A stretch of DNA of 64,000 nt from Candidatus Latescibacterota bacterium (GTDB lineage: Bacteria > Latescibacterota > UBA2968 > UBA8231): assembly GCA_965243025.1 (NCBI GenBank), contig CBDETY010000003.1:5056001-5120000 (forward strand), written 5' to 3'. The first letter of the stretch is position 1. Each line of letters begins with the position of its first letter. The translations under genes and the position numbers were made by a program. The notes beneath the pieces are model-generated. The model saw only the letters and a list, made by a program, of their open reading frames with translations. It was not told the DNA's origin and searched no databases. Below are positions 1-64,000 of this stretch, piece after piece.

Positions 1-1
1 A

Positions 2-199
2 GTCATCCTGCAAGCCATCAAAGACATGGCTGCGGGCCCAACCAGTCAGGACCAGGTGAGTGCCGTGGAGTTTCTCCAGGGAGACATGTGGCCCTTTTCC
101 GACGTCCTCGATCTCCCGGCTGACGGCGCCGCCCTCCAGGATTACCTGAAAACGATCAGGACCGATTTCTTCGAAGAAGAACCGTCTCCCGCAAGCTAG
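2..199 (+). CDS. 3' end of hypothetical protein (truncated by window start)
   Basis: Open frame from base 2: VILQAIKDMAAG...FFEEEPSPAS*, TAG at 197-199; codon usage like neighbouring genes. Confidence 0.55.
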   Translation, partial: VILQAIKDMAAGPTSQDQVSAVEFLQGDMWPFSDVLDLPADGAALQDYLKTIRTDFFEEEPSPAS

Positions 200-320
200 G
201 CGGCTCTCCTTCACTTCCTCAAGGGTTCCAGTTGCGAACGGAGCAGTCCCTGGCGGGCACGCTCCGGCGACGGGTGAATTTCCACCGGCTCCCGGGGGAA
301 GGAAACCCGTTCAATCTCCG

Positions 321-800
321 GTGTACTGCGCGACCATCGAGAGCCCGCTTGGCGCGCTGCTGCTGGCCTGGACAGAGAGTGGTTTGACCCGGGTGAGCTT
401 TCTCGAAGGCAGCAAGGCCATTGAGCCGGATTCCGGCTGGACGGCCGCACCCGATCCAGCTTTCGGCGCCCGCCGGCAGCTCGATTCCTATTTCGCCGGA
501 GAACTGAAGCAGTTCGATCTGCCGCTTGCACCCTGCGGCACCGCTTTTCAGCAGCAGGTGTGGAGGGAGCTTGCCAGAATTCCTTTCGCGGCGACGGCAT
601 CGTACGGGGAGATCGCGCGGCGTGTCGGCAGGCCGAAGGCGAGTCGAGCCGTAGGAGCAGCCAACGGCAACAATCCCCTCCCCATAATCGTCCCCTGCCA
701 CCGTGTCGTCGGCAGCGACGGCAGCCTTACCGGCTATTCCGGGGGAGTGGAAATCAAGGAATTCCTGCTCGCCCACGAAGCCCGTTGCGCTGCTCGCTGA
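321..800 (+). CDS. ogt: Methylated-DNA--protein-cysteine S-methyltransferase
   Basis: GTAFQQQVW, SYGEIA, ASRAVG and active-site IIVPCHRVV motifs; GTG start. Confidence 0.95.
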   Translation: MYCATIESPLGALLLAWTESGLTRVSFLEGSKAIEPDSGWTAAPDPAFGARRQLDSYFAGELKQFDLPLAPCGTAFQQQVWRELARIPFAATASYGEIARRVGRPKASRAVGAANGNNPLPIIVPCHRVVGSDGSLTGYSGGVEIKEFLLAHEARCAAR

Positions 801-1172
801 CGGGAATTCCTTCAGGAAGATCCGGGCTTCTCACTGTTTTAAACGGGAACGGCAACCGGCGGGGGACCTCCGGGATGCGGTTTGCTCTGCGGCGTCTCCG
901 CTGATCTGGCTCGGCTCGCTTGACATGCGATGCAGGCAGGGGGTTGCCGGTGCCCCTGCATGGTTCCTCTCCGGGGGAGCGCTCGATTACCTGACCCTCC
1001 AGTTCCGTACATCTCGCGTCGCCGTTACCTGCCCATCGGCCCGGACTCCCCCGTTGAAGAAGCGCTTGCAGGGGTTCCCGGCGGCCGGGGGCAGGAGATC
1101 GATTGAGTAGCGGCGGACGCGTCACTACCCATACTTTTTGCGCCTACCGATCGCAGGCAGGTATCGATCACA

Positions 1173-1946
1173 GTGTTCAGGCACGCACAGTTGTCGTTGG
1201 AGGAGAAGGTCCCGCGGGCACGCGCGCGTCCTGTCTTTCCAGGGTCCCGGTTCGCAACTCCCTGGCGGGTCTTCGATCTCGTGGTGCTTCCTCCGGGAGA
1301 AGCGGCCGAATCCCCGGATGGCGATTGCGAGCAGGGGTTCGTAATTCTGAAGGGGGAGGCCGTGTTCGAAGGCAACGGCGACGCCGCAGAGGTAAGGGAA
1401 ACTGCGGCCGTTGTCGCTACGGGAGCCTCACGCCTGCGGGCGACGGCGAGGAGCTGCACCGCCCTGTCGATAGGGGTTTCCCTGCCGGAGGGGTCGCCGG
1501 CCGGTCACCTGCGGATCGAATCGGTCGACCCCGCAAAGCTGAAGCGGCGGCCCTCCATTCACGGCGGGGGTGGAGAAATAGCGACCCGCCACATGTGGGG
1601 CCCCGGTGACTTCCTCAGCAGCTGGACCTTTCTCGACCACGCGATTCTGTCTCCAGGAAGCGCCGTCGGCTACCACTACCACGAAGCGCTCGAGGAATGC
1701 TTCGTCATACTCGGGGGCCGCGGCTACATGACCGTGGACGGGGACACCTTCCCGGTAGGACCGGGCTCGGTGACTTATCAGGGGGTCGAAAAGGGTCACG
1801 GCATCTACAACCCTGACAGCGCACCGCTCGACTTCCTGCGCATCGCCGTGGCGATGCCCGGCGAGGAGGTCGCGACAATCGACCTCGACGACGACCTGAG
1901 CGCCAGGACCCCCGCGGATCAGCCAACGAAACGAGGGACATCGTGA
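1173..1946 (+). CDS. Cupin-domain protein (bicupin-like)
   Basis: C-terminal cupin motifs GYHYHEALEECFVILGG and GHGIYN; degenerate N-terminal cupin-like repeat; overlaps next start (GTGA). Confidence 0.8.
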   Translation: MFRHAQLSLEEKVPRARARPVFPGSRFATPWRVFDLVVLPPGEAAESPDGDCEQGFVILKGEAVFEGNGDAAEVRETAAVVATGASRLRATARSCTALSIGVSLPEGSPAGHLRIESVDPAKLKRRPSIHGGGGEIATRHMWGPGDFLSSWTFLDHAILSPGSAVGYHYHEALEECFVILGGRGYMTVDGDTFPVGPGSVTYQGVEKGHGIYNPDSAPLDFLRIAVAMPGEEVATIDLDDDLSARTPADQPTKRGTS

Positions 1947-2926
1947 AAACCGAAGACAACATTGTCAGAACGGAGACGGCGAGACGCATGGCCGGCGCGG
2001 CTGCCGAGTTGCTGGCAAGCTTCACCTCCGATCAGCGCGCCAAAGCGGTGGTGGGTTTCGACGACGAGGAACGGGAGAACTGGCACTACATTCCGCGCCC
2101 CCGGGCCGGGTTGCCGCTCAAGGAAATGGATGCCCGGCAGCGCAGCCTCACCCAGAACCTGGTCGCCACCGGCCTGAGCTCGGCGGCCCACAGGCGCGCC
2201 AACACCATCATCGAGCTCGAACCCATCCTCGCCGAGATCGAAGGAGAGGGGCGGAAGTTCGCGCGCGACCCCGGCCTGTATTTCGTCACCCTGTTCGGCA
2301 CTCCCGGCGGCGAGGGGATGTGGGGGTGGCGCTTCGAGGGGCATCACGTCTCGCTGAACAACACGGTTCTCGACGGGGAGCTGATTTCGGCAAGCCCGGT
2401 TTTCTTCGGGGCCAACCCGGCCGAGGTGCGCCACGGCGCCCGCGAGGGCCTGCGAGCCCTGAAGGAAGAGGAGGAGACGGCGCGCGCGCTGTTGAACGAT
2501 CTCGACGGGGAGCAGCGCCGGCAGGCGGTGGTTGCCCGGGAAGCCCCATCCGATATCCTCACCAGGGCCGTCCCCCACGTGCGCGGCGAGGTGAAGGCGG
2601 AAGGATTGGCAGGCGCCGACATGAACGCCGGCCAGCTTCAGCAGCTCAAGGATCTGGTCGCCGTCTACGTCGATCGCCTGCCCGAGGCGGTGGCGGCGCT
2701 GGAGCACGCCAGGCTGGAAGGGGCCGACTACGCAAAAGCCCACTTCGCCTGGGCCGGCCCGGCGGAGCGCGGCGCGGGGCACTACTACCGGGTGCAGGGC
2801 CCGGCCTTCGTCGCCGAGTACGACAACACGCAAAACGACGCCAACCACATACACGCAGTGTGGAGGGATCTGCTCAACGACTTCGGCGAGGACCTGCTGA
2901 AAGCCCACTACCGCAAGGCACACTGA
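1943..2926 (+). CDS. DUF3500 domain protein
   Basis: WHYIPRPRAGL, WGWRFEGHHVSLN, EYDNTQNDANHIHAVWRD..NDFG motifs typical of DUF3500. Confidence 0.88.
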   Translation: MKTEDNIVRTETARRMAGAAAELLASFTSDQRAKAVVGFDDEERENWHYIPRPRAGLPLKEMDARQRSLTQNLVATGLSSAAHRRANTIIELEPILAEIEGEGRKFARDPGLYFVTLFGTPGGEGMWGWRFEGHHVSLNNTVLDGELISASPVFFGANPAEVRHGAREGLRALKEEEETARALLNDLDGEQRRQAVVAREAPSDILTRAVPHVRGEVKAEGLAGADMNAGQLQQLKDLVAVYVDRLPEAVAALEHARLEGADYAKAHFAWAGPAERGAGHYYRVQGPAFVAEYDNTQNDANHIHAVWRDLLNDFGEDLLKAHYRKAH

Positions 2927-2994
2927 TCCTCGACACGGTTGCCGGGGCTGCAAACGGCGGTCCGCCCGTACTGAACCCGAAGAGGAGACGCGAC

Positions 2995-3795
2995 ATGGCG
3001 AAAACAGGGGTGGTGCATCACAACTGGGGCGGCTACGACCTCGAGGGGTTTGCCGTCAGGGCAGCGGAGATCGGCTACCGGTACTGCGAGCTGCAGTTCC
3101 GGGACGTGTGGCCGGACGAGACCCGGGAAGGCGAAAGGGCTGCCGTGGAGGTCCGTGAAATGCTCGAGCGCCACGGCATGTCGGTGAGCGCTGTTGCGGC
3201 GGGCAACAACTTTCTCCGGGCCGACCCGGCGCAACAGGAAGCGGAAATCGACCGCTACCGAAAGCTGTGCGAGTGGATACCTCACACCGGCACCGACGTC
3301 GTGCGCAGCGACGGAGGCTGGGGCGAGGAGGTTCCCCGGGACCAGTGGGACGGCACGATGCTGGAGGCGTTCAAGCGCTGCGTCGATTTCGCCGAGACCT
3401 CGGAAGTGCGCATCGCCCTCGACAACCACGGGATGGCGACCAACGACGGCGAGTGGCAGGTGAGCCTGATAGAACGGGTCGGTTCCAAGCGGCTCGGGGT
3501 CAACCTCGATACCATGAACTACCGCTGGGCGGGGTGGGACATCGAGCGCTGCAACCGGTTCTACGAGCTCGTGGCGCCCCACGTGTTCCACGTCCATATA
3601 AAAGACGGGACGGGTTCGCAGCAGCAGTACCGGGGGAAAGTGCTCGGGGAAGGGGAAATCGACCTCGGACACGCAGTCGCCTGCGTGAAGGAAGCGGGGT
3701 ACGACGGGGTCTGGGCGGTCGAGTACGAAGGAGAGGAAACCGCCGGGGGGGCCGGGTTCGCAAAATGTTACGAGTGGATGGCCGCGCACATGTGA
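2995..3795 (+). CDS. Sugar phosphate isomerase/epimerase (xylose isomerase-like TIM barrel)
   Basis: ATG at 2995 after AGGAG RBS; ALDNHG, NLDTMN, HVHIKD, LGEGEID, GYDG..AVEYE motifs. Confidence 0.88.
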   Translation: MAKTGVVHHNWGGYDLEGFAVRAAEIGYRYCELQFRDVWPDETREGERAAVEVREMLERHGMSVSAVAAGNNFLRADPAQQEAEIDRYRKLCEWIPHTGTDVVRSDGGWGEEVPRDQWDGTMLEAFKRCVDFAETSEVRIALDNHGMATNDGEWQVSLIERVGSKRLGVNLDTMNYRWAGWDIERCNRFYELVAPHVFHVHIKDGTGSQQQYRGKVLGEGEIDLGHAVACVKEAGYDGVWAVEYEGEETAGGAGFAKCYEWMAAHM

Positions 3796-3835
3796 GGGAG
3801 CCTGCTGCAGGGAAGACTCGGGCGGCTGGGGCAGC

Positions 3836-4813
3836 CTAAAGAGACCGCTGATTCTCCCTGCCCGTCCCCGGATCGAAGGCTTCCAACAAATTGCATGCCT
3901 CCGAGAAGTACCCTTCATCGAGCTCGAATCCCAGGCAGGAGATGCCCAGCCCCTTGCAGGCCAGGGCGGTGTGTCCGAGCCCGAGGAAGGGGTCCAGGAC
4001 GCGGTCGACCCGTTGCAGCCCGTGCAGCCGGATGCACATCTCGGGCACCCTGACGGGGAACGTCGCCGGGTGCGGCCGTTCCCTGTCGCGGCTCTGAATC
4101 GTCCGGTACGGAATGAACCAGGTGTTCCCCCGGCAGCGCAGGTCGTCCTTCGCCCCCGACCATCTGCCGACGTTGGACTTGTCCTGGTACTCCACTCCGA
4201 CCGCGAGTCGGTCGAGCTCGACGTCCCCGAACCTGGTCAGGTGGAAGATGTACTCGTGGCAGTCGTTGACGTAGCGCCTGCTGTTGATCGGCTTGTAGTG
4301 GCCAACGGTGACGTTCTTCGCCGGCGCCTCGGCGTCACCGGCACTTCCACTTCCGGTCGGATGGGAAGAGCCTCCGGGATGATCCTGCGAATCGGGAATC
4401 TCCCCGAGGTTACCTTGGCCGTGTCCGCTGTCGATGGCGATCGACTTGATCCAGTGCAAGGTGTTCTGCAGCGCGAACCGGCTGCGGAGCCGCTGCAGGA
4501 TCTCGAAGGGCCCCCAGGGTTCCGAAGGCTTTCCCGACACGTTGAGGAACAGCGATCCGCGGCGGCTCAACACCCGGAGCAGGGCGTCTCCCCATGCCTC
4601 GATCCAGTCGAGGTACTCGGCTCGCGGGACCTTGTCGTCGTATGATCCGTAGGCGACCCCGAGGTTGTAGGGAGGGGAGGTCACCACGACATCGACAGAT
4701 TCCGGTTCCACCAGCTCCTGCATTCCGGAGATGCAGTCGCGCCGGTGGAGGACGATTTGGCCGCCTGAATCGAGGGGAAAGATTGCACAGCCTGGATCTG
4801 GTCGGACCGCCAT
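3836..4813 (-). CDS. Site-specific DNA methyltransferase, beta class (N4-C/N6-A type), apparently orphan
   Basis: Catalytic VVTSPPY precedes HPATFP and SAM-binding VLDPFLGLG (beta order); start placed at ATG 4813 (uncertain); no endonuclease gene adjacent. Confidence 0.9.
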   Translation of the reverse strand: MAVRPDPGCAIFPLDSGGQIVLHRRDCISGMQELVEPESVDVVVTSPPYNLGVAYGSYDDKVPRAEYLDWIEAWGDALLRVLSRRGSLFLNVSGKPSEPWGPFEILQRLRSRFALQNTLHWIKSIAIDSGHGQGNLGEIPDSQDHPGGSSHPTGSGSAGDAEAPAKNVTVGHYKPINSRRYVNDCHEYIFHLTRFGDVELDRLAVGVEYQDKSNVGRWSGAKDDLRCRGNTWFIPYRTIQSRDRERPHPATFPVRVPEMCIRLHGLQRVDRVLDPFLGLGHTALACKGLGISCLGFELDEGYFSEACNLLEAFDPGTGRENQRSL

Positions 4814-4937
4814 TTTTTTCCCGATCTGTTCCGGAACTCGGTCGCTTTCCGGTCTGTTCACGAATTGACGGACGGTTGACCTGCCGGAATCCGGACACCC
4901 GCCGGACTTCGCTCCGGGCTGTGATTTCGCAGAGCGG

Positions 4938-7900
4938 CTATTCCCTCCGGACTTCCTCGAGCATCCTGTCGAGCCGCTGCGCCGACACCTTGCCGGCCGT
5001 GCCCAGCTCCTGGGCGAAGACCGATACCCGCCACTCCTCCAGGAGCCAGCGGAACTCTTCGATTTTCTTCGGGCTTCCTTCGTTTCCGGGGTCCGCAGCC
5101 GGCCAAAGCTCGTCCAGAGCTCGTTGATAGGGCGCGACCAGCTGCGCCTTCCGCCGGTCTCTGGCGGCATCGCCGCGGGCGCGGTCGGCGCGCACCTGGA
5201 CGCCCTTGAGATAGCGGCACAGATGCGGCAGCCGCTCGAAGTCGGCGGCGGCGAGAAAACCGGCAGGCAGCAGCCGCTTCAGGTCCTCCTGCATCCCGGG
5301 GTAAGGCTGGGGACAGGTGACGATCCGGCGGCGGGTTTCCAGCAAGGTCTCGACCAGGCCGATCATTTTTCCGGCGGCTCCGGCCAGTTTGGCGCGCCCC
5401 TGACGGCAGCCCTCCTCGAACCTTTCCCGGCTCAGGGGGATGGCCGGCCGGCGTCCGAACAGGTAGCGGAGCAGGCAGGTGTACGCCTGCTGCTCGAGGT
5501 CGGAGGCCCCAGCGAATGAAGCAAAGAGCGGATGCAGCCGCCGCAGCTCGGCCAGTTCCCGGCGCAACTGCCGCATCTGCTCCGTCATGACCAGCTCGGA
5601 CAGCCGGAGGATCCCGTCCCGGCTCGCCCGCTCGGCATCACCCCGCTTTCGGTAGAGGCGCACGCAGACTCCCTCGCCGCAGCACGTCAGCCCCGGATAG
5701 GCGAGCAGCGGGATGCCGGCGACCTCGCTGACCTCGACCTGCTCCGGCGGGTCGCCGAAATCCCAGGAAGTCAGGTCGTCCCGCTCCCAACGGGCGGCGG
5801 CCATTCTCCAGGCATCCTGCTCGGCCGGGGTGTCGTGCCGTTGCAGCCTTGCGCTCAGCAGCTCCAGGTCCCGTCCCGCCGCCACCGCCCGCCCGTCGCT
5901 CCCCCGGACTTCGACGCGCAGGCGCAGATGCTCGGGAATCGCCTCCGGCTTCCAGTCGGCGCGGCTCACCTGCAACCGGTAGCGCTCCGCCAGGTGCTCC
6001 TCGAGCGACTCGAGGAAAGAGGGGTGGGTCGGTCTGAGATCGGCGGCGATCCTCCTGGCGGTCCGCGGAATCGGCAGCAACTGCTTGCGCATCTGCTTGG
6101 GCAGGGAGCGCAGCAGGCAGGTGATCCGCTCCTCGCGAACCCCGGGGACCAGCCAGTCCAGCAGCTCCGGGTTGACGGCGTCCATCAACCGGTACGGCAG
6201 GCGGACCGTGATGCCGTCCTCTTCCTGCCCCGGTCTGTACGCGTACGCCAGCTCGACCGCCTCGCCGGCGAGCTCGATGCGGTCGGGAAACGCGTCGCGG
6301 TCGAAGGACGTCTCGCTGCCGCCGAGCAGGTCGGCCTCTTCCATGCGCAGGAAGCGGTCGCCGTCCGGGCGCTCGTTGATGATGCGGTTGAGGTCGTGCA
6401 CCGAAGAGATATCCTCATCCAGACGCGAGGCGTAGAAACGGCGAACCGCCTCATCGACGTCGATGGCGGTGCGACGGGTGCGCGTCTGCCAGGTCTCGAT
6501 GCGGTCGGCGAGCTGGAGGTTGCGTGCCAGAAACTCGCGAGGGGTGTCGACATCTCCGGCGACCAGGCCATCGCGGATGAAGATCTCAGCGGAGTCGCGG
6601 GGTTTCACCTCCTGGCCCGGGACGCGGTGTCTGGCGACCTGCAGGCCGTGGATGTGCACCGTCTCCTGCACGAGGACGCGTCCGGCGCTGCGGCTCCAGT
6701 ACGGATCTCCGTATGAACTGCGGCACAGGTGGCCGCCGAGGTCGGGCAGCCAACCCGGCCGGATGCGCGCGGCGGTGCGGGCGAACAGGCGGGAGGTCTC
6801 CACGATTTCGGCCGCGACGATCCATTCGGGCGAGGCCCCGTTCGACTGCCCTTCCCGTTGATCACTTCGGGCCGTTGCCTCCCGGCGCTCGAACAGGCCC
6901 GAACCGGGAAACAGCATCACCGCCCTGTTGCGGGCCGCCTGGTAGAGGTTGTGCTCCTTCTTTCGGGCGATGCTGCTCAACAGGCCTGTAACGATCGACC
7001 GGTGGATGGCGTCGTACCCGGCCTGACGCCTGCCTGGCTGCAGGCGAAACCCCCCGAGGTCTGACAGCTCCCCGGTCAGCTGGGCGTGAATGTCCCGCCA
7101 CTCGCGCATGCGCGCGAAGGAGAGGAAGTGGCGGCGGCAGAACCTGCGCATCTGGCTCTGGGTCTCGAGCTGCTCGAAGCGCTCGTGGTAGCGGTTCCAG
7201 ATGTTGAGAAGGGTCAGGAAGTCGGAATGCCTGTCGGCGAACTGCCGGTGCATGCGGTCGGCTTCGTCGCGGCGGTCGAGCGGCCTCTCGCGCGGATCCT
7301 GAATGCCGATGGCCGAGGCGATGACGAGCAGCTCGGGAAGCGCCCCTTCGGCCCGGGCCTGCAGGATCATGCGCGACACTGTCGGGGGGATCGGCAGGCG
7401 CGCCATGTCGCGGCCGAGGCGGGTCAAGCGGCGCCTGGAGTCGAGAGCCCCCAGCTCCTGCAGCTGAACGTAGCCGCTGTTGATCGCCCGCGGCGCCGGC
7501 GGGTCGACGAAAGGAAACTCCTCGACCTTGCCGAGCTGAAGGTCGAGCATGCGCAGGATGATGTCGGCGAGGTCCGAGCGCTGGATCTCGGGGGCCGTGT
7601 ACTCGGGCCTGGAAAGGAACTCCTCTTCGCTGTAGAGGCGCACGCAGACCCCTTCGGCGACGCGGCCGCAGCGGCCCTTGCGCTGCTCGGCGCTGCTCCG
7701 GGAAATCGCCTCGACCGGCAGCCGTTGCGTATGCGTCCGCGGGTTGTAGCGGTTGATCCGCGCCAGTCCCGGGTCGACGACGTAGCGGATGCCGGGAATC
7801 GTCAGCGAGGTTTCGGCGATGTTGGTGGCGACGACGACGCGGCGGCGGTCCGGGCGGGCGAACACCCGCTGCTGCTCGGCAGCGGTCAGGCGGCTGAACA

Positions 7901-8888
7901 GCGGCAGGATCTCGACGTTCCGTTTTGCCAGCCGGTGCTGCAGGAGGTCGCTGGTCTCGCGTATGTCCCGCTCCCCGGGCATGAATACGAGGACGTCCCC
8001 GGATGCGGACTCCTCCAGCAGTTGCAGCACCGCAGCCACCGCCGCGTCGGTGTAGGAGAGCTCCTCGGCCTCCCCGAGAATCTCTTCCAGCGGCCGGTAG
8101 CGGACCTCGACAGGGTACATCCGCCCCGAGACCTCGAGGACGGGGGCGCCGCCGAAGGCCCGCGAAAACTTCTCGACGTCGATGGTTGCCGAGGTGATGA
8201 CGAGCTTGAGGCCGGGCCGCCTTTCGAGAAGCAGGCGCATGTACCCCAGCAGGAAATCGATGTTGAGGCTGCGTTCGTGGGCCTCGTCGAGGATGACGGT
8301 GTCGTACTCGAGAAGGTCGGGATCGCCGCGGACCTCGCTCAGCAGCATGCCGTCGGTGACCAGCTTGATCAGGGTCTCGGCCTCGGTCCGGTCCCGGAAG
8401 CGGATCTTGCAGCCCACCTCGCGGCCCCAAGTGACCCCGAGCTCCTCGGCCAGGCGCCGCGACAGCGACTGCGCCGCCACCCGCCGGGGCTGGGTGCAGA
8501 CGATGCGGGCGTCGCGGCCCCGCCCCGCTTCGAGGCAGATCTTGGGCAGCTGGGTGGTTTTCCCCGACCCGGTCTCCCCGGCGACGACGACGACCTGGTG
8601 TTCGGCGATTGCCCGGAGGATCTCCTCCTTGCGCGCGGTGATCGGCAGCTCTTCCGGGTAGGATACCGCCGGGATGAGGCGGAGGCGCCCGGCGCGCAGC
8701 CGCCGCGAGGCCTCGATGCGCTCGCGCAGCCGGCCGAGCTCCCCGGACAGGGTTGCGCCAGAGCGTCCGGACAAACGGTCCCGGAGGTCCCGCAGGCGGC
8801 GACCGATACGCACGCGGTCGGCGAGCAGACAATCCTCGAGCGCCGCCTCGAGGTCGCTGACCGTGCCGGCGTCGTCAGAGGCCGGCAT
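4938..8888 (-). CDS. hrpA: ATP-dependent RNA helicase HrpA
   Basis: GETGSGKTTQLP, TQPRR, DEAHERS, TSAT, ATNIAETSLT, QRKGRCGR motifs; HrpA-type C terminus (RWLLEEWRVSVFAQELGT); 1316 aa. Confidence 0.96.
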   Translation of the reverse strand: MPASDDAGTVSDLEAALEDCLLADRVRIGRRLRDLRDRLSGRSGATLSGELGRLRERIEASRRLRAGRLRLIPAVSYPEELPITARKEEILRAIAEHQVVVVAGETGSGKTTQLPKICLEAGRGRDARIVCTQPRRVAAQSLSRRLAEELGVTWGREVGCKIRFRDRTEAETLIKLVTDGMLLSEVRGDPDLLEYDTVILDEAHERSLNIDFLLGYMRLLLERRPGLKLVITSATIDVEKFSRAFGGAPVLEVSGRMYPVEVRYRPLEEILGEAEELSYTDAAVAAVLQLLEESASGDVLVFMPGERDIRETSDLLQHRLAKRNVEILPLFSRLTAAEQQRVFARPDRRRVVVATNIAETSLTIPGIRYVVDPGLARINRYNPRTHTQRLPVEAISRSSAEQRKGRCGRVAEGVCVRLYSEEEFLSRPEYTAPEIQRSDLADIILRMLDLQLGKVEEFPFVDPPAPRAINSGYVQLQELGALDSRRRLTRLGRDMARLPIPPTVSRMILQARAEGALPELLVIASAIGIQDPRERPLDRRDEADRMHRQFADRHSDFLTLLNIWNRYHERFEQLETQSQMRRFCRRHFLSFARMREWRDIHAQLTGELSDLGGFRLQPGRRQAGYDAIHRSIVTGLLSSIARKKEHNLYQAARNRAVMLFPGSGLFERREATARSDQREGQSNGASPEWIVAAEIVETSRLFARTAARIRPGWLPDLGGHLCRSSYGDPYWSRSAGRVLVQETVHIHGLQVARHRVPGQEVKPRDSAEIFIRDGLVAGDVDTPREFLARNLQLADRIETWQTRTRRTAIDVDEAVRRFYASRLDEDISSVHDLNRIINERPDGDRFLRMEEADLLGGSETSFDRDAFPDRIELAGEAVELAYAYRPGQEEDGITVRLPYRLMDAVNPELLDWLVPGVREERITCLLRSLPKQMRKQLLPIPRTARRIAADLRPTHPSFLESLEEHLAERYRLQVSRADWKPEAIPEHLRLRVEVRGSDGRAVAAGRDLELLSARLQRHDTPAEQDAWRMAAARWERDDLTSWDFGDPPEQVEVSEVAGIPLLAYPGLTCCGEGVCVRLYRKRGDAERASRDGILRLSELVMTEQMRQLRRELAELRRLHPLFASFAGASDLEQQAYTCLLRYLFGRRPAIPLSRERFEEGCRQGRAKLAGAAGKMIGLVETLLETRRRIVTCPQPYPGMQEDLKRLLPAGFLAAADFERLPHLCRYLKGVQVRADRARGDAARDRRKAQLVAPYQRALDELWPAADPGNEGSPKKIEEFRWLLEEWRVSVFAQELGTAGKVSAQRLDRMLEEVRRE

Positions 8889-9021
8889 GTTTCAGATGCG
8901 CGGACAGCAGTGTGGCCATGGTAAAAACATAACGCCTGCACGATGATGAGGTGGGAAGAAGGGAGCTTGCACGACACCCTGAATCCGGGCACAACCACCC
9001 CGGAGCCGGTAAATTTGAACC

Positions 9022-10236
9022 ATGAACGAAATCCTGGAGTCGGCACGGCAACTTGCCCGCCAGGTGGCCCTTGAGTCGGGACAGGCGGCAATTCTTCTGG
9101 GGTTGGCGTGGCTCGGCTACTACGTCGCCCGCAACGCCTTCCTCCGCGTCCTGGAGCGACTGATCCGGCGCAGCCGCACCGACCTCGACGAAATCCTCCT
9201 CGGTACCGGTGTACTCCGACGCTCCGCCATGCTCGTTCCGGCGGCGGTCCTGTTCTACGGAGCCGAAGTCATTCCGGGGCCGCCCGAGCTGACCCGGCAG
9301 ATCATGGTGGCTGTCCTGGGCGTGTTGGGGCTGCTCATCGGCGGTTCGTTACTGAGCGCGTTCGACGTGGTCTACGGGCGGCTTCCCGTGGCCGAGAAGG
9401 TGCCGATCAGGAGCTACGTGCAGATCACCAGAATCGCCCTGTACGTCGTGGGGTCGCTGGTGGTTGTGGCGCTGACGATGGGGCGCTCGCCGCTGGGCCT
9501 GCTCGGCGGCATCGGGGCCATGACCGCGGTCGTGCTGTTGATCTTCCGCGACACCATCCTGTCCCTGGTCGCCAGCATTCAGATCCATTCGCAGAACCTC
9601 GTCGACGAAGGGGACTGGATCGAGGCGCCGGCTTTCGGGGCGGACGGAGACGTCATCGACATCTCCCTGCACACGATTCAGGTCCAGAACTGGGACAAGA
9701 CGATCACCACCATCCCGACTCCCAAGCTGATCGACGCATCCTTCAAGAACTGGCGCGGCATGAAGGAGAGCGGCGGCCGCCGCATCAAGCGCTCGCTGTT
9801 CATAGACATGCAGACGATCCGCATATGCAGCGACGAGATGCTGGAGCGGTACGGGAAGTTCGAGCTGATCCGGGAGTACCTGCGCGAAAGGCGGCAGGAT
9901 GTCGCCGATCACAACGCCTCCACCAGGGTCGACACGAGTCACCTGATCAACGGCAGGAGACTGACCAACGTCGGGACCTTCAGGGCGTACGTGACCGCCT
10001 ACCTGCGCAACCACCCCAGGATCCGCCAGGACCTCACGTTTCTCGTGCGCCAGCTGCAACCGGGAGACACCGGCCTGCCGATCGAGATCTACGTGTTCAC
10101 GAACGACACCGAGTGGGCGAACTACGAGGCGATTCAGGCCGACATCTTCGACCACCTGATCGCCGTGGTTCCCCAGTTCGACCTGCGGGTGTTCCAGCAA
10201 CCCGCCGGCGCGGATTTCCGCGCCCTGGCCCGCTGA
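9022..10236 (+). CDS. Small-conductance mechanosensitive channel (MscS family, YbdG-like)
   Basis: N-terminal TM helices; GDWIEAP.FGADGDV, QNWDKTITTIP, FKNWRGMKESGGRRIKR, GLPIEIYVF. Confidence 0.92.
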   Translation: MNEILESARQLARQVALESGQAAILLGLAWLGYYVARNAFLRVLERLIRRSRTDLDEILLGTGVLRRSAMLVPAAVLFYGAEVIPGPPELTRQIMVAVLGVLGLLIGGSLLSAFDVVYGRLPVAEKVPIRSYVQITRIALYVVGSLVVVALTMGRSPLGLLGGIGAMTAVVLLIFRDTILSLVASIQIHSQNLVDEGDWIEAPAFGADGDVIDISLHTIQVQNWDKTITTIPTPKLIDASFKNWRGMKESGGRRIKRSLFIDMQTIRICSDEMLERYGKFELIREYLRERRQDVADHNASTRVDTSHLINGRRLTNVGTFRAYVTAYLRNHPRIRQDLTFLVRQLQPGDTGLPIEIYVFTNDTEWANYEAIQADIFDHLIAVVPQFDLRVFQQPAGADFRALAR

Positions 10237-10416
10237 CTCTGCCTGTCCCTGGCCGGCGCAAGGCGGATCACGACCATTTCTGCCTGGCCGTGGGAGGGTG
10301 GATGCGAGGCCCGGGTACCGTTGGGAACAATCGAGTTCCAACCGGATGAGTTTCCGGCCCGGAGGTTTCTCCCAGGCCGCGCCGGATGCGCTCGAAAGGC
10401 CTGATAAGGTGGAAAT

Positions 10417-11298
10417 GTGGACACGAACAGAATCGTAGACGCGCACATTCACGTCTGGAGCCGGGAGTTCGAGCGCTATCCCCTGGCTCCGGGGTTTGCC
10501 GAATCCGATCTGTGGCGGCCGTCGTTTACACCCGACGACCACTTCCGCTACAGCCGGCAGGTGGGGAAGATCCGCATCAACCTGGTGCAGATGACGTGGT
10601 ACGGACTCGACCACAGCTACATCATCGATCTGATTGCCGCCGACCCCGACACGTTCGTCGGTACCGGGGTCGTCCCGGCCGTCAGCGACGTCGCCCTGGC
10701 ACCGCCCGATCGAGCGATGAGGGACCTTGCCAGATGCGGTATCTACGCCTTCCGGATTCGCGGCAGAGGCGCGCAACCGCCGAGGGGGCAGTCGGACCGC
10801 TGGCTCGACCAGAAGGGGTACGAACAGATGTTTGCAGCCGGGGCCGAAGACAATCTGGCGCTCAGCTTTCTCATGGGTCCACGGGACATACCCGAACTCG
10901 ACCGCATGTGTTGGCGTTTTCCCGAGACCCCCGTCATCGTCGATCACTTCGGTGGCGCGCAGGTCAGGGACGGCGCAATCAACCAGGGGGATCTGCAGGC
11001 CCTGTGCGGACTGGCCAGGCATCCGCGGGTGATGGTGAAACTCGGGCCCCTGCACGGCGTCGGTAATCGCCGCGCCCCGTTTCACGACACGCGGGCCCTT
11101 ATCCGGCCCGTCGTAGAAGCTTTCGGCGCCGAGCGCTGCATGTGGGAAAGCGACAGCGGCGGTCCGGTCGGGATGGAAAACCCTCTCGAGGATTACCCGG
11201 CCGCAATCGCCGTGGTCGCCGAGGCGGATTTCCTCAGTGCTTCCCAGAAAGAGCTGATTCTCGGAGGCAGCGCGGCGAAGTTCTTTTTCGAGCGGTGA
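10417..11298 (+). CDS. Amidohydrolase family 2 protein
   Basis: IVDAHIHVW, VIVDHFG, FGAERCMWESD motifs. Confidence 0.88.
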   Translation: MDTNRIVDAHIHVWSREFERYPLAPGFAESDLWRPSFTPDDHFRYSRQVGKIRINLVQMTWYGLDHSYIIDLIAADPDTFVGTGVVPAVSDVALAPPDRAMRDLARCGIYAFRIRGRGAQPPRGQSDRWLDQKGYEQMFAAGAEDNLALSFLMGPRDIPELDRMCWRFPETPVIVDHFGGAQVRDGAINQGDLQALCGLARHPRVMVKLGPLHGVGNRRAPFHDTRALIRPVVEAFGAERCMWESDSGGPVGMENPLEDYPAAIAVVAEADFLSASQKELILGGSAAKFFFER

Positions 11299-11506
11299 GG
11301 GTTCGCTCCAATGCGATTGACGGGCTTTGCCGGCCTCGACGGCGCAGGCAGAGCGTGGAGGACAGACAGGGCTTCGTCGCGGGAAGCGCGGGATGAGTGC
11401 GACCTGGTTCTCAACGCGAGCACGCTGGAGGTGGAGGAGATAGCGACCGCGACCCTGCGTCAGCGCATGCGCGGCGACGGGCCCGGACAGAGGAGCGAAG
11501 GTCGAT

Positions 11507-13120
11507 ATGGACCTGCTGATTAGCGGCGGCAGCGTCGTTGACGGTACCGGGAACCCACCTCGGCCTGCCGACGTGGCGGTTCAGGACGGGCGCATCCTCG
11601 ACGTCGGAACCATCGCAAAACCGGAAGAAGTACCCTGTCTCGACGCCAGCGGCCTGCTGGTGGCTCCCGGCTTCATCGATATCCACAGTCATTCGGACTT
11701 CACCCTGATCGTCGACCCGCGCGCGGTCAGCTCGATCACCCAGGGCGTGACCTTCGAAGTGGTCGGCAACTGCGGTCACGGGTGCGCGCCCATCGTCGAC
11801 GCCGAGCTCGCGAAGTCGAACATCTACGGAAGTCGCGCCGATTCGGAGATCGACTGGCATACGATGGCCGAATACCTCGACCGGCTCCAGGCCGGGAGAC
11901 CGGCGGTCAACGTGGCGGCCCTGGTTCCCAACGGCATCCTGAGGCTGGCCGCCGTCGAGCATCTCGACCGCCCGTCGACGCCGGAGGAGCTCGAGCGGAT
12001 GAAGCGGCTGCTCGCCCAGGGGTTGGAGGAAGGGGCGATCGGTTTTTCCACCGGGCTCGAGTACGGCCCGGAAATGGCCTGCCCGGAGGAGGAGATCGTC
12101 GAACTCTGCCGGGTGGCAGCCCGGGCCGGAGGCCTGTACGCGACGCACACCCGAAACCGCTACGGGGAAGCCCACGAGGCCATCGCCGAGGCGATCCGCA
12201 CCAGCACCGCCTCGGGGGCTCCCCTGCAGATCTCCCATATCCAGGTAGTTGCGCGGTTGGTAGAGAACGGACGGGAGGCGTTCGAACATGCCCTCCAACA
12301 GGTCGAACAGGCGCGGGTCCGGGGGGTGGATATCGGCTTCGACATGCACACCCGCCTGTTCGGGACCACGCACCTGAGCACCGCCCTGCCCCCCTGGGCG
12401 CTCGTGGGAGACAAGGCGGCGATTGCGGCGCGGTTGCGGGACCGCGGGGTGCGCGAAGAGCTGAAGCGCTACCGCAGCCTCCTGCGCTCCCTGGTTCAGG
12501 ACGACTGGAACAAAATCATTCTTTTCGACAGCAAAGCGGCGCCCGGGTTTTCCCGCAGGAGCATCGCCGAGATCGCCGGGCTGACGGGCGCCGACCCGCT
12601 CGAAGCCATCTGCGACCTCCTGCTCGCCGAGATCGACGATATGCACAGCCTCATGGTGATCGCCCTGACCTACCGGGAGGAGGAGAACAGGATCGCCTTC
12701 GAGCATCCCCACTGCATGGTCGCCTCGGACGCCACGGCGCTGGCGACCGATGGTCCGCTGCAGGGCACCTCCTTCCATGGGGCCTACACCTGGGCTTCCT
12801 GGTTTTACCGCCGCTTTGTCCGCGACACCGCGACCCTCAGTCCCCAGGAGGCGGTGCGACGGCTCACCTCCCTCCCCGCGCGGCGGCTCGGCATCAGCGA
12901 CCGGGGTGTCATCCGCAAAGGCGCGTGGGCCGATCTGGCGATTTTCGATCCGCGGACGTTCGGGGAGCGAGGCACCACCTACGAGCCGAACCAGACCGCA
13001 GCCGGCATGATCCACGTCCTCGTCAACGGTACCGTTACCGTAGAGAACGGGGAGTTGACGGGAATGCGCGGGGGGCAGGTGGTGCGCAGCGGTCAGATTC
13101 CTCGCGGGGTGTGGTCGTAG
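11507..13120 (+). CDS. N-acyl-D-amino-acid deacylase (D-aminoacylase family)
   Basis: APGFIDIHSHSD, QGVTFEVVGNCG, GFSTGLEY, YATHTR, ISHI, ADLAIFDP motifs. Confidence 0.9.
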   Translation: MDLLISGGSVVDGTGNPPRPADVAVQDGRILDVGTIAKPEEVPCLDASGLLVAPGFIDIHSHSDFTLIVDPRAVSSITQGVTFEVVGNCGHGCAPIVDAELAKSNIYGSRADSEIDWHTMAEYLDRLQAGRPAVNVAALVPNGILRLAAVEHLDRPSTPEELERMKRLLAQGLEEGAIGFSTGLEYGPEMACPEEEIVELCRVAARAGGLYATHTRNRYGEAHEAIAEAIRTSTASGAPLQISHIQVVARLVENGREAFEHALQQVEQARVRGVDIGFDMHTRLFGTTHLSTALPPWALVGDKAAIAARLRDRGVREELKRYRSLLRSLVQDDWNKIILFDSKAAPGFSRRSIAEIAGLTGADPLEAICDLLLAEIDDMHSLMVIALTYREEENRIAFEHPHCMVASDATALATDGPLQGTSFHGAYTWASWFYRRFVRDTATLSPQEAVRRLTSLPARRLGISDRGVIRKGAWADLAIFDPRTFGERGTTYEPNQTAAGMIHVLVNGTVTVENGELTGMRGGQVVRSGQIPRGVWS

Positions 13121-14035
13121 TCACTCCGGCGGAGGCCTGACGAGTCCCGCTCCCGCCGCGTCGATCATCTGTTTCAGTTTCTCCGCGATAAACCTGCTGT
13201 AGATGGCAATCAACTTCTCCCCTTTTTCCGCCGAGGCGAGCAAGGCGTTCTCCTGGCGGGCGCGGTCCCGCGGGTTCTCGGGATTGGGCCCTCCCAGGGG
13301 CCAGCCTTCCTTCGAGAAGGGCTCCAGGTATTCCTCGATTTCGGGGGAAAGTCCGTTTGCGTAATCCAGCCCGGCCCGGTCGTACTCCTCCATGGTGAAG
13401 GCGCGAACGCGCTGCGGGCAAATCGCCAGTATCAAGGATGTCTCCTCCTCCGAGGCGTGGTTGAGGGAGGTCTGGCGCGCTACGGTGTCAAGCCTGCCCT
13501 CCTTCAGGTCCCGGTATCCCTGGAGGAAATCCGCCCGTTCCTCGTCGGTGAGTCCGGAAGCGTAGGAGACCTCGTCGAGCACCACGCCCAGGCCGCGGCG
13601 CCACTCGGGCAGAACGTCCCGCAGCAGACCGTGGTTGCCGCCGTGGCCGTTGACTACCAGAATGACGGCGATACCGTGGCTCTTCAGGCTTTGCACGACA
13701 TCGAACAGGTATGCCCGCAGGGTTTCCTTGCGCAGCGTCAGGGTGCCCTTGCGCGCCATGTGGTACGGCGAGTACCCGGCAGGACAACCAGGAGCCACCA
13801 CGACCTGTGGATAGAGCAGCAGGGCGGCCTGACGGGAAAGAAACGTGGAGACGACAATGTCCACGTCGAGGGCGAGGTGCTCGTTGTGCTGCTCGATGGC
13901 CCCGATCGGGACAATGGCGGCTTTCAGACGGCCGCTTTGCAGCGCCTGACGGATCTCCTGGCGGGTGTTCTCGCCAAGCATCACCCGGTCGGGATTGATG
14001 CAGCGGTTCGGTTCGGGTGACATTCCGCTCTCCAT
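13121..14035 (-). CDS. Creatininase/creatinine amidohydrolase family protein
   Basis: PIGAIEQHNEHL, VNGHGGN, HASEEETS motifs. Confidence 0.88.
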   Translation of the reverse strand: MESGMSPEPNRCINPDRVMLGENTRQEIRQALQSGRLKAAIVPIGAIEQHNEHLALDVDIVVSTFLSRQAALLLYPQVVVAPGCPAGYSPYHMARKGTLTLRKETLRAYLFDVVQSLKSHGIAVILVVNGHGGNHGLLRDVLPEWRRGLGVVLDEVSYASGLTDEERADFLQGYRDLKEGRLDTVARQTSLNHASEEETSLILAICPQRVRAFTMEEYDRAGLDYANGLSPEIEEYLEPFSKEGWPLGGPNPENPRDRARQENALLASAEKGEKLIAIYSRFIAEKLKQMIDAAGAGLVRPPPE

Positions 14036-14175
14036 TCATCGTCTCAGGCCGAACACCCTGTTACAGGGCCATGGAGGTCCGGTTCCCAGCCTCGGAAATT
14101 GATCGTCTGGCGGACCGCGTGTGAAGGGGATGCCTCCCCCAGCCGGGGGTTCGGACGCCCCCTGAAGGGCAGTTG

Positions 14176-15165
14176 TCAGCGCCGCGGCGGGGCGACGATC
14201 TGGTCGAGGACGCGGTTGGTGCGCGCCCCTGTCTCACCGGTGCTCGGACATTCCCCCTCGCCGCGCAGGGAGTCGACGATCGACTGGATCAGGGGCTGCT
14301 GGACATGTTCGGGGGGCGGCAGGTGGAACTCCCGGCGGCCGGCGGGGGTGGTGAGGACGACCGGTTCGTCGAGGGCGAAAGCGGAGTAGGCGACGCTGCC
14401 CTCGCTGCCGACGATCTCGGTGCGGTCGCGAGCGGCCCCGGCATGGGTGGTAAAGCACCACAAGCCCGCGCCCAGGGCGCCGGATTCGAACCGGAAGGAG
14501 GCGCTGACGATATCGTCGGTGGGGTAGAGCCCTGCCTGGTTGCCGGCGATTCCACTGGCAGTGGCAACCGGTCCCAGCAGGAAATCCAGAAGGTCGAGCT
14601 GGTGGCAGCCGAGGTCGAAGAAGTAGCCGTCCCCGGCGATCTCCGGCAGGACGCGCCAAGGCTGCCGGTCCGGGTCGAGATCGTCGGCGCTCGGGGGGCC
14701 GTACTGTTGAACGGTGGCGAAGCGAACCTCTCCCACCGCCCCCGCCTGCAACAGCTCTGCGGCTTTGACGAAGGCGGGAAGACGGCGGCGGTAGTAGGCG
14801 ACGAACAGCGGCACCCCGGCCGCGGCGCAGGCCTCGTTCATCCGCCGGCACTGGTCATGGTTCAGGGCCATCGGCTTTTCGACGTAGACCGGCTTTCCCG
14901 CGGCGGCAACCCGCAAGGTGTACTCGCAGTGGGAGTCCGGCGGCGTGGCGATGTAGACGGCGTCGACCTCGCCGTCGGCTATCAGGGCGTCGGCATCGTC
15001 GTACCAGCGCGGAACGCGGTGGCGCCGTGCGAAGTCGGCGGCCAGGTCTCCGCTGCGGCGCATCACGGCGACGAGCTCGGAGCCGTCGCATTTGTACAGC
15101 GGCGGTCCCGACTTCATCTCGGTGACGTCGCCGCAGCCGATAATTCCCCAGCGGATCTTGTCCAT
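14176..15165 (-). CDS. Gfo/Idh/MocA family oxidoreductase
   Basis: WGIIGCG Rossmann motif, VYIATPP, GKPVYVEKPMA, DLGCHQLD. Confidence 0.92.
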   Translation of the reverse strand: MDKIRWGIIGCGDVTEMKSGPPLYKCDGSELVAVMRRSGDLAADFARRHRVPRWYDDADALIADGEVDAVYIATPPDSHCEYTLRVAAAGKPVYVEKPMALNHDQCRRMNEACAAAGVPLFVAYYRRRLPAFVKAAELLQAGAVGEVRFATVQQYGPPSADDLDPDRQPWRVLPEIAGDGYFFDLGCHQLDLLDFLLGPVATASGIAGNQAGLYPTDDIVSASFRFESGALGAGLWCFTTHAGAARDRTEIVGSEGSVAYSAFALDEPVVLTTPAGRREFHLPPPEHVQQPLIQSIVDSLRGEGECPSTGETGARTNRVLDQIVAPPRR

Positions 15166-15350
15166 GGTTCAGGAATCGTTAATGAGTGAGGGAGTCGAGC
15201 CGGTGACTTCCGGCTCGTGGACAGGTGCGCATTTCGGAAGCGGTTCGGGAATGACTGGCAGGTTTCACCGCCGGCCACTCACTCCCGGAACCTGCGCGCG
15301 CTGAATGTAGCCGCCGTCAAAGGGCCGGTCAAAAACAAGCCCGGCCCGTG

Positions 15351-15380
15351 TTGACATCGATCGCGGGGGCGGAGTACAAT
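15351..15380 (+). promoter_or_regulatory. Sigma70-type promoter of the nfeD-floA operon
   Basis: TTGACA (15351-56), 18-bp spacer, TACAAT (15375-80), about 36 bp upstream of the nfeD start. Confidence 0.7.
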
Positions 15381-15416
15381 CTTGGGATTTGACGATACTA
15401 CGGCCGTGAAAGGGCC

Positions 15417-16898
15417 ATGAAAGACAAGAAAGACAAGCAGTTACATCGAAGAAGAAAGCATCGCCCCGCGTTCCTCGCAGGCCTTGTGGCAGCGGTCTTC
15501 TGCCTCCTTCCGAACCCGGAAACCGCAGTGCTCGCCAGCGACAGCGAGGCGCCGGCCCAAGCGACGGAACCGGAGGCCGCGGCTGCGAACGAAACGGAAG
15601 AGGAAAACGGGAAGAAGCGGCCGATCGTTCACCTGCTGGAGATGCACACGGTCAGCACCGAGCAGGAGATGATCGACCCCGGAATCACCGCATTCGTCGA
15701 ACGGGCGATCAGGGACTCGGACGAAGCCGGCGTCGACGCCATCGTTTTCGACATCGATACCTTCGGGGGCCGCGTCGACGCCGCCACGGTGATCCGGGAC
15801 GCCATCATCGACGCCGATCCGCTCACCATCGCCTTCATCAACAAGAGGGCGATTTCCGCGGGGGCGCTGATCGCGCTGTCCTGCGACAAGATCGTAATGG
15901 TCAAGGGGGGGGAGATCGGGGCCGTTACCCCGGTCTCGGGTGGCGGCGAAAAAGCGGGGGACAAGTACGTCTCGGTGATGCGCGCCGAGATGCGGGCCAC
16001 GGCCGAGCGCACCGGCAGGGATCCCGAGATCGCCGAAGCGATGGTCGACGAGCGCATCGAAATCGAGGGTTTCAGCGAGGTTGTCGGACGCCCGGCGACG
16101 CTGACCACCAGGGAGGCGCTGCAGTTCGGGGTCGCCGACGAGACCGCCGAAACCCTTCATGGCGTTCTGCGCATATACGACCTCGAAGATGCCGAGATCG
16201 TCGAGGTGAAGATCAACTGGGCCGAGCAGGTGGTGCGGTTCCTGACCAATCCCATCATCACCTCCATCCTGCTTTCGGTGGCGATTTTCGGGCTGATCGC
16301 CGAGGTGCGGACCCCGGGTTGGGGACTGGGAGGCACGATGGCGCTGGTTGCCCTGGCGCTTTTCTTCGGCAGTCACCTCGTGGTGCATCTGGCCGAATGG
16401 GACGAGCTGGCCCTGTTCGTGGTCGGCCTCGTCCTGCTGGTCGTCGAGATCGCCTTCATTCCGGGGTTCGGGATCGTGGGCCTTGCCGGTATTCTCTGCA
16501 TGGTCGCCAGTCTGCTGCTGACCCGCCTGCCCTCCTACCAGTGGTGGAGTCTCGACGAGATCACTGCGGTGATCGGACAGCTGGCGCTTTCGATGATTCT
16601 CGCCATCGTCGGCGCCGCCATTCTGCTGCGGGCGCTGCCGCGGTTCGCCCTGTTCAATCGGCTAATCCTGCGCAGCGAAACCTCCGCGAAGGAGGGGTAC
16701 GTCGGTACGCCGACCGACAGGGATTCCGGCCTCGTCGGGCAGGAGGGCGTGACTCTGACCGCCCTGCGGCCCACCGGCATGGGGATGTTCGACGGCAAGC
16801 GGCTCGACATCATTGCCGAGGGAGAGTTCATCGAGGAGCACACCGCCGTGAAGGTCGTGGAGGCGCGCGGCAACCGGGTTATCGTGAGGCCCTCGTGA
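15417..16898 (+). CDS. nfeD: Long NfeD family membrane-bound ClpP-class serine protease (YqeZ-like)
   Basis: Signal peptide; [34 protein letters not shown]; TM region with PGFG; C-terminal OB-fold (LTALRPTG). Confidence 0.9.
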
Positions 16899-17410
16899 GC
16901 GAGTTGGGTCCCGATTTCCTGCCCTGGCTCTACTCGATCGGGCTGTTGATTCTCGGTTTCGTGCTCATCCTGCTCGAGATCTTCGTGATCCCGGGATTCA
17001 ACATCTTCGGCATCATGGGGTTCGGCACGGTCTGTGTCGGCGTCCTCCTGGCCTACAGAAAGCTGGGGGTGGAAGCCGCGGTCGTGGTCGGGCTCCTGGG
17101 ACTGGCCGGCACGGCCTACCTGGTCGTATTTCTGATCCGCAGCCGCGCCTGGCAGCGGCTGGTGCTCGAAACCGAGACCGACAAGGCCTCCGGCTACGAG
17201 TCGACGCCGGTCGGATTCACCGAGTTGCTGGCGCAGAAAGGGGTCGCCCTTACGCCGTTGCGCCCCAGCGGCCGGGCGCAGTTCGGCGACCGCGTCGTGG
17301 ACGTTGTCACCGAAGGGGATTTCATCAATCCGGGATCCCAGGTTGTGGTAATGGAGGTGCATGGGAACCGGGTCGTGGTTCAGGAACCACGACCGGAGAG
17401 CGATTCATAG
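16895..17410 (+). CDS. Short NfeD-family protein (TM + OB-fold, no protease domain)
   Basis: GTG start overlapping upstream stop (GTGA); [29 protein letters not shown]. Confidence 0.85.
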
Positions 17411-17472
17411 GTGCGACTGCCCGCGGCGCAAGAGAGCGGCAGGCGGCCACCTGTGCAACCAAGGAGGCGGTA

Positions 17473-18450
17473 ATGGAAGCACTGTTCTACGTCGCGATTC
17501 TGTTCGCGATCATCATATTCCTGAGCCTGTTCACCTATTTTGTTCCGATCGGGCTGTGGATCACGGCGTACTTCGCCGGCGTCAAAGTGGGAATCTTCCG
17601 CGACCTGGTCGGAATGCGGCTGCGAAAAGTACCCCCGGCCGCCATCGTCAGGCCCAAAATCAGCGCCGCCAAGGCGGGTCTGGAAGTGGAGCTGGACCGC
17701 ATGGAAGCCCACTATCTGGCCGGAGGCAACGTCGAGGTAGTGATCCTGGCGCTTATCTCTGCGGACAAGGCCAACATCGAGCTCACGTTCGAACGCGCGA
17801 CGGCAATCGATCTGGCCGGACGCGACGTGCTCGAAGCGGTCAAGGTCAGCGTGAACCCGAAGGTGATCAACACTCCGCTGATCGCGGCCATCGCCAAGGA
17901 CGGAATCCAGGTGAAGGCGACCTGCCGCGTTACCGTGAGAGCCAACATCGACCGCCTGGTTGGCGGCGCGGGTGAAGAGACCATCATAGCGCGGGTCGGC
18001 GAGGGGATCGTCACTACTGTTGGATCGGCGGGGACGCACAAGCAGGTGCTGGAGAACCCGGACAACATCTCCAAGACGGTGCTGGGGAAAGGGCTCGATT
18101 CCAACACCGCCTTCGAGATTCTGTCGATCGATATTGCCGATGTCGACGTCGGCGAGAACATCGGCGCCAAGCTGCAGACCGAGCAGGCTGAAGCCGACCT
18201 CAAGATCGCTCAGGCGAAAGCCGAGGAGCGCCGCGCCATGGCACAGGCGCGCGAGCAGGAAATGAATGCCCTCGTCGAGGAGATGAGCGCCCGTGTCAAG
18301 GAAGCGGAGGCCGAAGTGCCGCGCGCGATGGCCGAGGCGTTCCGCAGCGGCAACCTCGGCATCATGGACTATTACCGCATGCGCAACATTCAGTCCGACA
18401 CCGAAATGCGGACTTCGATTTCAGAAACGGATGGCTTGCAGGATGAGTAG
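17473..18450 (+). CDS. floA: Flotillin-like protein FloA (YqfA)
   Basis: AAGGAGG RBS; [43 protein letters not shown]. Confidence 0.95.
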
Positions 18451-18497
18451 GTCGTCCGTCGCCGGCTTGGAGACGAGCTGAGGAGCAGGCAGGAGTC

Positions 18498-19103
18498 GTG
18501 GAGCAGCTACTATTCCTGCTGTTCGTGCTCTTCAGCGTCGTCTCGGCGCTGCTCGAACGGCGCAAGCGCAAGAGGCAGCGCGAAGAGCAGCGCCAGGCCG
18601 GCACGCCGGGGAAGACCGAACGGGAGGAAGAAGAAGAAGAGACATGGCCCTTTCCGATGGGGGGGGATCCCTTCGAGCCGGCGCGCCCACGCCGGCCTTC
18701 CCCGCCGCCTGAGGAAGAGCTGGAGGAAGAACGCGCTCCGCAGCCGGTGGCCGCGGAGGTTTCCGGCGAGCAAGAGGAACCGGAGCCTCCGAAGCGTCCC
18801 AATATCTTCCAGCGGCTCGAGGATTTCGCCCGGGAAGAGGAAAGACGCGCCCGTGCCGAGGAGGAGGAGGTCCTCGCCGACCAGGAGCGTGCCCGCCAGC
18901 TTGAAAGGCGGGCGAGCGAAACTGCCCAGCGCATTCGGGAGCAGGCCAGGCCGCGGTCCGAGCCGGTGGAGCAGCCACGGGTTGCCAAGCGTAAACGGCG
19001 CAGCAAGTGGAGCCTCACCCCGAAAACGGCGCGGGACGCCATCGTCTACGCCGAGATTTTCGGGAAGCCCAAGGCAGACCGGACGGAGGAGCTCTTCGGA
19101 TAA
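18498..19103 (+). CDS. Hypothetical protein with N-terminal membrane anchor (YqfB-like position in the floA operon)
   Basis: AGGAG RBS, GTG start; one N-terminal TM helix, charged Glu/Arg/Pro-rich linker, C-terminal ARDAIVYAEIFGKPKA motif. Confidence 0.75.
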   Translation: MEQLLFLLFVLFSVVSALLERRKRKRQREEQRQAGTPGKTEREEEEEETWPFPMGGDPFEPARPRRPSPPPEEELEEERAPQPVAAEVSGEQEEPEPPKRPNIFQRLEDFAREEERRARAEEEEVLADQERARQLERRASETAQRIREQARPRSEPVEQPRVAKRKRRSKWSLTPKTARDAIVYAEIFGKPKADRTEELFG

Positions 19104-19130
19104 GGGCGGTCGCGTCCCGGCGCCTCGACA

Positions 19131-19217
19131 GCCGAAGTGGCGGAACTGGTAGACGCGCTGGATTCAAAATCCAGTGACCATCAGGTCGTGTGGGTTCGAG
19201 TCCCACCTTCGGCACCA
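19131..19217 (+). tRNA. tRNA-Leu (anticodon CAA)
   Basis: Acceptor GCCGAAG/CTTCGGC + A-CCA; D-arm GGCGGAACTGGTAGACGC; anticodon arm CTGGA-TTCAAAA-TCCAG; long variable arm GACC-ATCA-GGTC; T-arm GTGGGTTCGAGTCCCAC. Confidence 0.97.
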
Positions 19218-19476
19218 CCCCTTCGCAACGACTGCTGAGAGAACAGAAGCCCGCCCGGCATCCGACCATTTCCCGCCCCGTGCATTTCGCGGGACGCCGG
19301 GGGAATTCCAGCCGCCATCGGCGAATACCGCTCTCGAATCAGAGCCCCGGCGGCCGGCGCAGGGCTGCGACCCGCATGGCCAACCGTTGACCCCGGTAAA
19401 GGAAGTCCGCCACGCAGAAACCGGTCCGCCGTTTGCGCAACGTCCTTCCCGCAACATGGAGTGACCGAGGCAGCCG

Positions 19477-20514
19477 ATGAAAACGCACCAGGCGAACCGC
19501 CTGCGCAGTTTGACATCAGACATCTTCACGGCCTGTGACGCGCCCCCGGAGGATGCGGAAGTCCTGGCCCGCCACCTCGTAGCCGCCAACCTCAAGGGCC
19601 TCGATTCTCACGGCGTCCTCCGGATTCCGCAGTATGTCGGCAACATCCGCAGAAACGAGATCGTTCCCGGGGCCGGGATCGAAACGGTCAGGGAAACCGC
19701 TGCGACATGCCTTCTCGACCTGAACTGGAACTTCGGCCAGGTCGGGGCCCGCACCGCTACCGGGATGGCGGTTGCCAAGGCCCGAAGCCAGGGCCTCGGA
19801 TCGGTCGCCCTGTACCGGACTCAGCACGTCGGCTGCCTGAGCCTCTACACCGAGGCGGTCGCCCGGGAAGGGATGGTGGGGCTTGCGGCCTGCAGCGGCG
19901 GTTCCCCGAGCGGTCACTGGGTGGCGCCCTGGGGGGGCCGCGAGGGGCGCATCGGAACCAACCCGATTTCGCTGGCGGCGCCGACGAACGGGCGGCCGAT
20001 ACTGTTCGACGCGGCCACGAGCGCCGTCTCCGAAGGCAAGGTGCGCCTGAGCAGGGACAGCGGAAAGAGCCTGCCGGACGCCTGGCTCGTCGACGCGGCG
20101 GGAAGACCGAGCGACGACCCCAACGCGCTCTACGGTTCTCCCGGGGGGGCCATCCTGCCGGTGGGAGGGGCGCTGGCCTACAAAGGTTTCGGTTTTGCGA
20201 TGATCGCCCAGGTACTGAGCACGGTCCTCACCGGTGCCACCGCCGAACGCATGGGAGGGGAGAGCAACAATTTCTGGATTCTCGCCGTCGACGTCGCGGC
20301 GTTCACCTCTCCGGAGGATTTCCGCAGGGAGCTCGACGAGTACGCCGCCTACGCAAAATCAGCAGCCCTGGCCGAAGGGTTCGAGCGGGTTCTGATGCCC
20401 GGTGAGCTCGACTGCGAAACCGAGGAACGCCGCGCTGCCGAGGGAATTCCGATCGCCGACGGGGTATGGTCGCAGATCGAAGCCGTGGCCGCGGAGCTCG
20501 GGGTGGCGACCTGA
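19477..20514 (+). CDS. Ldh_2 family oxidoreductase (malate/L-lactate/sulfolactate dehydrogenase type)
   Basis: GLDSHGVLRIPQY, HVGCL, IGTNPISLAAP, FDAATS, YKGFG, VLMPGE. Confidence 0.9.
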   Translation: MKTHQANRLRSLTSDIFTACDAPPEDAEVLARHLVAANLKGLDSHGVLRIPQYVGNIRRNEIVPGAGIETVRETAATCLLDLNWNFGQVGARTATGMAVAKARSQGLGSVALYRTQHVGCLSLYTEAVAREGMVGLAACSGGSPSGHWVAPWGGREGRIGTNPISLAAPTNGRPILFDAATSAVSEGKVRLSRDSGKSLPDAWLVDAAGRPSDDPNALYGSPGGAILPVGGALAYKGFGFAMIAQVLSTVLTGATAERMGGESNNFWILAVDVAAFTSPEDFRRELDEYAAYAKSAALAEGFERVLMPGELDCETEERRAAEGIPIADGVWSQIEAVAAELGVAT

Positions 20515-20619
20515 GGTGACCCGGCGGCCGGCAGCGGGACGGAAGCACAGGGGGACTCGCCGGGGATCTTCCTCCAGCCCTCCGCCTTGTACAGCGGCTT
20601 GCCCGCGCGTACGGCTGGG

Positions 20620-22065
20620 CTAAAGGCGTGCGGGAAACGGGTGGTAGTTGACGGTGATCTTCACCTCGCGCACGACCAGTGTGCCGGCCAACCCCCCGGC
20701 CCGGCCCTCGAGGGATATCTCGAGCAGATTGTCTCCCTTCCGGGGGCGCACCCGCCGCAGGTCGAAGGTGAGTGACTGGGCGCTGTAGCGGTTGATCGCA
20801 TCGCCGAAGCCGCGCCGGCAGGCTTCGTTTTTCAGCGATTCCCCGTTCAGCAGGATCGCGAGCCGGTCGGCGGAAACCAGGTCGGTTACCACGATCTCGA
20901 GAAGAACCTCGCTGATCTGGTCCCCTGCCCCCTCGATGTCGTCGGCGATGAAAAAGGGCACCGGGTGGCGGGCTCCAACGTCGTCAGCGGGGATTCGAAC
21001 CGGCAAAGGTGAGCGGTAGTGCAGGTGGTCCTCCTCCGGGGTGCGTGCGAGGACATACTGCCTGTTTTTCCGCGCCCCCAGGTCGGGGTCCCCCATTTCA
21101 CTCAACATGCTGCGCTGCGCATCCCCCAGCGGCCAGTCCATGAACCAGGTGTAGAGGCCGTCGGCTCCCTTGCTCCACTGGTTGGCGACCGCGGCCCGCA
21201 TCTGTTCGCTGCTGGGAAACTGCCGCACCGGGGCTCCCGTGTTCTTGTCGTCGACGTACGGCTGGAGACATCCGAAAAACGAAACGCCGCTGGCATGGGC
21301 AGCATCCAACAGCCAGTCGGCGGGCATGTCGGGATCGAGTATCATGTAGCCGTAGCGCATGGGGACGACGAAATCCAGGGAGCCGTTCTGCAGCCAGGCG
21401 CGAACGTCGAGCCCCTGTCCCAGGTTGAGCTCCTCCGTCGGCAGAACGCGCACCCCCACCTGAACGCCGTCGCGCGCGGCTCGCGCCATCCCGGATATCT
21501 CCTCGACGAACCCGGTCAGCTCCGGAACCAGGGACTCGGCTTCTTGCGGCCGGATGAGGGAACTTCCTCCCGGGACCGCCAGGTCGAGCTCGACCCCCTC
21601 GAGCGGGTACCGGTTCACGAGTTCCTCGATAATGACGCGCTGGCCTTCGCGGACTTCAGGGGCGCCGAGGCCGCGCCCCCCCTCGGCTACCGCGTGGGCC
21701 GGGTCCATGCCGCCGTAGCTGCCCAGGCGCACGGTGGCGAAAAAGTCCATGCCCTTGTCGTGAGCGCGGTCGATGAGCAGCTGCAGGGGATCGAGCCCGC
21801 GCTCTTCGAGGCTCTTCATGTTGTGCCAGGTCCGCCAGTACGCCGCCAGCTCGAACGGCTCCATGCCGGAGCCGAACTGCGTCGCGACACCGGAAGGGTA
21901 GAACAGGCCGTCGCCGCGCTGGATGCCGTAGGCGAAGGTATCGACGGCGGTGCCGGCAACCTCATCGACCGGTGTCCAGGCATCCTCCAGCGAGATGGGG
22001 GGCTCGAACACGAACAGGTAGTAGTGGCGGGCGTCGTTGTGGTAGATGATTCGCTTGCGTCGCAT
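20620..22065 (-). CDS. Uncharacterised glycoside-hydrolase-like TIM-barrel protein (paralog of 57134-58606)
   Basis: ATG at 22065 after GGAGG; IIYHNDARHYYLFVFEPP, YPLEGVELD, GADGLYTWF; no signal peptide. Confidence 0.7.
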   Translation of the reverse strand: MRRKRIIYHNDARHYYLFVFEPPISLEDAWTPVDEVAGTAVDTFAYGIQRGDGLFYPSGVATQFGSGMEPFELAAYWRTWHNMKSLEERGLDPLQLLIDRAHDKGMDFFATVRLGSYGGMDPAHAVAEGGRGLGAPEVREGQRVIIEELVNRYPLEGVELDLAVPGGSSLIRPQEAESLVPELTGFVEEISGMARAARDGVQVGVRVLPTEELNLGQGLDVRAWLQNGSLDFVVPMRYGYMILDPDMPADWLLDAAHASGVSFFGCLQPYVDDKNTGAPVRQFPSSEQMRAAVANQWSKGADGLYTWFMDWPLGDAQRSMLSEMGDPDLGARKNRQYVLARTPEEDHLHYRSPLPVRIPADDVGARHPVPFFIADDIEGAGDQISEVLLEIVVTDLVSADRLAILLNGESLKNEACRRGFGDAINRYSAQSLTFDLRRVRPRKGDNLLEISLEGRAGGLAGTLVVREVKITVNYHPFPARL

Positions 22066-22335
22066 CGCAGACCTCCAGGAGGGTTGGTCCAGTCTCTGCT
22101 TGTCCGACTGTGAGTCATCCGGGCAGGCGGTAAAACCCGTCCCGGCCGCTGGCGGAAGACCGACGGCAAGGAGGGGGAAAGCATTGGGCAAACCCGGCCT
22201 TAAGGCTCTTTCTCCGAGAGACTTAGACCGCCTGAGAAAGCACCCGGCCAGCTTTTGATAAATCGGACTTAATCACATTATAAACAATAGGTTAGAATGG
22301 TTTTTCGAGTCGCGGAGAAAGATTCGAATAATTAG

Positions 22336-22364
22336 TTGCTCTGGCATCTGTCCCGCCGTATCAT
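22336..22364 (+). promoter_or_regulatory. Putative sigma70-type promoter of the sigma-factor gene, in an AT-rich tract
   Basis: TTGCTC, 17-bp spacer, TATCAT; IHF-like TAAACAA-N4-TTA at about 22281-22294 upstream. Confidence 0.5.
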
Positions 22365-22471
22365 AATGGAAAAAGCGGCACCTTCTGCACACAATTCCGC
22401 CGGAATCGCGAGGGAGGAGGAGTTTTCGCGTTTCCGGTCCCCATCAAAAATCCACAAATAGAAGGAGAGTC

Positions 22472-23323
22472 ATGCTGGAAACCCTCAGCGACCGCGAGAG
22501 CTCTCTACGGTCTTATTTCGACGACATCGCCCACTCCGAGCCGCTGTCTCGTGAGAAGGAAGTCGAACTCGCGGCCCGCATCAAAGACGGCGATATGGAG
22601 GCCCGTGACGAACTGGTTCAGGCCAACCTGCGGTTCGTCATCGACGTGGCCAAGAATTACCAGAACCGCGGCCTCTCTTTTGCAGATCTGATCAGCGCCG
22701 GCAATCTCGGGTTGATGACCGCCGCCGAGCGCTTCGACGGCACCCGGGGGTACAAGTTCATTTCCTACGCGGTCTGGTGGATCCGCCAATCCATCCTGCA
22801 GACCATCGCCGAGCACGTGCGCACGGTGCGGCTCCCGCTCAACAAGCTGAGCCTCCTCAAGGACATCTCCAAGGCCTCGAGGCGCCTGGGCCAGGGCCGC
22901 GAGGAGGAGCCGGATGTAGACGAGATAGCCAAGGAGCTCGATCTGCCCGCCGACGTCGTCACCGACGCCATTCTCAGCGCCCGCCCGGTGAGCTCCCTCG
23001 ACGGCGCTTTCGAAGATGACGAGAAGCGCTCGCTGATGAACGTCCTTCCCGACACCAGCCAGCGGGCCCCGGATTCCGACGTAATGCGCGATTCCGCCAG
23101 GAGCCAGCTCGAAAGCGTCCTCGCCAGTCTCGACGACAGGGAGCAGCGGATCATCAGGCTGTATTTCGGACTCGACGGCAAGGAGGCGTTGACCCTCGAG
23201 CAGATCGGCAGCCTGATCGGGGTTACGCGGGAGCGCGTGCGGCAGATAAAGGAGAGGGCACTGAGCCGGCTCCGGCATCCGTCGCGCTACCAGTTCCTGC
23301 AGGCACTGGCCGAGGAGGTTTAA
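22472..23323 (+). CDS. RNA polymerase sigma factor, RpoD/SigA family, lacking region 1.1
   Basis: AAGGAG RBS; region 1.2 (LRSYFDDI), ANLRFVIDVAKNY, GYKFISYAVWWIRQSI, region 4.2 TLEQIG...VTRERVRQI; 283 aa. Confidence 0.93.
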   Translation: MLETLSDRESSLRSYFDDIAHSEPLSREKEVELAARIKDGDMEARDELVQANLRFVIDVAKNYQNRGLSFADLISAGNLGLMTAAERFDGTRGYKFISYAVWWIRQSILQTIAEHVRTVRLPLNKLSLLKDISKASRRLGQGREEEPDVDEIAKELDLPADVVTDAILSARPVSSLDGAFEDDEKRSLMNVLPDTSQRAPDSDVMRDSARSQLESVLASLDDREQRIIRLYFGLDGKEALTLEQIGSLIGVTRERVRQIKERALSRLRHPSRYQFLQALAEEV

Positions 23324-23336
23324 GGAGCGGGAAGTT

Positions 23337-23405
23337 CCGAATTCCGGAATCGGTTTTTTTTCAAGGAGCGGCGCGCTTTCGAGCGGTGCGCCGCTCTTTT
23401 TTCTT
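23337..23405 (+). terminator. Tandem intrinsic terminators after the sigma gene
   Basis: CCGA..TCGG hairpin followed by T8 (23337-61), then GAGCGGCGCGC/GTGCGCCGCTC stem followed by TTTTTT (23366-23402). Confidence 0.75.
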
Positions 23406-23510
23406 TCCGCAGGATACAGCTGCCAGGAGTTGTCGGAGAGGACGGTTTGCTTCCGGCGCCGCCTCCCGCCGGTCCCCGCGCGGACCGATGGCCGAACGAG
23501 CCGGTGAACC

Positions 23511-24320
23511 ATGGATGAGCTGAAACTTCGGGGCAAAGTCGCCCTGGTGACGGGCGGGGCCCGGGGGTTGGGACGCGCCTATGTCCTGCACCTGGCCCGC
23601 CTGGGAGCCGATGTCGTCGTCAACGACATCAGGCTGGACGCGGCGGCTGAATTCGGCGAACAGCTGACCGCCGGATCCGTGGCCGAAGAGGTCGAGTCCC
23701 TGGGACGGCGCTCGCTCGGGATCGAAGCGGACGTCGCCGACCGCGACGCGGTGGTATCGATGGTGGAAACTGCCGTGGCCGAGCTCGGCGGCGTCGATAT
23801 TCTGATTACCAACGCCGGCGGCAACCTGACCACCGATCCCGACCAGAGCGCAACGGGGACGTCGCGACAGACCTACCGCTACCTGATGGAGATAAACCTG
23901 ACGGGCACGGTCTACTGTTGCCAGGAGGTGGGTGCGGCGATGCGCAGGCGTGGAAAGGGGGGCAAGATCGTCACCGTCGCGTCGCAGGCCGGCATGTGGA
24001 GCGGGCGCGACAGCGGGGGGATGGCCTACAAGGTGGCGAAGGCAGGGGTCATCCAGTACACCCGCGTCCTGGCGGCCGAGCTGGGTCCGCACGGAATCTG
24101 CGTCAACTGCATCGCCCCCGGGTTCATCCTGTCGTCCCGGGCACTGGCGCAGGGGCGCAACGAACCGGAAACCAGGAAGAGGCTCGAGGAGCAGATCCCC
24201 CTCGGAAGGCTGGGAATGCCCGAAGACTGCGCCAGGGTCGTCGAGTTCCTGGTCACTGACCTGTCCGACTACGTGACCGGTCAGTGCATTCCGGTCTGCG
24301 GCGGTTTCGTCGCCTTTTGA
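23511..24320 (+). CDS. Short-chain dehydrogenase/reductase (FabG-like)
   Basis: TGGARGLG, NAG, YKVAK (YxxxK), VNCIAPG. Confidence 0.93.
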   Translation: MDELKLRGKVALVTGGARGLGRAYVLHLARLGADVVVNDIRLDAAAEFGEQLTAGSVAEEVESLGRRSLGIEADVADRDAVVSMVETAVAELGGVDILITNAGGNLTTDPDQSATGTSRQTYRYLMEINLTGTVYCCQEVGAAMRRRGKGGKIVTVASQAGMWSGRDSGGMAYKVAKAGVIQYTRVLAAELGPHGICVNCIAPGFILSSRALAQGRNEPETRKRLEEQIPLGRLGMPEDCARVVEFLVTDLSDYVTGQCIPVCGGFVAF

Positions 24321-24352
24321 GGAACCGTCTCCCCGCCTGCCGACAGCGGAAA

Positions 24353-25273
24353 TCAGGCATCGGGCCAGCGGTACATTCGGCGCGGCTTCCTCTCCGCCCG
24401 GGCCTGCCGCCACTCCTCGACCCAGGAATCGTGGCGGCTGGCCGCCGTCGCCGGATCGTTTACGGACGGATCGGCCTTGCTGCGCACCAGCAGACCGGGC
24501 AGCGGGCGGCCGTGCGGTTTGCGCGCGTCGTTCCACCGCAGGTCCATGCTCCAGCGGACCTGATCGGACAGGTTCGGGCCGGAGCCGTGCGGCGTGCGGC
24601 AGTGGATGAAAACGACGTCCCCTTTGTGCACCGCAATCGAAACCGGTTCTTCCCCGGGCATTTCGTCGTCTGCGATCTGCCACCCGTAAGGACAGCGGAC
24701 GTGGCGGCGCAAGCCCCCGCGGTGCATTCCGGGGACGACCCTGATCGTGCCGTTGGTCTCGTCGCAGTCGACGAGGGGAATCCAGGTGGTGACGACGAGG
24801 GTATCGTCCGCTTCCGGCAGCAGGACCGCCGCATCCTGGTGCAGCGGCGACAGCTGGATCCAGTAGTGGTCCTGCTCATCGAGGTGCGACTCCGGAAGCT
24901 TGGGCCGTACGTGGTGGGTGGGGTTGCAGAAGATCTCCTCGCCGACGAGGCCCTCGACCGCATCGAGCAACCGGCTGTTGTGCAGGAAATCGAAGATCGG
25001 CCGCCGCAGGTTCAGGGGGAAGGAGACCTTGCCCTGGATCGACTCACCGGAATCCCGGGTCAGCAGGGCGATGCGCCGGTCGAACGGGGCACCGGCATGG
25101 GTGTCTTCGATCTTTCCCTGATCGCGCAGCTCGCGGGCGGCATCTTCGACGATTTCCTCCATGTCCTCGATCAATGGCTCGAGAACCGCTGCGGGCAACA
25201 GGCCGCGAACAACGAGGAATCCCCGGGAGTGAAACTCTTCTACCTGACTTGGGCTCAAGGACATGGGACGCAC
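24353..25273 (-). CDS. Phytanoyl-CoA dioxygenase (PhyH) family Fe/2OG oxygenase
   Basis: Canonical HQD, WIPLVD, NGTIRVVPG, distal HGSGPN and RWSMDLR. Confidence 0.88.
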   Translation of the reverse strand: MRPMSLSPSQVEEFHSRGFLVVRGLLPAAVLEPLIEDMEEIVEDAARELRDQGKIEDTHAGAPFDRRIALLTRDSGESIQGKVSFPLNLRRPIFDFLHNSRLLDAVEGLVGEEIFCNPTHHVRPKLPESHLDEQDHYWIQLSPLHQDAAVLLPEADDTLVVTTWIPLVDCDETNGTIRVVPGMHRGGLRRHVRCPYGWQIADDEMPGEEPVSIAVHKGDVVFIHCRTPHGSGPNLSDQVRWSMDLRWNDARKPHGRPLPGLLVRSKADPSVNDPATAASRHDSWVEEWRQARAERKPRRMYRWPDA

Positions 25274-25381
25274 CTTTCGTTTCGGGATCGAATATAAGAT
25301 TTCCCGGTTTCAAGGAAGTCGGAAAGCCATGTGGGTCGCCGTTCCGGGTACATCACATTCCAGGTGGCCGCACCGGATCTT

Positions 25382-25410
25382 TTGATCCCCCCTGCGGGTG
25401 CTCATACCTT
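25382..25410 (+). promoter_or_regulatory. Possible sigma70-type promoter
   Basis: TTGATC, 17-bp spacer, TACCTT, about 40 bp upstream of ATG 25450. Confidence 0.35.
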
Positions 25411-25449
25411 ACACGCCCGTCGAACCTCTTTGCGAGCATCCCTCCTTCC

Positions 25450-26052
25450 ATGTCCCTGTCCCGCACCGCCATTCTGCTGACCGTCGCCGTGGTCTCTCTC
25501 GCGGAGGCCCAGCTGATCGAGGAAGCGGGGACTGGCCGCAGCGGTCTTTACGGGACCGTGGGCCTCGGGATCACCAACCTCGAACGCGGTCCCGGGATCG
25601 CCGTGCCGGTGGGACTGAGCGTGCTTGCCGCGCCTTTCCGCCTGATCGCTTCGGTCTCGCTGCTCGAACTGGTTTTTCTGCAGAAGGAAAGCACCAACTC
25701 CCAGTATCAGCGGGTCTACAGCCGCAGCGGGTACAGCGCCTGCATCGATTCGTTGGGGTACTACGTGCCGTCCTACCGGTGCACGGCCGGCACCGAGGTG
25801 CTGCGCTCGTTCAGCGGCGACATCAGCTTCGTCCCCGTGGAAACCGTCATCGTCGCCAACAGGCCTGGAAAGCTGTTTACCGGGCTCGGTTTCCGGGGCC
25901 GCAAACCGCGCACTCCCTACGGCACCATCGGTATGTTTTTCGATTCCCCCTCCGGCCGGGCGGGGGGTGTGCGCGTCAATCTCGGCCGTGATTTTTTCTA
26001 CATGGGCCTGAACTGGGGGCTGCACGCCGGGCGTCTGCTCGGCTGGAGGTGA
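25450..26052 (+). CDS. Hypothetical exported protein, possibly a small outer-membrane beta-barrel
   Basis: Signal peptide (AEA-Q); alternating amphipathic strands (GLYGTVGLG, KLFTGLGF, YGTIGMFF, FYMGLNWG). Confidence 0.6.
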   Translation: MSLSRTAILLTVAVVSLAEAQLIEEAGTGRSGLYGTVGLGITNLERGPGIAVPVGLSVLAAPFRLIASVSLLELVFLQKESTNSQYQRVYSRSGYSACIDSLGYYVPSYRCTAGTEVLRSFSGDISFVPVETVIVANRPGKLFTGLGFRGRKPRTPYGTIGMFFDSPSGRAGGVRVNLGRDFFYMGLNWGLHAGRLLGWR

Positions 26053-26110
26053 GGGGTTGCACCGGCACGCGGCGGCGTTCGCTCAATGTGGGATTGTCAG
26101 CCTGAAACGC

Positions 26111-28633
26111 ATGCCCGCCATCGCCAATGCAGCCATCCATCTCAACCTTGCTGCAGCTGTCCTGATCGCCGCAGCCTCGTCTCCGGCAGCGGCGCAGGTC
26201 ACCCTGCCCGCTGAAACACACCCCGGCCTGCTGTTTTCCGCATCCGACATTCCGGTGCTGCGGGAGCGCATCCAACGCCCCCCCTATTCGGGGTGGTGGC
26301 AGACGGTTCTCGACCGCGCCGAGAACGCACCCTCCTCTTTCGCCGCCGAACGCAGCAAGGCGCGCTACGCCAAGAGCCTGGCGTTCGCCTACCTGATGAC
26401 GGACAGGACCGTTTTCGCCGAACGGGCGGCCGAGATCATGCTCGACATGAAGTTTCCGCCCCGCGGCGGAGACCTCGGGGAACCGCACAACGAAGCGGAG
26501 GTAGTCGCCCATTACGCTGTCGCCTACGACATGCTCCACGGCTACCTCGATGCGGATCACGTCTCGCGCGCCGAGATACGGGAGATCCTGGCCGAGGAGG
26601 CGGAGCGGCTGCACGAGGGGATCGTGATCCGGGAGATCGACCTCGGTTTCCTCGGGTCGATTGAAATCCGCCTGCACGAAACCCCGGATCCGCGCAACCC
26701 CGCGATCCTCCACCTCAACAACTGGCACATACGCCCTTACGCCGGTCTCGGGCTGGCCGCTTTCGCCCTGGCCGATCATCCGGGCCGGGGGGGCAGCGGC
26801 CCGGGGGACTGGGCCGACCGCGCCTTCGGCCTGGTGACAAAGTCCCTCGACCACCAGATCGAGGAGACGGACGGAGGGTATGCGGAAGGCCCGTTCTACG
26901 CCCGCTACGCCGCCGACCTGTACCTGCCGTACATGTTTGCGCTCAAGCGCCTGACCGGAACCGACCTGTTCGTCGACCGGAAAGTCGACCTGATGCACGA
27001 CTGGTCTCTCAACCTGCGCCTGCCGAACGGCCGCCGTCCCAACATCGACGACAGCCACCTCGACGACTTCTACGGGCACTATCTCGCTTCCGTCGACGCC
27101 AACGGTCCGGTGCACCTGTGGGACTGGAAGAACAACTCCTTCGTGCAGTACGTGCGGGAATTTTCCGAAATGGATGCGATCGCCCTGTACGACGACGGCA
27201 TCGCCGCCCGGGAACCGGAGTACGGCCCCACTGTTTTCATGCCGGAGGCCGGGGACGCCGTGTTTCGCAGCGACTGGTCGGAGAAGGCGACCTACATGCT
27301 GCTGCGCGGGGAGCACGGTCGCGCCCGCGAGCAGGGACTGGGGCACGAACACGCGGACGAGACCAGCTTTCTGATTTACGCGGCCGGTGAGATGCTGGCC
27401 GTCGACGGCGGCTACATCGACTTCAGCAACCACCACAAGGTCAACGCGGGCCCCAGTCACAGCCTGATCCTCGTCGACGGCCGCGGCCCCCCGCTCGACA
27501 CCCTGCTGGGCCAGGCGGTGGATGGCGGCAACGACGCCTGGATCCAACGCTACTTCACGGGCGACTCCCTCGACTATGCCGAAGTGGCGGCGGCCTACGA
27601 GGGGGTGGGCATCCGGCGCCGGGTCATGTTCGTCGGCAGGCGCTATTTCGTCGTCAGCGACCAGGTCAGGGACGGAAGCAGCCACCGCTACGAGTGGCGC
27701 CTGCACGGCAACGGTGGAGGCACCAGCGGCGGAACGTACCGGCGAAACGGCAGTCTCGCCCGCTGGACCCGCTCGCAGGCGGAACTGCTGGCGTTCATGC
27801 CGGCCTCCGAAGGACGCACCTTCACGGAGTCCGAGGCGATTCACTCGTTCGCCTACCGCGAAGAGCCGACCCATACCCTGTTGCGCGTACAGGAGACCGG
27901 GGCGGACGTCGACTTTCTCGCCGTGCTGTTTCCGCGGGCCCTGAGCGATGCCGAACCGGTCATCGCCGCCGCGGCGGCAACAGGTGGAGAGGCGGTAAGC
28001 GTGGAGAAGAGCGGGACGACCGACTACGCCTGGAACTCCGCCGGGGGCCAGACGGTATCGGTGGCAACGGCATTCGGAACCCTGACCAGCGACGCGGGGT
28101 TCGGCATGGCGAGCTTCGGGGCCGGGGCACTCAGCGAGTTCACCTTGATCGGGGCGACCCTGTTGTCGATCGACGGGGTCCAGGTGTTTTCCGCCTCCAA
28201 CGAGACGGACGTGAGCCTGGCGTTCGCCGCAGGGAGGGCGAGCGGGTTCCTGCGCGAGGGCAGCGGGGGCACCGTCGCAACCCTGCGGATGTCCGACCCG
28301 GTAACGGACACCGGATTTTCCGGCGAGCTGGCGGGCAGCTCCTACTCCGGCGGCGCGCTGACCCTGCGGTTCTCCGGCGCCGGGCCGCTGTCGGCGGCGA
28401 CATCCGATGCCGCATCGGTGCCCACGCCCTTCCCTCCCCCCCAGGAAACCCTCCCCGCGGATTTCGACGGCAGCGGCACCGTGGACTTCGCCGACTTCTT
28501 CCTGTTCGTCGACGCCTTCGGGCAGCCGGCCCGGGGAAACCTGGCGATCTACGACCTCGACGGAAACGGCGAAGTCGGTTTCGGGGACTTTTTCAGTCTC
28601 GCCGACCAGTTCGGCCGCTCTGCCGGCGACTGA
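26111..28633 (+). CDS. Heparinase II/III-family polysaccharide lyase-like protein with C-terminal dockerin-like/EF-hand repeat
   Basis: Signal peptide; HPGLLF, NNWH, DGGYAEGPFY, VFRSDW, GHEHADETSF, HSLILVDG; tail ADFDGSGTVDFADFFLF...YDLDGNGEVGFGDFF. Confidence 0.8.
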   Translation: MPAIANAAIHLNLAAAVLIAAASSPAAAQVTLPAETHPGLLFSASDIPVLRERIQRPPYSGWWQTVLDRAENAPSSFAAERSKARYAKSLAFAYLMTDRTVFAERAAEIMLDMKFPPRGGDLGEPHNEAEVVAHYAVAYDMLHGYLDADHVSRAEIREILAEEAERLHEGIVIREIDLGFLGSIEIRLHETPDPRNPAILHLNNWHIRPYAGLGLAAFALADHPGRGGSGPGDWADRAFGLVTKSLDHQIEETDGGYAEGPFYARYAADLYLPYMFALKRLTGTDLFVDRKVDLMHDWSLNLRLPNGRRPNIDDSHLDDFYGHYLASVDANGPVHLWDWKNNSFVQYVREFSEMDAIALYDDGIAAREPEYGPTVFMPEAGDAVFRSDWSEKATYMLLRGEHGRAREQGLGHEHADETSFLIYAAGEMLAVDGGYIDFSNHHKVNAGPSHSLILVDGRGPPLDTLLGQAVDGGNDAWIQRYFTGDSLDYAEVAAAYEGVGIRRRVMFVGRRYFVVSDQVRDGSSHRYEWRLHGNGGGTSGGTYRRNGSLARWTRSQAELLAFMPASEGRTFTESEAIHSFAYREEPTHTLLRVQETGADVDFLAVLFPRALSDAEPVIAAAAATGGEAVSVEKSGTTDYAWNSAGGQTVSVATAFGTLTSDAGFGMASFGAGALSEFTLIGATLLSIDGVQVFSASNETDVSLAFAAGRASGFLREGSGGTVATLRMSDPVTDTGFSGELAGSSYSGGALTLRFSGAGPLSAATSDAASVPTPFPPPQETLPADFDGSGTVDFADFFLFVDAFGQPARGNLAIYDLDGNGEVGFGDFFSLADQFGRSAGD

Positions 28634-28636
28634 GAA

Positions 28637-29095
28637 TCACTCTTCGCCGGTGACGTAGGCGAGCAGCTCGACCACCTGCCCGGCGGTCTCCGCCACGGCG
28701 AGCGCCGCCGCATCCACCTCCTTGAGGGCGTGGGCGATGTCGGGGTCGTGCATGACGATGATCGCCTTCCCCAGGGCGCAGGCGAAACCGGCGTCGAACG
28801 CCGCATTCCACTGCCGGTAGCTGCCCCCGAAGCGGACCACCACGGCATCGGCATCGCCGATCAGGGTGCGGGTGCGAATGGCGTTCATTCGCGCCCCCTT
28901 CTGATCCTTCCAGAAGCCGGACTCCTCGGGGCCCAGGATGTCGACCCCGCAGTTGTCGCTGGCGGCGTGATCGGTGACCGGCGCGGTGAAGGATACCGGC
29001 AGGTGTCTCTGCGCTGCGGCAGCAATTATCCGCTCTCGCCAGTCGCTGTGGATCTCGCCGGCGAGGTACACGTTCCACTCCTTCGGCATTGCCAT
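28637..29095 (-). CDS. ytoQ: YtoQ family protein (nucleoside 2-deoxyribosyltransferase-like)
   Basis: VYLAGEIHSDWRE, PVTDHAASD, QWNAAFDAG, HALKEVDAAA. Confidence 0.88.
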   Translation of the reverse strand: MAMPKEWNVYLAGEIHSDWRERIIAAAAQRHLPVSFTAPVTDHAASDNCGVDILGPEESGFWKDQKGARMNAIRTRTLIGDADAVVVRFGGSYRQWNAAFDAGFACALGKAIIVMHDPDIAHALKEVDAAALAVAETAGQVVELLAYVTGEE

Positions 29096-29314
29096 TCTCC
29101 CCTGTTTCAGGTCTGTTGTGCGTCGATCTGCCCTCACGTATCTTGAGCCGCCGGCTGCCGTTCAGGCCAAAGGCGTCCATTGCGCCGCTGCCCCCGGCGT
29201 CTTGTGCCGACTCACCAAGCTCTCTCCGATCCGGCGCCCCCCCGCTGACTTTCGGTCCGGTGCCTTCCGTTCTGCAAGGTATTTCCGGGCCGTTCCGCTG
29301 CAAAGGAGTCCCGA

Positions 29315-29614
29315 ATGAAATCCGCAATCGAGCTCGCGATGGAGAAGACCGAAGAGCTGGTCGACAACCAGAACAAGCTGAGCGAGGAGCAGCTCGAGGC
29401 CATCTCCGACATCAGGAACGAATACGAGGCCAAGTGGGCGGAGCAGGAGATCGCGCTCAAACAGCGGCTCGCGAAACTGGCCCAGGAGGCCGACCCGCAG
29501 GGGTTCGCCGAGCAGCAGGGCCAGCTTCAGGAAGAGATGAACCAGGTGCGCGACAGGATCTTCAGCGAGCGGGACGGGAAGATCGAGGCGGTGCGCGCGC
29601 AGGCATCCGCCTGA
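29315..29614 (+). CDS. Hypothetical helical/coiled-coil protein
   Basis: AAGGAG RBS; N terminus MKSAIELAMEK; Glu/Gln/Lys-rich helical composition. Confidence 0.75.
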   Translation: MKSAIELAMEKTEELVDNQNKLSEEQLEAISDIRNEYEAKWAEQEIALKQRLAKLAQEADPQGFAEQQGQLQEEMNQVRDRIFSERDGKIEAVRAQASA

Positions 29615-29647
29615 GCTGCTCGAACCGCCGGAAACGGGCCGCAGGGT

Positions 29648-30235
29648 GTGATCCACGGGGGATCCGCTGGAGGACCGGAAAAGGGCCTCCCGAACCGCGG
29701 GGACTTCTCGAAGGCGGTGCTGCCCCTGGCAGCCGCGGCTCTGGCCGCTATCGCCGGCTGCGGCTCCAATGCGGTCTCCCCGGGGGACCGGGCCCCTGCC
29801 TTCACCTTGCCTGCAGCGGACGGAACCACCGTTTCATTGTCCGGTCTGCTCGACAACCGGGCCGCAGCCGTCCTGGTGTTTTACAGGGGGTTTTTCTGAG
29901 GTGGGTGCAAAGTCCAGCTAGGTGAGCTGGCAGAAGCCTACCCCGGGTTCCTGGAACGGAACGTGTCGCTGGCGGCCATCAGCACCGATAACCCCGCCAA
30001 GGGGCTGGAGATGGCAGAGCTCACCGGCGCCGGGTTCCCCATCCTTTCGGACCTCGACGCCGAGGTGGCCAGGGACTACGGGGTCTACGACCTTCTCAAC
30101 GACAGCCTGGCGACGCCGTCGGTCTTCATCGTCACTCCCGGGGGCCGGATCGAGTGGAGATACGTCGGGCAAGACATCTCCGACCGCCTGGCGCCCGATC
30201 AAATCCTCGCCGAGGTGGACCGACTTGCAGGGTGA
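29648..30235 (+). CDS. Selenocysteine-containing AhpC/TSA-like redoxin (UxxC), probable lipoprotein
   Basis: ORFs 29648-29899 and 29963-30235 are one frame interrupted only by TGA 29897-99: GDRAPAFTL...VLVFYRGFF-U-GGC-KVQLGEL...AISTD...FPILSD...PSVFIV; lipobox IAG-C; start may be GTG 29717. Confidence 0.88.
29900..29932 (+). promoter_or_regulatory. Putative bacterial SECIS element
   Basis: Perfect stem CCAGCT (29914-19)/AGCTGG (29925-30) with G-containing loop AGGTG, 20 nt after the in-frame UGA. Confidence 0.65.
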
Positions 30236-30296
30236 GTCACCGCAGTGGACGGTGAGGGGCTGATCAGGCCGGCCCTCGCAAATCCGTTCCGGATCC

Positions 30297-33200
30297 CTAC
30301 CTGACTATCACAAGGGGCCCTCGCTGCCGGATACGTCTGTTTCCCGCCGCCGCCTCGACCAGGTAGAGGTAGGTACCGTTGGCGACGAGGCCTCCGTCCG
30401 CGTCCCGGCCGTCCCACTCCAGCTGTCGGAACCCCGCCTCCTGTCGCCGCGGACCGAGCCGCACCACACGCCTGCCGCTGAGGCTGAAAAGCTCGACGCT
30501 CACCTCCGCCTCGTGCGACAGCACGTAGGTGAAGGCCGTCCGCTCCCTCACCGGGTGGGGGTGCACCAGCACGTTGGCCAGCGCCAGTTCATCGGCAACG
30601 ACGATTGCGAGTGTTTCCGAGCCGATTTCCCTGTCGCCGCTGAGGAGCCGCAATTGCAACTGGTGCCGGCCCGGGGGCAGATCCGGCCGGAACAGCACCC
30701 GCACCCCTGAATCCGGAGAGGCGGCGAAGGTCGAATCCGGCTGCCGCGGCGATCCGTCGACGGCGAGGAGGATCCGTCCCGATTCGACGAAGGGCCCGCG
30801 AATGAACAGCGCCTGACCCGGCAGGAGCGGATCCCCGTGCAGGAACGGCTCCCCCGCCGGCCACCGACGCGCGGAGAAACGGGGAGCATTCGGTTCCACC
30901 GGCAGCCGGATCGTGTTGTCCCCGGGGTGGGCGTCGGGCCGGCCGGGGATGAATACCCGGGCGACAACGGGGAAATCGTCCGGCTCCCCGACGAGCTCGA
31001 TGCGGACCTGGCCGGCTGCCCCGCGTTCCAGCGCAGGCAGTGTCCGGACACCCTCGGCTACGGCGCTCCCGCCGGCCAGCAGCTGGACGACCGCGCCGGT
31101 GACCGCAAATGCAGAAAGGTTGCGGACGGTTACGTCGGCGGCGAAACCGCTGTCGCCGGGTTCGACCGCGGCTGCAACGGCTTTCAGGTCGGGGGCCGGG
31201 TCCCACACCACCTCCCAGCGGTCCAGGGCGGCGGCAGCCCGCTCCCGCGTCGTGTCGCTCAAGGTGGCGTGCAGACGCAGCAGGGGATGGCGTGCGGCGT
31301 CGACCCCCGACAGATCGACCGCCCCGGGGGTGAGACCGGAGAATCCGGGCAGCGTGCTCCAGGCGCCGCCCTCGCGGGCCGACTGAAGGTCGATGGCCAC
31401 CGCACCGGAAGCCGCGACGGCCATGCTGTGCCAGCGTTCCGCAGGACCGATGGGACCGCTCCGGGCGGCCCCGGTAACCGGGATGCCCGTCCCGGAGTAG
31501 CGAAAGACCGCCGATCCCCGAAGGTCCCCCAGCCAGGCCTTGTTGTTGACCCAGTCGAACTGTCCCGTGATCGCGCGGGTGGTGTCCTGGTCGCTCATCC
31601 ATTCGTCGATGAAGCGGCCGTCCAGGGCGTCGACCATGCGAATGCGGTGCTGTCCGCCGAACTCGATGAAGTAGAGGCGTTCGCCGTCGGCGAGGATGCC
31701 GTCCGTCCACTCGAAAGTGAAGCCGGTCTCCGTCGGCGGGGAGGTGAATTCCCGCAGCAGCCGCCATCCATCGGCGGGATCGAAGACGCGAACGCCCCAG
31801 GCGGTGCGCATCCCGGATTCCGCGCTCATCGCCACGTTGTAGATGAACTCGCCGTCGGAGGTGATCAGGGAGTGTCCGTCCTCGACCTTGCCGGACTTCC
31901 ACTCGAGCAGGCCGTCCGGCACCGCCGCGGTATCGAGGCGTCCGGTCGCGAGGGATATACGCTCGATCTCGAAAGCGCGGCTGCTTTCGCTGTAGATGTA
32001 GCCGTCACCGTGGCAGGCTGCGGAGATGCCGGCAGTGGTCGAATCCCCGAAGACGCCGTAGTTGCGGGCCCGCACGGTTCCGTTCAGCCCGGTTCCGATG
32101 CGGGTGAAGAAGTCAATGCCGGGGTAGATGGTCGAGGAGTCGTTGAACCAGCGCTTGACATACAGGTAAGTCCCGTCGGTAACGAGCACTCCCGCGCCCT
32201 TCAGGCCGCGCACCGTGAACCCGTCCTCGCGGGTCGCGCTTCCCGGCCTGAGTGGGGATGAGCTGCGGGTGACCCGGAGCAGGTCCCTGTCGAGCTCGAG
32301 GGACTCGAGGCCGCCGCCGGCCATCTGCACCGCCGTCTGCCGCCAGCGCAACTGCTCACCGGGCACGGGGGCTTCCTCGCTGAGCCAAAGGGAGCGGGCC
32401 GCGCTCCAGGGCCCCGGGACAGCACCGTCCACCGCCCGGGCCCGCCAGAACCACGGGCCCTCGGGAAGTGCGGGGGCGAACACGGCGATTCCCTCTTCGA
32501 TCTCGACAGCCGGGGAAACGGTCGAGCTGTCCGAGGCGAAGTCGCCGGCGGTCGACAGCTGGAACTCGACCTGTCCCCCCTCCCCTTCGATAACCGCCTC
32601 GAAGCTCGCTGCCGCAACCGGAATCACCGCGCCGGCAGGCGGGAACAGCAGCTCCGGGACGAGGGGGGACAGGATGTCGACGGGGGCCGAGGCGGCGTTG
32701 TTGCCCTCGTCGAGCTCGGCCACGAGGTCTTCCGGGTCGAGGACGACCTCGAGCAGGTGCTCCCCGCGGCGGTCCCCGATGCGCCAATCGAAAGAGAGGC
32801 GGCGGCTGCCGACGAACGGGGCCTGGCGTTCGAGGTAGAGGGTGTCGCCGGTCGCCTCCCCGCGGGCGGCGACGAGCACGGTGACGCTGTCCCGGGTGGC
32901 GCGGGTGTTGTTGACAAGCACCGCGGTGACCGGAACGGTGCCGCCGCTCAGCAACTCTTCTCCCGTGGTGAGTTCCCGGGGCTGATAGTCGGGCAACCGC
33001 GGCAGGGCGAGCTCCTGGGCGGGGTCGCCGAACAGCTGCATCGTCAGGGCGGAAGCGGTCCAGGAAGGGTGCGCCGCCAGGACCCGGGCTTTGGCGGCGT
33101 TCAGGGCAGGGCCGAATGCGAGCCTTTCTTCCGTGAAGAACTGCCCGAACAGCTGCTTGCCCAGAAGGTCGTTCTGCGAGGTGAAGCTCTGCGCCGAGGC

Positions 33201-35825
33201 CGAGATGAAGGCGATCGAGCCGCCGTCGGCGCGGTCGGTGAAGACCTCGCCGATCGCTTCGGTGTGCGGGTTGACGAACATCCCGTTGAGGCAGGAGAGC
33301 GCCGTCACCAGCGGCAGGCGAGGGCCGTTGTCGACCTGCGACAGGTAGTCCCAGTCGGGGAACTGCAGCGAGAACACGTACTGCATCGTGCCGGCGGCGC
33401 CGTGGCCGTTGAAGTTCACCAGCAGGGCGCCGGCGTTGAGGGCGTCGAGGAATGCCTTTCCCGTCGGGTTGGGGAGGTGTTTCTCGTCGGGGTTGTAGAT
33501 CTTGACCGACTGCAACCCGAACGGCTCGCTGAAGCGGGAGGCCAGCTCGTCGCTCGGCCGTGTGAACTCGTTCTTGGGATGGTGGTTGGCCAGGTAGACG
33601 ACGCGGCTGCGCCAGTCCCCGGGGGCAGGTTCGGTGTCGTAGCCGACGATCTTGTCGACCACCCCCTCCGCTTCCACGGCGGTCTCTACCGCCAGCCGGC
33701 CGACGGCGACATCCGGGAGAAGGTCGTCGCCGTCGACCAGGCTGTAGAGGTAGTCGCTGGGAGAATTGCCGCGCCGGCGCGCGTCGTAGTAGAGGGTGGG
33801 GACAAAGCTGGGCCGGCCTCCCCCCAGCAGGTTGCGGTAGTCGAAGGTGGCGTCACCGAACAAAAGCACGTACTGCGGAGGCAGCTCCCAGTTGTGGTAG
33901 GCGTGAGAGATGAAGGCGCCGATCGCCTCGCGCAGCATCAGGCCGTGCGAGAACTCGTCGAAGATGTCCTCCACGTCGACGACTTCCGCGGAAAGGCCGC
34001 TGTCCCGGCGATGGCCGGCGAGCCTTTCGGCGGCGTCGAGAAAGTCCTCGTGGGAGATTACCAGGTAGTCGGCTCCCCGATGCGCCGTCCGCAACCCCGA
34101 AGGGGAATCGAGCGCGCCGCGGGGTGTGCGGATGCTGGCGCTGTCGACGATGACGTACTCGGCCCCGGTGTTGTTCCCGTCTTCGAAAATCGCTGTGTAG
34201 AGCGGAGCGCGGGCAGTGTCTATCAGCATCCCGGAAAAAACGATTTCCCGCGCCGTGTCGAACAGGTGGATTTCGGGATGGGAAAAGTCGAACACGACAA
34301 ACTGCGTGCCGGTCGAGGGTTCGTGGTTGAAGCGCAGGTATCCGGGCCAGGCCACGTAGCGGCTGCGGTAGTCGATCGCGAAGTAGTTGAACAGCGTCTG
34401 GTCCCGGCCTTCGGTGGCGCTGGCGAACGCCTGGACGAGCAGCCTGTTGGTCCCCTTCCTCAGGTACGTCGAGGGGATCTCCTCGTCGATCTCGAACTCG
34501 ATCTGCCCCTGCCAGCGATAGTCGCCGACCTGGTGGTTGTTCAGTTTGATCACCGTGTGGTGGGCGGGGGTCTGTCCGTGCAGGGCGACCCGCAGCCGGG
34601 CGTCGTACTCCTCCTCTCCAACAGCAGGGGTGGGCAGCTCTCCGGTGAACACCGCCGAACCGGGGGTGTCGACATCGAGACCGCGGATGGGACGCCGCCT
34701 CCAGAACCAGTGGTCGCGGATTATGTCCGGGGCATCCGCGAACACCTGAAACCACTGGTCCTCCTCGAAATGGGCGGTGGTCCAGTGGAATTGGGCGACC
34801 GGGTACCCGGCAACCGGTTCCGCGGTCTCGGGCTGGAACCGCCGTCCCGCCTCCGCTCCCCAGGTAAGCCAGTAGAAGTTTTCGCGGCCGTAGATGCTCT
34901 CGAAATCCTTTCCCCCTTCCTCCGGGGTCTTGTCGCGGCGGAAGCGGCCGACGAACAGCAGGTAGTCGCTCTCGTCGAACGACCCGTCCTCCTGCCCGAA
35001 GACCTGCAGAGGCTGCTCGCTGCCGAGGTGAAAAAGCCGCAAGGTGAGGGGGTCGATCTCCCCGGCGTCGACGGATCGCGCCGCGAGCCAGCGGCGGTCG
35101 ATGCGGAAGACGCCGTCGTGGGCGACCTTCACCTTTACCCAGGGGAGAGCCGGGTCGTACCAGCCGCCGCGGTCGTCGAGGCGGGCGCGCTTGGCCGCCG
35201 GCCGGGGGGGCATTCCGGCAGGCGGATTGAGGAAAGCCCCGTACAGGGGGGAGGGTCCGGGATCGTCGGCGCCCGGCTTGAATCGGCGGCTCCCGGAAAA
35301 ACGGACCGCTACCAGAAGGTCGGTGCAGACCGAGAGCCGCTGCATCCCCGGGTCGTAGGAGACCGGAAACAGACGCAGACCGTACGCGTCGACGCCGCGC
35401 AGGATGCCGAGGTACTCCGACTCGACGAGACCTGAAGGGCGTCTGGTTTCAGCGGAGGGGGAAGCAGGCGGAAGGTGGATTCCTTCGAGCTCTTCGAACC
35501 GGGCCTCGAGAACCTCGAGCTCGACGCCGGCCCCCGGGGGAGCCGCGATCAGGTGGGCGGCGAAAGGCAGCTCGATACCCCCGGGCGTGGCGAGCCTGGC
35601 CGGCAGCTCTGGAAACGCCAGCTCGTGGGTGAGTCTGCCGTCGACTTCGGAAGACGGCACGCGGCCTCCCTGCCGGAGGTCGAGGCGAAGCCGCAGGAGG
35701 AGGTCTCCCGACGGCGATTCGGTCAGCTCGAGCGGAGCCGCGGAAACGGAGGAGGAGAACAGTGCGAGCAGGATGAGCGATGCTCGCAACGGGAAGAGAT
35801 GGCAGGTGCGGGACAGTGGAGTCAC
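30297..35825 (-). CDS. Peptidase C25 (gingipain/PorU-like) with CARDB-like domains and C-terminal FlgD/T9SS-type domain
   Basis: Signal peptide; propeptide-like region; ADYLVISH, IFDEFSHG, YVLLFGDA, VAVGRL; catalytic NFNGHG and ALSC; LFGDP; ELDEGNN; tail HPHP...WDGRDADG..VANGTYLY. Confidence 0.88.
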   Translation of the reverse strand: MTPLSRTCHLFPLRASLILLALFSSSVSAAPLELTESPSGDLLLRLRLDLRQGGRVPSSEVDGRLTHELAFPELPARLATPGGIELPFAAHLIAAPPGAGVELEVLEARFEELEGIHLPPASPSAETRRPSGLVESEYLGILRGVDAYGLRLFPVSYDPGMQRLSVCTDLLVAVRFSGSRRFKPGADDPGPSPLYGAFLNPPAGMPPRPAAKRARLDDRGGWYDPALPWVKVKVAHDGVFRIDRRWLAARSVDAGEIDPLTLRLFHLGSEQPLQVFGQEDGSFDESDYLLFVGRFRRDKTPEEGGKDFESIYGRENFYWLTWGAEAGRRFQPETAEPVAGYPVAQFHWTTAHFEEDQWFQVFADAPDIIRDHWFWRRRPIRGLDVDTPGSAVFTGELPTPAVGEEEYDARLRVALHGQTPAHHTVIKLNNHQVGDYRWQGQIEFEIDEEIPSTYLRKGTNRLLVQAFASATEGRDQTLFNYFAIDYRSRYVAWPGYLRFNHEPSTGTQFVVFDFSHPEIHLFDTAREIVFSGMLIDTARAPLYTAIFEDGNNTGAEYVIVDSASIRTPRGALDSPSGLRTAHRGADYLVISHEDFLDAAERLAGHRRDSGLSAEVVDVEDIFDEFSHGLMLREAIGAFISHAYHNWELPPQYVLLFGDATFDYRNLLGGGRPSFVPTLYYDARRRGNSPSDYLYSLVDGDDLLPDVAVGRLAVETAVEAEGVVDKIVGYDTEPAPGDWRSRVVYLANHHPKNEFTRPSDELASRFSEPFGLQSVKIYNPDEKHLPNPTGKAFLDALNAGALLVNFNGHGAAGTMQYVFSLQFPDWDYLSQVDNGPRLPLVTALSCLNGMFVNPHTEAIGEVFTDRADGGSIAFISASAQSFTSQNDLLGKQLFGQFFTEERLAFGPALNAAKARVLAAHPSWTASALTMQLFGDPAQELALPRLPDYQPRELTTGEELLSGGTVPVTAVLVNNTRATRDSVTVLVAARGEATGDTLYLERQAPFVGSRRLSFDWRIGDRRGEHLLEVVLDPEDLVAELDEGNNAASAPVDILSPLVPELLFPPAGAVIPVAAASFEAVIEGEGGQVEFQLSTAGDFASDSSTVSPAVEIEEGIAVFAPALPEGPWFWRARAVDGAVPGPWSAARSLWLSEEAPVPGEQLRWRQTAVQMAGGGLESLELDRDLLRVTRSSSPLRPGSATREDGFTVRGLKGAGVLVTDGTYLYVKRWFNDSSTIYPGIDFFTRIGTGLNGTVRARNYGVFGDSTTAGISAACHGDGYIYSESSRAFEIERISLATGRLDTAAVPDGLLEWKSGKVEDGHSLITSDGEFIYNVAMSAESGMRTAWGVRVFDPADGWRLLREFTSPPTETGFTFEWTDGILADGERLYFIEFGGQHRIRMVDALDGRFIDEWMSDQDTTRAITGQFDWVNNKAWLGDLRGSAVFRYSGTGIPVTGAARSGPIGPAERWHSMAVAASGAVAIDLQSAREGGAWSTLPGFSGLTPGAVDLSGVDAARHPLLRLHATLSDTTRERAAAALDRWEVVWDPAPDLKAVAAAVEPGDSGFAADVTVRNLSAFAVTGAVVQLLAGGSAVAEGVRTLPALERGAAGQVRIELVGEPDDFPVVARVFIPGRPDAHPGDNTIRLPVEPNAPRFSARRWPAGEPFLHGDPLLPGQALFIRGPFVESGRILLAVDGSPRQPDSTFAASPDSGVRVLFRPDLPPGRHQLQLRLLSGDREIGSETLAIVVADELALANVLVHPHPVRERTAFTYVLSHEAEVSVELFSLSGRRVVRLGPRRQEAGFRQLEWDGRDADGGLVANGTYLYLVEAAAGNRRIRQRGPLVIVR

Positions 35826-35997
35826 GACGGTTTAAGGTACGAAACCGGAAGGGCTGAAATAGCTTGGCGGTCCGGGCATGGGCGGATTGCCGCCCCGGGG
35901 GTTTCGTTGCTCCCTACCTGTATCCTGTATATTAACCGCATCTTCTGAAAAAGGCAGGGACCGACAGCGAGTCATGTGCTTTTCAGGGACGCATGCC

Positions 35998-36567
35998 ATG
36001 CTGACAAGGAACGGATGGTGGCCGGCTTTTCTCCTTGCGGCGACATGGGGGAACGCGGAGCCTGCGGGAGAAGCCGCCCGGAACGAAGCGGAGGTTCCCG
36101 CCCCGGCCGCGGTGTACTGCACTCCGTCGGACGACCTGGCGATCCTGAGCTGGGCGAGGGTTTCGGGCGCCGCCGGTTACCAGGTCTGGGAATGGCCGGG
36201 GGATGGGGCTGCCGGGGAGGTGAAGCCGGAGTGGATTTCCCGCGAGCGGCTCGATCCTGAACAGGGAAGAAGCGAAATCCACCGAACCCGCCCTGTCCTC
36301 CCGAGGCTGGCGGTGTCGTCCCTGTTCCTCCGGGAGGGCGAGCTGGTTTCCTCTCGGCCGATTCCCGCGGTGTTCTCGCCAGCCCCCGGCTCGAGGCGGG
36401 AAGAGATGCCTCCCCCCTTCCCCCGCCGGGCTCTCCTGTCCCCGGATCGCGATGAGGCGGAATTCGCCATCTACCGCGAAAGAGCGGAAGATGCCCTGAT
36501 CGGCCTGATCCTGCAGCAGGGGTTTCGCTTCACCAGGCGGGTGTCCTTGCGGGCAAATCGATGCTGA
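35998..36567 (+). CDS. Hypothetical exported protein with FN3-like segment
   Basis: Short signal-like N terminus; LSWARVSGAAGYQVW resembles FN3 strands. Confidence 0.5.
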   Translation: MLTRNGWWPAFLLAATWGNAEPAGEAARNEAEVPAPAAVYCTPSDDLAILSWARVSGAAGYQVWEWPGDGAAGEVKPEWISRERLDPEQGRSEIHRTRPVLPRLAVSSLFLREGELVSSRPIPAVFSPAPGSRREEMPPPFPRRALLSPDRDEAEFAIYRERAEDALIGLILQQGFRFTRRVSLRANRC

Positions 36568-36722
36568 AACCGGATAATCCCGACAGCGATCAACCAGCTT
36601 CGGCGGAGCCGCCTGCAACCGACCCTGGAAAAAGCGGTTGAACGCGACTCTTTCCCGACGGCCACCCGCCCGTTAACGGGCGACCCGGAAACCTGCGGCC
36701 CTGCCGGACAGCACGCATTTCC

Positions 36723-38468
36723 TCACCTGATCAAAGTCGCCCGTCTCACGTCCTCGAAGTTGCCGGACCTGATCCGGTACAGGTAAACGCCGGTAGCCAG
36801 GCCGGATGCGTCCCACCTGACGGTCCGTTGTCCCCGGGGCATGAATCCCCGGACAAGGGTCCGTATTCTCCTGCCGCCGAGGTCGAAAACGGATATATCC
36901 ACCTCGGCCGGTTCCGGCAGGTAGCAGTTTATTCCCGTTGTGTGATTGAACGGGTTGGGAAAGTTCTGAGAGAGCGAAATTTCCCCGGCCGCGGGCCCGG
37001 CGGCGGGGCTGCTCACCTCGGTGCTGACCTTCTCTTCAACGACGTCGAAGCTGTAAGCCCATTCCGTGGCTACCATCGGCTTGGTCATCCTCTTTCCGTC
37101 GTTGCTGGTCGCTTCGACGTAGTAGTGAACCCGCGTTCCGGGAGGCTGCCCGGGAATGGTTGCGGTGAAACGGTCTCCACGCCGGTACGCCATCGGCACC
37201 TGCTCGAACCGCCCGGTATCGCCCGCCCTCCAGTGTAAAACCGCATCGGCAATACCGGATGCGGATTGAATGCGGGCATCGATTTCGTACCCCCCTGCCG
37301 GCGGCATCGAACCGGGGAGCCGGTCGTGGACGATCAGCAGGGGGTCGTCGGCGTAGATCTCCCTGGCCGCGCAGTGGATTCCACCTCCCCGCTCGGCAAA
37401 CCGGGAAGAAGGGACGGCCAGGATGCGATAGCCCGGCATGTGTTTTTCGTACAGCCGCAACGCCTCGGTGTCGGAAGGCGGATGGTCGAAGGTCGGAACA
37501 ATGACGGTCGCGTTGATGATCAGCGAGTTGATATAGGTCGCGTCGACGGTTTCATAGCTGCCGGCCCTGGATGGGCTGTTGGCAATGCGAACAAACCGGT
37601 AGGGCCGGCCGGAACGGGACAGGGTGCGGGACCGGATCGCCTCCACGGCGGCTTCGATTCTATTCTGATCGTCGCTTCTCTGTTCGTTGCCGAGATAGTT
37701 CGTTGCGGGGATTTCGCTGACGAAAAAGGTCTCCTCGTCGACGAGCTTCAGGTAGTAGTCGAGGTGGATCTGGTAGGGCGGCAATTCGACCAGTTCTTCA
37801 ATGCCGAACGACTCCTTCCAGATTTCCCACACCGTTTTCCGTTCCCTCGGGTTTTCAGGCTGATATCGGGAGTCGTAGAACAGTCTCCCCCTGCCGTCGA
37901 CGATGTAGTTGCCCCCGTCGGTGTAGTAGCCGGCGTCCGTATCGAACGTGTGAAGTGATTTCTGCATGAACCTGGCGGTGATTTCCCCGCCCACGTCGTT
38001 CCGCCAACCGAGCAGCTGCAGCGACTCGACCTCTTCCCGGTAGACGGAGAACGGACCGTTGTCCCTCAACCAGGGCTTGTAGATCCTGTCCTCCCGGTAC
38101 GACGGGAAAAACGGCACGACGTGGATTTCCGGCGCCTCCAGTCCCAGCTCGGACAACGTATCCGGCAGGCTGTAGGAGTTCGTCGTATCGTCGAGGATGT
38201 ACACCTCCACCCCGGTCTCCAGGAGAGCCCCGACCAGTTCGACGTGCTCTCCCACAAACTCCCGGCGGGCCCGGATCATCGTATCCGTCCAGCCTCCGAA
38301 CTCCTTTGCCTGGGACTGCTGCCAGAGGAAGTCGGCCTCGAACCACCCCAGCACCACCCCCTGGACCTCTTCCCATTCCGCCGGGGCTCTGGCCCGGGAA
38401 ACAGGCAGGGCGAAAAGATCCGGCGCAGCGAGGGCGAAAAGGGAGAGAATGACAGTTGCCCGGTTCAT
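36723..38468 (-). CDS. Secreted agmatine/peptidyl-arginine deiminase family protein with T9SS type-A-like C-terminal domain
   Basis: Signal peptide; PAEWEE, WLRDNGP, DGGN, HLD, YINSL, GGIHC; tail LSQNFPNPFN...VFDLGGRRI...LATGVYLYRI. Confidence 0.87.
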   Translation of the reverse strand: MNRATVILSLFALAAPDLFALPVSRARAPAEWEEVQGVVLGWFEADFLWQQSQAKEFGGWTDTMIRARREFVGEHVELVGALLETGVEVYILDDTTNSYSLPDTLSELGLEAPEIHVVPFFPSYREDRIYKPWLRDNGPFSVYREEVESLQLLGWRNDVGGEITARFMQKSLHTFDTDAGYYTDGGNYIVDGRGRLFYDSRYQPENPRERKTVWEIWKESFGIEELVELPPYQIHLDYYLKLVDEETFFVSEIPATNYLGNEQRSDDQNRIEAAVEAIRSRTLSRSGRPYRFVRIANSPSRAGSYETVDATYINSLIINATVIVPTFDHPPSDTEALRLYEKHMPGYRILAVPSSRFAERGGGIHCAAREIYADDPLLIVHDRLPGSMPPAGGYEIDARIQSASGIADAVLHWRAGDTGRFEQVPMAYRRGDRFTATIPGQPPGTRVHYYVEATSNDGKRMTKPMVATEWAYSFDVVEEKVSTEVSSPAAGPAAGEISLSQNFPNPFNHTTGINCYLPEPAEVDISVFDLGGRRIRTLVRGFMPRGQRTVRWDASGLATGVYLYRIRSGNFEDVRRATLIR

Positions 38469-38548
38469 TCCCGTCGCGCCGAATGCCCGGCCCCTGCCAG
38501 ACATCAGAGAAGGCCGCAGGGCTGTTTGCCCGCGGCGTCCGCCCCCAC

Positions 38549-40678
38549 TCAATAGGCCAGGGCGAACAGGCCGATAACCTCGTCGACCTTCTCGGCCTCG
38601 AGTCTGATCCGGTACAGGTAGGTGCCGGGAGGCGCCAGGGCGCCGCTGGCAGTGCGGCCGTCCCAGGTCTGCCGGTAGGCTCCGCTGGTCGACAGGCCGG
38701 AGCTCAGGGTGGCGACAGGCCTGCCGGAAAGGTCGAAGATTTCCAGCAGGACCTCTCGGGCGTCGGTCACTTCCCGCAGCTTGTAGTCCACGAAGACCCG
38801 GTCGTTGACGCCGTCGCCGTTGGGGGTGAAGGGGTTGGGGCCGACCGTCACGTCGGCGAGCAGGTCGCCGCCGATCGGCGAGCGCACCGACAGGTCGTCC
38901 CCGGAGAACCGGAAGGTGGCGTTGCCCGCCTCGATGCGCTGCTTGATGAGGTCGGGATCGGAGCTGTCGTAGACCCAGCCGGTGAACTGGGTTCCGAAGC
39001 GGAGAACCGGGGCGTCGAAAACGACCTCGATCTGCTTGAAACTGCTGTCGGGATCGGCCACCCGGAAGGGGAATGCGACAACCAGGCGGTCGTCTTCGAC
39101 CACGGGGGGAAACTCGTTGAGATCGACCTCGTAGACGCCGTCGATGGTGACGGACCGCACCTGCTCCGCCCGGGAGTGGGTTATGACTTCCAGGCGGTCG
39201 AACCCGCTGTCCTCCTCGTCGAACCGCGGCTTGATCACGTAGGTGAAGGTTTCCGGGTCGAAGCTTTTTACCTCGACCGGCCAGATTTCACCCACCACCT
39301 CCTGCGCGACAGGCGTCTCGCTGAAGAGGATGGCGACCTGTTCGAGTCGCGGGGCGACCTCGAAGGTGCCGAACATGCGGATATCGAGCTGCAGGTAGCG
39401 CCCGAGTCCCTCGGAAACGACCGGCAGGCCGTCCTCCCAGCTTCCGGCCGGGAGCGAGGAATCGCGGCGTCCGCCCTCGAAGTCGTAGACCGGAGACCAG
39501 AAAGTCCAGTTCTCCGTGTCGTATTCGATCGGCACCTGATCGAGGAAATTAATGTCTTCGTACACCTCTTTGGTGGTGGGAACGACGTTTCCGTTGGGGT
39601 CCATCTCGAAGTAAAGGCTTGGATCGGGAGTGTTGCCGGTGCGGGTGCGCACCTCAACCCTCGTTCCTTCCGGGAAGTCGCCGCTCCAGCGGATCCTGCC
39701 CCAGTTTACGTGCTTGCCGAAGTCCATGATCTGGGAGACGATGCCGGTCTCGCGGACGTACCCCTCGGGATAGATTTCCAGTTCGGCCACTTCCCAGCTG
39801 TGGGTGGGGTTCGGTTCGAACAGGAGCCAGCGCACCGAACGGGTGGGAAACTGCAGGTCGACGACCGTGTCGATGTTCTCCTCGGTGCTGTAGAGGACGT
39901 CGAACCGCCTGTCTCCGCGTTCGGGCCAGTTCGGATGCTTGGAATGAGTGCCGTGGGGATTGCGGTCGCACGGCCCCTTGACGAAGATGCCGACCGAGTT
40001 GTCGGCGACGCGGATGGTGAATCCGTTGAGAAAGTTCTCCGCGTAGCTTTCGACGTTGAAGGATTCGAGGGGGATGGGGGGATCGGCAAGCGACTCGATC
40101 AGGCGCGCGTCGTCGCGCTGACCGAGGCGAGGATAGAAACGGATCCGCGAGAGGGGAACGGGAACGCCCAGATCGAGTATGGCGATACCCTTGTACCCGG
40201 ATGCGCTCCGGAATCTGGCGTTGTAGATGATCTTGTAGAAGGTGGCCGTCTTGGGATCGCCGTCGAACGACGGCTTGTAGTTCTGTATGGTGCCCGCGTG
40301 CACGCAGCTGGTGGCGACCTGCACCCGGCCTCCGACCAGGGGCAGGGGTACGTCCGTTACTCCCGTGGTCGGGTCGGTGACCGCAACGTTGACGCTGCCG
40401 TCGAAGAACCAGGGCTCGATGGTGTTGGCCCGGGTGTCGATCCCGTCGCCGCCGGCCTGGCCGAACGGTGTTATTCCCACCGTCTCCCGGCGCTCGATGT
40501 CTCCCCCGCTGCCGAGAATGAAGTACTCTCCCGCCTCGGCCGGGCTCGTCGCCGCTTCCCAGGGATTCCCGTCCTCCCCGCCGAGGCGGTATTCGGTGCG
40601 GGCCAGGGCATCGGCGGCACCCCAGAAGACAACTGCTGCGACCGCCATGTTTCCGATTGGTGTGAACAGGTCGTTCAC
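38549..40678 (-). CDS. Large secreted hypothetical protein, discoidin-like region + FlgD/CHU_C-type tail (paralog A)
   Basis: GTG 40678 with GGAGG RBS; signal peptide; FDGD, LDLG..RIRFYPR, EVRTRTG, WTFWSPVY, RYLQ, PNPFTPNGDGVND; ends LAY*. Confidence 0.8.
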   Translation of the reverse strand: MNDLFTPIGNMAVAAVVFWGAADALARTEYRLGGEDGNPWEAATSPAEAGEYFILGSGGDIERRETVGITPFGQAGGDGIDTRANTIEPWFFDGSVNVAVTDPTTGVTDVPLPLVGGRVQVATSCVHAGTIQNYKPSFDGDPKTATFYKIIYNARFRSASGYKGIAILDLGVPVPLSRIRFYPRLGQRDDARLIESLADPPIPLESFNVESYAENFLNGFTIRVADNSVGIFVKGPCDRNPHGTHSKHPNWPERGDRRFDVLYSTEENIDTVVDLQFPTRSVRWLLFEPNPTHSWEVAELEIYPEGYVRETGIVSQIMDFGKHVNWGRIRWSGDFPEGTRVEVRTRTGNTPDPSLYFEMDPNGNVVPTTKEVYEDINFLDQVPIEYDTENWTFWSPVYDFEGGRRDSSLPAGSWEDGLPVVSEGLGRYLQLDIRMFGTFEVAPRLEQVAILFSETPVAQEVVGEIWPVEVKSFDPETFTYVIKPRFDEEDSGFDRLEVITHSRAEQVRSVTIDGVYEVDLNEFPPVVEDDRLVVAFPFRVADPDSSFKQIEVVFDAPVLRFGTQFTGWVYDSSDPDLIKQRIEAGNATFRFSGDDLSVRSPIGGDLLADVTVGPNPFTPNGDGVNDRVFVDYKLREVTDAREVLLEIFDLSGRPVATLSSGLSTSGAYRQTWDGRTASGALAPPGTYLYRIRLEAEKVDEVIGLFALAY

Positions 40679-40949
40679 TTCCGGCCTCCCTCGGCTGCCG
40701 TGTAGCAATTAAGGGGACGTCGCGGTTCCCATTAAGAAACTCAATACCGCGGGGGGGGACAATCCTGTTTTCCATCCGCCCGGGGCCGGATTTGAAACCT
40801 GATACAGTATGCCGTTTTCAACTCTTCAACAGCCGGCCAGAATCTCATTGAGCAGGCGGATGGCTATCGATATCTTCAGGCCCTTGGCGATCGAAGGCAA
40901 TGACATGACATCGACAGTGCGGGACGGAAGCCACACCGACAACAGGTTC

Positions 40950-42599
40950 ATGAACCGCATCCCGTTTTGGGCCGGGATCGTCTGGTTGCAGGTGATGTCC
41001 TGCGGGCACCCGGACAGGGACGTCGTCGCGGAGGTCGGGAGGTATCGCGTCGAGGCCGGCGCCCTGCGAAACCTGGTCGCCGACCTGCTGCCGGGGCAGC
41101 GGGCAAATGCCGCCGGCGACGAAGCGCGCCGCCACTACCTGCAGGTGATGGTCGACGGACGCCTGATGCTTCTCGAAGCGGAAAACCAGGCTCTGGAATC
41201 CCTGGAGGAAGTGCAGGCGGAGATCCGCGAAGCCGTAGACAAGCAGGTTCGCCGGTTGTATCTGACAGCGGAGATTCCTTCAGTACCCCCGGTCACCGAG
41301 GCGGACGCCAGGGCCCGGTTCGAGCAGGAGGGGTTCGGCCGCGAGCGTCTGTGCAGCGCCGTCCTGGTTGCCGACCGGGCCACCATGGACAGCGTGCTTG
41401 CAGCACTGTCGGGGGGCCGTTCTTTCGAGGAAGTTGCGAGTCGGTACTCACTCGACTCCCGTTCGGCGGCCCAGGGGGGCGAGCTGGGCTACGTCGGCCC
41501 GAGGACGATCGACAGACTCAACCTCCCTCCCGATCTGTTTCGCAGCCTTCCCGCGGGGAAGGTGTCGCCGCCGATCCCCGCCGGAAGGGGCGCCTGGCAG
41601 GTATTCCGCTTCACCGACGAACGCGGCGTTCCGTTCGCCAGGCACCGGACTTTCATAGAGACTCTCCTGCAGACCGAGCGCCGGACCCGGGCCGAACGGC
41701 AACACCTGGAACGCCTGCAGGAATCCTTCGAGGTACGCCTGAATGCGGCAGGCCTCAGGGAACTGATCGAGGCCTACGGCCGCCGGCAGACCGGGGATCT
41801 GCCCGCCAGCACCACCGCCCTTTACCTCCACGACGAAGGAGCAATCGGCGTTGCCGAGGCGAACGAAGCCCTGCGGGCCGGGAATCTTCGCCGCGCCTTC
41901 GCTGACAGCGCCGACGCGGCGGCGACGTTCAACGGGGCGGTTCTGCGCCCTTACCTGATACGGCGGGCGGCGCGAGGGGCCGGCTACTACGACAGGCCCG
42001 ACATCGCCGAGTACCGGGAACGGGTCCGCATCAACGTTCTCGCCGGCCGGCTCAGGGCCCTCGCCATGGAGGAGATCGAGCTGTCGGAGGCGGACATCCG
42101 CGCCTACTACGATGCCAACCCCGGGATGTTCCGCATAGAACCCTACACCTCGGTCGAAGAGCTGTTGCTGCCCAGTGTGGCAGAGGCCGCCGGGTGCAAG
42201 CAAGAACTGCTGGACGGGGAGCCTTTCGAGAACCTCGTTTCCCGCAGCACGAGGTCCGACGCCGTCGAAAACGAGGGCCGATACCACTTCCACCCCCGGG
42301 ACGCCCTGGTTTATCCCCTCCTGATGGCCGCCATCGACCAGGCCTCCGCGGGGAAGTGGACCGGACCGGTGCAGGTGGAGGAAGGATACTCCGTCTTCCG
42401 TGTTTCCGAGCGGATACCCGAAGGGGTGAAGCCGTACGAGCGGGCCCGGAACAAGGCCCGCCAACTGCTGCTGCGGGAGCGGGAGGCGAAGGAGCTCGAC
42501 AGGTTGGTAAACAGCCTGCGCGAAAAATACGAGGCCGAAGTCGTCGTCCACGAAGGGAATCTCAGGGGCGCCCTGCCGGACAGCCTCCTGGCGGGTTGA
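40950..42599 (+). CDS. Parvulin/PpiC-type peptidyl-prolyl isomerase-like chaperone with two rotamase domains, probable lipoprotein
   Basis: Lipobox-like VMS-C; SurA-like N domain; FEEVASRYSLD..SAAQGGELGY; second domain IRAYYDANP...FENL...GPVQVEEGYSVFRV. Confidence 0.82.
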   Translation: MNRIPFWAGIVWLQVMSCGHPDRDVVAEVGRYRVEAGALRNLVADLLPGQRANAAGDEARRHYLQVMVDGRLMLLEAENQALESLEEVQAEIREAVDKQVRRLYLTAEIPSVPPVTEADARARFEQEGFGRERLCSAVLVADRATMDSVLAALSGGRSFEEVASRYSLDSRSAAQGGELGYVGPRTIDRLNLPPDLFRSLPAGKVSPPIPAGRGAWQVFRFTDERGVPFARHRTFIETLLQTERRTRAERQHLERLQESFEVRLNAAGLRELIEAYGRRQTGDLPASTTALYLHDEGAIGVAEANEALRAGNLRRAFADSADAAATFNGAVLRPYLIRRAARGAGYYDRPDIAEYRERVRINVLAGRLRALAMEEIELSEADIRAYYDANPGMFRIEPYTSVEELLLPSVAEAAGCKQELLDGEPFENLVSRSTRSDAVENEGRYHFHPRDALVYPLLMAAIDQASAGKWTGPVQVEEGYSVFRVSERIPEGVKPYERARNKARQLLLREREAKELDRLVNSLREKYEAEVVVHEGNLRGALPDSLLAG

Positions 42600-42620
42600 C
42601 GCTCCAGGTGGTGGATACTC

Positions 42621-45600
42621 ATGAAACGACATGACGGAATGCATCCCCGCATGCTCCTCGCGGGTCTCTGCAGCCTGGCGGTGCTCGCAGCTGCCCGGCA
42701 CGCCCCGGCTCAGGTGGAGACCCGGGGGGCGGAGGTCAGCAACGAGTTGATCAGCGTCAACAGCGCCTCCCACTGGGAGAACTGGTCGATTCCAACGCAC
42801 GCGGTCGACATCGTCGGCGACGCGGTCGTTCCGCACTACTTCCGAATGCGCTTCAACGTGCTGGAGGATTTCCGCACCTACCGGAGATCGATCGACGAGC
42901 TGACCTGGCCGGTCGACGACAAGTTCAGGGTCCACGGGGGGGTCGGGGCCTTCACGGCGGTGCCCAACGTGCAGCGCACCTTCTCCCTGGACGCCAACGG
43001 CGAAATGAAGCTGCGCAACGACCTCAACATGGAGAAGTATCTCGACGCAAACTTCCTCAAGTATCCGGGCAACGAGGCCCACCTCGTTATCGACGGGGTG
43101 CTCTTCGTCCTCGAGGACACGACGATGACCGCTGCCAAGGAAGGGGTCCTCACCTTGAGGAACGCCCGAACGGGCAGGACTTCGAGGATGGATTTCCAGA
43201 CCAAGGACAAGCTTCCCTTCCCCATCTACGAGTACTCCGTTCGCCAGGGGGTCAGCCGGCTCGGCTCCGGCAGCGTCGACCAGGGGGCCCTGTTCGACGG
43301 CGATCCCGGTACCTACTGGGAGCCGGACGCGAACGATCCCCTCGAGAAATGGTGGATCGAGATCGACCTGGGGAGGACGGTGCTCGTCGACGAGATCGTC
43401 CTGAAGTTCGCAGATGCCGGGAACGGAGATCCGTTTCGCCAGTTCAAGGTGCTCACCGAGCCCGGCCAGCAGCTGATTCTCGAAGAGGCAGGCGAGCTGG
43501 AATTCGCTGTCGTGGCGGGAACCGACGCCCCCAACGAAGACCAGCGGACCTTCAGTTTCGGGATGGAGGACACGCGGGACGCCGCTCCCGGCTGGGACGG
43601 CCGCATGGTCGAGACCATCCGCATCGTCGTCTTCGACACCAAGGGGTCCCGTCACACCAGGCTGGGATCCGAGGCCGAATGGCAGGACCTCGACCCGGCC
43701 GACCGCGGCGACATCGTCCATTTCGTCAGGGATCAGGGCGGCTTCGAGGAACCGGTCTCCCGGGAGGAGTACGACCAGCTGCCCGGCCAGCGGCAGGGCC
43801 GCAGGGATTTCTACCGGCGCGAGCGGCCCCGCCTGTCAGAAGTCGAGGTCTGGGGCCTGGGGGACAACATCGGCCCGGGAATCAAGCAGGGCGGCGGCAG
43901 CTTCGACGTCATCGGCGAAGGGGTCAGCTCCCCCATCGACGCCTTCGACGGGGACTACAACACCTATTTCTCGCAGCAGCTGCCGACCCCGACCCTGGCG
44001 CAGCGCGGCCTCATGGTCGCCGACCTCGGGGCGACCTTCTGGCTCGATCAGCTGCGCATCTCGGCGGTCTGGATCCGCAGCTACACCACGGTCTTCGACG
44101 GCTACATCCACCGCGGCTCCGACGGCACCAGTGACGCGCGCGGGCGGCTGAAATGGACGCGTCTCAGCTCCGCGGAGCGGGAGAAGAACCAGGCTCCCCA
44201 GTACCTGCAGATAAAGGACGAGTACCCCGAAGCCCCGAGAATCCGCTTCCTGGAGACACGCATCGTCAGCGAAAGGGATGCCTTCCGCACCTCCAGCGAG
44301 GGGGCGGGCATCGTCGAGTACCAGCTGTACACCCGGGCTTACCCGGCCGAAGTCGTCCTCGAGTCGGATCTGTTCGCCCTGCCGGGAACCCGCAACCTCG
44401 GCCGCATCTTCTGGGACGCCGACACTCCCCCGGGAACCGGCATAGAGGTGCGGACCCGCAGCGGCGATCTGCTCGGCAAGGTGGTCCGCTACTTCGACGA
44501 CGCCGGCAAGGAGATCAGCCTGACGGCCTGGAAGAGTCTGCGGCGGCCGCCTCCCCCGGACACCGTTTTCGTGCCGACTTCCGGCTGGAGTCCCTGGAGC
44601 AACGTCTACCAGGGATCCGGGGACCGCGTCACCTCTCCCGGCCTGCGCAAATACCTGCAGGCCCAGGTCGTGCTCACCACCGACGAGCGCGAGGCGGCTG
44701 CGCGCATCCGCTCGCTGGAGATAGAGCTGGTAGCTCCCGTCGGGGAACGCATCCTCGCGGAGGTCTGGCCCAGCGAGGTTCCCGATCCCGGGGTGGTCGA
44801 CACCTTCGAGGTGTACATACGGCCCAACTTCATCGAGGACCCGGCCCCGTCGCGAAGCCTGGGGTTCGACGAGATCCTGCTCGAGCTGGGCAGCGGCGGC
44901 ATCGAGCTTCTCGAGCTCGCGGTCGGCGCGGATCCGGCCTCCGGGACCGCGGATCAGACTTTCAGGCCGGTCGATGGAGTTTTCTCGGACCAGGAGGGAG
45001 CCGGCCTCGAGGTGCTGCGCAACGGCGCCGATTCGATCTGGGTGCGGTTTCCCGAACTGCAGACGAGCCGCGACGATGCCGAACCGGTTTACCATCGCAT
45101 CACCTCTGAAGGGGACGAGGTTCCGGTCGATCAGAACGGCGTCATGCTGACGGCTGCGGCCTATGGCCTGCTGAGCGGCGAAGAGCAGGGCGCCGTGCAG
45201 TACTTCCGTCTGGAGGCCGATGGCGGGCTGGCGGAAGTCGACCACCCCGACTACGCCGAACTCGATCCCTCCGAGCAGGGCCCGGTTCGCTACTTCCGGG
45301 TTCTGCAGGGAGACGGCTCGCAGTTTCCGTTTTCAGCGGGAGGCGACACCCTGACCTCGGCGGGCTACAGCAGTCTCGGAAGGGCCGAGCGGGGATCGGT
45401 CGTCGCCGAGGGCAACCTCATGCGCGTTACTTTCGCCGCCCCGGTGTACCGAAACGGCACGACCCTGGTGCTCGCCGCCCGCAACAGCGGGGGCGGCGCC
45501 GATCCGGAGGCGCCCTGGCAGACGATCGAGGCCGGCGACGCGACCCCGGCGTTCGACGGCAACACCTTGTCGATCGGCGTGCCCCTGGGTCTGGCGGCGC

Positions 45601-45920
45601 TCTCCGAGGTGGAGATAAGCCCGAATCCGTTTACCCCCAACGGCGACGGCATCAACGACGCAGCCCGGATCGGCCTTTCGGTCTTCAAGATAACCGCCGG
45701 CAGAGAGCTCGGGGTAAGCATCCACTCTCTCGACGGACGTCGCGTCTGGGAGGCGAAGCAGGTGGTATCCGGCGGAGCGCACACGATTCAATGGTCCGGG
45801 GTGGACAATGCCGGGAAGTCCGTGCCCCCGGGAATGTACATCTGCCGCATCGAGCTCGACGTCGATTCGAAGGACCGGGGAGAGGCCGCGGTGGCCCGCC
45901 TCATTTCGGTTGCCTATTGA
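42621..45920 (+). CDS. Large secreted hypothetical protein, two discoidin-like regions + FlgD/CHU_C-type tail (paralog B)
   Basis: Signal peptide; LFDGDPGTYW...IEIDLG, AFDGDYNTYF...DLG, EVRTRSG, WSPWSNVY, KYLQ, PNPFTPNGDGIND; ends VAY*. Confidence 0.82.
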   Translation: MKRHDGMHPRMLLAGLCSLAVLAAARHAPAQVETRGAEVSNELISVNSASHWENWSIPTHAVDIVGDAVVPHYFRMRFNVLEDFRTYRRSIDELTWPVDDKFRVHGGVGAFTAVPNVQRTFSLDANGEMKLRNDLNMEKYLDANFLKYPGNEAHLVIDGVLFVLEDTTMTAAKEGVLTLRNARTGRTSRMDFQTKDKLPFPIYEYSVRQGVSRLGSGSVDQGALFDGDPGTYWEPDANDPLEKWWIEIDLGRTVLVDEIVLKFADAGNGDPFRQFKVLTEPGQQLILEEAGELEFAVVAGTDAPNEDQRTFSFGMEDTRDAAPGWDGRMVETIRIVVFDTKGSRHTRLGSEAEWQDLDPADRGDIVHFVRDQGGFEEPVSREEYDQLPGQRQGRRDFYRRERPRLSEVEVWGLGDNIGPGIKQGGGSFDVIGEGVSSPIDAFDGDYNTYFSQQLPTPTLAQRGLMVADLGATFWLDQLRISAVWIRSYTTVFDGYIHRGSDGTSDARGRLKWTRLSSAEREKNQAPQYLQIKDEYPEAPRIRFLETRIVSERDAFRTSSEGAGIVEYQLYTRAYPAEVVLESDLFALPGTRNLGRIFWDADTPPGTGIEVRTRSGDLLGKVVRYFDDAGKEISLTAWKSLRRPPPPDTVFVPTSGWSPWSNVYQGSGDRVTSPGLRKYLQAQVVLTTDEREAAARIRSLEIELVAPVGERILAEVWPSEVPDPGVVDTFEVYIRPNFIEDPAPSRSLGFDEILLELGSGGIELLELAVGADPASGTADQTFRPVDGVFSDQEGAGLEVLRNGADSIWVRFPELQTSRDDAEPVYHRITSEGDEVPVDQNGVMLTAAAYGLLSGEEQGAVQYFRLEADGGLAEVDHPDYAELDPSEQGPVRYFRVLQGDGSQFPFSAGGDTLTSAGYSSLGRAERGSVVAEGNLMRVTFAAPVYRNGTTLVLAARNSGGGADPEAPWQTIEAGDATPAFDGNTLSIGVPLGLAALSEVEISPNPFTPNGDGINDAARIGLSVFKITAGRELGVSIHSLDGRRVWEAKQVVSGGAHTIQWSGVDNAGKSVPPGMYICRIELDVDSKDRGEAAVARLISVAY

Positions 45921-45946
45921 GAGATCTCAACATCTGGGAGGGTGTC

Positions 45947-48640
45947 GTGAGAATAATCGGACGACCAGCAGCAACCATCCTCGTCGCCGCGGCGCTGGCA
46001 GCGACAACCTCGTCTGCCGCCGCCCAGGAGTACGGGTCACGGCTGGGCAACGTTCGGCGGGGAGGCGAAGTCTCATTCGATCCGCGCGGCCCCGGGGTCC
46101 TGTTCGGAGCCCTCGACCCGGCGATGAAGAAGTGGTACGTGTCCCAGGAGCTGTATGCCGAGTACGCCTGGAAACAGTGGGAATACTCGAACTACGCCCG
46201 CAGGCACTTCGCCCGTTATGTCGATATCGCCCTGGAAGGGGACTATTACTACGACCTCTACGGGAACTTCGTCACTCACGGCTGGCTCATCTTCAACAAT
46301 TCGCAGAGCCAGCCCCAGCAGTTCGGCAGCTCGGTGCTCAAGGCCAACCGTTTCGACGGGTGGTTCAGCGGGGCGGTGATTTCCGCGGACGCCAAGGGGC
46401 AGTACCAGTACGCGCTGACGATCAGCAACCAGCTGCGGACGACGCTGACCCCGATGACCTTCTCCAAACCCAGGTGGGACGGGGTCCAGTTCGACTGGGC
46501 TTCCGACAAGTACATGGGAACGGTCGTCTATTCGCGCATCAGCTCCCCGGGAGGCAGCTCGACGCTCGACCTGGAACGGCTGGCAACGAACGCCACCTCC
46601 CTGTTCGGCGGCCGGGTGGAAGGCCAGGTCGGCGATTTCGCCACCGTCGGCCTCACCTACGTGAACTCGCACCAGTCAAACACCCTGCGCGACGGTTTCA
46701 GCGGCGACCCCTTCTCCGGGGAGCTGACCATCGATCAGAACAAAACCGTCAGCTTCATCGAGATCGTGCTGCGCGACGACTCTCCCGAGGACGGCAAGGG
46801 AGGGGCGGCCTACTTTCCGGCCGGCTCGGACATCATCATCACCTACTCCGGGCGGGACGCGGAGGGCAGGAAGCTCCGGGACGAAGGCCAGAAGATCCGC
46901 TTCGAACCGATTGTGGAGGGCGGGTTCATCGAAGAGGGATACCTCGCCGCCGACGGCGCCGAGGAGATCCGCCTTCGCTACGACTTCAACAACCCCGATT
47001 TCGTCAATCGTTCGAGCGCCCCGAAGGAGGAGATCGAAAAGGTCGAATTCCGCCTGGTTCTGGGGAACGACTACCAGATCTGGATCACCTCCAGCCAGCA
47101 GGTTAGCCAGTCCGGGGACGCGGTTCTGCTGCCCGTAACCCGGGCCGAGGGCAACGTGCAGGACAACACCAACCTGCGCGTGGTCAGCTTCGAATACGGC
47201 CTGCCGACGGCGACGCAGATTCTCGGGGGGACTCTGGAGCTGTCGGACGTGGCGGGTTTCGACGTCTTCGCCGAGTACGACCTGAGCTACTCCTTCACGA
47301 AGTATCCCAATATCGCCAGCGAAAGCCACTCTACCTCCTCGGGCTTCAAAGGGGCGCGGGCGGCGCCGGCTTGGATGATCAACGCCTCGCGGAGCAACTA
47401 TCCCTGGTTCCTGTTCGGGGAGGTTTACAGCATGAACCCGCGCTACAACACCCGAACGTTCGCCACCTCCACGGATGGCTTCATCGGTTACGACGACACC
47501 CGGTTGTACGCGGTGGAGCTGGTCGAAGACAACGACGACCAGGATCGCTTCCCCGATACGAGACGCAGGGACTCTCTGGCGGGGGACCGCGAGGTGTTTC
47601 CTGGATGGGACGAAAACAACGACTTCATTTCCGACTTCAACCAGAACGACAACGCGGTGATAACCAACTCGGTACCGGACTACGAGGAGTCGTTCCTGCG
47701 GCACAACGTCGACCGTCCGGAGTTCCTCTTCGGTATCGATCTCAACAACAACCTGTGGGTCGACCGTTTCGAGAACGACGAGGATCCGGATTACCCCTAC
47801 CGCAAGGATCACGAAGGGTTCAACCTCTACGCCGGGACGCACCTTACCCCCGACACCCGCTTGACTGCAGGCCTCCTGCGCGAAGACCTGATCTCCTCCG
47901 ACCAGAAAAACCACGTCGACTACCTGATGTTCACCCTGGACCGCGACATTCCCGTCTGGGGGCGTTTCAGGGTTTTCGACATGCTCAAGTCGGTGAGGGA
48001 CGACATACCCAACGACCTCCTGCAGTGGCTGCCGAACGCCAACCTGAAAACCGGGGAAGGGACCTCCATCGTCGATCCCCTGGTGGCCCCCGACACTTGG
48101 ACCAACAGTTTCTGGGCCGGTCACGACTATCGGATCGCCGGGTTGTCGACGAGCAACTACCTGAAGTGGGATTACTACAACCAGCGCAAGGACGAGGTGG
48201 AGCTCGACCTCCTGGGGCTGAGGGCGAAGGATTACTTCTTCGGCCTGATCAACAAGGCCAGCTACCGGTTCGACCTCGGCGTCCTCTGGTTCGAGCCGAG
48301 GTGGAAGAGCGAATACCGGCGGCAAACCCTGGGTCTTGCGACATCCAACCGGGAGAAAAGGGTGGAGCTGGCGCAGGTCGGCGGGCTCATCGCCGGGCTT
48401 TCACTGCTGACGCATACCTTCGTTCAGGGGGGGATCGAGTTCACCTTCCTCAACGACTTCGAGGGTGACGCCGATATGAACGGCACCGCCACCGCCCTGC
48501 AGCTGACCAACATCTCCGACTACCTGGGTTACAAGCTCACTACCCAGGCAGGCATCAAGATCGACTACCTCGACCGCAAGGGGCGCGACCCCACGACGCT
48601 GGCCAAGAGCTTCATCACCGTGTACGCCGGCCTGGAGTAG
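45947..48640 (+). CDS. Hypothetical large exported protein, probable outer-membrane beta-barrel with Asp-rich Ca-binding loops
   Basis: GTG 45947 with GGAGG RBS; signal peptide (AAA-Q); many amphipathic strands ending FITVYAGLE; DNDDQDRFPD, DENNDFISD, DLNNNLWVD motifs. Confidence 0.72.
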   Translation: MRIIGRPAATILVAAALAATTSSAAAQEYGSRLGNVRRGGEVSFDPRGPGVLFGALDPAMKKWYVSQELYAEYAWKQWEYSNYARRHFARYVDIALEGDYYYDLYGNFVTHGWLIFNNSQSQPQQFGSSVLKANRFDGWFSGAVISADAKGQYQYALTISNQLRTTLTPMTFSKPRWDGVQFDWASDKYMGTVVYSRISSPGGSSTLDLERLATNATSLFGGRVEGQVGDFATVGLTYVNSHQSNTLRDGFSGDPFSGELTIDQNKTVSFIEIVLRDDSPEDGKGGAAYFPAGSDIIITYSGRDAEGRKLRDEGQKIRFEPIVEGGFIEEGYLAADGAEEIRLRYDFNNPDFVNRSSAPKEEIEKVEFRLVLGNDYQIWITSSQQVSQSGDAVLLPVTRAEGNVQDNTNLRVVSFEYGLPTATQILGGTLELSDVAGFDVFAEYDLSYSFTKYPNIASESHSTSSGFKGARAAPAWMINASRSNYPWFLFGEVYSMNPRYNTRTFATSTDGFIGYDDTRLYAVELVEDNDDQDRFPDTRRRDSLAGDREVFPGWDENNDFISDFNQNDNAVITNSVPDYEESFLRHNVDRPEFLFGIDLNNNLWVDRFENDEDPDYPYRKDHEGFNLYAGTHLTPDTRLTAGLLREDLISSDQKNHVDYLMFTLDRDIPVWGRFRVFDMLKSVRDDIPNDLLQWLPNANLKTGEGTSIVDPLVAPDTWTNSFWAGHDYRIAGLSTSNYLKWDYYNQRKDEVELDLLGLRAKDYFFGLINKASYRFDLGVLWFEPRWKSEYRRQTLGLATSNREKRVELAQVGGLIAGLSLLTHTFVQGGIEFTFLNDFEGDADMNGTATALQLTNISDYLGYKLTTQAGIKIDYLDRKGRDPTTLAKSFITVYAGLE

Positions 48641-48650
48641 CGGGTGCTGC

Positions 48651-50654
48651 TTGCCTGAAGTCACCGTCGGCTCGCAGGAGGCTGTTTCCAGGCGGCCGGG
48701 GATTTTCGGGAAGTTGCTGCCGCGGGTGGTGGAATCCCCCCTCCACGGCATGCTCCTGGTTCTGGCGCTGGCAGCGGCGGTGCGCGTCGTCCACCTGCAC
48801 CAGGCGAGCTCGGACCCGCTGTTCGATTACCCGGTCGGGGCGGCCCGTTCGTACGCCGCCGCCGCAGGAACGGCCCCCCATGTCGGCGAATCTGCCACCG
48901 CTCGGGCGCCGGCGGGGCCCTTGATCGAAGTTTCTCCCTACGCCCGTTTCTACGCCTTCTCCCTCGCTGCAACCGGCGGCGACCATACCCCGGTTCTGAT
49001 TGCCAACCACGCCGCCGGCGTCGCCGCCTGCCTGCTGGTCTACGGCATCGCCTCGGCCCTGTTCACCCCGCCGGTCGCCCTGGCCGCCGGCCTCGGCGCC
49101 GCTTTCCACGGGCCGCTCATCCATTTCGGGGCCGAGCTGACGCCCGTCGCCTGGGTCGCTTTCCTGGTCCTGTTGCTCGCGTACGCGATGGTCCGGCCGG
49201 ACCGGACCGGGGTGCGCATGGCAGCCGCAGCGGCGCTTGCCTTCATCGTGCTGACAGAAGCCGTTGCCTGGCAGGCACCGCAGATTCCCGACTCTCCGGG
49301 GCGGTTCCTCACCAACATCTTCTACCTGCTGCAAGGGGTGGAACTGCTGCCGGACCTCGATCCCTACCGGGACGGGACCGGTGCCGCGTCGGTGCTTCTC
49401 TGGCACCGGGGACTGGCTTTCCCGATGGGGGTGGTCATGCCCCTCGGCGCGATCGGTCTTCTCGGCTGTGTGCGCTCGCAACACCGCGCCGGGGAGATGT
49501 CCGGCATTGTTGTGCTCCTGGGACTGCACCTGCTGGCGCTGGCCGCGCTCGCCCCCGATGGGCGGCATCGACTGCCCCTGGCCCTGCTCCTGCTTCCGTT
49601 TGCCGCCTGGGCACTGCTGCGGGGGTTCCCCGCCCCCGGCCGTCGCTGGCGGGCGCTCCTGTTCCTGGTCCTCCTTCTGGCGGCCAACGCCGGTCTGGCG
49701 GCTCCTTCCCACTTGGGCGGGAAGCGGCAGCACGACTACTGGACCGGAGTGGCCTATGCGGAAAAACGGATGTATTCCCATGCCAGGGAGGCTTTCGACC
49801 GGATCCTCGCGAGGGAGCCGAGCCATGGGGGCGCCCTTCTTGCCAGCGCCCGCCTCGCCAGGCGTGACGGACAGATCGACCGCGCCTTGCTGCTGTACGA
49901 CGCCTTTCTCAAGGAAAATCCCGGCCCTTCCGAGATCCTTTACGAGATGGGAAAAACCTTTGCCGCCGCGGACCGGTTCGACGAGGCCGTCGGCGTTTTC
50001 GAAAGAGCCCGAGCCGCTGGTGATTCATCCATTTTCCTCCTCGGCGCCCTGGGCCACGCCCGTTACATGGGGGGCGATACCGACGGAGCCGCCGCCGCCT
50101 ACCTCGCCGCCGTTCAGGCCAAGCCCGATTCGATTGCTCTCAGGTACCGCCTGGCCCATGCGTACGAAGCAGGGCAGCGGATCGATCGAGCGATCGAGCA
50201 GTATCGTCTGCTTCTGGAAGGGAGCCCCGCAAGGGCCGAGTTCCACGCTCGGCTGGGGGAGTTGCTCCTGTTCAGGGAGGAGTCGCGCGAAGGGTCGATC
50301 TACCTGGAGCGGAATGAAACCACCAGCGAGGCGGAGGAGCACCTTCGCGCCGCGGTTTCCCTGCAGCCAGAACTGGAACCCGCCCACCGTTCCCTGGCGA
50401 TGCTGCTGTCGAAGCAGAGACGCTACGATGAGGCGATCGCCCAGTTCGAGCGTTTGCGCGAGTTGAACCCGAACGAACCGGAGCTGCAGCGGCTTATCGC
50501 CAACCTGCATGAGCGGGCAGGAAATCCCGGCGAGGCCTCCCGGCAGTTCGACCTCTTCAGACGGATGCACAGAGAGATGGAGATCCAGAGGAGGGCCGAG
50601 GAAAAAGCGCGGGAGCTCGCCGGTGAGATATGGGCAAAGCCAACCTCGCCATAA
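48651..50654 (+). CDS. Membrane protein with GT-C (PMT/ArnT)-like N-terminal domain and C-terminal TPR array
   Basis: Several TM helices followed by about 7-8 TPR-like repeats; start uncertain (TTG 48651 or a later ATG). Confidence 0.72.
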   Translation: MPEVTVGSQEAVSRRPGIFGKLLPRVVESPLHGMLLVLALAAAVRVVHLHQASSDPLFDYPVGAARSYAAAAGTAPHVGESATARAPAGPLIEVSPYARFYAFSLAATGGDHTPVLIANHAAGVAACLLVYGIASALFTPPVALAAGLGAAFHGPLIHFGAELTPVAWVAFLVLLLAYAMVRPDRTGVRMAAAAALAFIVLTEAVAWQAPQIPDSPGRFLTNIFYLLQGVELLPDLDPYRDGTGAASVLLWHRGLAFPMGVVMPLGAIGLLGCVRSQHRAGEMSGIVVLLGLHLLALAALAPDGRHRLPLALLLLPFAAWALLRGFPAPGRRWRALLFLVLLLAANAGLAAPSHLGGKRQHDYWTGVAYAEKRMYSHAREAFDRILAREPSHGGALLASARLARRDGQIDRALLLYDAFLKENPGPSEILYEMGKTFAAADRFDEAVGVFERARAAGDSSIFLLGALGHARYMGGDTDGAAAAYLAAVQAKPDSIALRYRLAHAYEAGQRIDRAIEQYRLLLEGSPARAEFHARLGELLLFREESREGSIYLERNETTSEAEEHLRAAVSLQPELEPAHRSLAMLLSKQRRYDEAIAQFERLRELNPNEPELQRLIANLHERAGNPGEASRQFDLFRRMHREMEIQRRAEEKARELAGEIWAKPTSP

Positions 50655-50829
50655 GCACCGAACTGTCTGAATCCCACCGACTTGGACGAATTGGGCGGCA
50701 GCGGGTCAGGGGGAAATTCCCTTGACTTCCCAGTGCTGTTGCCACTCTTTATTAACCTTCGGTCGCGGGGATTCGCGGACGCGACATTCTTTCGCTGGTA
50801 CTCTCACCGTATCCAAGGAGGATCGCAGA

Positions 50830-51711
50830 GTGCAAAAATTCACTATCGCAGCCATAGCGGGCCTGGTTGTCGTTGGACTGGTCGGCATGGCAGGAGCGCA
50901 CAAACCGGAAGGGGAGAAGTATTTCGCCTTTCAGTTCGAAGACGGAGCGGTGCCGGTGATCGACGGGGATCTGTCCGACTGGGCTTTCGTCCCCGACTTC
51001 TACCGGATCACTCAGGACAAGCTGTTTTCGCCGAACAAGGGGATTCGCGACGTCGGCCGCGGCGAATTCGATCCGAGCGATGTCTTCAACACGCACACCT
51101 TCGGCTTCAACCCCAACGACGAGTTCCTCTACGTCTCGACCTCGCAGTACGACAACTACCACAACGCCGACCGCGAAGCGCCGAACTCGCTGTGGACGGA
51201 CGATGACTGGGAGGTCCGCATCAACCCCACCGCCCTTCCCGAAGACCAGCACAACCTCGAAGGTGAGCCGGTCAATTACATCATCTATGTTCACGCGGTT
51301 CCCGCGGTTCAGGATGTGTACGAGGTCATTCTTCCGGGACCGGATTTCCTGCTGGACGGCAACGGCCACCTGGAGTTCGGCTGGAGCTGGGAGGGCGAGA
51401 TGCTGGACGGGGAAACGACCTATTTCCTCGAGATGAAGCTCAACCCCGTGGTCGCTCTCGGAGAAACCGAGGGAGAAACCGTATGGATGGATATCGAGGA
51501 GGGTGACGAAATCCACATGAACGTCACTCATGCCGACCTCGATGCTCCTCACCCGGCGACTTACAACGGTTTCTGGGCGATTTCCCCCGGTCCTTCGAAC
51601 AATCCGGAGGTCGATCTGGTCATGGACGAGATCGACGACAGTGTCGACCAGATGGCAACCGCCGTCGAAGAAACGAGCTGGGGCCTGATCAAGGAGGGGC
51701 TTTCCAAGTAG
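50830..51711 (+). CDS. Secreted acidic hypothetical protein (CBM9-like fold) with C-terminal TAVEETSWGLIK tail
   Basis: AAGGAGG RBS, GTG start; signal peptide (AGA-H); PVIDGDLSDW motif typical of CBM9/DOMON-like domains. Confidence 0.78.
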   Translation: MQKFTIAAIAGLVVVGLVGMAGAHKPEGEKYFAFQFEDGAVPVIDGDLSDWAFVPDFYRITQDKLFSPNKGIRDVGRGEFDPSDVFNTHTFGFNPNDEFLYVSTSQYDNYHNADREAPNSLWTDDDWEVRINPTALPEDQHNLEGEPVNYIIYVHAVPAVQDVYEVILPGPDFLLDGNGHLEFGWSWEGEMLDGETTYFLEMKLNPVVALGETEGETVWMDIEEGDEIHMNVTHADLDAPHPATYNGFWAISPGPSNNPEVDLVMDEIDDSVDQMATAVEETSWGLIKEGLSK

Positions 51712-51770
51712 CAGCAGAGACCCATCTCCCGCACGGCGCGGGAACGTCTCCTGAGGCAGAAAGGGTTTCG

Positions 51771-51813
51771 AGCCCCCGGGTGTCGCACCTGACCCCGGGG
51801 GCTTTCTGTTTTT
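51771..51813 (+). terminator. Intrinsic terminator between convergent genes
   Basis: 10-bp stem AGCCCCCGGG/CCCGGGGGCT followed by TTCTGTTTTT. Confidence 0.8.
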
Positions 51814-51869
51814 GTGGGGCGACGGGCAGGCGGGAGCTGTCGGCCGGGACTTCGGGCGCGCCCCCGCTT

Positions 51870-53993
51870 TCAGTACGTCAGGGAAACCACCCGGGACAAC
51901 CGGCCCTCTTCGGCATCCCCCGACACTTCGATCCTCACCAGGTACAGCCCCGGCGGCAGCAGGGAACCGGACAGGCCGCGTCCATCCCAGGAAATGTCAC
52001 TGTAGTTCCCGCTGACCTGCTCGGCGTCGCCGATGACGGCGACGGTGCGTCCGCTGAGATCGTGGACCTTTATCGAAACCGGCGTCGGAGCGGTTACGGC
52101 CAGCAGATTGTAGAGGACTTCCAGGCGGTCGTTGACGCCGTCCCCGTTGGGAGAAAACGGGTTCGGCTGCATCACGACTTCGTCGAGGAGGCGGGAGCTC
52201 GTGAGGACCTCGGGGCTCACCACCGCGGTGCCGGATTCGTCGTCGTCGTCCCCTTCCCCGAGAAACGCGGTGTTTCCGGGGGTGAGGGCCTGGAAGGCAT
52301 CCTCCCCTGTGGAAAGTCGAACCGCGCCCCCGAAATTGGTGCTGTAGGTCAGAACCTGGGATTTGAAACGCACCACCACCCGGGTGTGGTTGTCGCGGAC
52401 GTGGGGGAACCGCAGGGAAAAGCCGTCGTCGGCGACCTCGAGGATCTGGTACCCGTCGACGCTCGAAGTATCGTCCAGGCCGGTGAATTGCCGGCCGCCC
52501 AGGAGCTCGTCGTCGGCGCTGCGCAGTTCGATGGCGTCGATGCTCTCCGCGCGGGCGGGCGTGGATATCTCGATGGTGTCGAATCCGGTCAGGCCCGAGG
52601 ACTTGATTACCGCCAGGACGGAATAGATGAAGTCGATGGTCCGTGAGACATCCACCTCGCGGGGGAATATCTCGGCGTTTACGGAGTCGGCCAGGGGCGG
52701 AGAGGCGAAATCGATGCTCAGGGTTTTCAGGATCCGCGTGGCGCTGAGATCGGTGCTGTGAAAGGTGGCCTCGAACTGGAAATACCGCCGCGGGCTGGGG
52801 GAGATCGCCGGAGTTCCCGGGCCATTGGCCGCCGATTCCGGGTAGGGAGAGCTGAACGGGCTCCAGTTGACGAGGTCGTCGAGGATGTTTCCCCGCTCCC
52901 ACTGCCGGCCCTCGTCGTCGGTAGGCGGCAGGTTCTCGTACCCTTCGAGATCCATCTCCACGGTGGTGCTGTTGATGGCGAACGGGATTTCCTCCGCATC
53001 CGATATGCCGTTGAGCTTGCGGGTAAAGACGAACGGGGAGTCGTCGGTGCCTGTGCGGGTGCGAATTTCCAGGGAGGAGTCCCCGGGTTTGCCGACGATC
53101 TCCTCCGTCCAGCGCAGATCGGTCCAGGCGACCGGTTCCCCGGCGTCGAAAATGTCGGACAGGTAATGTCCGGTGGCGAAGAACCCCTCGCCGTAGATCT
53201 CGAGTTCATCGATCTCCCAGTTGATCGACGTCTTCGACTGCAGGCGGATGTGCCGCAGGACCTGCGGGGGATCGATGTCGATTTCGACCACCGGGCCGGG
53301 ATTGTCGCGTTCGGAGACCAGTTCCCTCCACACCGGGTTTCCCTCGTCGGTCAGTTGCAGCCCGTCGTTGACCAGCAGGTCGAACGCCCGCAGGTAGTCG
53401 TCCTCGAAGGGGGTCGTAGGCGAGGGCTGTACCGTGTTGCGGGGATAGAACCGTATCTTGTTCAAACCGATGCGGCTTCCGAGGTCGAGGACGATGATGA
53501 TCCCGAAGACCCCGTTGGGGATGTTCTTGCGCTCGAAAGCCTCGAGCTCGCCCCCCTCGTCGGCCTGGTCGAGCAACTCTGGAAGGATGAAGTTCTGCAG
53601 CTTGTTGCGGTCCAACCCGCCGGCGAAGCCGAAGCCCTCGGTTTCGCTGAACACGTTGGGGGCGTTGATATAGCCGCCCCGGGAGAGAGCGGTGGAGGCG
53701 ACGTTCTCCCCGGGGACCACCTCCAGCAGGTGCATGCTTCCGGGGACGCGCTCGCTGTCGACCTCGAGCAGGTTTCCGGGGATGTTGCCCTGCACCAGGT
53801 CGTTGGGATCGTCCCGGGACCGTGTGAGCGCGGGCAGGATGGCCTCCACCGGCGCGGTACCCTGCCCGCGCCAGGTGAGATTTCCCTCCTCGCCGATCAC
53901 AATCGTTCGCACCTCCGCGGCAAGGGGAGAAGTGGCCACGAGTAGACCGATCAACGGTGCCGTCAGCCGGCAGCAGTCGCGTGCCCGTATCAT
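51870..53993 (-). CDS. Large secreted hypothetical protein, discoidin-like region + FlgD/CHU_C-type tail (paralog C)
   Basis: Signal peptide; LDLG..KIRFYPR, WEIDELEIYG, EIRTRTG, WSPFSSPY, RYFQ, PNPFSPNGDGVND; ends LTY*. Confidence 0.8.
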   Translation of the reverse strand: MIRARDCCRLTAPLIGLLVATSPLAAEVRTIVIGEEGNLTWRGQGTAPVEAILPALTRSRDDPNDLVQGNIPGNLLEVDSERVPGSMHLLEVVPGENVASTALSRGGYINAPNVFSETEGFGFAGGLDRNKLQNFILPELLDQADEGGELEAFERKNIPNGVFGIIIVLDLGSRIGLNKIRFYPRNTVQPSPTTPFEDDYLRAFDLLVNDGLQLTDEGNPVWRELVSERDNPGPVVEIDIDPPQVLRHIRLQSKTSINWEIDELEIYGEGFFATGHYLSDIFDAGEPVAWTDLRWTEEIVGKPGDSSLEIRTRTGTDDSPFVFTRKLNGISDAEEIPFAINSTTVEMDLEGYENLPPTDDEGRQWERGNILDDLVNWSPFSSPYPESAANGPGTPAISPSPRRYFQFEATFHSTDLSATRILKTLSIDFASPPLADSVNAEIFPREVDVSRTIDFIYSVLAVIKSSGLTGFDTIEISTPARAESIDAIELRSADDELLGGRQFTGLDDTSSVDGYQILEVADDGFSLRFPHVRDNHTRVVVRFKSQVLTYSTNFGGAVRLSTGEDAFQALTPGNTAFLGEGDDDDESGTAVVSPEVLTSSRLLDEVVMQPNPFSPNGDGVNDRLEVLYNLLAVTAPTPVSIKVHDLSGRTVAVIGDAEQVSGNYSDISWDGRGLSGSLLPPGLYLVRIEVSGDAEEGRLSRVVSLTY

Positions 53994-54030
53994 CGTGCGA
54001 CTCCGCGATAGAGGTGTGAATTCGCCCGCG

Positions 54031-54060
54031 ATGTTACACCCGTCCCCGAGCGATTGTCAA
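54031..54060 (-). promoter_or_regulatory. Sigma70-type promoter of paralog C
   Basis: Minus strand TTGACA (54060-55), 18-bp spacer, TAACAT (54036-31). Confidence 0.6.
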
Positions 54061-54071
54061 GGATCATTCCC

Positions 54072-57026
54072 ATGCTGCCGCTGATCCCGGGAGGCGGGAT
54101 TCTCGCGGCGGGACTTGCCTTTGCAGCCGGCTGCAGCACTCCTCGCGCCACCGACGGCGACGGGGAATCGGCCGGCCCCGCCGCCGGGTCCGTCGCTCCG
54201 GGCGGCGGCGTGCGTTTCATCGACGTCACCGCCCGCTCCGGCATCGATTTCACGCACGTATCCGGGGACGAGCACCAGCGCTTCATCATCGAGACCATGG
54301 GAGGGGGAGCCGCCTTCCTCGACTACGACGCCGACGGCTACCTCGATCTGTACCTCGTCAACGGGGTGCGAGGCGGGGAAGCGCCCCCTGAGAGCAGCAG
54401 CCGGCTGTACCGAAACGAACCGGGGTTTCCGGACGGCCGCCGTTTCGCCGACGTCACCGCTGATGCCGGGGCGGGTGGACGGGGTTGGGGCATGGGCTGC
54501 GCCGTCGCCGATTACGACAACGACGGGGACGTCGATCTGTACGCGACCTACTGGGGCGCCAACCGGCTCTATCGAAACCGCGGCGACGGGGGCTTCGAGG
54601 AGGAGGCCGCCGCTGCCGGGGTCGCGGACGAGTCCTGGGGCACCAGCGCCGCATTCGGCGACCTGGATGCCGACGGTTTCCTCGACCTGTACGTGGCCAA
54701 CTACCTCGAGTTCGATCTGGAAGACCCGCCCAACGAGGGCAGGCCCTGCACCGGGTACAAGGGGCTCGAGGGATTCTGCGGGCCCATGGGGATACCGGGG
54801 CAGCCCGACCTTCTCTACCGGAACCTCGGGGAGGGCCGTTTCGAGGATATCACTGCTGCCGCGGGAATCGACCGGCATCGGTTGCCGGCACTCGGGGTCG
54901 TCTTCGCCGACTACGACGACGACGGCGACCAGGACGTGTACGTCGCCAACGACTCGGAGCCCAACCTGCTGTGGCGGAACGACGGCGGTTGGGTTCTCCG
55001 CGAAGCAGCGGCCCTGGCGGGAGCGGCGTACAGCGAGGAGGGCCGGTCCCAGGCGGGCATGGGGGTGGACTTCGGCGACTGGGACAACGACGGCGACCTC
55101 GACCTGTTCGTCACCAATTTCTCCGACGACGTAAACACCCTCTACCGGAACCTCGGGGACGGAACGTTCGACGACGCCACGGCTGCCGCCGGGTTGACGG
55201 GGTCGGTACGACCGCTCCTCGGGTGGAGCACAGCCTTGTTCGACGCCGACAACGACGGCTGGCAGGACCTTTTCGTCGCCAACGGCCACCTGTATCCCCA
55301 GCTGGAGATTCACCCGACCGGTCTGCGCTACCCCCAGCGGAACCTCTTCTACTGGAACCAGGGCGGGTATTTCCGGGAGGCGGGAACGGAATCCGGAGCG
55401 GCCATTGCCGAAACCAGGGTGAGCCGCGGGGCAGCTTTCGGCGACTACGACAACGACGGCGACGTCGACCTGCTGGTGGTAAACCTGAACGAAAGACCGA
55501 CCCTGCTGCGCAACGAGGGGGGAAACGCCAACTCCTGGCTCGGCATCGATCTGGAGGGGTCCGCCGGCAACCGGGACGGAATCGGCGCCCGGGTGAGCGT
55601 GACGGCAGGCGGCCGCACCCAGGTGCAGGAGGTGCGGCGCGGCTACGGCTACCAGTCGCAGAACGACCCCAGGCTGCTTTTCGGGCTGGGGTCCGCGCAG
55701 CAGGTGGAAACAGTGCATATCCGCTGGCCGTCCGGGCGCAGCCAGACTCTGAAGACTGCGGCCGCTCGCCAGTACGTCAAGCTGCGCGAAGGCAGCGATG
55801 AGCCGGTTGCGACCTACGGAGGGGCAGAGGCGGCGGGTGTTCCGCAGCATCTCGCAGAGGGCGGGCGCGCGGCTTCTGGCCGGTCTGCGGAACCCCGGGA
55901 CGCTGGCGGACCGGGCCGGGTGCCCGAAACCGGCGCCGGTGCCGGGAGGGAAGCGGAGGTGGCTGTCTACGGCGCCGAGCCGGACCCGGAGCCATCGGCC
56001 GGGGCCACCGCGGAGGAAAATTTCCTGCGCGGAGTCGAGATGCACGATGCCGCCCGCTACCGGGAAGCGGTGCCGCTGCTGCGGGAGGCGGTGCGCCAGC
56101 GCCCCGATCGCATCGAACCCTATTATTCGCTTGCGGTGACCCTGTACTCCGGGCTCGGGCAGAGCCGGGAGGCGCTCGAGGTGCTGGAGCAGGCCGTCGC
56201 CCGGGGCGCCGGCGAGGCCGAGGTCTTTCACCTCCTGGGTGCGGTCAGGTTGAGTCTCAACGATGCCGAGCGCGCCATCGGCGACCTCAACCGGGCGCTG
56301 CAGCTCGCCCCCGGGGAATGGAAGATCTGGAACCGTCTCGGGGTGGCTCACCTGCGCCTGCAGGACATCTCCGCGGCCACGGAAGCTTTCGAGCAGGCGG
56401 TCGCCGCGGCGCCTTATGCATCTTATCCCTACGCCCACCTCGCCAGACTGTACGATCGCCTGGGGCGTCCCGGACATGCGCGCGCGGCCAGGCGGCAGTT
56501 CGGGCGCTGGCGCCCGCTCCAGGATCGCCTGGACCGCTACCGCGAGGGGTTGCGAACCTTGCCCGACGACCCTGAGTTGCACTTTCTCGTCGGGCGCACC
56601 TACCTGATGCAGCAGCGGGGGCGCGAGGCCCAGGCCGCTTTTGAACGCGCACTCGAGCTCGACCCCGGATACGCCCTGGCTCACCACGGGCTCGGCGGCG
56701 CCCATCACCAGCAGGGACGGCTGGCTCGGGCGATCGCGGAGTACGAGCGCGCCTGCACCCTCGATACCGCCTTGTTTACCGCCCTCAACGATCTCGGGCG
56801 GGCCTATTACCAGACGGGAGACCAGCAGCGCGCGGTCGAGGTGCTCGAGCGGGCGCTGCGCCTGCGTCCGGACCTTGCCCGGGCCCACCTGAACCTCGGG
56901 CAGTCGTATGCCGCAATGGGGCGCAAGGCGGATGCCGTCGACGCGCTGGAGACCGCGGCGGCCCTCGACTCGAGTCTGCGGCAAACCGGGATCGCCCTGC
57001 GCCGGCTTCGGGAAATGGAGGAGTAG
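54072..57026 (+). CDS. CRTAC1-family (FG-GAP repeats + ASPIC/UnbV) lipoprotein fused to C-terminal TPR array
   Basis: Lipobox AAG-C; repeated DYDNDGDxDLY; NRDGIGARV...LFGLG...IRWPSG; Ala/Gly/Pro linker; TPR repeats. Confidence 0.88.
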   Translation: MLPLIPGGGILAAGLAFAAGCSTPRATDGDGESAGPAAGSVAPGGGVRFIDVTARSGIDFTHVSGDEHQRFIIETMGGGAAFLDYDADGYLDLYLVNGVRGGEAPPESSSRLYRNEPGFPDGRRFADVTADAGAGGRGWGMGCAVADYDNDGDVDLYATYWGANRLYRNRGDGGFEEEAAAAGVADESWGTSAAFGDLDADGFLDLYVANYLEFDLEDPPNEGRPCTGYKGLEGFCGPMGIPGQPDLLYRNLGEGRFEDITAAAGIDRHRLPALGVVFADYDDDGDQDVYVANDSEPNLLWRNDGGWVLREAAALAGAAYSEEGRSQAGMGVDFGDWDNDGDLDLFVTNFSDDVNTLYRNLGDGTFDDATAAAGLTGSVRPLLGWSTALFDADNDGWQDLFVANGHLYPQLEIHPTGLRYPQRNLFYWNQGGYFREAGTESGAAIAETRVSRGAAFGDYDNDGDVDLLVVNLNERPTLLRNEGGNANSWLGIDLEGSAGNRDGIGARVSVTAGGRTQVQEVRRGYGYQSQNDPRLLFGLGSAQQVETVHIRWPSGRSQTLKTAAARQYVKLREGSDEPVATYGGAEAAGVPQHLAEGGRAASGRSAEPRDAGGPGRVPETGAGAGREAEVAVYGAEPDPEPSAGATAEENFLRGVEMHDAARYREAVPLLREAVRQRPDRIEPYYSLAVTLYSGLGQSREALEVLEQAVARGAGEAEVFHLLGAVRLSLNDAERAIGDLNRALQLAPGEWKIWNRLGVAHLRLQDISAATEAFEQAVAAAPYASYPYAHLARLYDRLGRPGHARAARRQFGRWRPLQDRLDRYREGLRTLPDDPELHFLVGRTYLMQQRGREAQAAFERALELDPGYALAHHGLGGAHHQQGRLARAIAEYERACTLDTALFTALNDLGRAYYQTGDQQRAVEVLERALRLRPDLARAHLNLGQSYAAMGRKADAVDALETAAALDSSLRQTGIALRRLREMEE

Positions 57027-57133
57027 TCCGATTCGCCGCACATATAGAGCACGCATCCCGCAAGCGTTATGCGAGCCGGTGTTTTGCGGCGGGCGCGGCG
57101 CGGGAAGCCCTTCACCGATCTGAAAGGAGACCG

Positions 57134-58606
57134 ATGCGAAGACACCGAACCATCTACTTCAACGACGCCCGCCACTACTACCTGTTCGTGTTCGAGCCCC
57201 CCATGCGCATGGAGGACGCATGGAAGCCTGTCGACGAGGTGGCCGGTACCGCGGTCGACACCCTCGCCTACGGGGTCAGCCGGGGGGACGGGCTGTTCTA
57301 CCCTTCCGAAAAGGGGCGGCGCTTCGGGGAGGACGTCGAAAAGATGACGATGGCGGCGTACTGGCGGGTGTGGGAGAACATGCAGAGCCTGATCGACCGC
57401 GGACTCGACCCGCTCCGGGTCCTGGTGGACCGCGCCCATGAAAAGGGGATGGACTTTTTCGCCAGCCTGCGCATGGGTGATTTCCCGGGGCTCGATCCCT
57501 CGTTCACGCTGCCCGGCGGCGGACGCGGCTACGTCCACGAGGAAACGCGGGACCACCAGTTCGGCGTCCTCGAAGAGCTGGCCACCCGCTATCCGGTGGA
57601 GGGGGTGGAGCTCGATTTCGCCGCGGCCCCCGCCGGTACGAGCTTCTGGCTCCAGCCGGAGGACGTCGAGGAGCACACCCCGCTGATGACGGACTACGTG
57701 CGCGGGATCTCGCGAATGGTGCGGCAGCGGCCCGGGAAGCCGGGGGTGCTGGGGGTCCGCGTCTACCCTGCGGAAGAGCTGAACCTCAAGGCGGGCCTCG
57801 ACGTGCGCGCCTGGCTCGAAGAGGGACTCGTCGACTACGTCGTGCCGCTGGTGTACGTCTTTTTCGTGCTCGATTCGCACATGCCCACTGATTGGCTGAT
57901 CGAGGCGGCGCACGCCAGCGACGTCTCGGTCTATCCCATGCTGCAGCCCTACTACAGCGACGGCAGCAGGCAGTTCCACAGCGTCACCAACGCCACGCCG
58001 GCCATGATGCGGGGCGCCGCCGCCAACAACCTGGCGCGGGGGGCCGACGGCATCTACACCTGGTTCATGCCGTGGCCCCTTGGCGAGAGCGAGCGCAACA
58101 CCTTGACCGAGCTGGGGGATCCCGAACTCGTCGCCGAGGGGGACAAGCACTATTTCCTGCGGCGGGCGAGCGAAGCCGCCGCCGGTCACGACTACCTGGC
58201 GCACCTGCCCCTTGCCCTTCCCCAGGCCGACGCCGGCAAGCCGTTTCAGCTGCCGTTCTACGTCGCCGACGATCCCGGCAACCCCCAGGTGCAGCGGGTC
58301 ACCTTGCGCCTCGGCGTCAGCGACCTGCTGAGCGCCGACAGGCTCGAGGTATCCCTGAACGGGGTGTCCCTGGCGGGCGAAACCTGCACGCGCACCGCGC
58401 TTCACCAGGTCGATCCCTACATGGGACAGTGGCTGGAGTTCGACTTGCGCTCGGTGCGGCCGCGGCAGGGGGAGAACGTTCTCGGCCTGGTGCTGCAGGG
58501 GCGTCCTGAGAACATCGATTCCGAGATCGCCGTCGAGGATCTGGAGATCGTCGTCAACTATGGAACCTTTCCCGCGGTGCCGGCATCAGGCGCCGGGGAG
58601 CACTGA
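57134..58606 (+). CDS. Uncharacterised glycoside-hydrolase-like TIM-barrel protein (paralog of 20620-22065)
   Basis: AAAGGAG RBS; IYFNDARHYYLFVFEPP, YPVEGVELDF, GADGIYTWF. Confidence 0.72.
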   Translation: MRRHRTIYFNDARHYYLFVFEPPMRMEDAWKPVDEVAGTAVDTLAYGVSRGDGLFYPSEKGRRFGEDVEKMTMAAYWRVWENMQSLIDRGLDPLRVLVDRAHEKGMDFFASLRMGDFPGLDPSFTLPGGGRGYVHEETRDHQFGVLEELATRYPVEGVELDFAAAPAGTSFWLQPEDVEEHTPLMTDYVRGISRMVRQRPGKPGVLGVRVYPAEELNLKAGLDVRAWLEEGLVDYVVPLVYVFFVLDSHMPTDWLIEAAHASDVSVYPMLQPYYSDGSRQFHSVTNATPAMMRGAAANNLARGADGIYTWFMPWPLGESERNTLTELGDPELVAEGDKHYFLRRASEAAAGHDYLAHLPLALPQADAGKPFQLPFYVADDPGNPQVQRVTLRLGVSDLLSADRLEVSLNGVSLAGETCTRTALHQVDPYMGQWLEFDLRSVRPRQGENVLGLVLQGRPENIDSEIAVEDLEIVVNYGTFPAVPASGAGEH

Positions 58607-58618
58607 AGGAGAGGGACG

Positions 58619-59467
58619 GTGTCCACGGGCGATCAGGTCCGGGCGGCGGAAGATCTGCCCCCGGTGTCGCGCGGGGTGAGCGACGAACTGACCCTGCTCA
58701 CCCCGGCTCAGCTGGAGCACATGCACGCCTTCGGGTACCTCGTGCTGCGGGGCCTGCTGACCGCGCCGGAGGCAGGCCGCCTGCAACGCGAGGCCGCGGA
58801 GATAATGGCCGCCGAGGGAGTCGACCATCCGGGCGGCCGGGCGCTCCAGCCCTTTTTCGAGCGCGGCCCCTTTCTCTCGCAGCTGCCTGCCGACGACCGC
58901 ATTTACGGACTCGGCGAAGACCTTCTCGGACCGGACTTTTTTCTCGATGGAACCGAAGGCAACCTGCACGCCGGGGACACCCCGTGGCACGGCGGGGACG
59001 GGCGCACATCGCAGGTTCTGCCCGAGATCAAGATCGCCTTCTATCCGCAGGCGCTTACCCGTGAAACCGGTTGCCTGCGGGTAATTCCCGGCAGCCACCG
59101 GATCGGCGAACGCGACCCGTTCGCCCAGCTGCGCAAGCGCCGCGACGACTTCGGTTTCCGCCCCTTCGGGGTGCACCCGGAGGAGGTGCCGTGCGTGCCC
59201 CTGGAAACCGAACCGGGGGACGTGGTCGTCTTCCACGAGGACGTGGTGCACGCGGCTTTCGGCGGCGGCCCGGGGCGTCACCAGCACGCGGTCAACTTCG
59301 CGGCTCACCCCCGGACGGGGGAACAGTTCGAACTGGTGCGCGAGCTCTACGCCCAACACAGGTTCGGGTTCCATCCCTCCGAGTCATACATAAACAGCGA
59401 CAACCCGCGGCTGCGGCGCATGGTCGCATTCCTGGTCGAAATGGGGTTTGAAACTTCCAGGGTGTGA
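58619..59467 (+). CDS. PhyH-family Fe(II)/2-oxoglutarate enzyme with atypical HxG motif
   Basis: FGYLVLRGLL, GDTPWHGGD, GCLRVIPGSH, EPGDVVVF, distal VHAAFGG..R. Confidence 0.82.
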   Translation: MSTGDQVRAAEDLPPVSRGVSDELTLLTPAQLEHMHAFGYLVLRGLLTAPEAGRLQREAAEIMAAEGVDHPGGRALQPFFERGPFLSQLPADDRIYGLGEDLLGPDFFLDGTEGNLHAGDTPWHGGDGRTSQVLPEIKIAFYPQALTRETGCLRVIPGSHRIGERDPFAQLRKRRDDFGFRPFGVHPEEVPCVPLETEPGDVVVFHEDVVHAAFGGGPGRHQHAVNFAAHPRTGEQFELVRELYAQHRFGFHPSESYINSDNPRLRRMVAFLVEMGFETSRV

Positions 59468-59506
59468 AGCTGCAACCCCCCTGACCATGGTGGAAATGGA
59501 CTGTCG

Positions 59507-61126
59507 ATGGCGAGCAGAGAGCGCAGGATAATCAGCAACGACGACGGCTGGATCATGAACCTCGAGACACCGGTCACCCCGGAAACCATTGCGGAGGGCA
59601 TGGTCGCCACCTACCCGGGTTCGCCCGTTGGCGGAGTGTCCTGGTGCGTCGGCAACAGCGAGACCTTCGCCTACGAAACGGAGGTCGGCGAACGCTTTGG
59701 CGAGGGCCGGGAGCATTTCGCGGAGGAACGCAATTCATGGACGCAGCGAAATCTCCGCAGCCTGATCGAGTCATCCGGCGGCCCGATGCAGGAGATCGTC
59801 CGGCAGTTCCACGAGGCGGGCATCGAAGTGCTGCCTTCGCTGCGCATGAACAGCCACTACGACAGCCCTTTCGACTCGCCCGCACATGGCCGCTTCCGGC
59901 GCGATCACCCCGAGTGGCTCATCGGCCAGCCCTACGAATACATCCCCAGGCCCACCCTCGAATACGCCATCGCCCGCGGGGTGGACTACAAGTTCCCCGG
60001 CGTTCGCGAGCACATGGCCAGGATCGTTTTCGAACTGTGCGAACGCTTCGACGTCGACGGCATCGAGCTCGACTACTTCCGGCATCCTGCCTTCTTCCGG
60101 ATCGAGGAAGCCTGCTCCAACCGCTACCTGATGACGGACTTCGTGCGGCGCATCCGGCGGCGCCTCGACGAGGTCGGCGAGAAGCGGGGCAGGCATCTCG
60201 ACCTGCTCGTGCGCGTGCCGCCGACGCTCTACGACGCCAGGCGGATCGGACTGGACGTCGAGACCTGGATTTCGGAAGGACTGGTCGACATCGTCGCCGC
60301 GGGGGGCGGCTTCATGCCTTTCGAGCAGCCGATCCGCGAGTTCGTCGAGGCCGCGGAGGGGACCGACTGCCTGATCTACGGGAGCCTGGAGGCGCTGCGG
60401 TGGGCGCTGGACGAGGAGGTGCTCTACGCGCTGGCGGCGCGGTTCTGGGAGGCCGGCGTCGACGGGTTCTACCTGTTCAATTACTTCAACACCCCGAACG
60501 AGTGGAAGAAGCGGGTCCTTGGAAACATGGTCGACCGGCCGAAACTCCGCCGCCTGAACAAGCGCTACGAGCTCGACCATTCCGACCGCGTCGGCAGCAA
60601 GGAGCACCACGTGGGAGCGTTCCGGTACGCCCTGCCCTGGGCTTCGCTGCCGGTGTTCATGGAGGAGACGGAGCCCGGGGGCGGCGCGGTACTGACCCTG
60701 GACGTCGCCGACGACGTGACCGCCGCCCTGTCCGAGAGGGTCCTCGATTCCTGTACCTTGAGTCTCGGCTTCAGCCATTTCCCGCAAGGGGATGCGCTGG
60801 ATCTGCGTATCAATGGCGAGCCGGTGACCTGGGATACGCGCCGGGTTTCCGACGAGGGTTGGGGGCACACGGTGTTCGACGGCGAGGTGTACCATACGAC
60901 CATGCAGGAGGAGCGCGTCCAGGGCACCCTGATTCAGTTCGATGTCAGCGCCCGGTCGATCGCGAAGGGGGGAAATGAACTGGCGGTACGCCTCGTCAAG
61001 GGGCGCGGCCCTCGTTTCGAACCGGTTTTTCTCAAAGAAGTGCGGCTGGAGATCGGCTTCGCACAGGCCGGCACCATGGCGGACAGCGGCCAGGGGAACC
61101 CGCCCGATGGGCCGAAACAGAGCTGA
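59507..61126 (+). CDS. Glycoside-hydrolase-like (GHL10/DUF187-type) TIM-barrel protein
   Basis: RIISNDDG, SLRMNSHY, RDHPEW, VDYKFPGVR, FDVDGIELDYFRH, GVDGFYLFNYF. Confidence 0.72.
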   Translation: MASRERRIISNDDGWIMNLETPVTPETIAEGMVATYPGSPVGGVSWCVGNSETFAYETEVGERFGEGREHFAEERNSWTQRNLRSLIESSGGPMQEIVRQFHEAGIEVLPSLRMNSHYDSPFDSPAHGRFRRDHPEWLIGQPYEYIPRPTLEYAIARGVDYKFPGVREHMARIVFELCERFDVDGIELDYFRHPAFFRIEEACSNRYLMTDFVRRIRRRLDEVGEKRGRHLDLLVRVPPTLYDARRIGLDVETWISEGLVDIVAAGGGFMPFEQPIREFVEAAEGTDCLIYGSLEALRWALDEEVLYALAARFWEAGVDGFYLFNYFNTPNEWKKRVLGNMVDRPKLRRLNKRYELDHSDRVGSKEHHVGAFRYALPWASLPVFMEETEPGGGAVLTLDVADDVTAALSERVLDSCTLSLGFSHFPQGDALDLRINGEPVTWDTRRVSDEGWGHTVFDGEVYHTTMQEERVQGTLIQFDVSARSIAKGGNELAVRLVKGRGPRFEPVFLKEVRLEIGFAQAGTMADSGQGNPPDGPKQS

Positions 61127-61169
61127 CGGGCTCGCGGCCGGTGACTTCCAGACCAACCGGCGTTCCCCC

Positions 61170-63482
61170 ATGGCGCGCGACGCAACGACGCCGGCTCCGC
61201 AACGCTGTTCTCAACGGCTGCCGATGACACTGCTTCTGCTGGCAGCATCCCTGCCTTTGGCCATCGCGGCCTGCCGGGAACCCCCTGCCGACAACAGGAC
61301 CGAAGGCACCCGGCGCATGGCGCAGGTGCTTATCGAGATCGCCGAGGGCGTCGAGCCGCTCGCCCACCCGTACGCCAACGACGTGCGAGTGCGGCATTTC
61401 CGCGATGAAGTGGCGCGGCTGCGCCGGGCCCCGGACCCGCGGGATTCCCGCGTCAAGTCGCAGATCTTCAGGACCCGCCTCGATCTGGCCAACGAACTGC
61501 TTCTCGACGGTCAGTCGGAGGCGGCGATCGCTGAATTCCGCGGGCTGCAGGCGGAGGCAAGCGGGCGCAGGATGCACCACCGCCTGCAGATCTTTCTGGG
61601 GCTTTCCTATCTCCGGCTGGGAGAGCAGGAGAACTGCATCCTCAATCACAATACCGAATCCTGCCTGTTCCCCATCTCCGGCGCCGGCGCCCACGCGCTG
61701 CCCCGGGGCGCGCGGGCGGCGGCCGCCGAGTTCGAAGGGGTGCTGCAGCGCAACCCGGACGATCTTTCTTCCCGGTGGCTGCTCAACATCGCCTACATGA
61801 ACCTGGGTGAGTACCCGGAGTCGGTGCCTCCCGAGCAGCTGATGCCGCCCCACCTTTTCGAATCCGATTACGACATCGGCCGCTTTCGCGACGCGGCTCC
61901 GGCGGCGGGGCTGGACCTGACAGGGCTGTCCGGGGGGGTGATCATGGAGGACTTCGACCGCGACGGGCACCTCGACATCATGGTCTCCTCCTGGGGCCGG
62001 CGCGATCCGCTGCGCTACTTCCGGAACAACGGCGACGGCACCTTTGCCGACCGGACGGAAACCGCCGGCCTGGCAGGCATCGTCGGCGGCCTCAACAGCA
62101 AGCAGGCCGACTACGACAACGACGGCTGGTCCGACGCTCTCATCCTGCGGGGAGCCTGGCTCAACCGCCCGCCCGCCACCGACGGAGGCCGCCGCCCCAA
62201 CTCACTGCTGAGGAACCTGGGGGGCAGCCGTTTCGACGACGTCACCGAAGCGGCCGGCATCCTCACCCTGCACCCGACGCAGACCGCCGCCTGGGGGGAT
62301 TACGACAACGACGGCTGGCTCGATCTCTACATCGGCAACGAATCTTTCGGCGCCGGGCGGCACCCGTGCGAGCTGTTCCACAACGAGGCCGACGGCACCT
62401 TCCGCGACCGCGCCGCCGCCGCGGGTCTGGCGGTTGAGGGGTATGTGAAGGCGGTCATGTGGGGGGATTACGACAACGACGGAATGCTGGATATGTACCT
62501 GTCGCGCCTCCACCCGAAGGAGTCCAACCTGCTGTTCCGCAACGAGGGCGGCGACGGCTCGCGGCGTTTCGCGGACGTGACCGAAGCGGCGGGGGTGCCC
62601 GGTCCGCCGCGCAGCTTTCCGGGCTGGTTCTGGGACTACGACAACGACGGCTGGCTCGACATCTTCGTCTCCGGCTACAAGGCCCGCCCCACCGACGTAG
62701 CCGCCGAGTACCTGGGGCTGGAGAGCACCGCGGAGCACCCGCGCCTCTACCGCAACGACGGCGACGGCACGTTTGCCGACGTCACTGCCGCCGCCCGCCT
62801 CGACAAGGCCCTGCTTACCATGGGCTGCAACTACGGCGATCTCGACAACGACGGGTACCTGGACTGCTACCTCGGAACCGGCGACCCCGGCCTGATCTCC
62901 CTCATGCCCAACCGGATGTTCCGCAACGCCGCGGGGCGGTTCTTCCAGGACGTCACCACTTCCGGCGGTTTCGGGCATCTGCAGAAGGGGCACGGCGTCG
63001 CCTTCGGCGATCTCGATCACGACGGCGACCAGGAGGTCTTCGCCGTGATGGGAGGGGCCTTCTCCGGCGATGTCTACCAGAACGTGCTGTTCGAGAACCC
63101 CGGCCACGGCAACAACTGGCTCAAGCTCGAGCTGGAAGGGGTGCGGTCCAACCGGGACGCTGTCGGCGCCCGCATCGAAGTTCACGTGCGCGGGGAGGAC
63201 GGCGCCCGCGTGATCCGTTCGCGGGTGTCCGGGGGCAGCAGCTTCGGCGCCTCGAGCATGCGGCGGGAAATCGGCCTGGGCCGCGCCAGCGCCATCGAAG
63301 CACTCGAGATCTTCTGGCCGGCCAGCGGCACGACGCAGCGGTTCGAGGAGGTGGAGATGAACACGCTGCTGCGGATCCGGGAAGGAGACGCGGCTCTGAC
63401 TGCGCATTCCTTCGAACCGTTCGAGCTGGGTGGTTCGGCGGCCGGCGAGAACCCCGCAACCCATCACGCCAGCCGCCCGTAA
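61170..63482 (+). CDS. CRTAC1-family (FG-GAP + ASPIC/UnbV) lipoprotein
   Basis: Lipobox IAA-C (start 61170 or 61224); YLRLGEQENC; DYDNDGWLD repeats; GHLQKGHGV; SNRDAVGARI...IGLG...IFWP. Confidence 0.9.
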   Translation: MARDATTPAPQRCSQRLPMTLLLLAASLPLAIAACREPPADNRTEGTRRMAQVLIEIAEGVEPLAHPYANDVRVRHFRDEVARLRRAPDPRDSRVKSQIFRTRLDLANELLLDGQSEAAIAEFRGLQAEASGRRMHHRLQIFLGLSYLRLGEQENCILNHNTESCLFPISGAGAHALPRGARAAAAEFEGVLQRNPDDLSSRWLLNIAYMNLGEYPESVPPEQLMPPHLFESDYDIGRFRDAAPAAGLDLTGLSGGVIMEDFDRDGHLDIMVSSWGRRDPLRYFRNNGDGTFADRTETAGLAGIVGGLNSKQADYDNDGWSDALILRGAWLNRPPATDGGRRPNSLLRNLGGSRFDDVTEAAGILTLHPTQTAAWGDYDNDGWLDLYIGNESFGAGRHPCELFHNEADGTFRDRAAAAGLAVEGYVKAVMWGDYDNDGMLDMYLSRLHPKESNLLFRNEGGDGSRRFADVTEAAGVPGPPRSFPGWFWDYDNDGWLDIFVSGYKARPTDVAAEYLGLESTAEHPRLYRNDGDGTFADVTAAARLDKALLTMGCNYGDLDNDGYLDCYLGTGDPGLISLMPNRMFRNAAGRFFQDVTTSGGFGHLQKGHGVAFGDLDHDGDQEVFAVMGGAFSGDVYQNVLFENPGHGNNWLKLELEGVRSNRDAVGARIEVHVRGEDGARVIRSRVSGGSSFGASSMRREIGLGRASAIEALEIFWPASGTTQRFEEVEMNTLLRIREGDAALTAHSFEPFELGGSAAGENPATHHASRP

Positions 63483-63507
63483 AGCCATCGCGATCCTGCG
63501 GGGCCGA

Positions 63508-64000
63508 ATGCAAAAGGAATCGAAGACAGGCCGGGTCGTCCGCGGCGTAACGCCGCGCTCCCTGGTCGTCGGCACCATCGGCTCCGTCGCCATCGGCACC
63601 GGCGTTCCCTACGTCGGCATGATGATCTACGGCGAGCGCATAGCCGCGCTGATGACGACCGCCGCCGCTCTCATCCTGTTCTTCTACTTCGTCTTTCTGT
63701 TGAACGCACTCGTCGGCGCGCTGCGCCGGCAGTGGATGCTGAGGCGCCCGGAGCTCGCCCTGATCTACATCATGTGGATCATCGCGACCCCGATCCCCGA
63801 GCGCGGGCTCACCTCGTTCCTGCTGCCCCACATAACCAGCGTCATCTACTACGCCACCCCGGAGAACAACTGGGACAGCCTGTTCCCGTTCATACCGGAC
63901 TGGATGATCCCGCATCACGACTTCGAGCAGATCAAGTACTTCTACGAGGGGGCGCCCCAGGGTCAGGGGATCCCGTGGGAGCTGTGGCTGCCGCCCCTGG
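63508..64000 (+). CDS. 5' part of a DUF6785-type polytopic membrane protein (putative transporter), truncated by window end
   Basis: Not in ORF track; my translation: MQKESKTGRVVRGVTPRSLVVG...ELALIYIM...YYATPENNW...IPDW...FYEG...IPWELWLPPL, open to the window edge. Confidence 0.72.
   Translation, partial: MQKESKTGRVVRGVTPRSLVVGTIGSVAIGTGVPYVGMMIYGERIAALMTTAAALILFFYFVFLLNALVGALRRQWMLRRPELALIYIMWIIATPIPERGLTSFLLPHITSVIYYATPENNWDSLFPFIPDWMIPHHDFEQIKYFYEGAPQGQGIPWELWLPPL

Follow-up and report, generated by a model that had tools for sequence, protein, structure and literature searches.

A multicopy outer-membrane module in a Latescibacterota genome, with a giant beta-barrel as candidate docking partner of tyrosine-ended T9SS-type cargo

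What does a giant outer-membrane beta-barrel do beside three related proteins that end in T9SS-type C-terminal domains (CTDs)? The question is raised by a locus in the window, the whole stretch of 64,000 nucleotides of Candidatus Latescibacterota DNA that was analysed. The genes concerned, with two context genes, are:

30297..35825, minus strand: C25 peptidase resembling PorU, 1842 aa, which itself carries a CTD (context; Pfam, NCBIfam)
36723..38552, minus strand: Porphyromonas-type peptidyl-arginine deiminase with a type-A T9SS CTD (context; Pfam, NCBIfam)
38549..40678, minus strand: paralog A, 709 aa (CHU_C/FlgD_ig profiles, structure model)
40809..42599, plus strand: SurA/PpiD-like parvulin PPIase with two rotamase domains (Pfam)
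42621..45920, plus strand: paralog B, 1099 aa (F5_F8_type_C and CHU_C, BLASTP)
45947..48640, plus strand: giant outer-membrane beta-barrel of an unnamed family, 897 aa (structure model)
48651..50654, plus strand: TM/TPR protein, polytopic membrane domain in the N-terminal half, TPR repeats in the C-terminal part
50830..51711, plus strand: SWGLIK protein, small, exported, CBM9-like, of a 12-member family
51870..53993, minus strand: paralog C, 707 aa, architecture as in A
54054..57026, plus strand: FG-GAP/ASPIC-UnbV protein with C-terminal TPR repeats (Pfam)

Genes and proteins of the locus

Seven genes were checked at the coordinates that a first-pass annotation had given them, and each proved to be the best-scoring frame there; the coordinates also agree with its tight plus-strand run with gaps of 10-26 bp (21 bp between PPIase and B, 26 bp between B and the barrel, 10 bp between the barrel and the TM/TPR gene). 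Export signals of the components are hydrophobic N-termini judged by eye. GHL10 and heparinase II/III-like genes also lie within the window.

Judged from their sequences, A, B and C are true paralogs: in BLASTP, the alignment of A with C spans 588 columns at 30% identity (E 6e-52), and A aligns with B in the tail (E 5e-26) and in the middle (E 6e-15), and C with B at E 2e-19 and 2e-8. A motif scan found the seven motifs named in the first-pass annotation in the same order and once each in all three proteins, with the exception of DLG, which occurs twice in B, and with BLASTP it bears out the proposal of three divergent paralogs with shared ordered motifs. All three consist of consecutive beta-sandwich domains and close with a T9SS-type CTD, and the last three residues are LAY in A, VAY in B and LTY in C. 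Paralog A has a signal-like N-terminus, a CBM32/F5-8-type-C-like domain (residues ~92-307), beta-sandwich domains and a Tyr-ended type-B-like T9SS CTD (604-709). In VIA, its predicted structure (pLDDT 88.7, pTM 0.76) matched the CBM32 chain 4a42_B (Z 13.4, rmsd 2.4, 123 aligned), and residues 604-709 matched the CTDs of PorU (6za2_B, Z 12.9) and PorZ (5m11_A, Z 11.2). CHU_C scored 38 bits in A, 29 in B and 25 in C against a cut-off of 27, so that C falls below it, and FlgD_ig scored 36.8 bits in A and 23.5 in C; the earlier reading of the tails as T9SS-type CTDs is corroborated by the profile scores of A and B and by the fold of A. Paralog B combines one or more F5/8-type-C domains (F5_F8_type_C, 34.7 bits) with the common core and a Tyr-ended CTD. 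The paralogs carry CBM32-type, putatively sugar-binding domains, which the earlier annotation had missed. Full-length orthologs of A (43-94% identity) support its start at 40678; the sources annotate them as 'gliding motility-associated C-terminal domain-containing protein', a label that refers to a domain and no more.

The barrel has no family match in Pfam (E up to 10) or NCBIfam (E up to 0.01) and no sequence relative in the PDB at E up to 10. Its structure model (pLDDT 68.4, pTM 0.68) and fold matches uphold the earlier prediction of a beta-barrel: all matches listed by Foldseek and VIA are beta-barrel membrane proteins, either bacterial outer-membrane or mitochondrial. Foldseek returned MtrB (6r2q_B, E 2.9e-10) and also SlpA, LptD and FimD (E ~1e-6), with TM-scores of only 0.16-0.27, and VIA gave Z up to 10.4, with PapC (2vqi_A) at Z 10.0 (rmsd 6.2, 311 aligned), LptD at Z 8.3-9.0 and SusC and BtuB chains at Z 7.7-9.1. 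Given the empty Pfam search, a length of 897 against ~300 residues, and best fold matches with far more than 14 strands, we do not regard it as a relative of PorP/SprF. The N-terminal ~75 residues are conserved but unmodelled, a beta-sandwich is inserted at ~270-400, and residues 528-617 form an invariant Asp/Asn-rich loop region. This stretch is the sole basis on which the barrel had been called calcium-binding; the stretch is there, but no calcium-binding family matched in Pfam. Orthologs share 53-80% identity, homologs support the start at 45947 (897 aa, 100% coverage), and the family comprises 948 clusters among 1.84 billion representatives.

The rotamase domains of the PPIase (PF13145, 81 bits; PF00639, 49 bits) contradict the earlier statement that no component has a recognisable catalytic site; the NCBIfam PPIase models all stayed under their cut-offs, and an alternative later start at 40950 would give, by eye, a lipoprotein-like N-terminus. 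PPIase homologs lie within seven genes of a barrel in 10 of 14 cases in the genome, against a background of 8.0%. Several TPR families match the TM/TPR protein, TPR_14 among them at 84 bits; its N-terminal half (~350 aa) belongs to no family (in Pfam nothing beyond a non-significant PMT_2 match, E 0.48; nothing in the PDB), and its gene remains beside the barrel in the orthologous loci L030-L034, L036 and L037. The SWGLIK protein, named for a motif 11 residues before its C-terminus, has no Pfam match of its own. It belongs to a CBM9-like family, also missed before: a paralog (C3:3509767-3510687) matches CBM9_1 at 32.9 bits (cut-off 23.4), and CBM9_1 is found in 13%, 37% and 94% of the members of its Atlas look-alike clusters. 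TAVEExSWGxIK plus ~5 residues forms a C-terminal tag in 12 of 12 family members and is common to 56 proteins; ten of the 12 members lie within seven genes of a barrel. Homologs of the FG-GAP/ASPIC-UnbV protein (FG-GAP_3, 148 bits; UnbV_ASPIC, 81 bits) are frequent companions of the module, with 19 of 41 at that distance.

Copies of the module and their T9SS background

At least 22 loci of the genome bear barrels; the one in the window is the best conserved copy of a multicopy outer-membrane module in an FCB-group lineage. In all, 46 clusters, which take up 4.66% of the genomic DNA, contain 38 barrels and 87 genes of the A/B/C family, and one related genome has up to 152 first-look candidates. 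Barrels frequently stand in tandem, as pairs or triplets: the gene just 5' of the 38 genomic barrel starts is a same-strand CTD gene in 18 cases, a tandem barrel in 9 and neither in 11, and in 76 public loci with 97 barrel starts the corresponding counts are 78, 8 and 11. Orthologous loci hold the order PPIase, B, barrel, TM/TPR, and also C, A and the small protein. Where B orthologs lie directly upstream of barrel orthologs (n=23), the final residue is Y in 22 and F in one. At a divergent three-barrel locus of the same genome, the barrels are of the same family (28-36% identity), with an A/B/C-family gene upstream and CBM9-like and PPIase families close by.

Among 61 genomes of the phylum, the barrel and A/B/C families are both present in 34, the barrel only in two, A/B/C only in one and neither in 24; together with the synteny of orthologous and public loci, this is what the first-pass annotation had anticipated for the components. 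Of the 36 barrel-bearing genomes, 29 have 10-72 CHU_C matches each and the remaining seven have 4-7; genomes in which no barrel was detected have 2-8, except for one (G042) with 15. In the source genome the A/B/C-family proteins (650-1100 aa) end in Y or F in 84 of 87 genes. The other CTD genes have a final R or K in 52 of 64 cases and an NPFN-type motif in 60 of 64, and one genome thus has two CTD classes.

The check for sprA and porV that had been proposed found SprA and PorV-like genes, and a PorU-like gene too. SprA scores 470 bits in the source genome and is detected in 56 of 61 phylum genomes and 39 of 40 high-quality ones; in G015 (96% complete), which has barrels and an A/B/C match, the search for SprA gave nothing at E up to 1e-10. 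The PorU-like protein matches Peptidase_C25 at 253 bits and NF033707 at 300.8 bits, under the cut-off of 420, and the deiminase matches PAD_porph (106 bits) and TIGR04183 Por_Secre_tail (31.3 bits, cut-off 23). Five genes match the PorV model, and one gene lies exactly at the PorP_SprF cut-off (22.3 bits). PorP_SprF matches (E up to 0.001) occur in all 14 genomes of the barrel-less genus g6 and in only four of 36 barrel-bearing genomes, in three of which the match lies beside barrel genes, suggesting that the two barrel types may cooperate and not replace each other.

Possible roles of the barrel

We put at about even the chance that the A/B/C proteins are type-B-like T9SS cargo docking on the giant barrel as their cognate partner, by analogy with SprB-SprF, to yield glycan-binding surface complexes. 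According to PMC9143113, CTD proteins of type B have cognate PorP-like barrels, encoded next to them, to which they bind, as in PG1035-PorP and SprB-SprF. The A/B/C proteins would cross the inner membrane via Sec; the parvulin chaperone may escort them, the nascent barrel or both; and the SprA translocon would carry them across the outer membrane. Arg/Lys-ended type-A cargo presumably goes to PorV and PorU, while the A/B/C proteins would retain their CTD and dock through it on the barrel, which would fill the role that small PorP/SprF barrels have for type-B CTD proteins of Bacteroidota. The outcome would be a surface complex presenting predicted sugar-binding domains for adhesion or glycan capture, possibly with substrate handed to the barrel lumen. 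This docking is supported by upstream adjacency, co-occurrence of the families, the two CTD classes, the identity of the CTD, SprA, the distribution of PorP_SprF, the precedent and the conservation. Against it, the barrel is unrelated to PorP/SprF and a pure anchor would hardly need to be so large and so conserved; cargo genes outnumber barrels (87 to 38), with 34 of 80 core-bearing genes more than seven genes from any barrel; and the small PorV/PorP-like barrels of the genome could serve every CTD.

The main rival, somewhat less probable, has the barrel import substrate; it includes docking and hence overlaps with the reading just given. Here the barrel would be a utilisome-like substrate channel fed by A/B/C and CBM9-like surface glycan-binding proteins, comparable in function to SusC with SusD/E/F but working without a TonB-dependent plug barrel or surface lipoproteins. 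The CBM32-type domain of A (Z 13.4), the F5/8-type-C domain of B and CBM9_1 in the SWGLIK paralog are compatible with this, as are the PUL-like multiplicity (22 loci, 4.66% of the genome, up to 152 candidates in the relative), a size in the class of channels with SusC and BtuB among the VIA matches, the GHL10 and heparinase II/III-like genes of the window, the enrichment of DUF6785/DUF6784 membrane proteins near barrels (13 of 49, background 8.0%) and the ExbB-ExbD-ExbD genes that adjoin two divergent barrel loci. However, the barrel lacks a Plug domain and a Pfam family; by coordinates, none of the genome's 29 classical Plug-domain receptors adjoins a barrel locus; both TonB_C matches are distant from barrel loci; the sugar-catabolic families MR_MLE (3 of 43) and GFO_IDH_MocA (3 of 37) are not enriched near barrels over the 8.0% background; and an ortholog identity of 53-80% is more machinery-like than expected of a fast-evolving nutrient receptor.

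A role of the barrel as dedicated exporter is unlikely; it would then pass the CTD proteins encoded beside it across the membrane in the style of an usher or two-partner pore, with the PPIase as chaperone and SprA unneeded. The cargo gene immediately 5' of the barrel, the chaperone gene, the usher pores PapC and FimD among the fold matches and the case of G015 fit such an exporter, but SprA is nearly ubiquitous in the phylum, both fold and HMM profiles mark the tail as a T9SS CTD, the fold matches, with TM-scores of 0.16-0.27, are of a kind shared by all large barrels, and many of the 87 cargo genes are remote from the 38 barrels.

Equally improbable are SprB-like mobile adhesins held by the barrel and driven by a proton-powered motor, for which one could cite the SprB-SprF precedent (PMC9143113), the gliding-related domain name of A orthologs, ExbD homologs within seven genes of a barrel in four of five cases, and the ExbB-ExbD-ExbD genes and large TPR proteins (1088 and 1133 residues) that adjoin two divergent barrel loci, since motor genes occur at only two of 22 barrel loci and none within the window, searches for GldL, GldM and GldN gave no match while their controls were equally silent, and A/B/C are short and carry CBM domains, unlike the giant repetitive SprB.

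Returning to docking, the module is probably a new mode of holding proteins at the cell surface, perhaps for capturing food; as the first-pass annotation had proposed, no characterised system matches it in Pfam, NCBIfam, the PDB and the literature searched.

Comparison with known systems

MtrB, LptD, FimD/PapC and Deinococcus SlpA, the best structural matches of the barrel, resemble it in fold class and size range, with TM-scores of 0.16-0.27; they share no sequence similarity with it and their partner proteins are absent from the locus. SusC/SusD/SusE-F loci are likewise many and paralogous, with an outer-membrane barrel beside Ig-like/CBM surface proteins, and a SusE-like protein (7m1a) is among the VIA fold matches of A (Z 10.3). 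The module differs from them in having no Plug/TonB-dependent receptor signature, no SusD-like TPR lid, T9SS cargo instead of lipoproteins at the surface, and no enrichment of catabolic genes nearby. The divergent three-barrel locus adds ExbB/ExbD, the two large TPR proteins and a 299-residue PorV/PorP-like barrel, all absent from the window locus.

Like the module, T9SS type-B/PorP-SprF systems, as described in PMC9143113, have a CHU_C-type C-terminal beta-sandwich on the cargo, a partner barrel gene adjoining the cargo gene and several such pairs per genome. SprA, PorU-like and PorV-like genes and a separate type-A CTD class alongside extend the likeness. Their partner barrel, however, is 14-stranded, FadL-type and ~300 residues long, whereas that of the module has 897 residues, is unrelated in sequence and often stands in tandem pairs or triplets; the module's CTD is Tyr-ended, its host lies outside Bacteroidota, and GldLMN gave no match in searches whose controls were silent. 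The scale also differs, with 38 barrels and 87 cargo genes here against 10 PorP-like and 12 type-B CTD proteins in F. johnsoniae (PMC9143113).

Cargo genes and their companions in the window

For the locus between 38549 and 53993, which lies in a window of 65% G+C at C3:5056001-5120000 of a 6.8 Mb genome in three contigs, we found that the genes claimed by the first-pass annotation are real, the named genes being the best coding frames. Three of them encode proteins that end in a Tyr-ended T9SS-type C-terminal domain (CTD), and these are called cargo here:

38549-40678, minus strand: A, CTD paralog
42621-45920, plus strand: B, CTD paralog
51870-53993, minus strand: C, CTD paralog

Their paralogy was borne out: A and C share 30% identity (BLASTP, E 6e-52), A and B are homologous in the tail (E 5e-26) and in the middle (E 6e-15), and C matches B with E values of 2e-19 and 2e-8. 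All three hold the seven motifs ascribed to them, in the same order, and terminate in LAY, VAY and LTY, respectively. The tight plus-strand run was also recovered as described, and consists of a PPIase gene (40809-42599), B, the gene of a giant barrel (45947-48640) and a TM/TPR gene (48651-50654), separated by 21, 26 and 10 bp. The statement that no component has a catalytic site proved wrong for the PPIase, which has ordinary catalytic rotamase domains (PF13145, 81 bits, cut-off 27; PF00639, 49 bits, cut-off 21.7) and is a parvulin rotamase of the SurA/PpiD/PrsA type; no equivalog NCBIfam model for a subtype reaches its cut-off. In the 48651 protein, TPR repeats follow an N-terminal half that is polytopic and has no family. 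A glycosyltransferase assignment of this half was dropped, since neither PMT_2 (E 0.48) nor the one PDB match (E 0.87) was usable.

Just upstream are the genes of a C25 peptidase resembling PorU and of a peptidyl-arginine deiminase whose CTD is of type A, and downstream is that of an FG-GAP/ASPIC-TPR protein. At 1842 aa, the peptidase (30297-35825) far exceeds the 1095 positions of the PorU model. It has CARDB and a FlgD_ig tail of its own and does not reach the cut-off of either PorU or PorU2; instead of the sortase, it may be a cargo of gingipain type. The same window holds a heparinase II/III-like gene (26057-28633) and two GHL10-like genes (20620-22191 and 57134-58606).

A, B and C all have C-terminal Pfam matches to CHU_C and FlgD_ig. 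With CHU_C (PF13585, cut-off 27), A (38 bits) and B (29 bits) score above the cut-off and C (25 bits) below it; with TIGR04131 (cut-off 35), A reaches 29.4 bits, below the cut-off, and B and C have no match. A, the one paralog of the three that was modelled, gave a confident structure (57 sequences, pLDDT 88.7, pTM 0.76), in which residues 604-709 take the fold of solved T9SS CTDs, resembling those of PorU (6za2_B: Z 12.9, rmsd 2.6, 99 aligned residues, 22% identity) and PorZ (5m11_A: Z 11.2). Residues 92-307 resemble CBM32 modules (4a42_B: Z 13.4, rmsd 2.4, 123 of 126 residues), and the part between this region and the CTD looks, in the model, like FN3/Ig-type stalks. B matches F5_F8_type_C (PF00754) at 34.7 bits against a cut-off of 28.2, and no Pfam match to this family was obtained for C. 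A and B thus each carry a predicted CBM32/F5_F8_type_C domain, A by fold and B by HMM.

The small protein (50830-51711) gave no Pfam match at E up to 10. Its paralog at C3:3509767-3510687, on the window's contig C3, matches CBM9_1 (PF06452) at 32.9 bits (cut-off 23.4), and CBM9_1 occurs in 13-94% of the members of its Atlas look-alike clusters. All 12 small-protein paralogs of the genome end in TAVEExSWGxIK plus about five residues (51670-51711 in the window), and SWGx(I/V/L)K stands in the last 40 residues of 56 called proteins, these 12 among them. Many of these have 310-350 aa, lie in tandem arrays (C3:494935-505965, C3:2836379-2839219) and belong to no Pfam family. SWGxIK has the look of a tag or sorting signal at the C-terminus that is as yet undescribed. 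NCBIfam returned nothing usable for the small protein, the SWGxIK proteins or a DUF6785 protein of the genome.

The giant barrel

The barrel has no match among Pfam families at E up to 10, among NCBIfam models at E up to 0.01, or among PDB sequences in a profile search at E up to 10. DUF6029, its nearest named cluster in the Atlas (at 0.88), was a lead only, and the Pfam scan did not confirm it. The claim that the 45947 protein would model as a beta-barrel held, as the structural matches listed are all beta-barrel membrane proteins (MtrB, SlpA, LptD, FimD/PapC, TonB-dependent receptors and porins), either bacterial outer-membrane or mitochondrial. The model itself is middling (pLDDT 68.4, pTM 0.68) and is made of long strands paired antiparallel, into which a beta-sandwich is inserted at about 270-400; counted by hand from its DSSP, there are about 24-26 long strands outside the inserted domain, and the best structural matches are barrels of 24 to 30 strands. 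Segments 18-99 and 529-609 are unmodelled, yet highly conserved in the alignment. Likeness to the listed barrels is generic (Foldseek TM-scores 0.16-0.27, VIA Z up to 10.4), so that the model supports a barrel and does not support membership of a known barrel family.

Barrel orthologs are unusually conserved, with 53-80% identity among the best 120 clusters and a mean column identity of 65% in the alignment. With 948 clusters at E up to 0.001 in a set of 1.84 billion representatives, the family is of moderate size. How large the barrel is and how well it is conserved suggest a role beyond anchoring.

Copies in the genome and distribution in the phylum

A search of the window's genome gave 54 matches for the barrel and 161 for A. 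Using 4310 genes from a simple codon-usage caller, labelled by phmmer with domain-level queries, we counted 38 barrel genes and 87 A/B/C-core genes, together with 14 PPIase, 12 small-protein and 41 FG-GAP/ASPIC homologs, all counts resting on this caller of our own. Barrel, A/B/C and companion families form 46 clusters, 22 of them with barrels. In a common arrangement, the small protein comes first, then a B-type gene (about 900 aa), an A-type gene (about 650-750 aa) and between one and three barrels, and a PPIase lies nearby. Barrels and A/B/C genes amount to 4.66% of the genome bases, a value to be read knowing that called starts tend to be too long. Upstream of the 38 barrel starts there is a CTD gene on the same strand within 700 bp in 18 cases, a tandem barrel in nine and neither in 11. 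Furthermore, Tyr or Phe is the last residue encoded by 84 of the 87 A/B/C-family genes; among the other 64 CTD-bearing genes of the genome, 52 end in Arg or Lys and 60 have the NPFN-type motif of type-A tails. The cargo CTD is a separate, Tyr-ended class within this genome.

Enrichment was scored within seven genes of a barrel, where the background is 8.0%. PPIase homologs (10/14), small-protein homologs (10/12) and FG-GAP proteins (19/41) lie near barrels, as do 4 of 5 ExbD homologs and 13 of the 49 DUF6785/DUF6784 membrane proteins that the genome encodes (for example C3:323385-325316, L106). Divergent two- and three-barrel loci (L118-L120; C3:6097082-6122000 and 6172000-6191500) adjoin ExbB-ExbD-ExbD genes; their neighbours also encode TPR proteins of 1088 and 1133 residues, DUF4159, DUF5683, a CBM9_1 protein and a PorV/PorP-like barrel of 299 aa. 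In the three-barrel locus, 977 kb downstream of the window, the three barrels, the upstream A/B/C-family gene and the ExbD genes were confirmed, and this motor-linked locus and the window locus belong to one expanded family.

Scanning one genome per species, we found 331 relatives and kept 76 loci, whose record titles name Latescibacterota (42), Gemmatimonad- (27) and others (7). For the 97 barrel starts in these loci with at least 1.5 kb upstream, a CTD gene lies directly upstream in 78, a tandem barrel in eight and neither in 11, and adjacency of cargo and barrel is the rule across the phylum. In the nine closest loci (L030-L039 minus the short L035), the barrel is 64-68% identical and the order PPIase, B, barrel is kept; the TM half adjoins the barrel in 7/9, and C is found in 9/9, A in 7/9 and the small protein in 5/9. 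Because of this gene content, the whole set can be said to travel together, not always in the arrangement of the window. The expected co-occurrence of the components was confirmed in a sample of 61 phylum genomes, the same in each search: the barrel profile is found in 36, the A profile in 35 and both in 34, with barrels alone in two (G003, G044) and A/B/C alone in one (G042). Neither family was found in 24 genomes, including all 16 of one family (f2) and all three of another (f3). Since kin are not independent, these counts describe co-occurrence and are not a statistical test. Of the 36 genomes with barrels, 29 have 10-72 CHU_C matches each and the others 4-7. Genomes in which no barrel was detected have only a few weak ones, 2-8 each apart from the 15 of G042, with best E values from 1e-4 to 1e-6.

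Contigs from two RNA libraries (X19 and X20; 90-99% likeness) touch 26/30 and 23/30 bins of 38549-53993, which gives only a weak hint that orthologous loci are transcribed, as the libraries may hold DNA and the contigs come from relatives. Of the window's sampled words, 31-46% recur in DNA runs with sponge and marine metagenome labels.

With regard to the T9SS background, the search for sprA that had been proposed was successful: TIGR04189 matches at 470.4 bits, or 598 with the same-frame neighbour (cut-off 200). SprA is near-universal in this non-Bacteroidota phylum (56/61; for example family f2, G007-G059), and is found in 39 of 40 high-quality genomes. As SprA is near-universal and the module is present in a subset, the module is an accessory of some SprA-bearing lineages; one genome that is 96% complete (G015) has the module and no SprA match. 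The SprA translocon gene (C3:6660469-6665319) follows two barrels in tandem (C3:6649941-6655479) at a distance of about 5 kb. The PorP (TIGR03519), GldM, GldL and GldN models have no match in the window's genome, nor in any of 14 control genomes, and absence does not follow from this result. PorP_SprF matches are marginal (20-28 bits) and occur in 14/14 genomes of a barrel-less genus (g6) and in four of the 36 barrel-bearing genomes, in three of which the gene adjoins barrel genes; the only gene at this level in the window's genome (C3:3507894-3508829, 22.3 bits) scores at the cut-off. A PorV-like gene (95.6 bits, below cut-off) adjoins a second PorU-like gene (C3:3584240-3589151), a pairing as in Bacteroidota, and a third PorU-like copy lies at C3:6051625-6055329.

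Possible functions and relation to known systems

We hypothesise that A, B and C would be exported by Sec, cross the outer membrane via SprA and retain the Tyr-ended CTD, through which they would dock on the giant barrel whose gene follows theirs. In the periplasm, the parvulin PPIase would chaperone the cargo, the barrel or both, and the complexes would display CBM32-type sugar-binding domains, and CBM9-type ones with the small protein. We give docking an even chance. The one predicted complex, of the barrel (27-897) with the B CTD (985-1099), scored 0.00 and 0.01, where the mark is 0.32 and controls were not folded; on binding it counts neither way.

The main rival, uptake, overlaps with docking and would make the barrel the channel of an import machine. 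The PUL-like multiplicity of the loci and their CBM domains favour it, whereas the barrel is without a Plug (PF07715) or TonB_dep_Rec match at Pfam E up to 10, the genome has 29 Plug matches elsewhere, marking ordinary receptors, and its TonB_C matches are far away. Chains of TonB-dependent transporters, whose barrels have 22 strands, fit the barrel model (Z 7-9, rmsd 7-10) no better than other barrels do. Uptake also draws support from the membrane proteins enriched near barrels, as the DUF6785/DUF6784 proteins may serve the module as inner-membrane partner, should it import at all, and from ExbB-ExbD-ExbD next to two of the divergent loci. On the other hand, sugar-catabolic neighbours, considered as PUL evidence, show no clear enrichment over the 8.0% background (MR_MLE 3/43, GFO_IDH_MocA 3/37, GHL10 3/25). 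A T9SS-independent exporter and a motility apparatus are both less likely.

Docking and uptake could potentially be combined in an independent counterpart of the Bacteroidota utilisome, a reading that we put forward tentatively and consider rather doubtful. Plug-less giant barrels of a new family would carry T9SS-loaded CBM32 and CBM9 proteins docked via their Tyr-ended CTD, and together these would capture and import glycans or glycoproteins, with dozens of specificities on nearly 5% of the genome and ExbBD-type motors at some loci. Should the barrel also conduct substrate, it would represent an outer-membrane nutrient importer of a new class. If the pairing of cargo and barrel is physical, it would be a second way to hold type-B cargo at the surface; some 950 protein clusters, and hundreds of genes of uncultured bacteria that are labelled 'hypothetical' or 'gliding motility-associated', would then have a function.

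Nearly all that is known of T9SS biology stems from Bacteroidota. The present lineage is another one of the FCB group, and couples its T9SS-type cargo, at a PUL-like scale, to barrels of a family without a name in the databases. Our search of the literature on T9SS with Latescibacterota, Gemmatimonadota and Fibrobacteres, with supplements outside its reach, found no description of the module, and term searches in PMC12993501, PMC4454575 and PMC11316326 gave no mention of T9SS or such barrels.

Among known systems, no locus protein has an Usher or PapD Pfam match, and the fold match of the barrel to the PapC usher pore is generic (Z 10.0, rmsd 6.2). In Bacteroidota, type-B CTDs have dedicated partners: PMC9143113 describes PG1035 binding PorP and SprB binding SprF and, in F. 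johnsoniae, 12 proteins of type B alongside 10 barrels like PorP, of FadL type with 14 strands. The barrel has no HMM match to PorP/SprF (PF11751, TIGR03519), and its 897 residues stand against about 300 for those barrels, according to PMC9143113. Nor does a cognate PorP/SprF gene adjoin the cargo among the ten window proteins scanned, where the neighbour is instead the 897-residue barrel. As membership of the PorP family failed, the docking claim is that the barrel works like PorP/SprF, not that it is one of them. By analogy, the arrangement would follow the type-B logic of Bacteroidota, with a separate class of CTD whose genes stand in front of a dedicated barrel.
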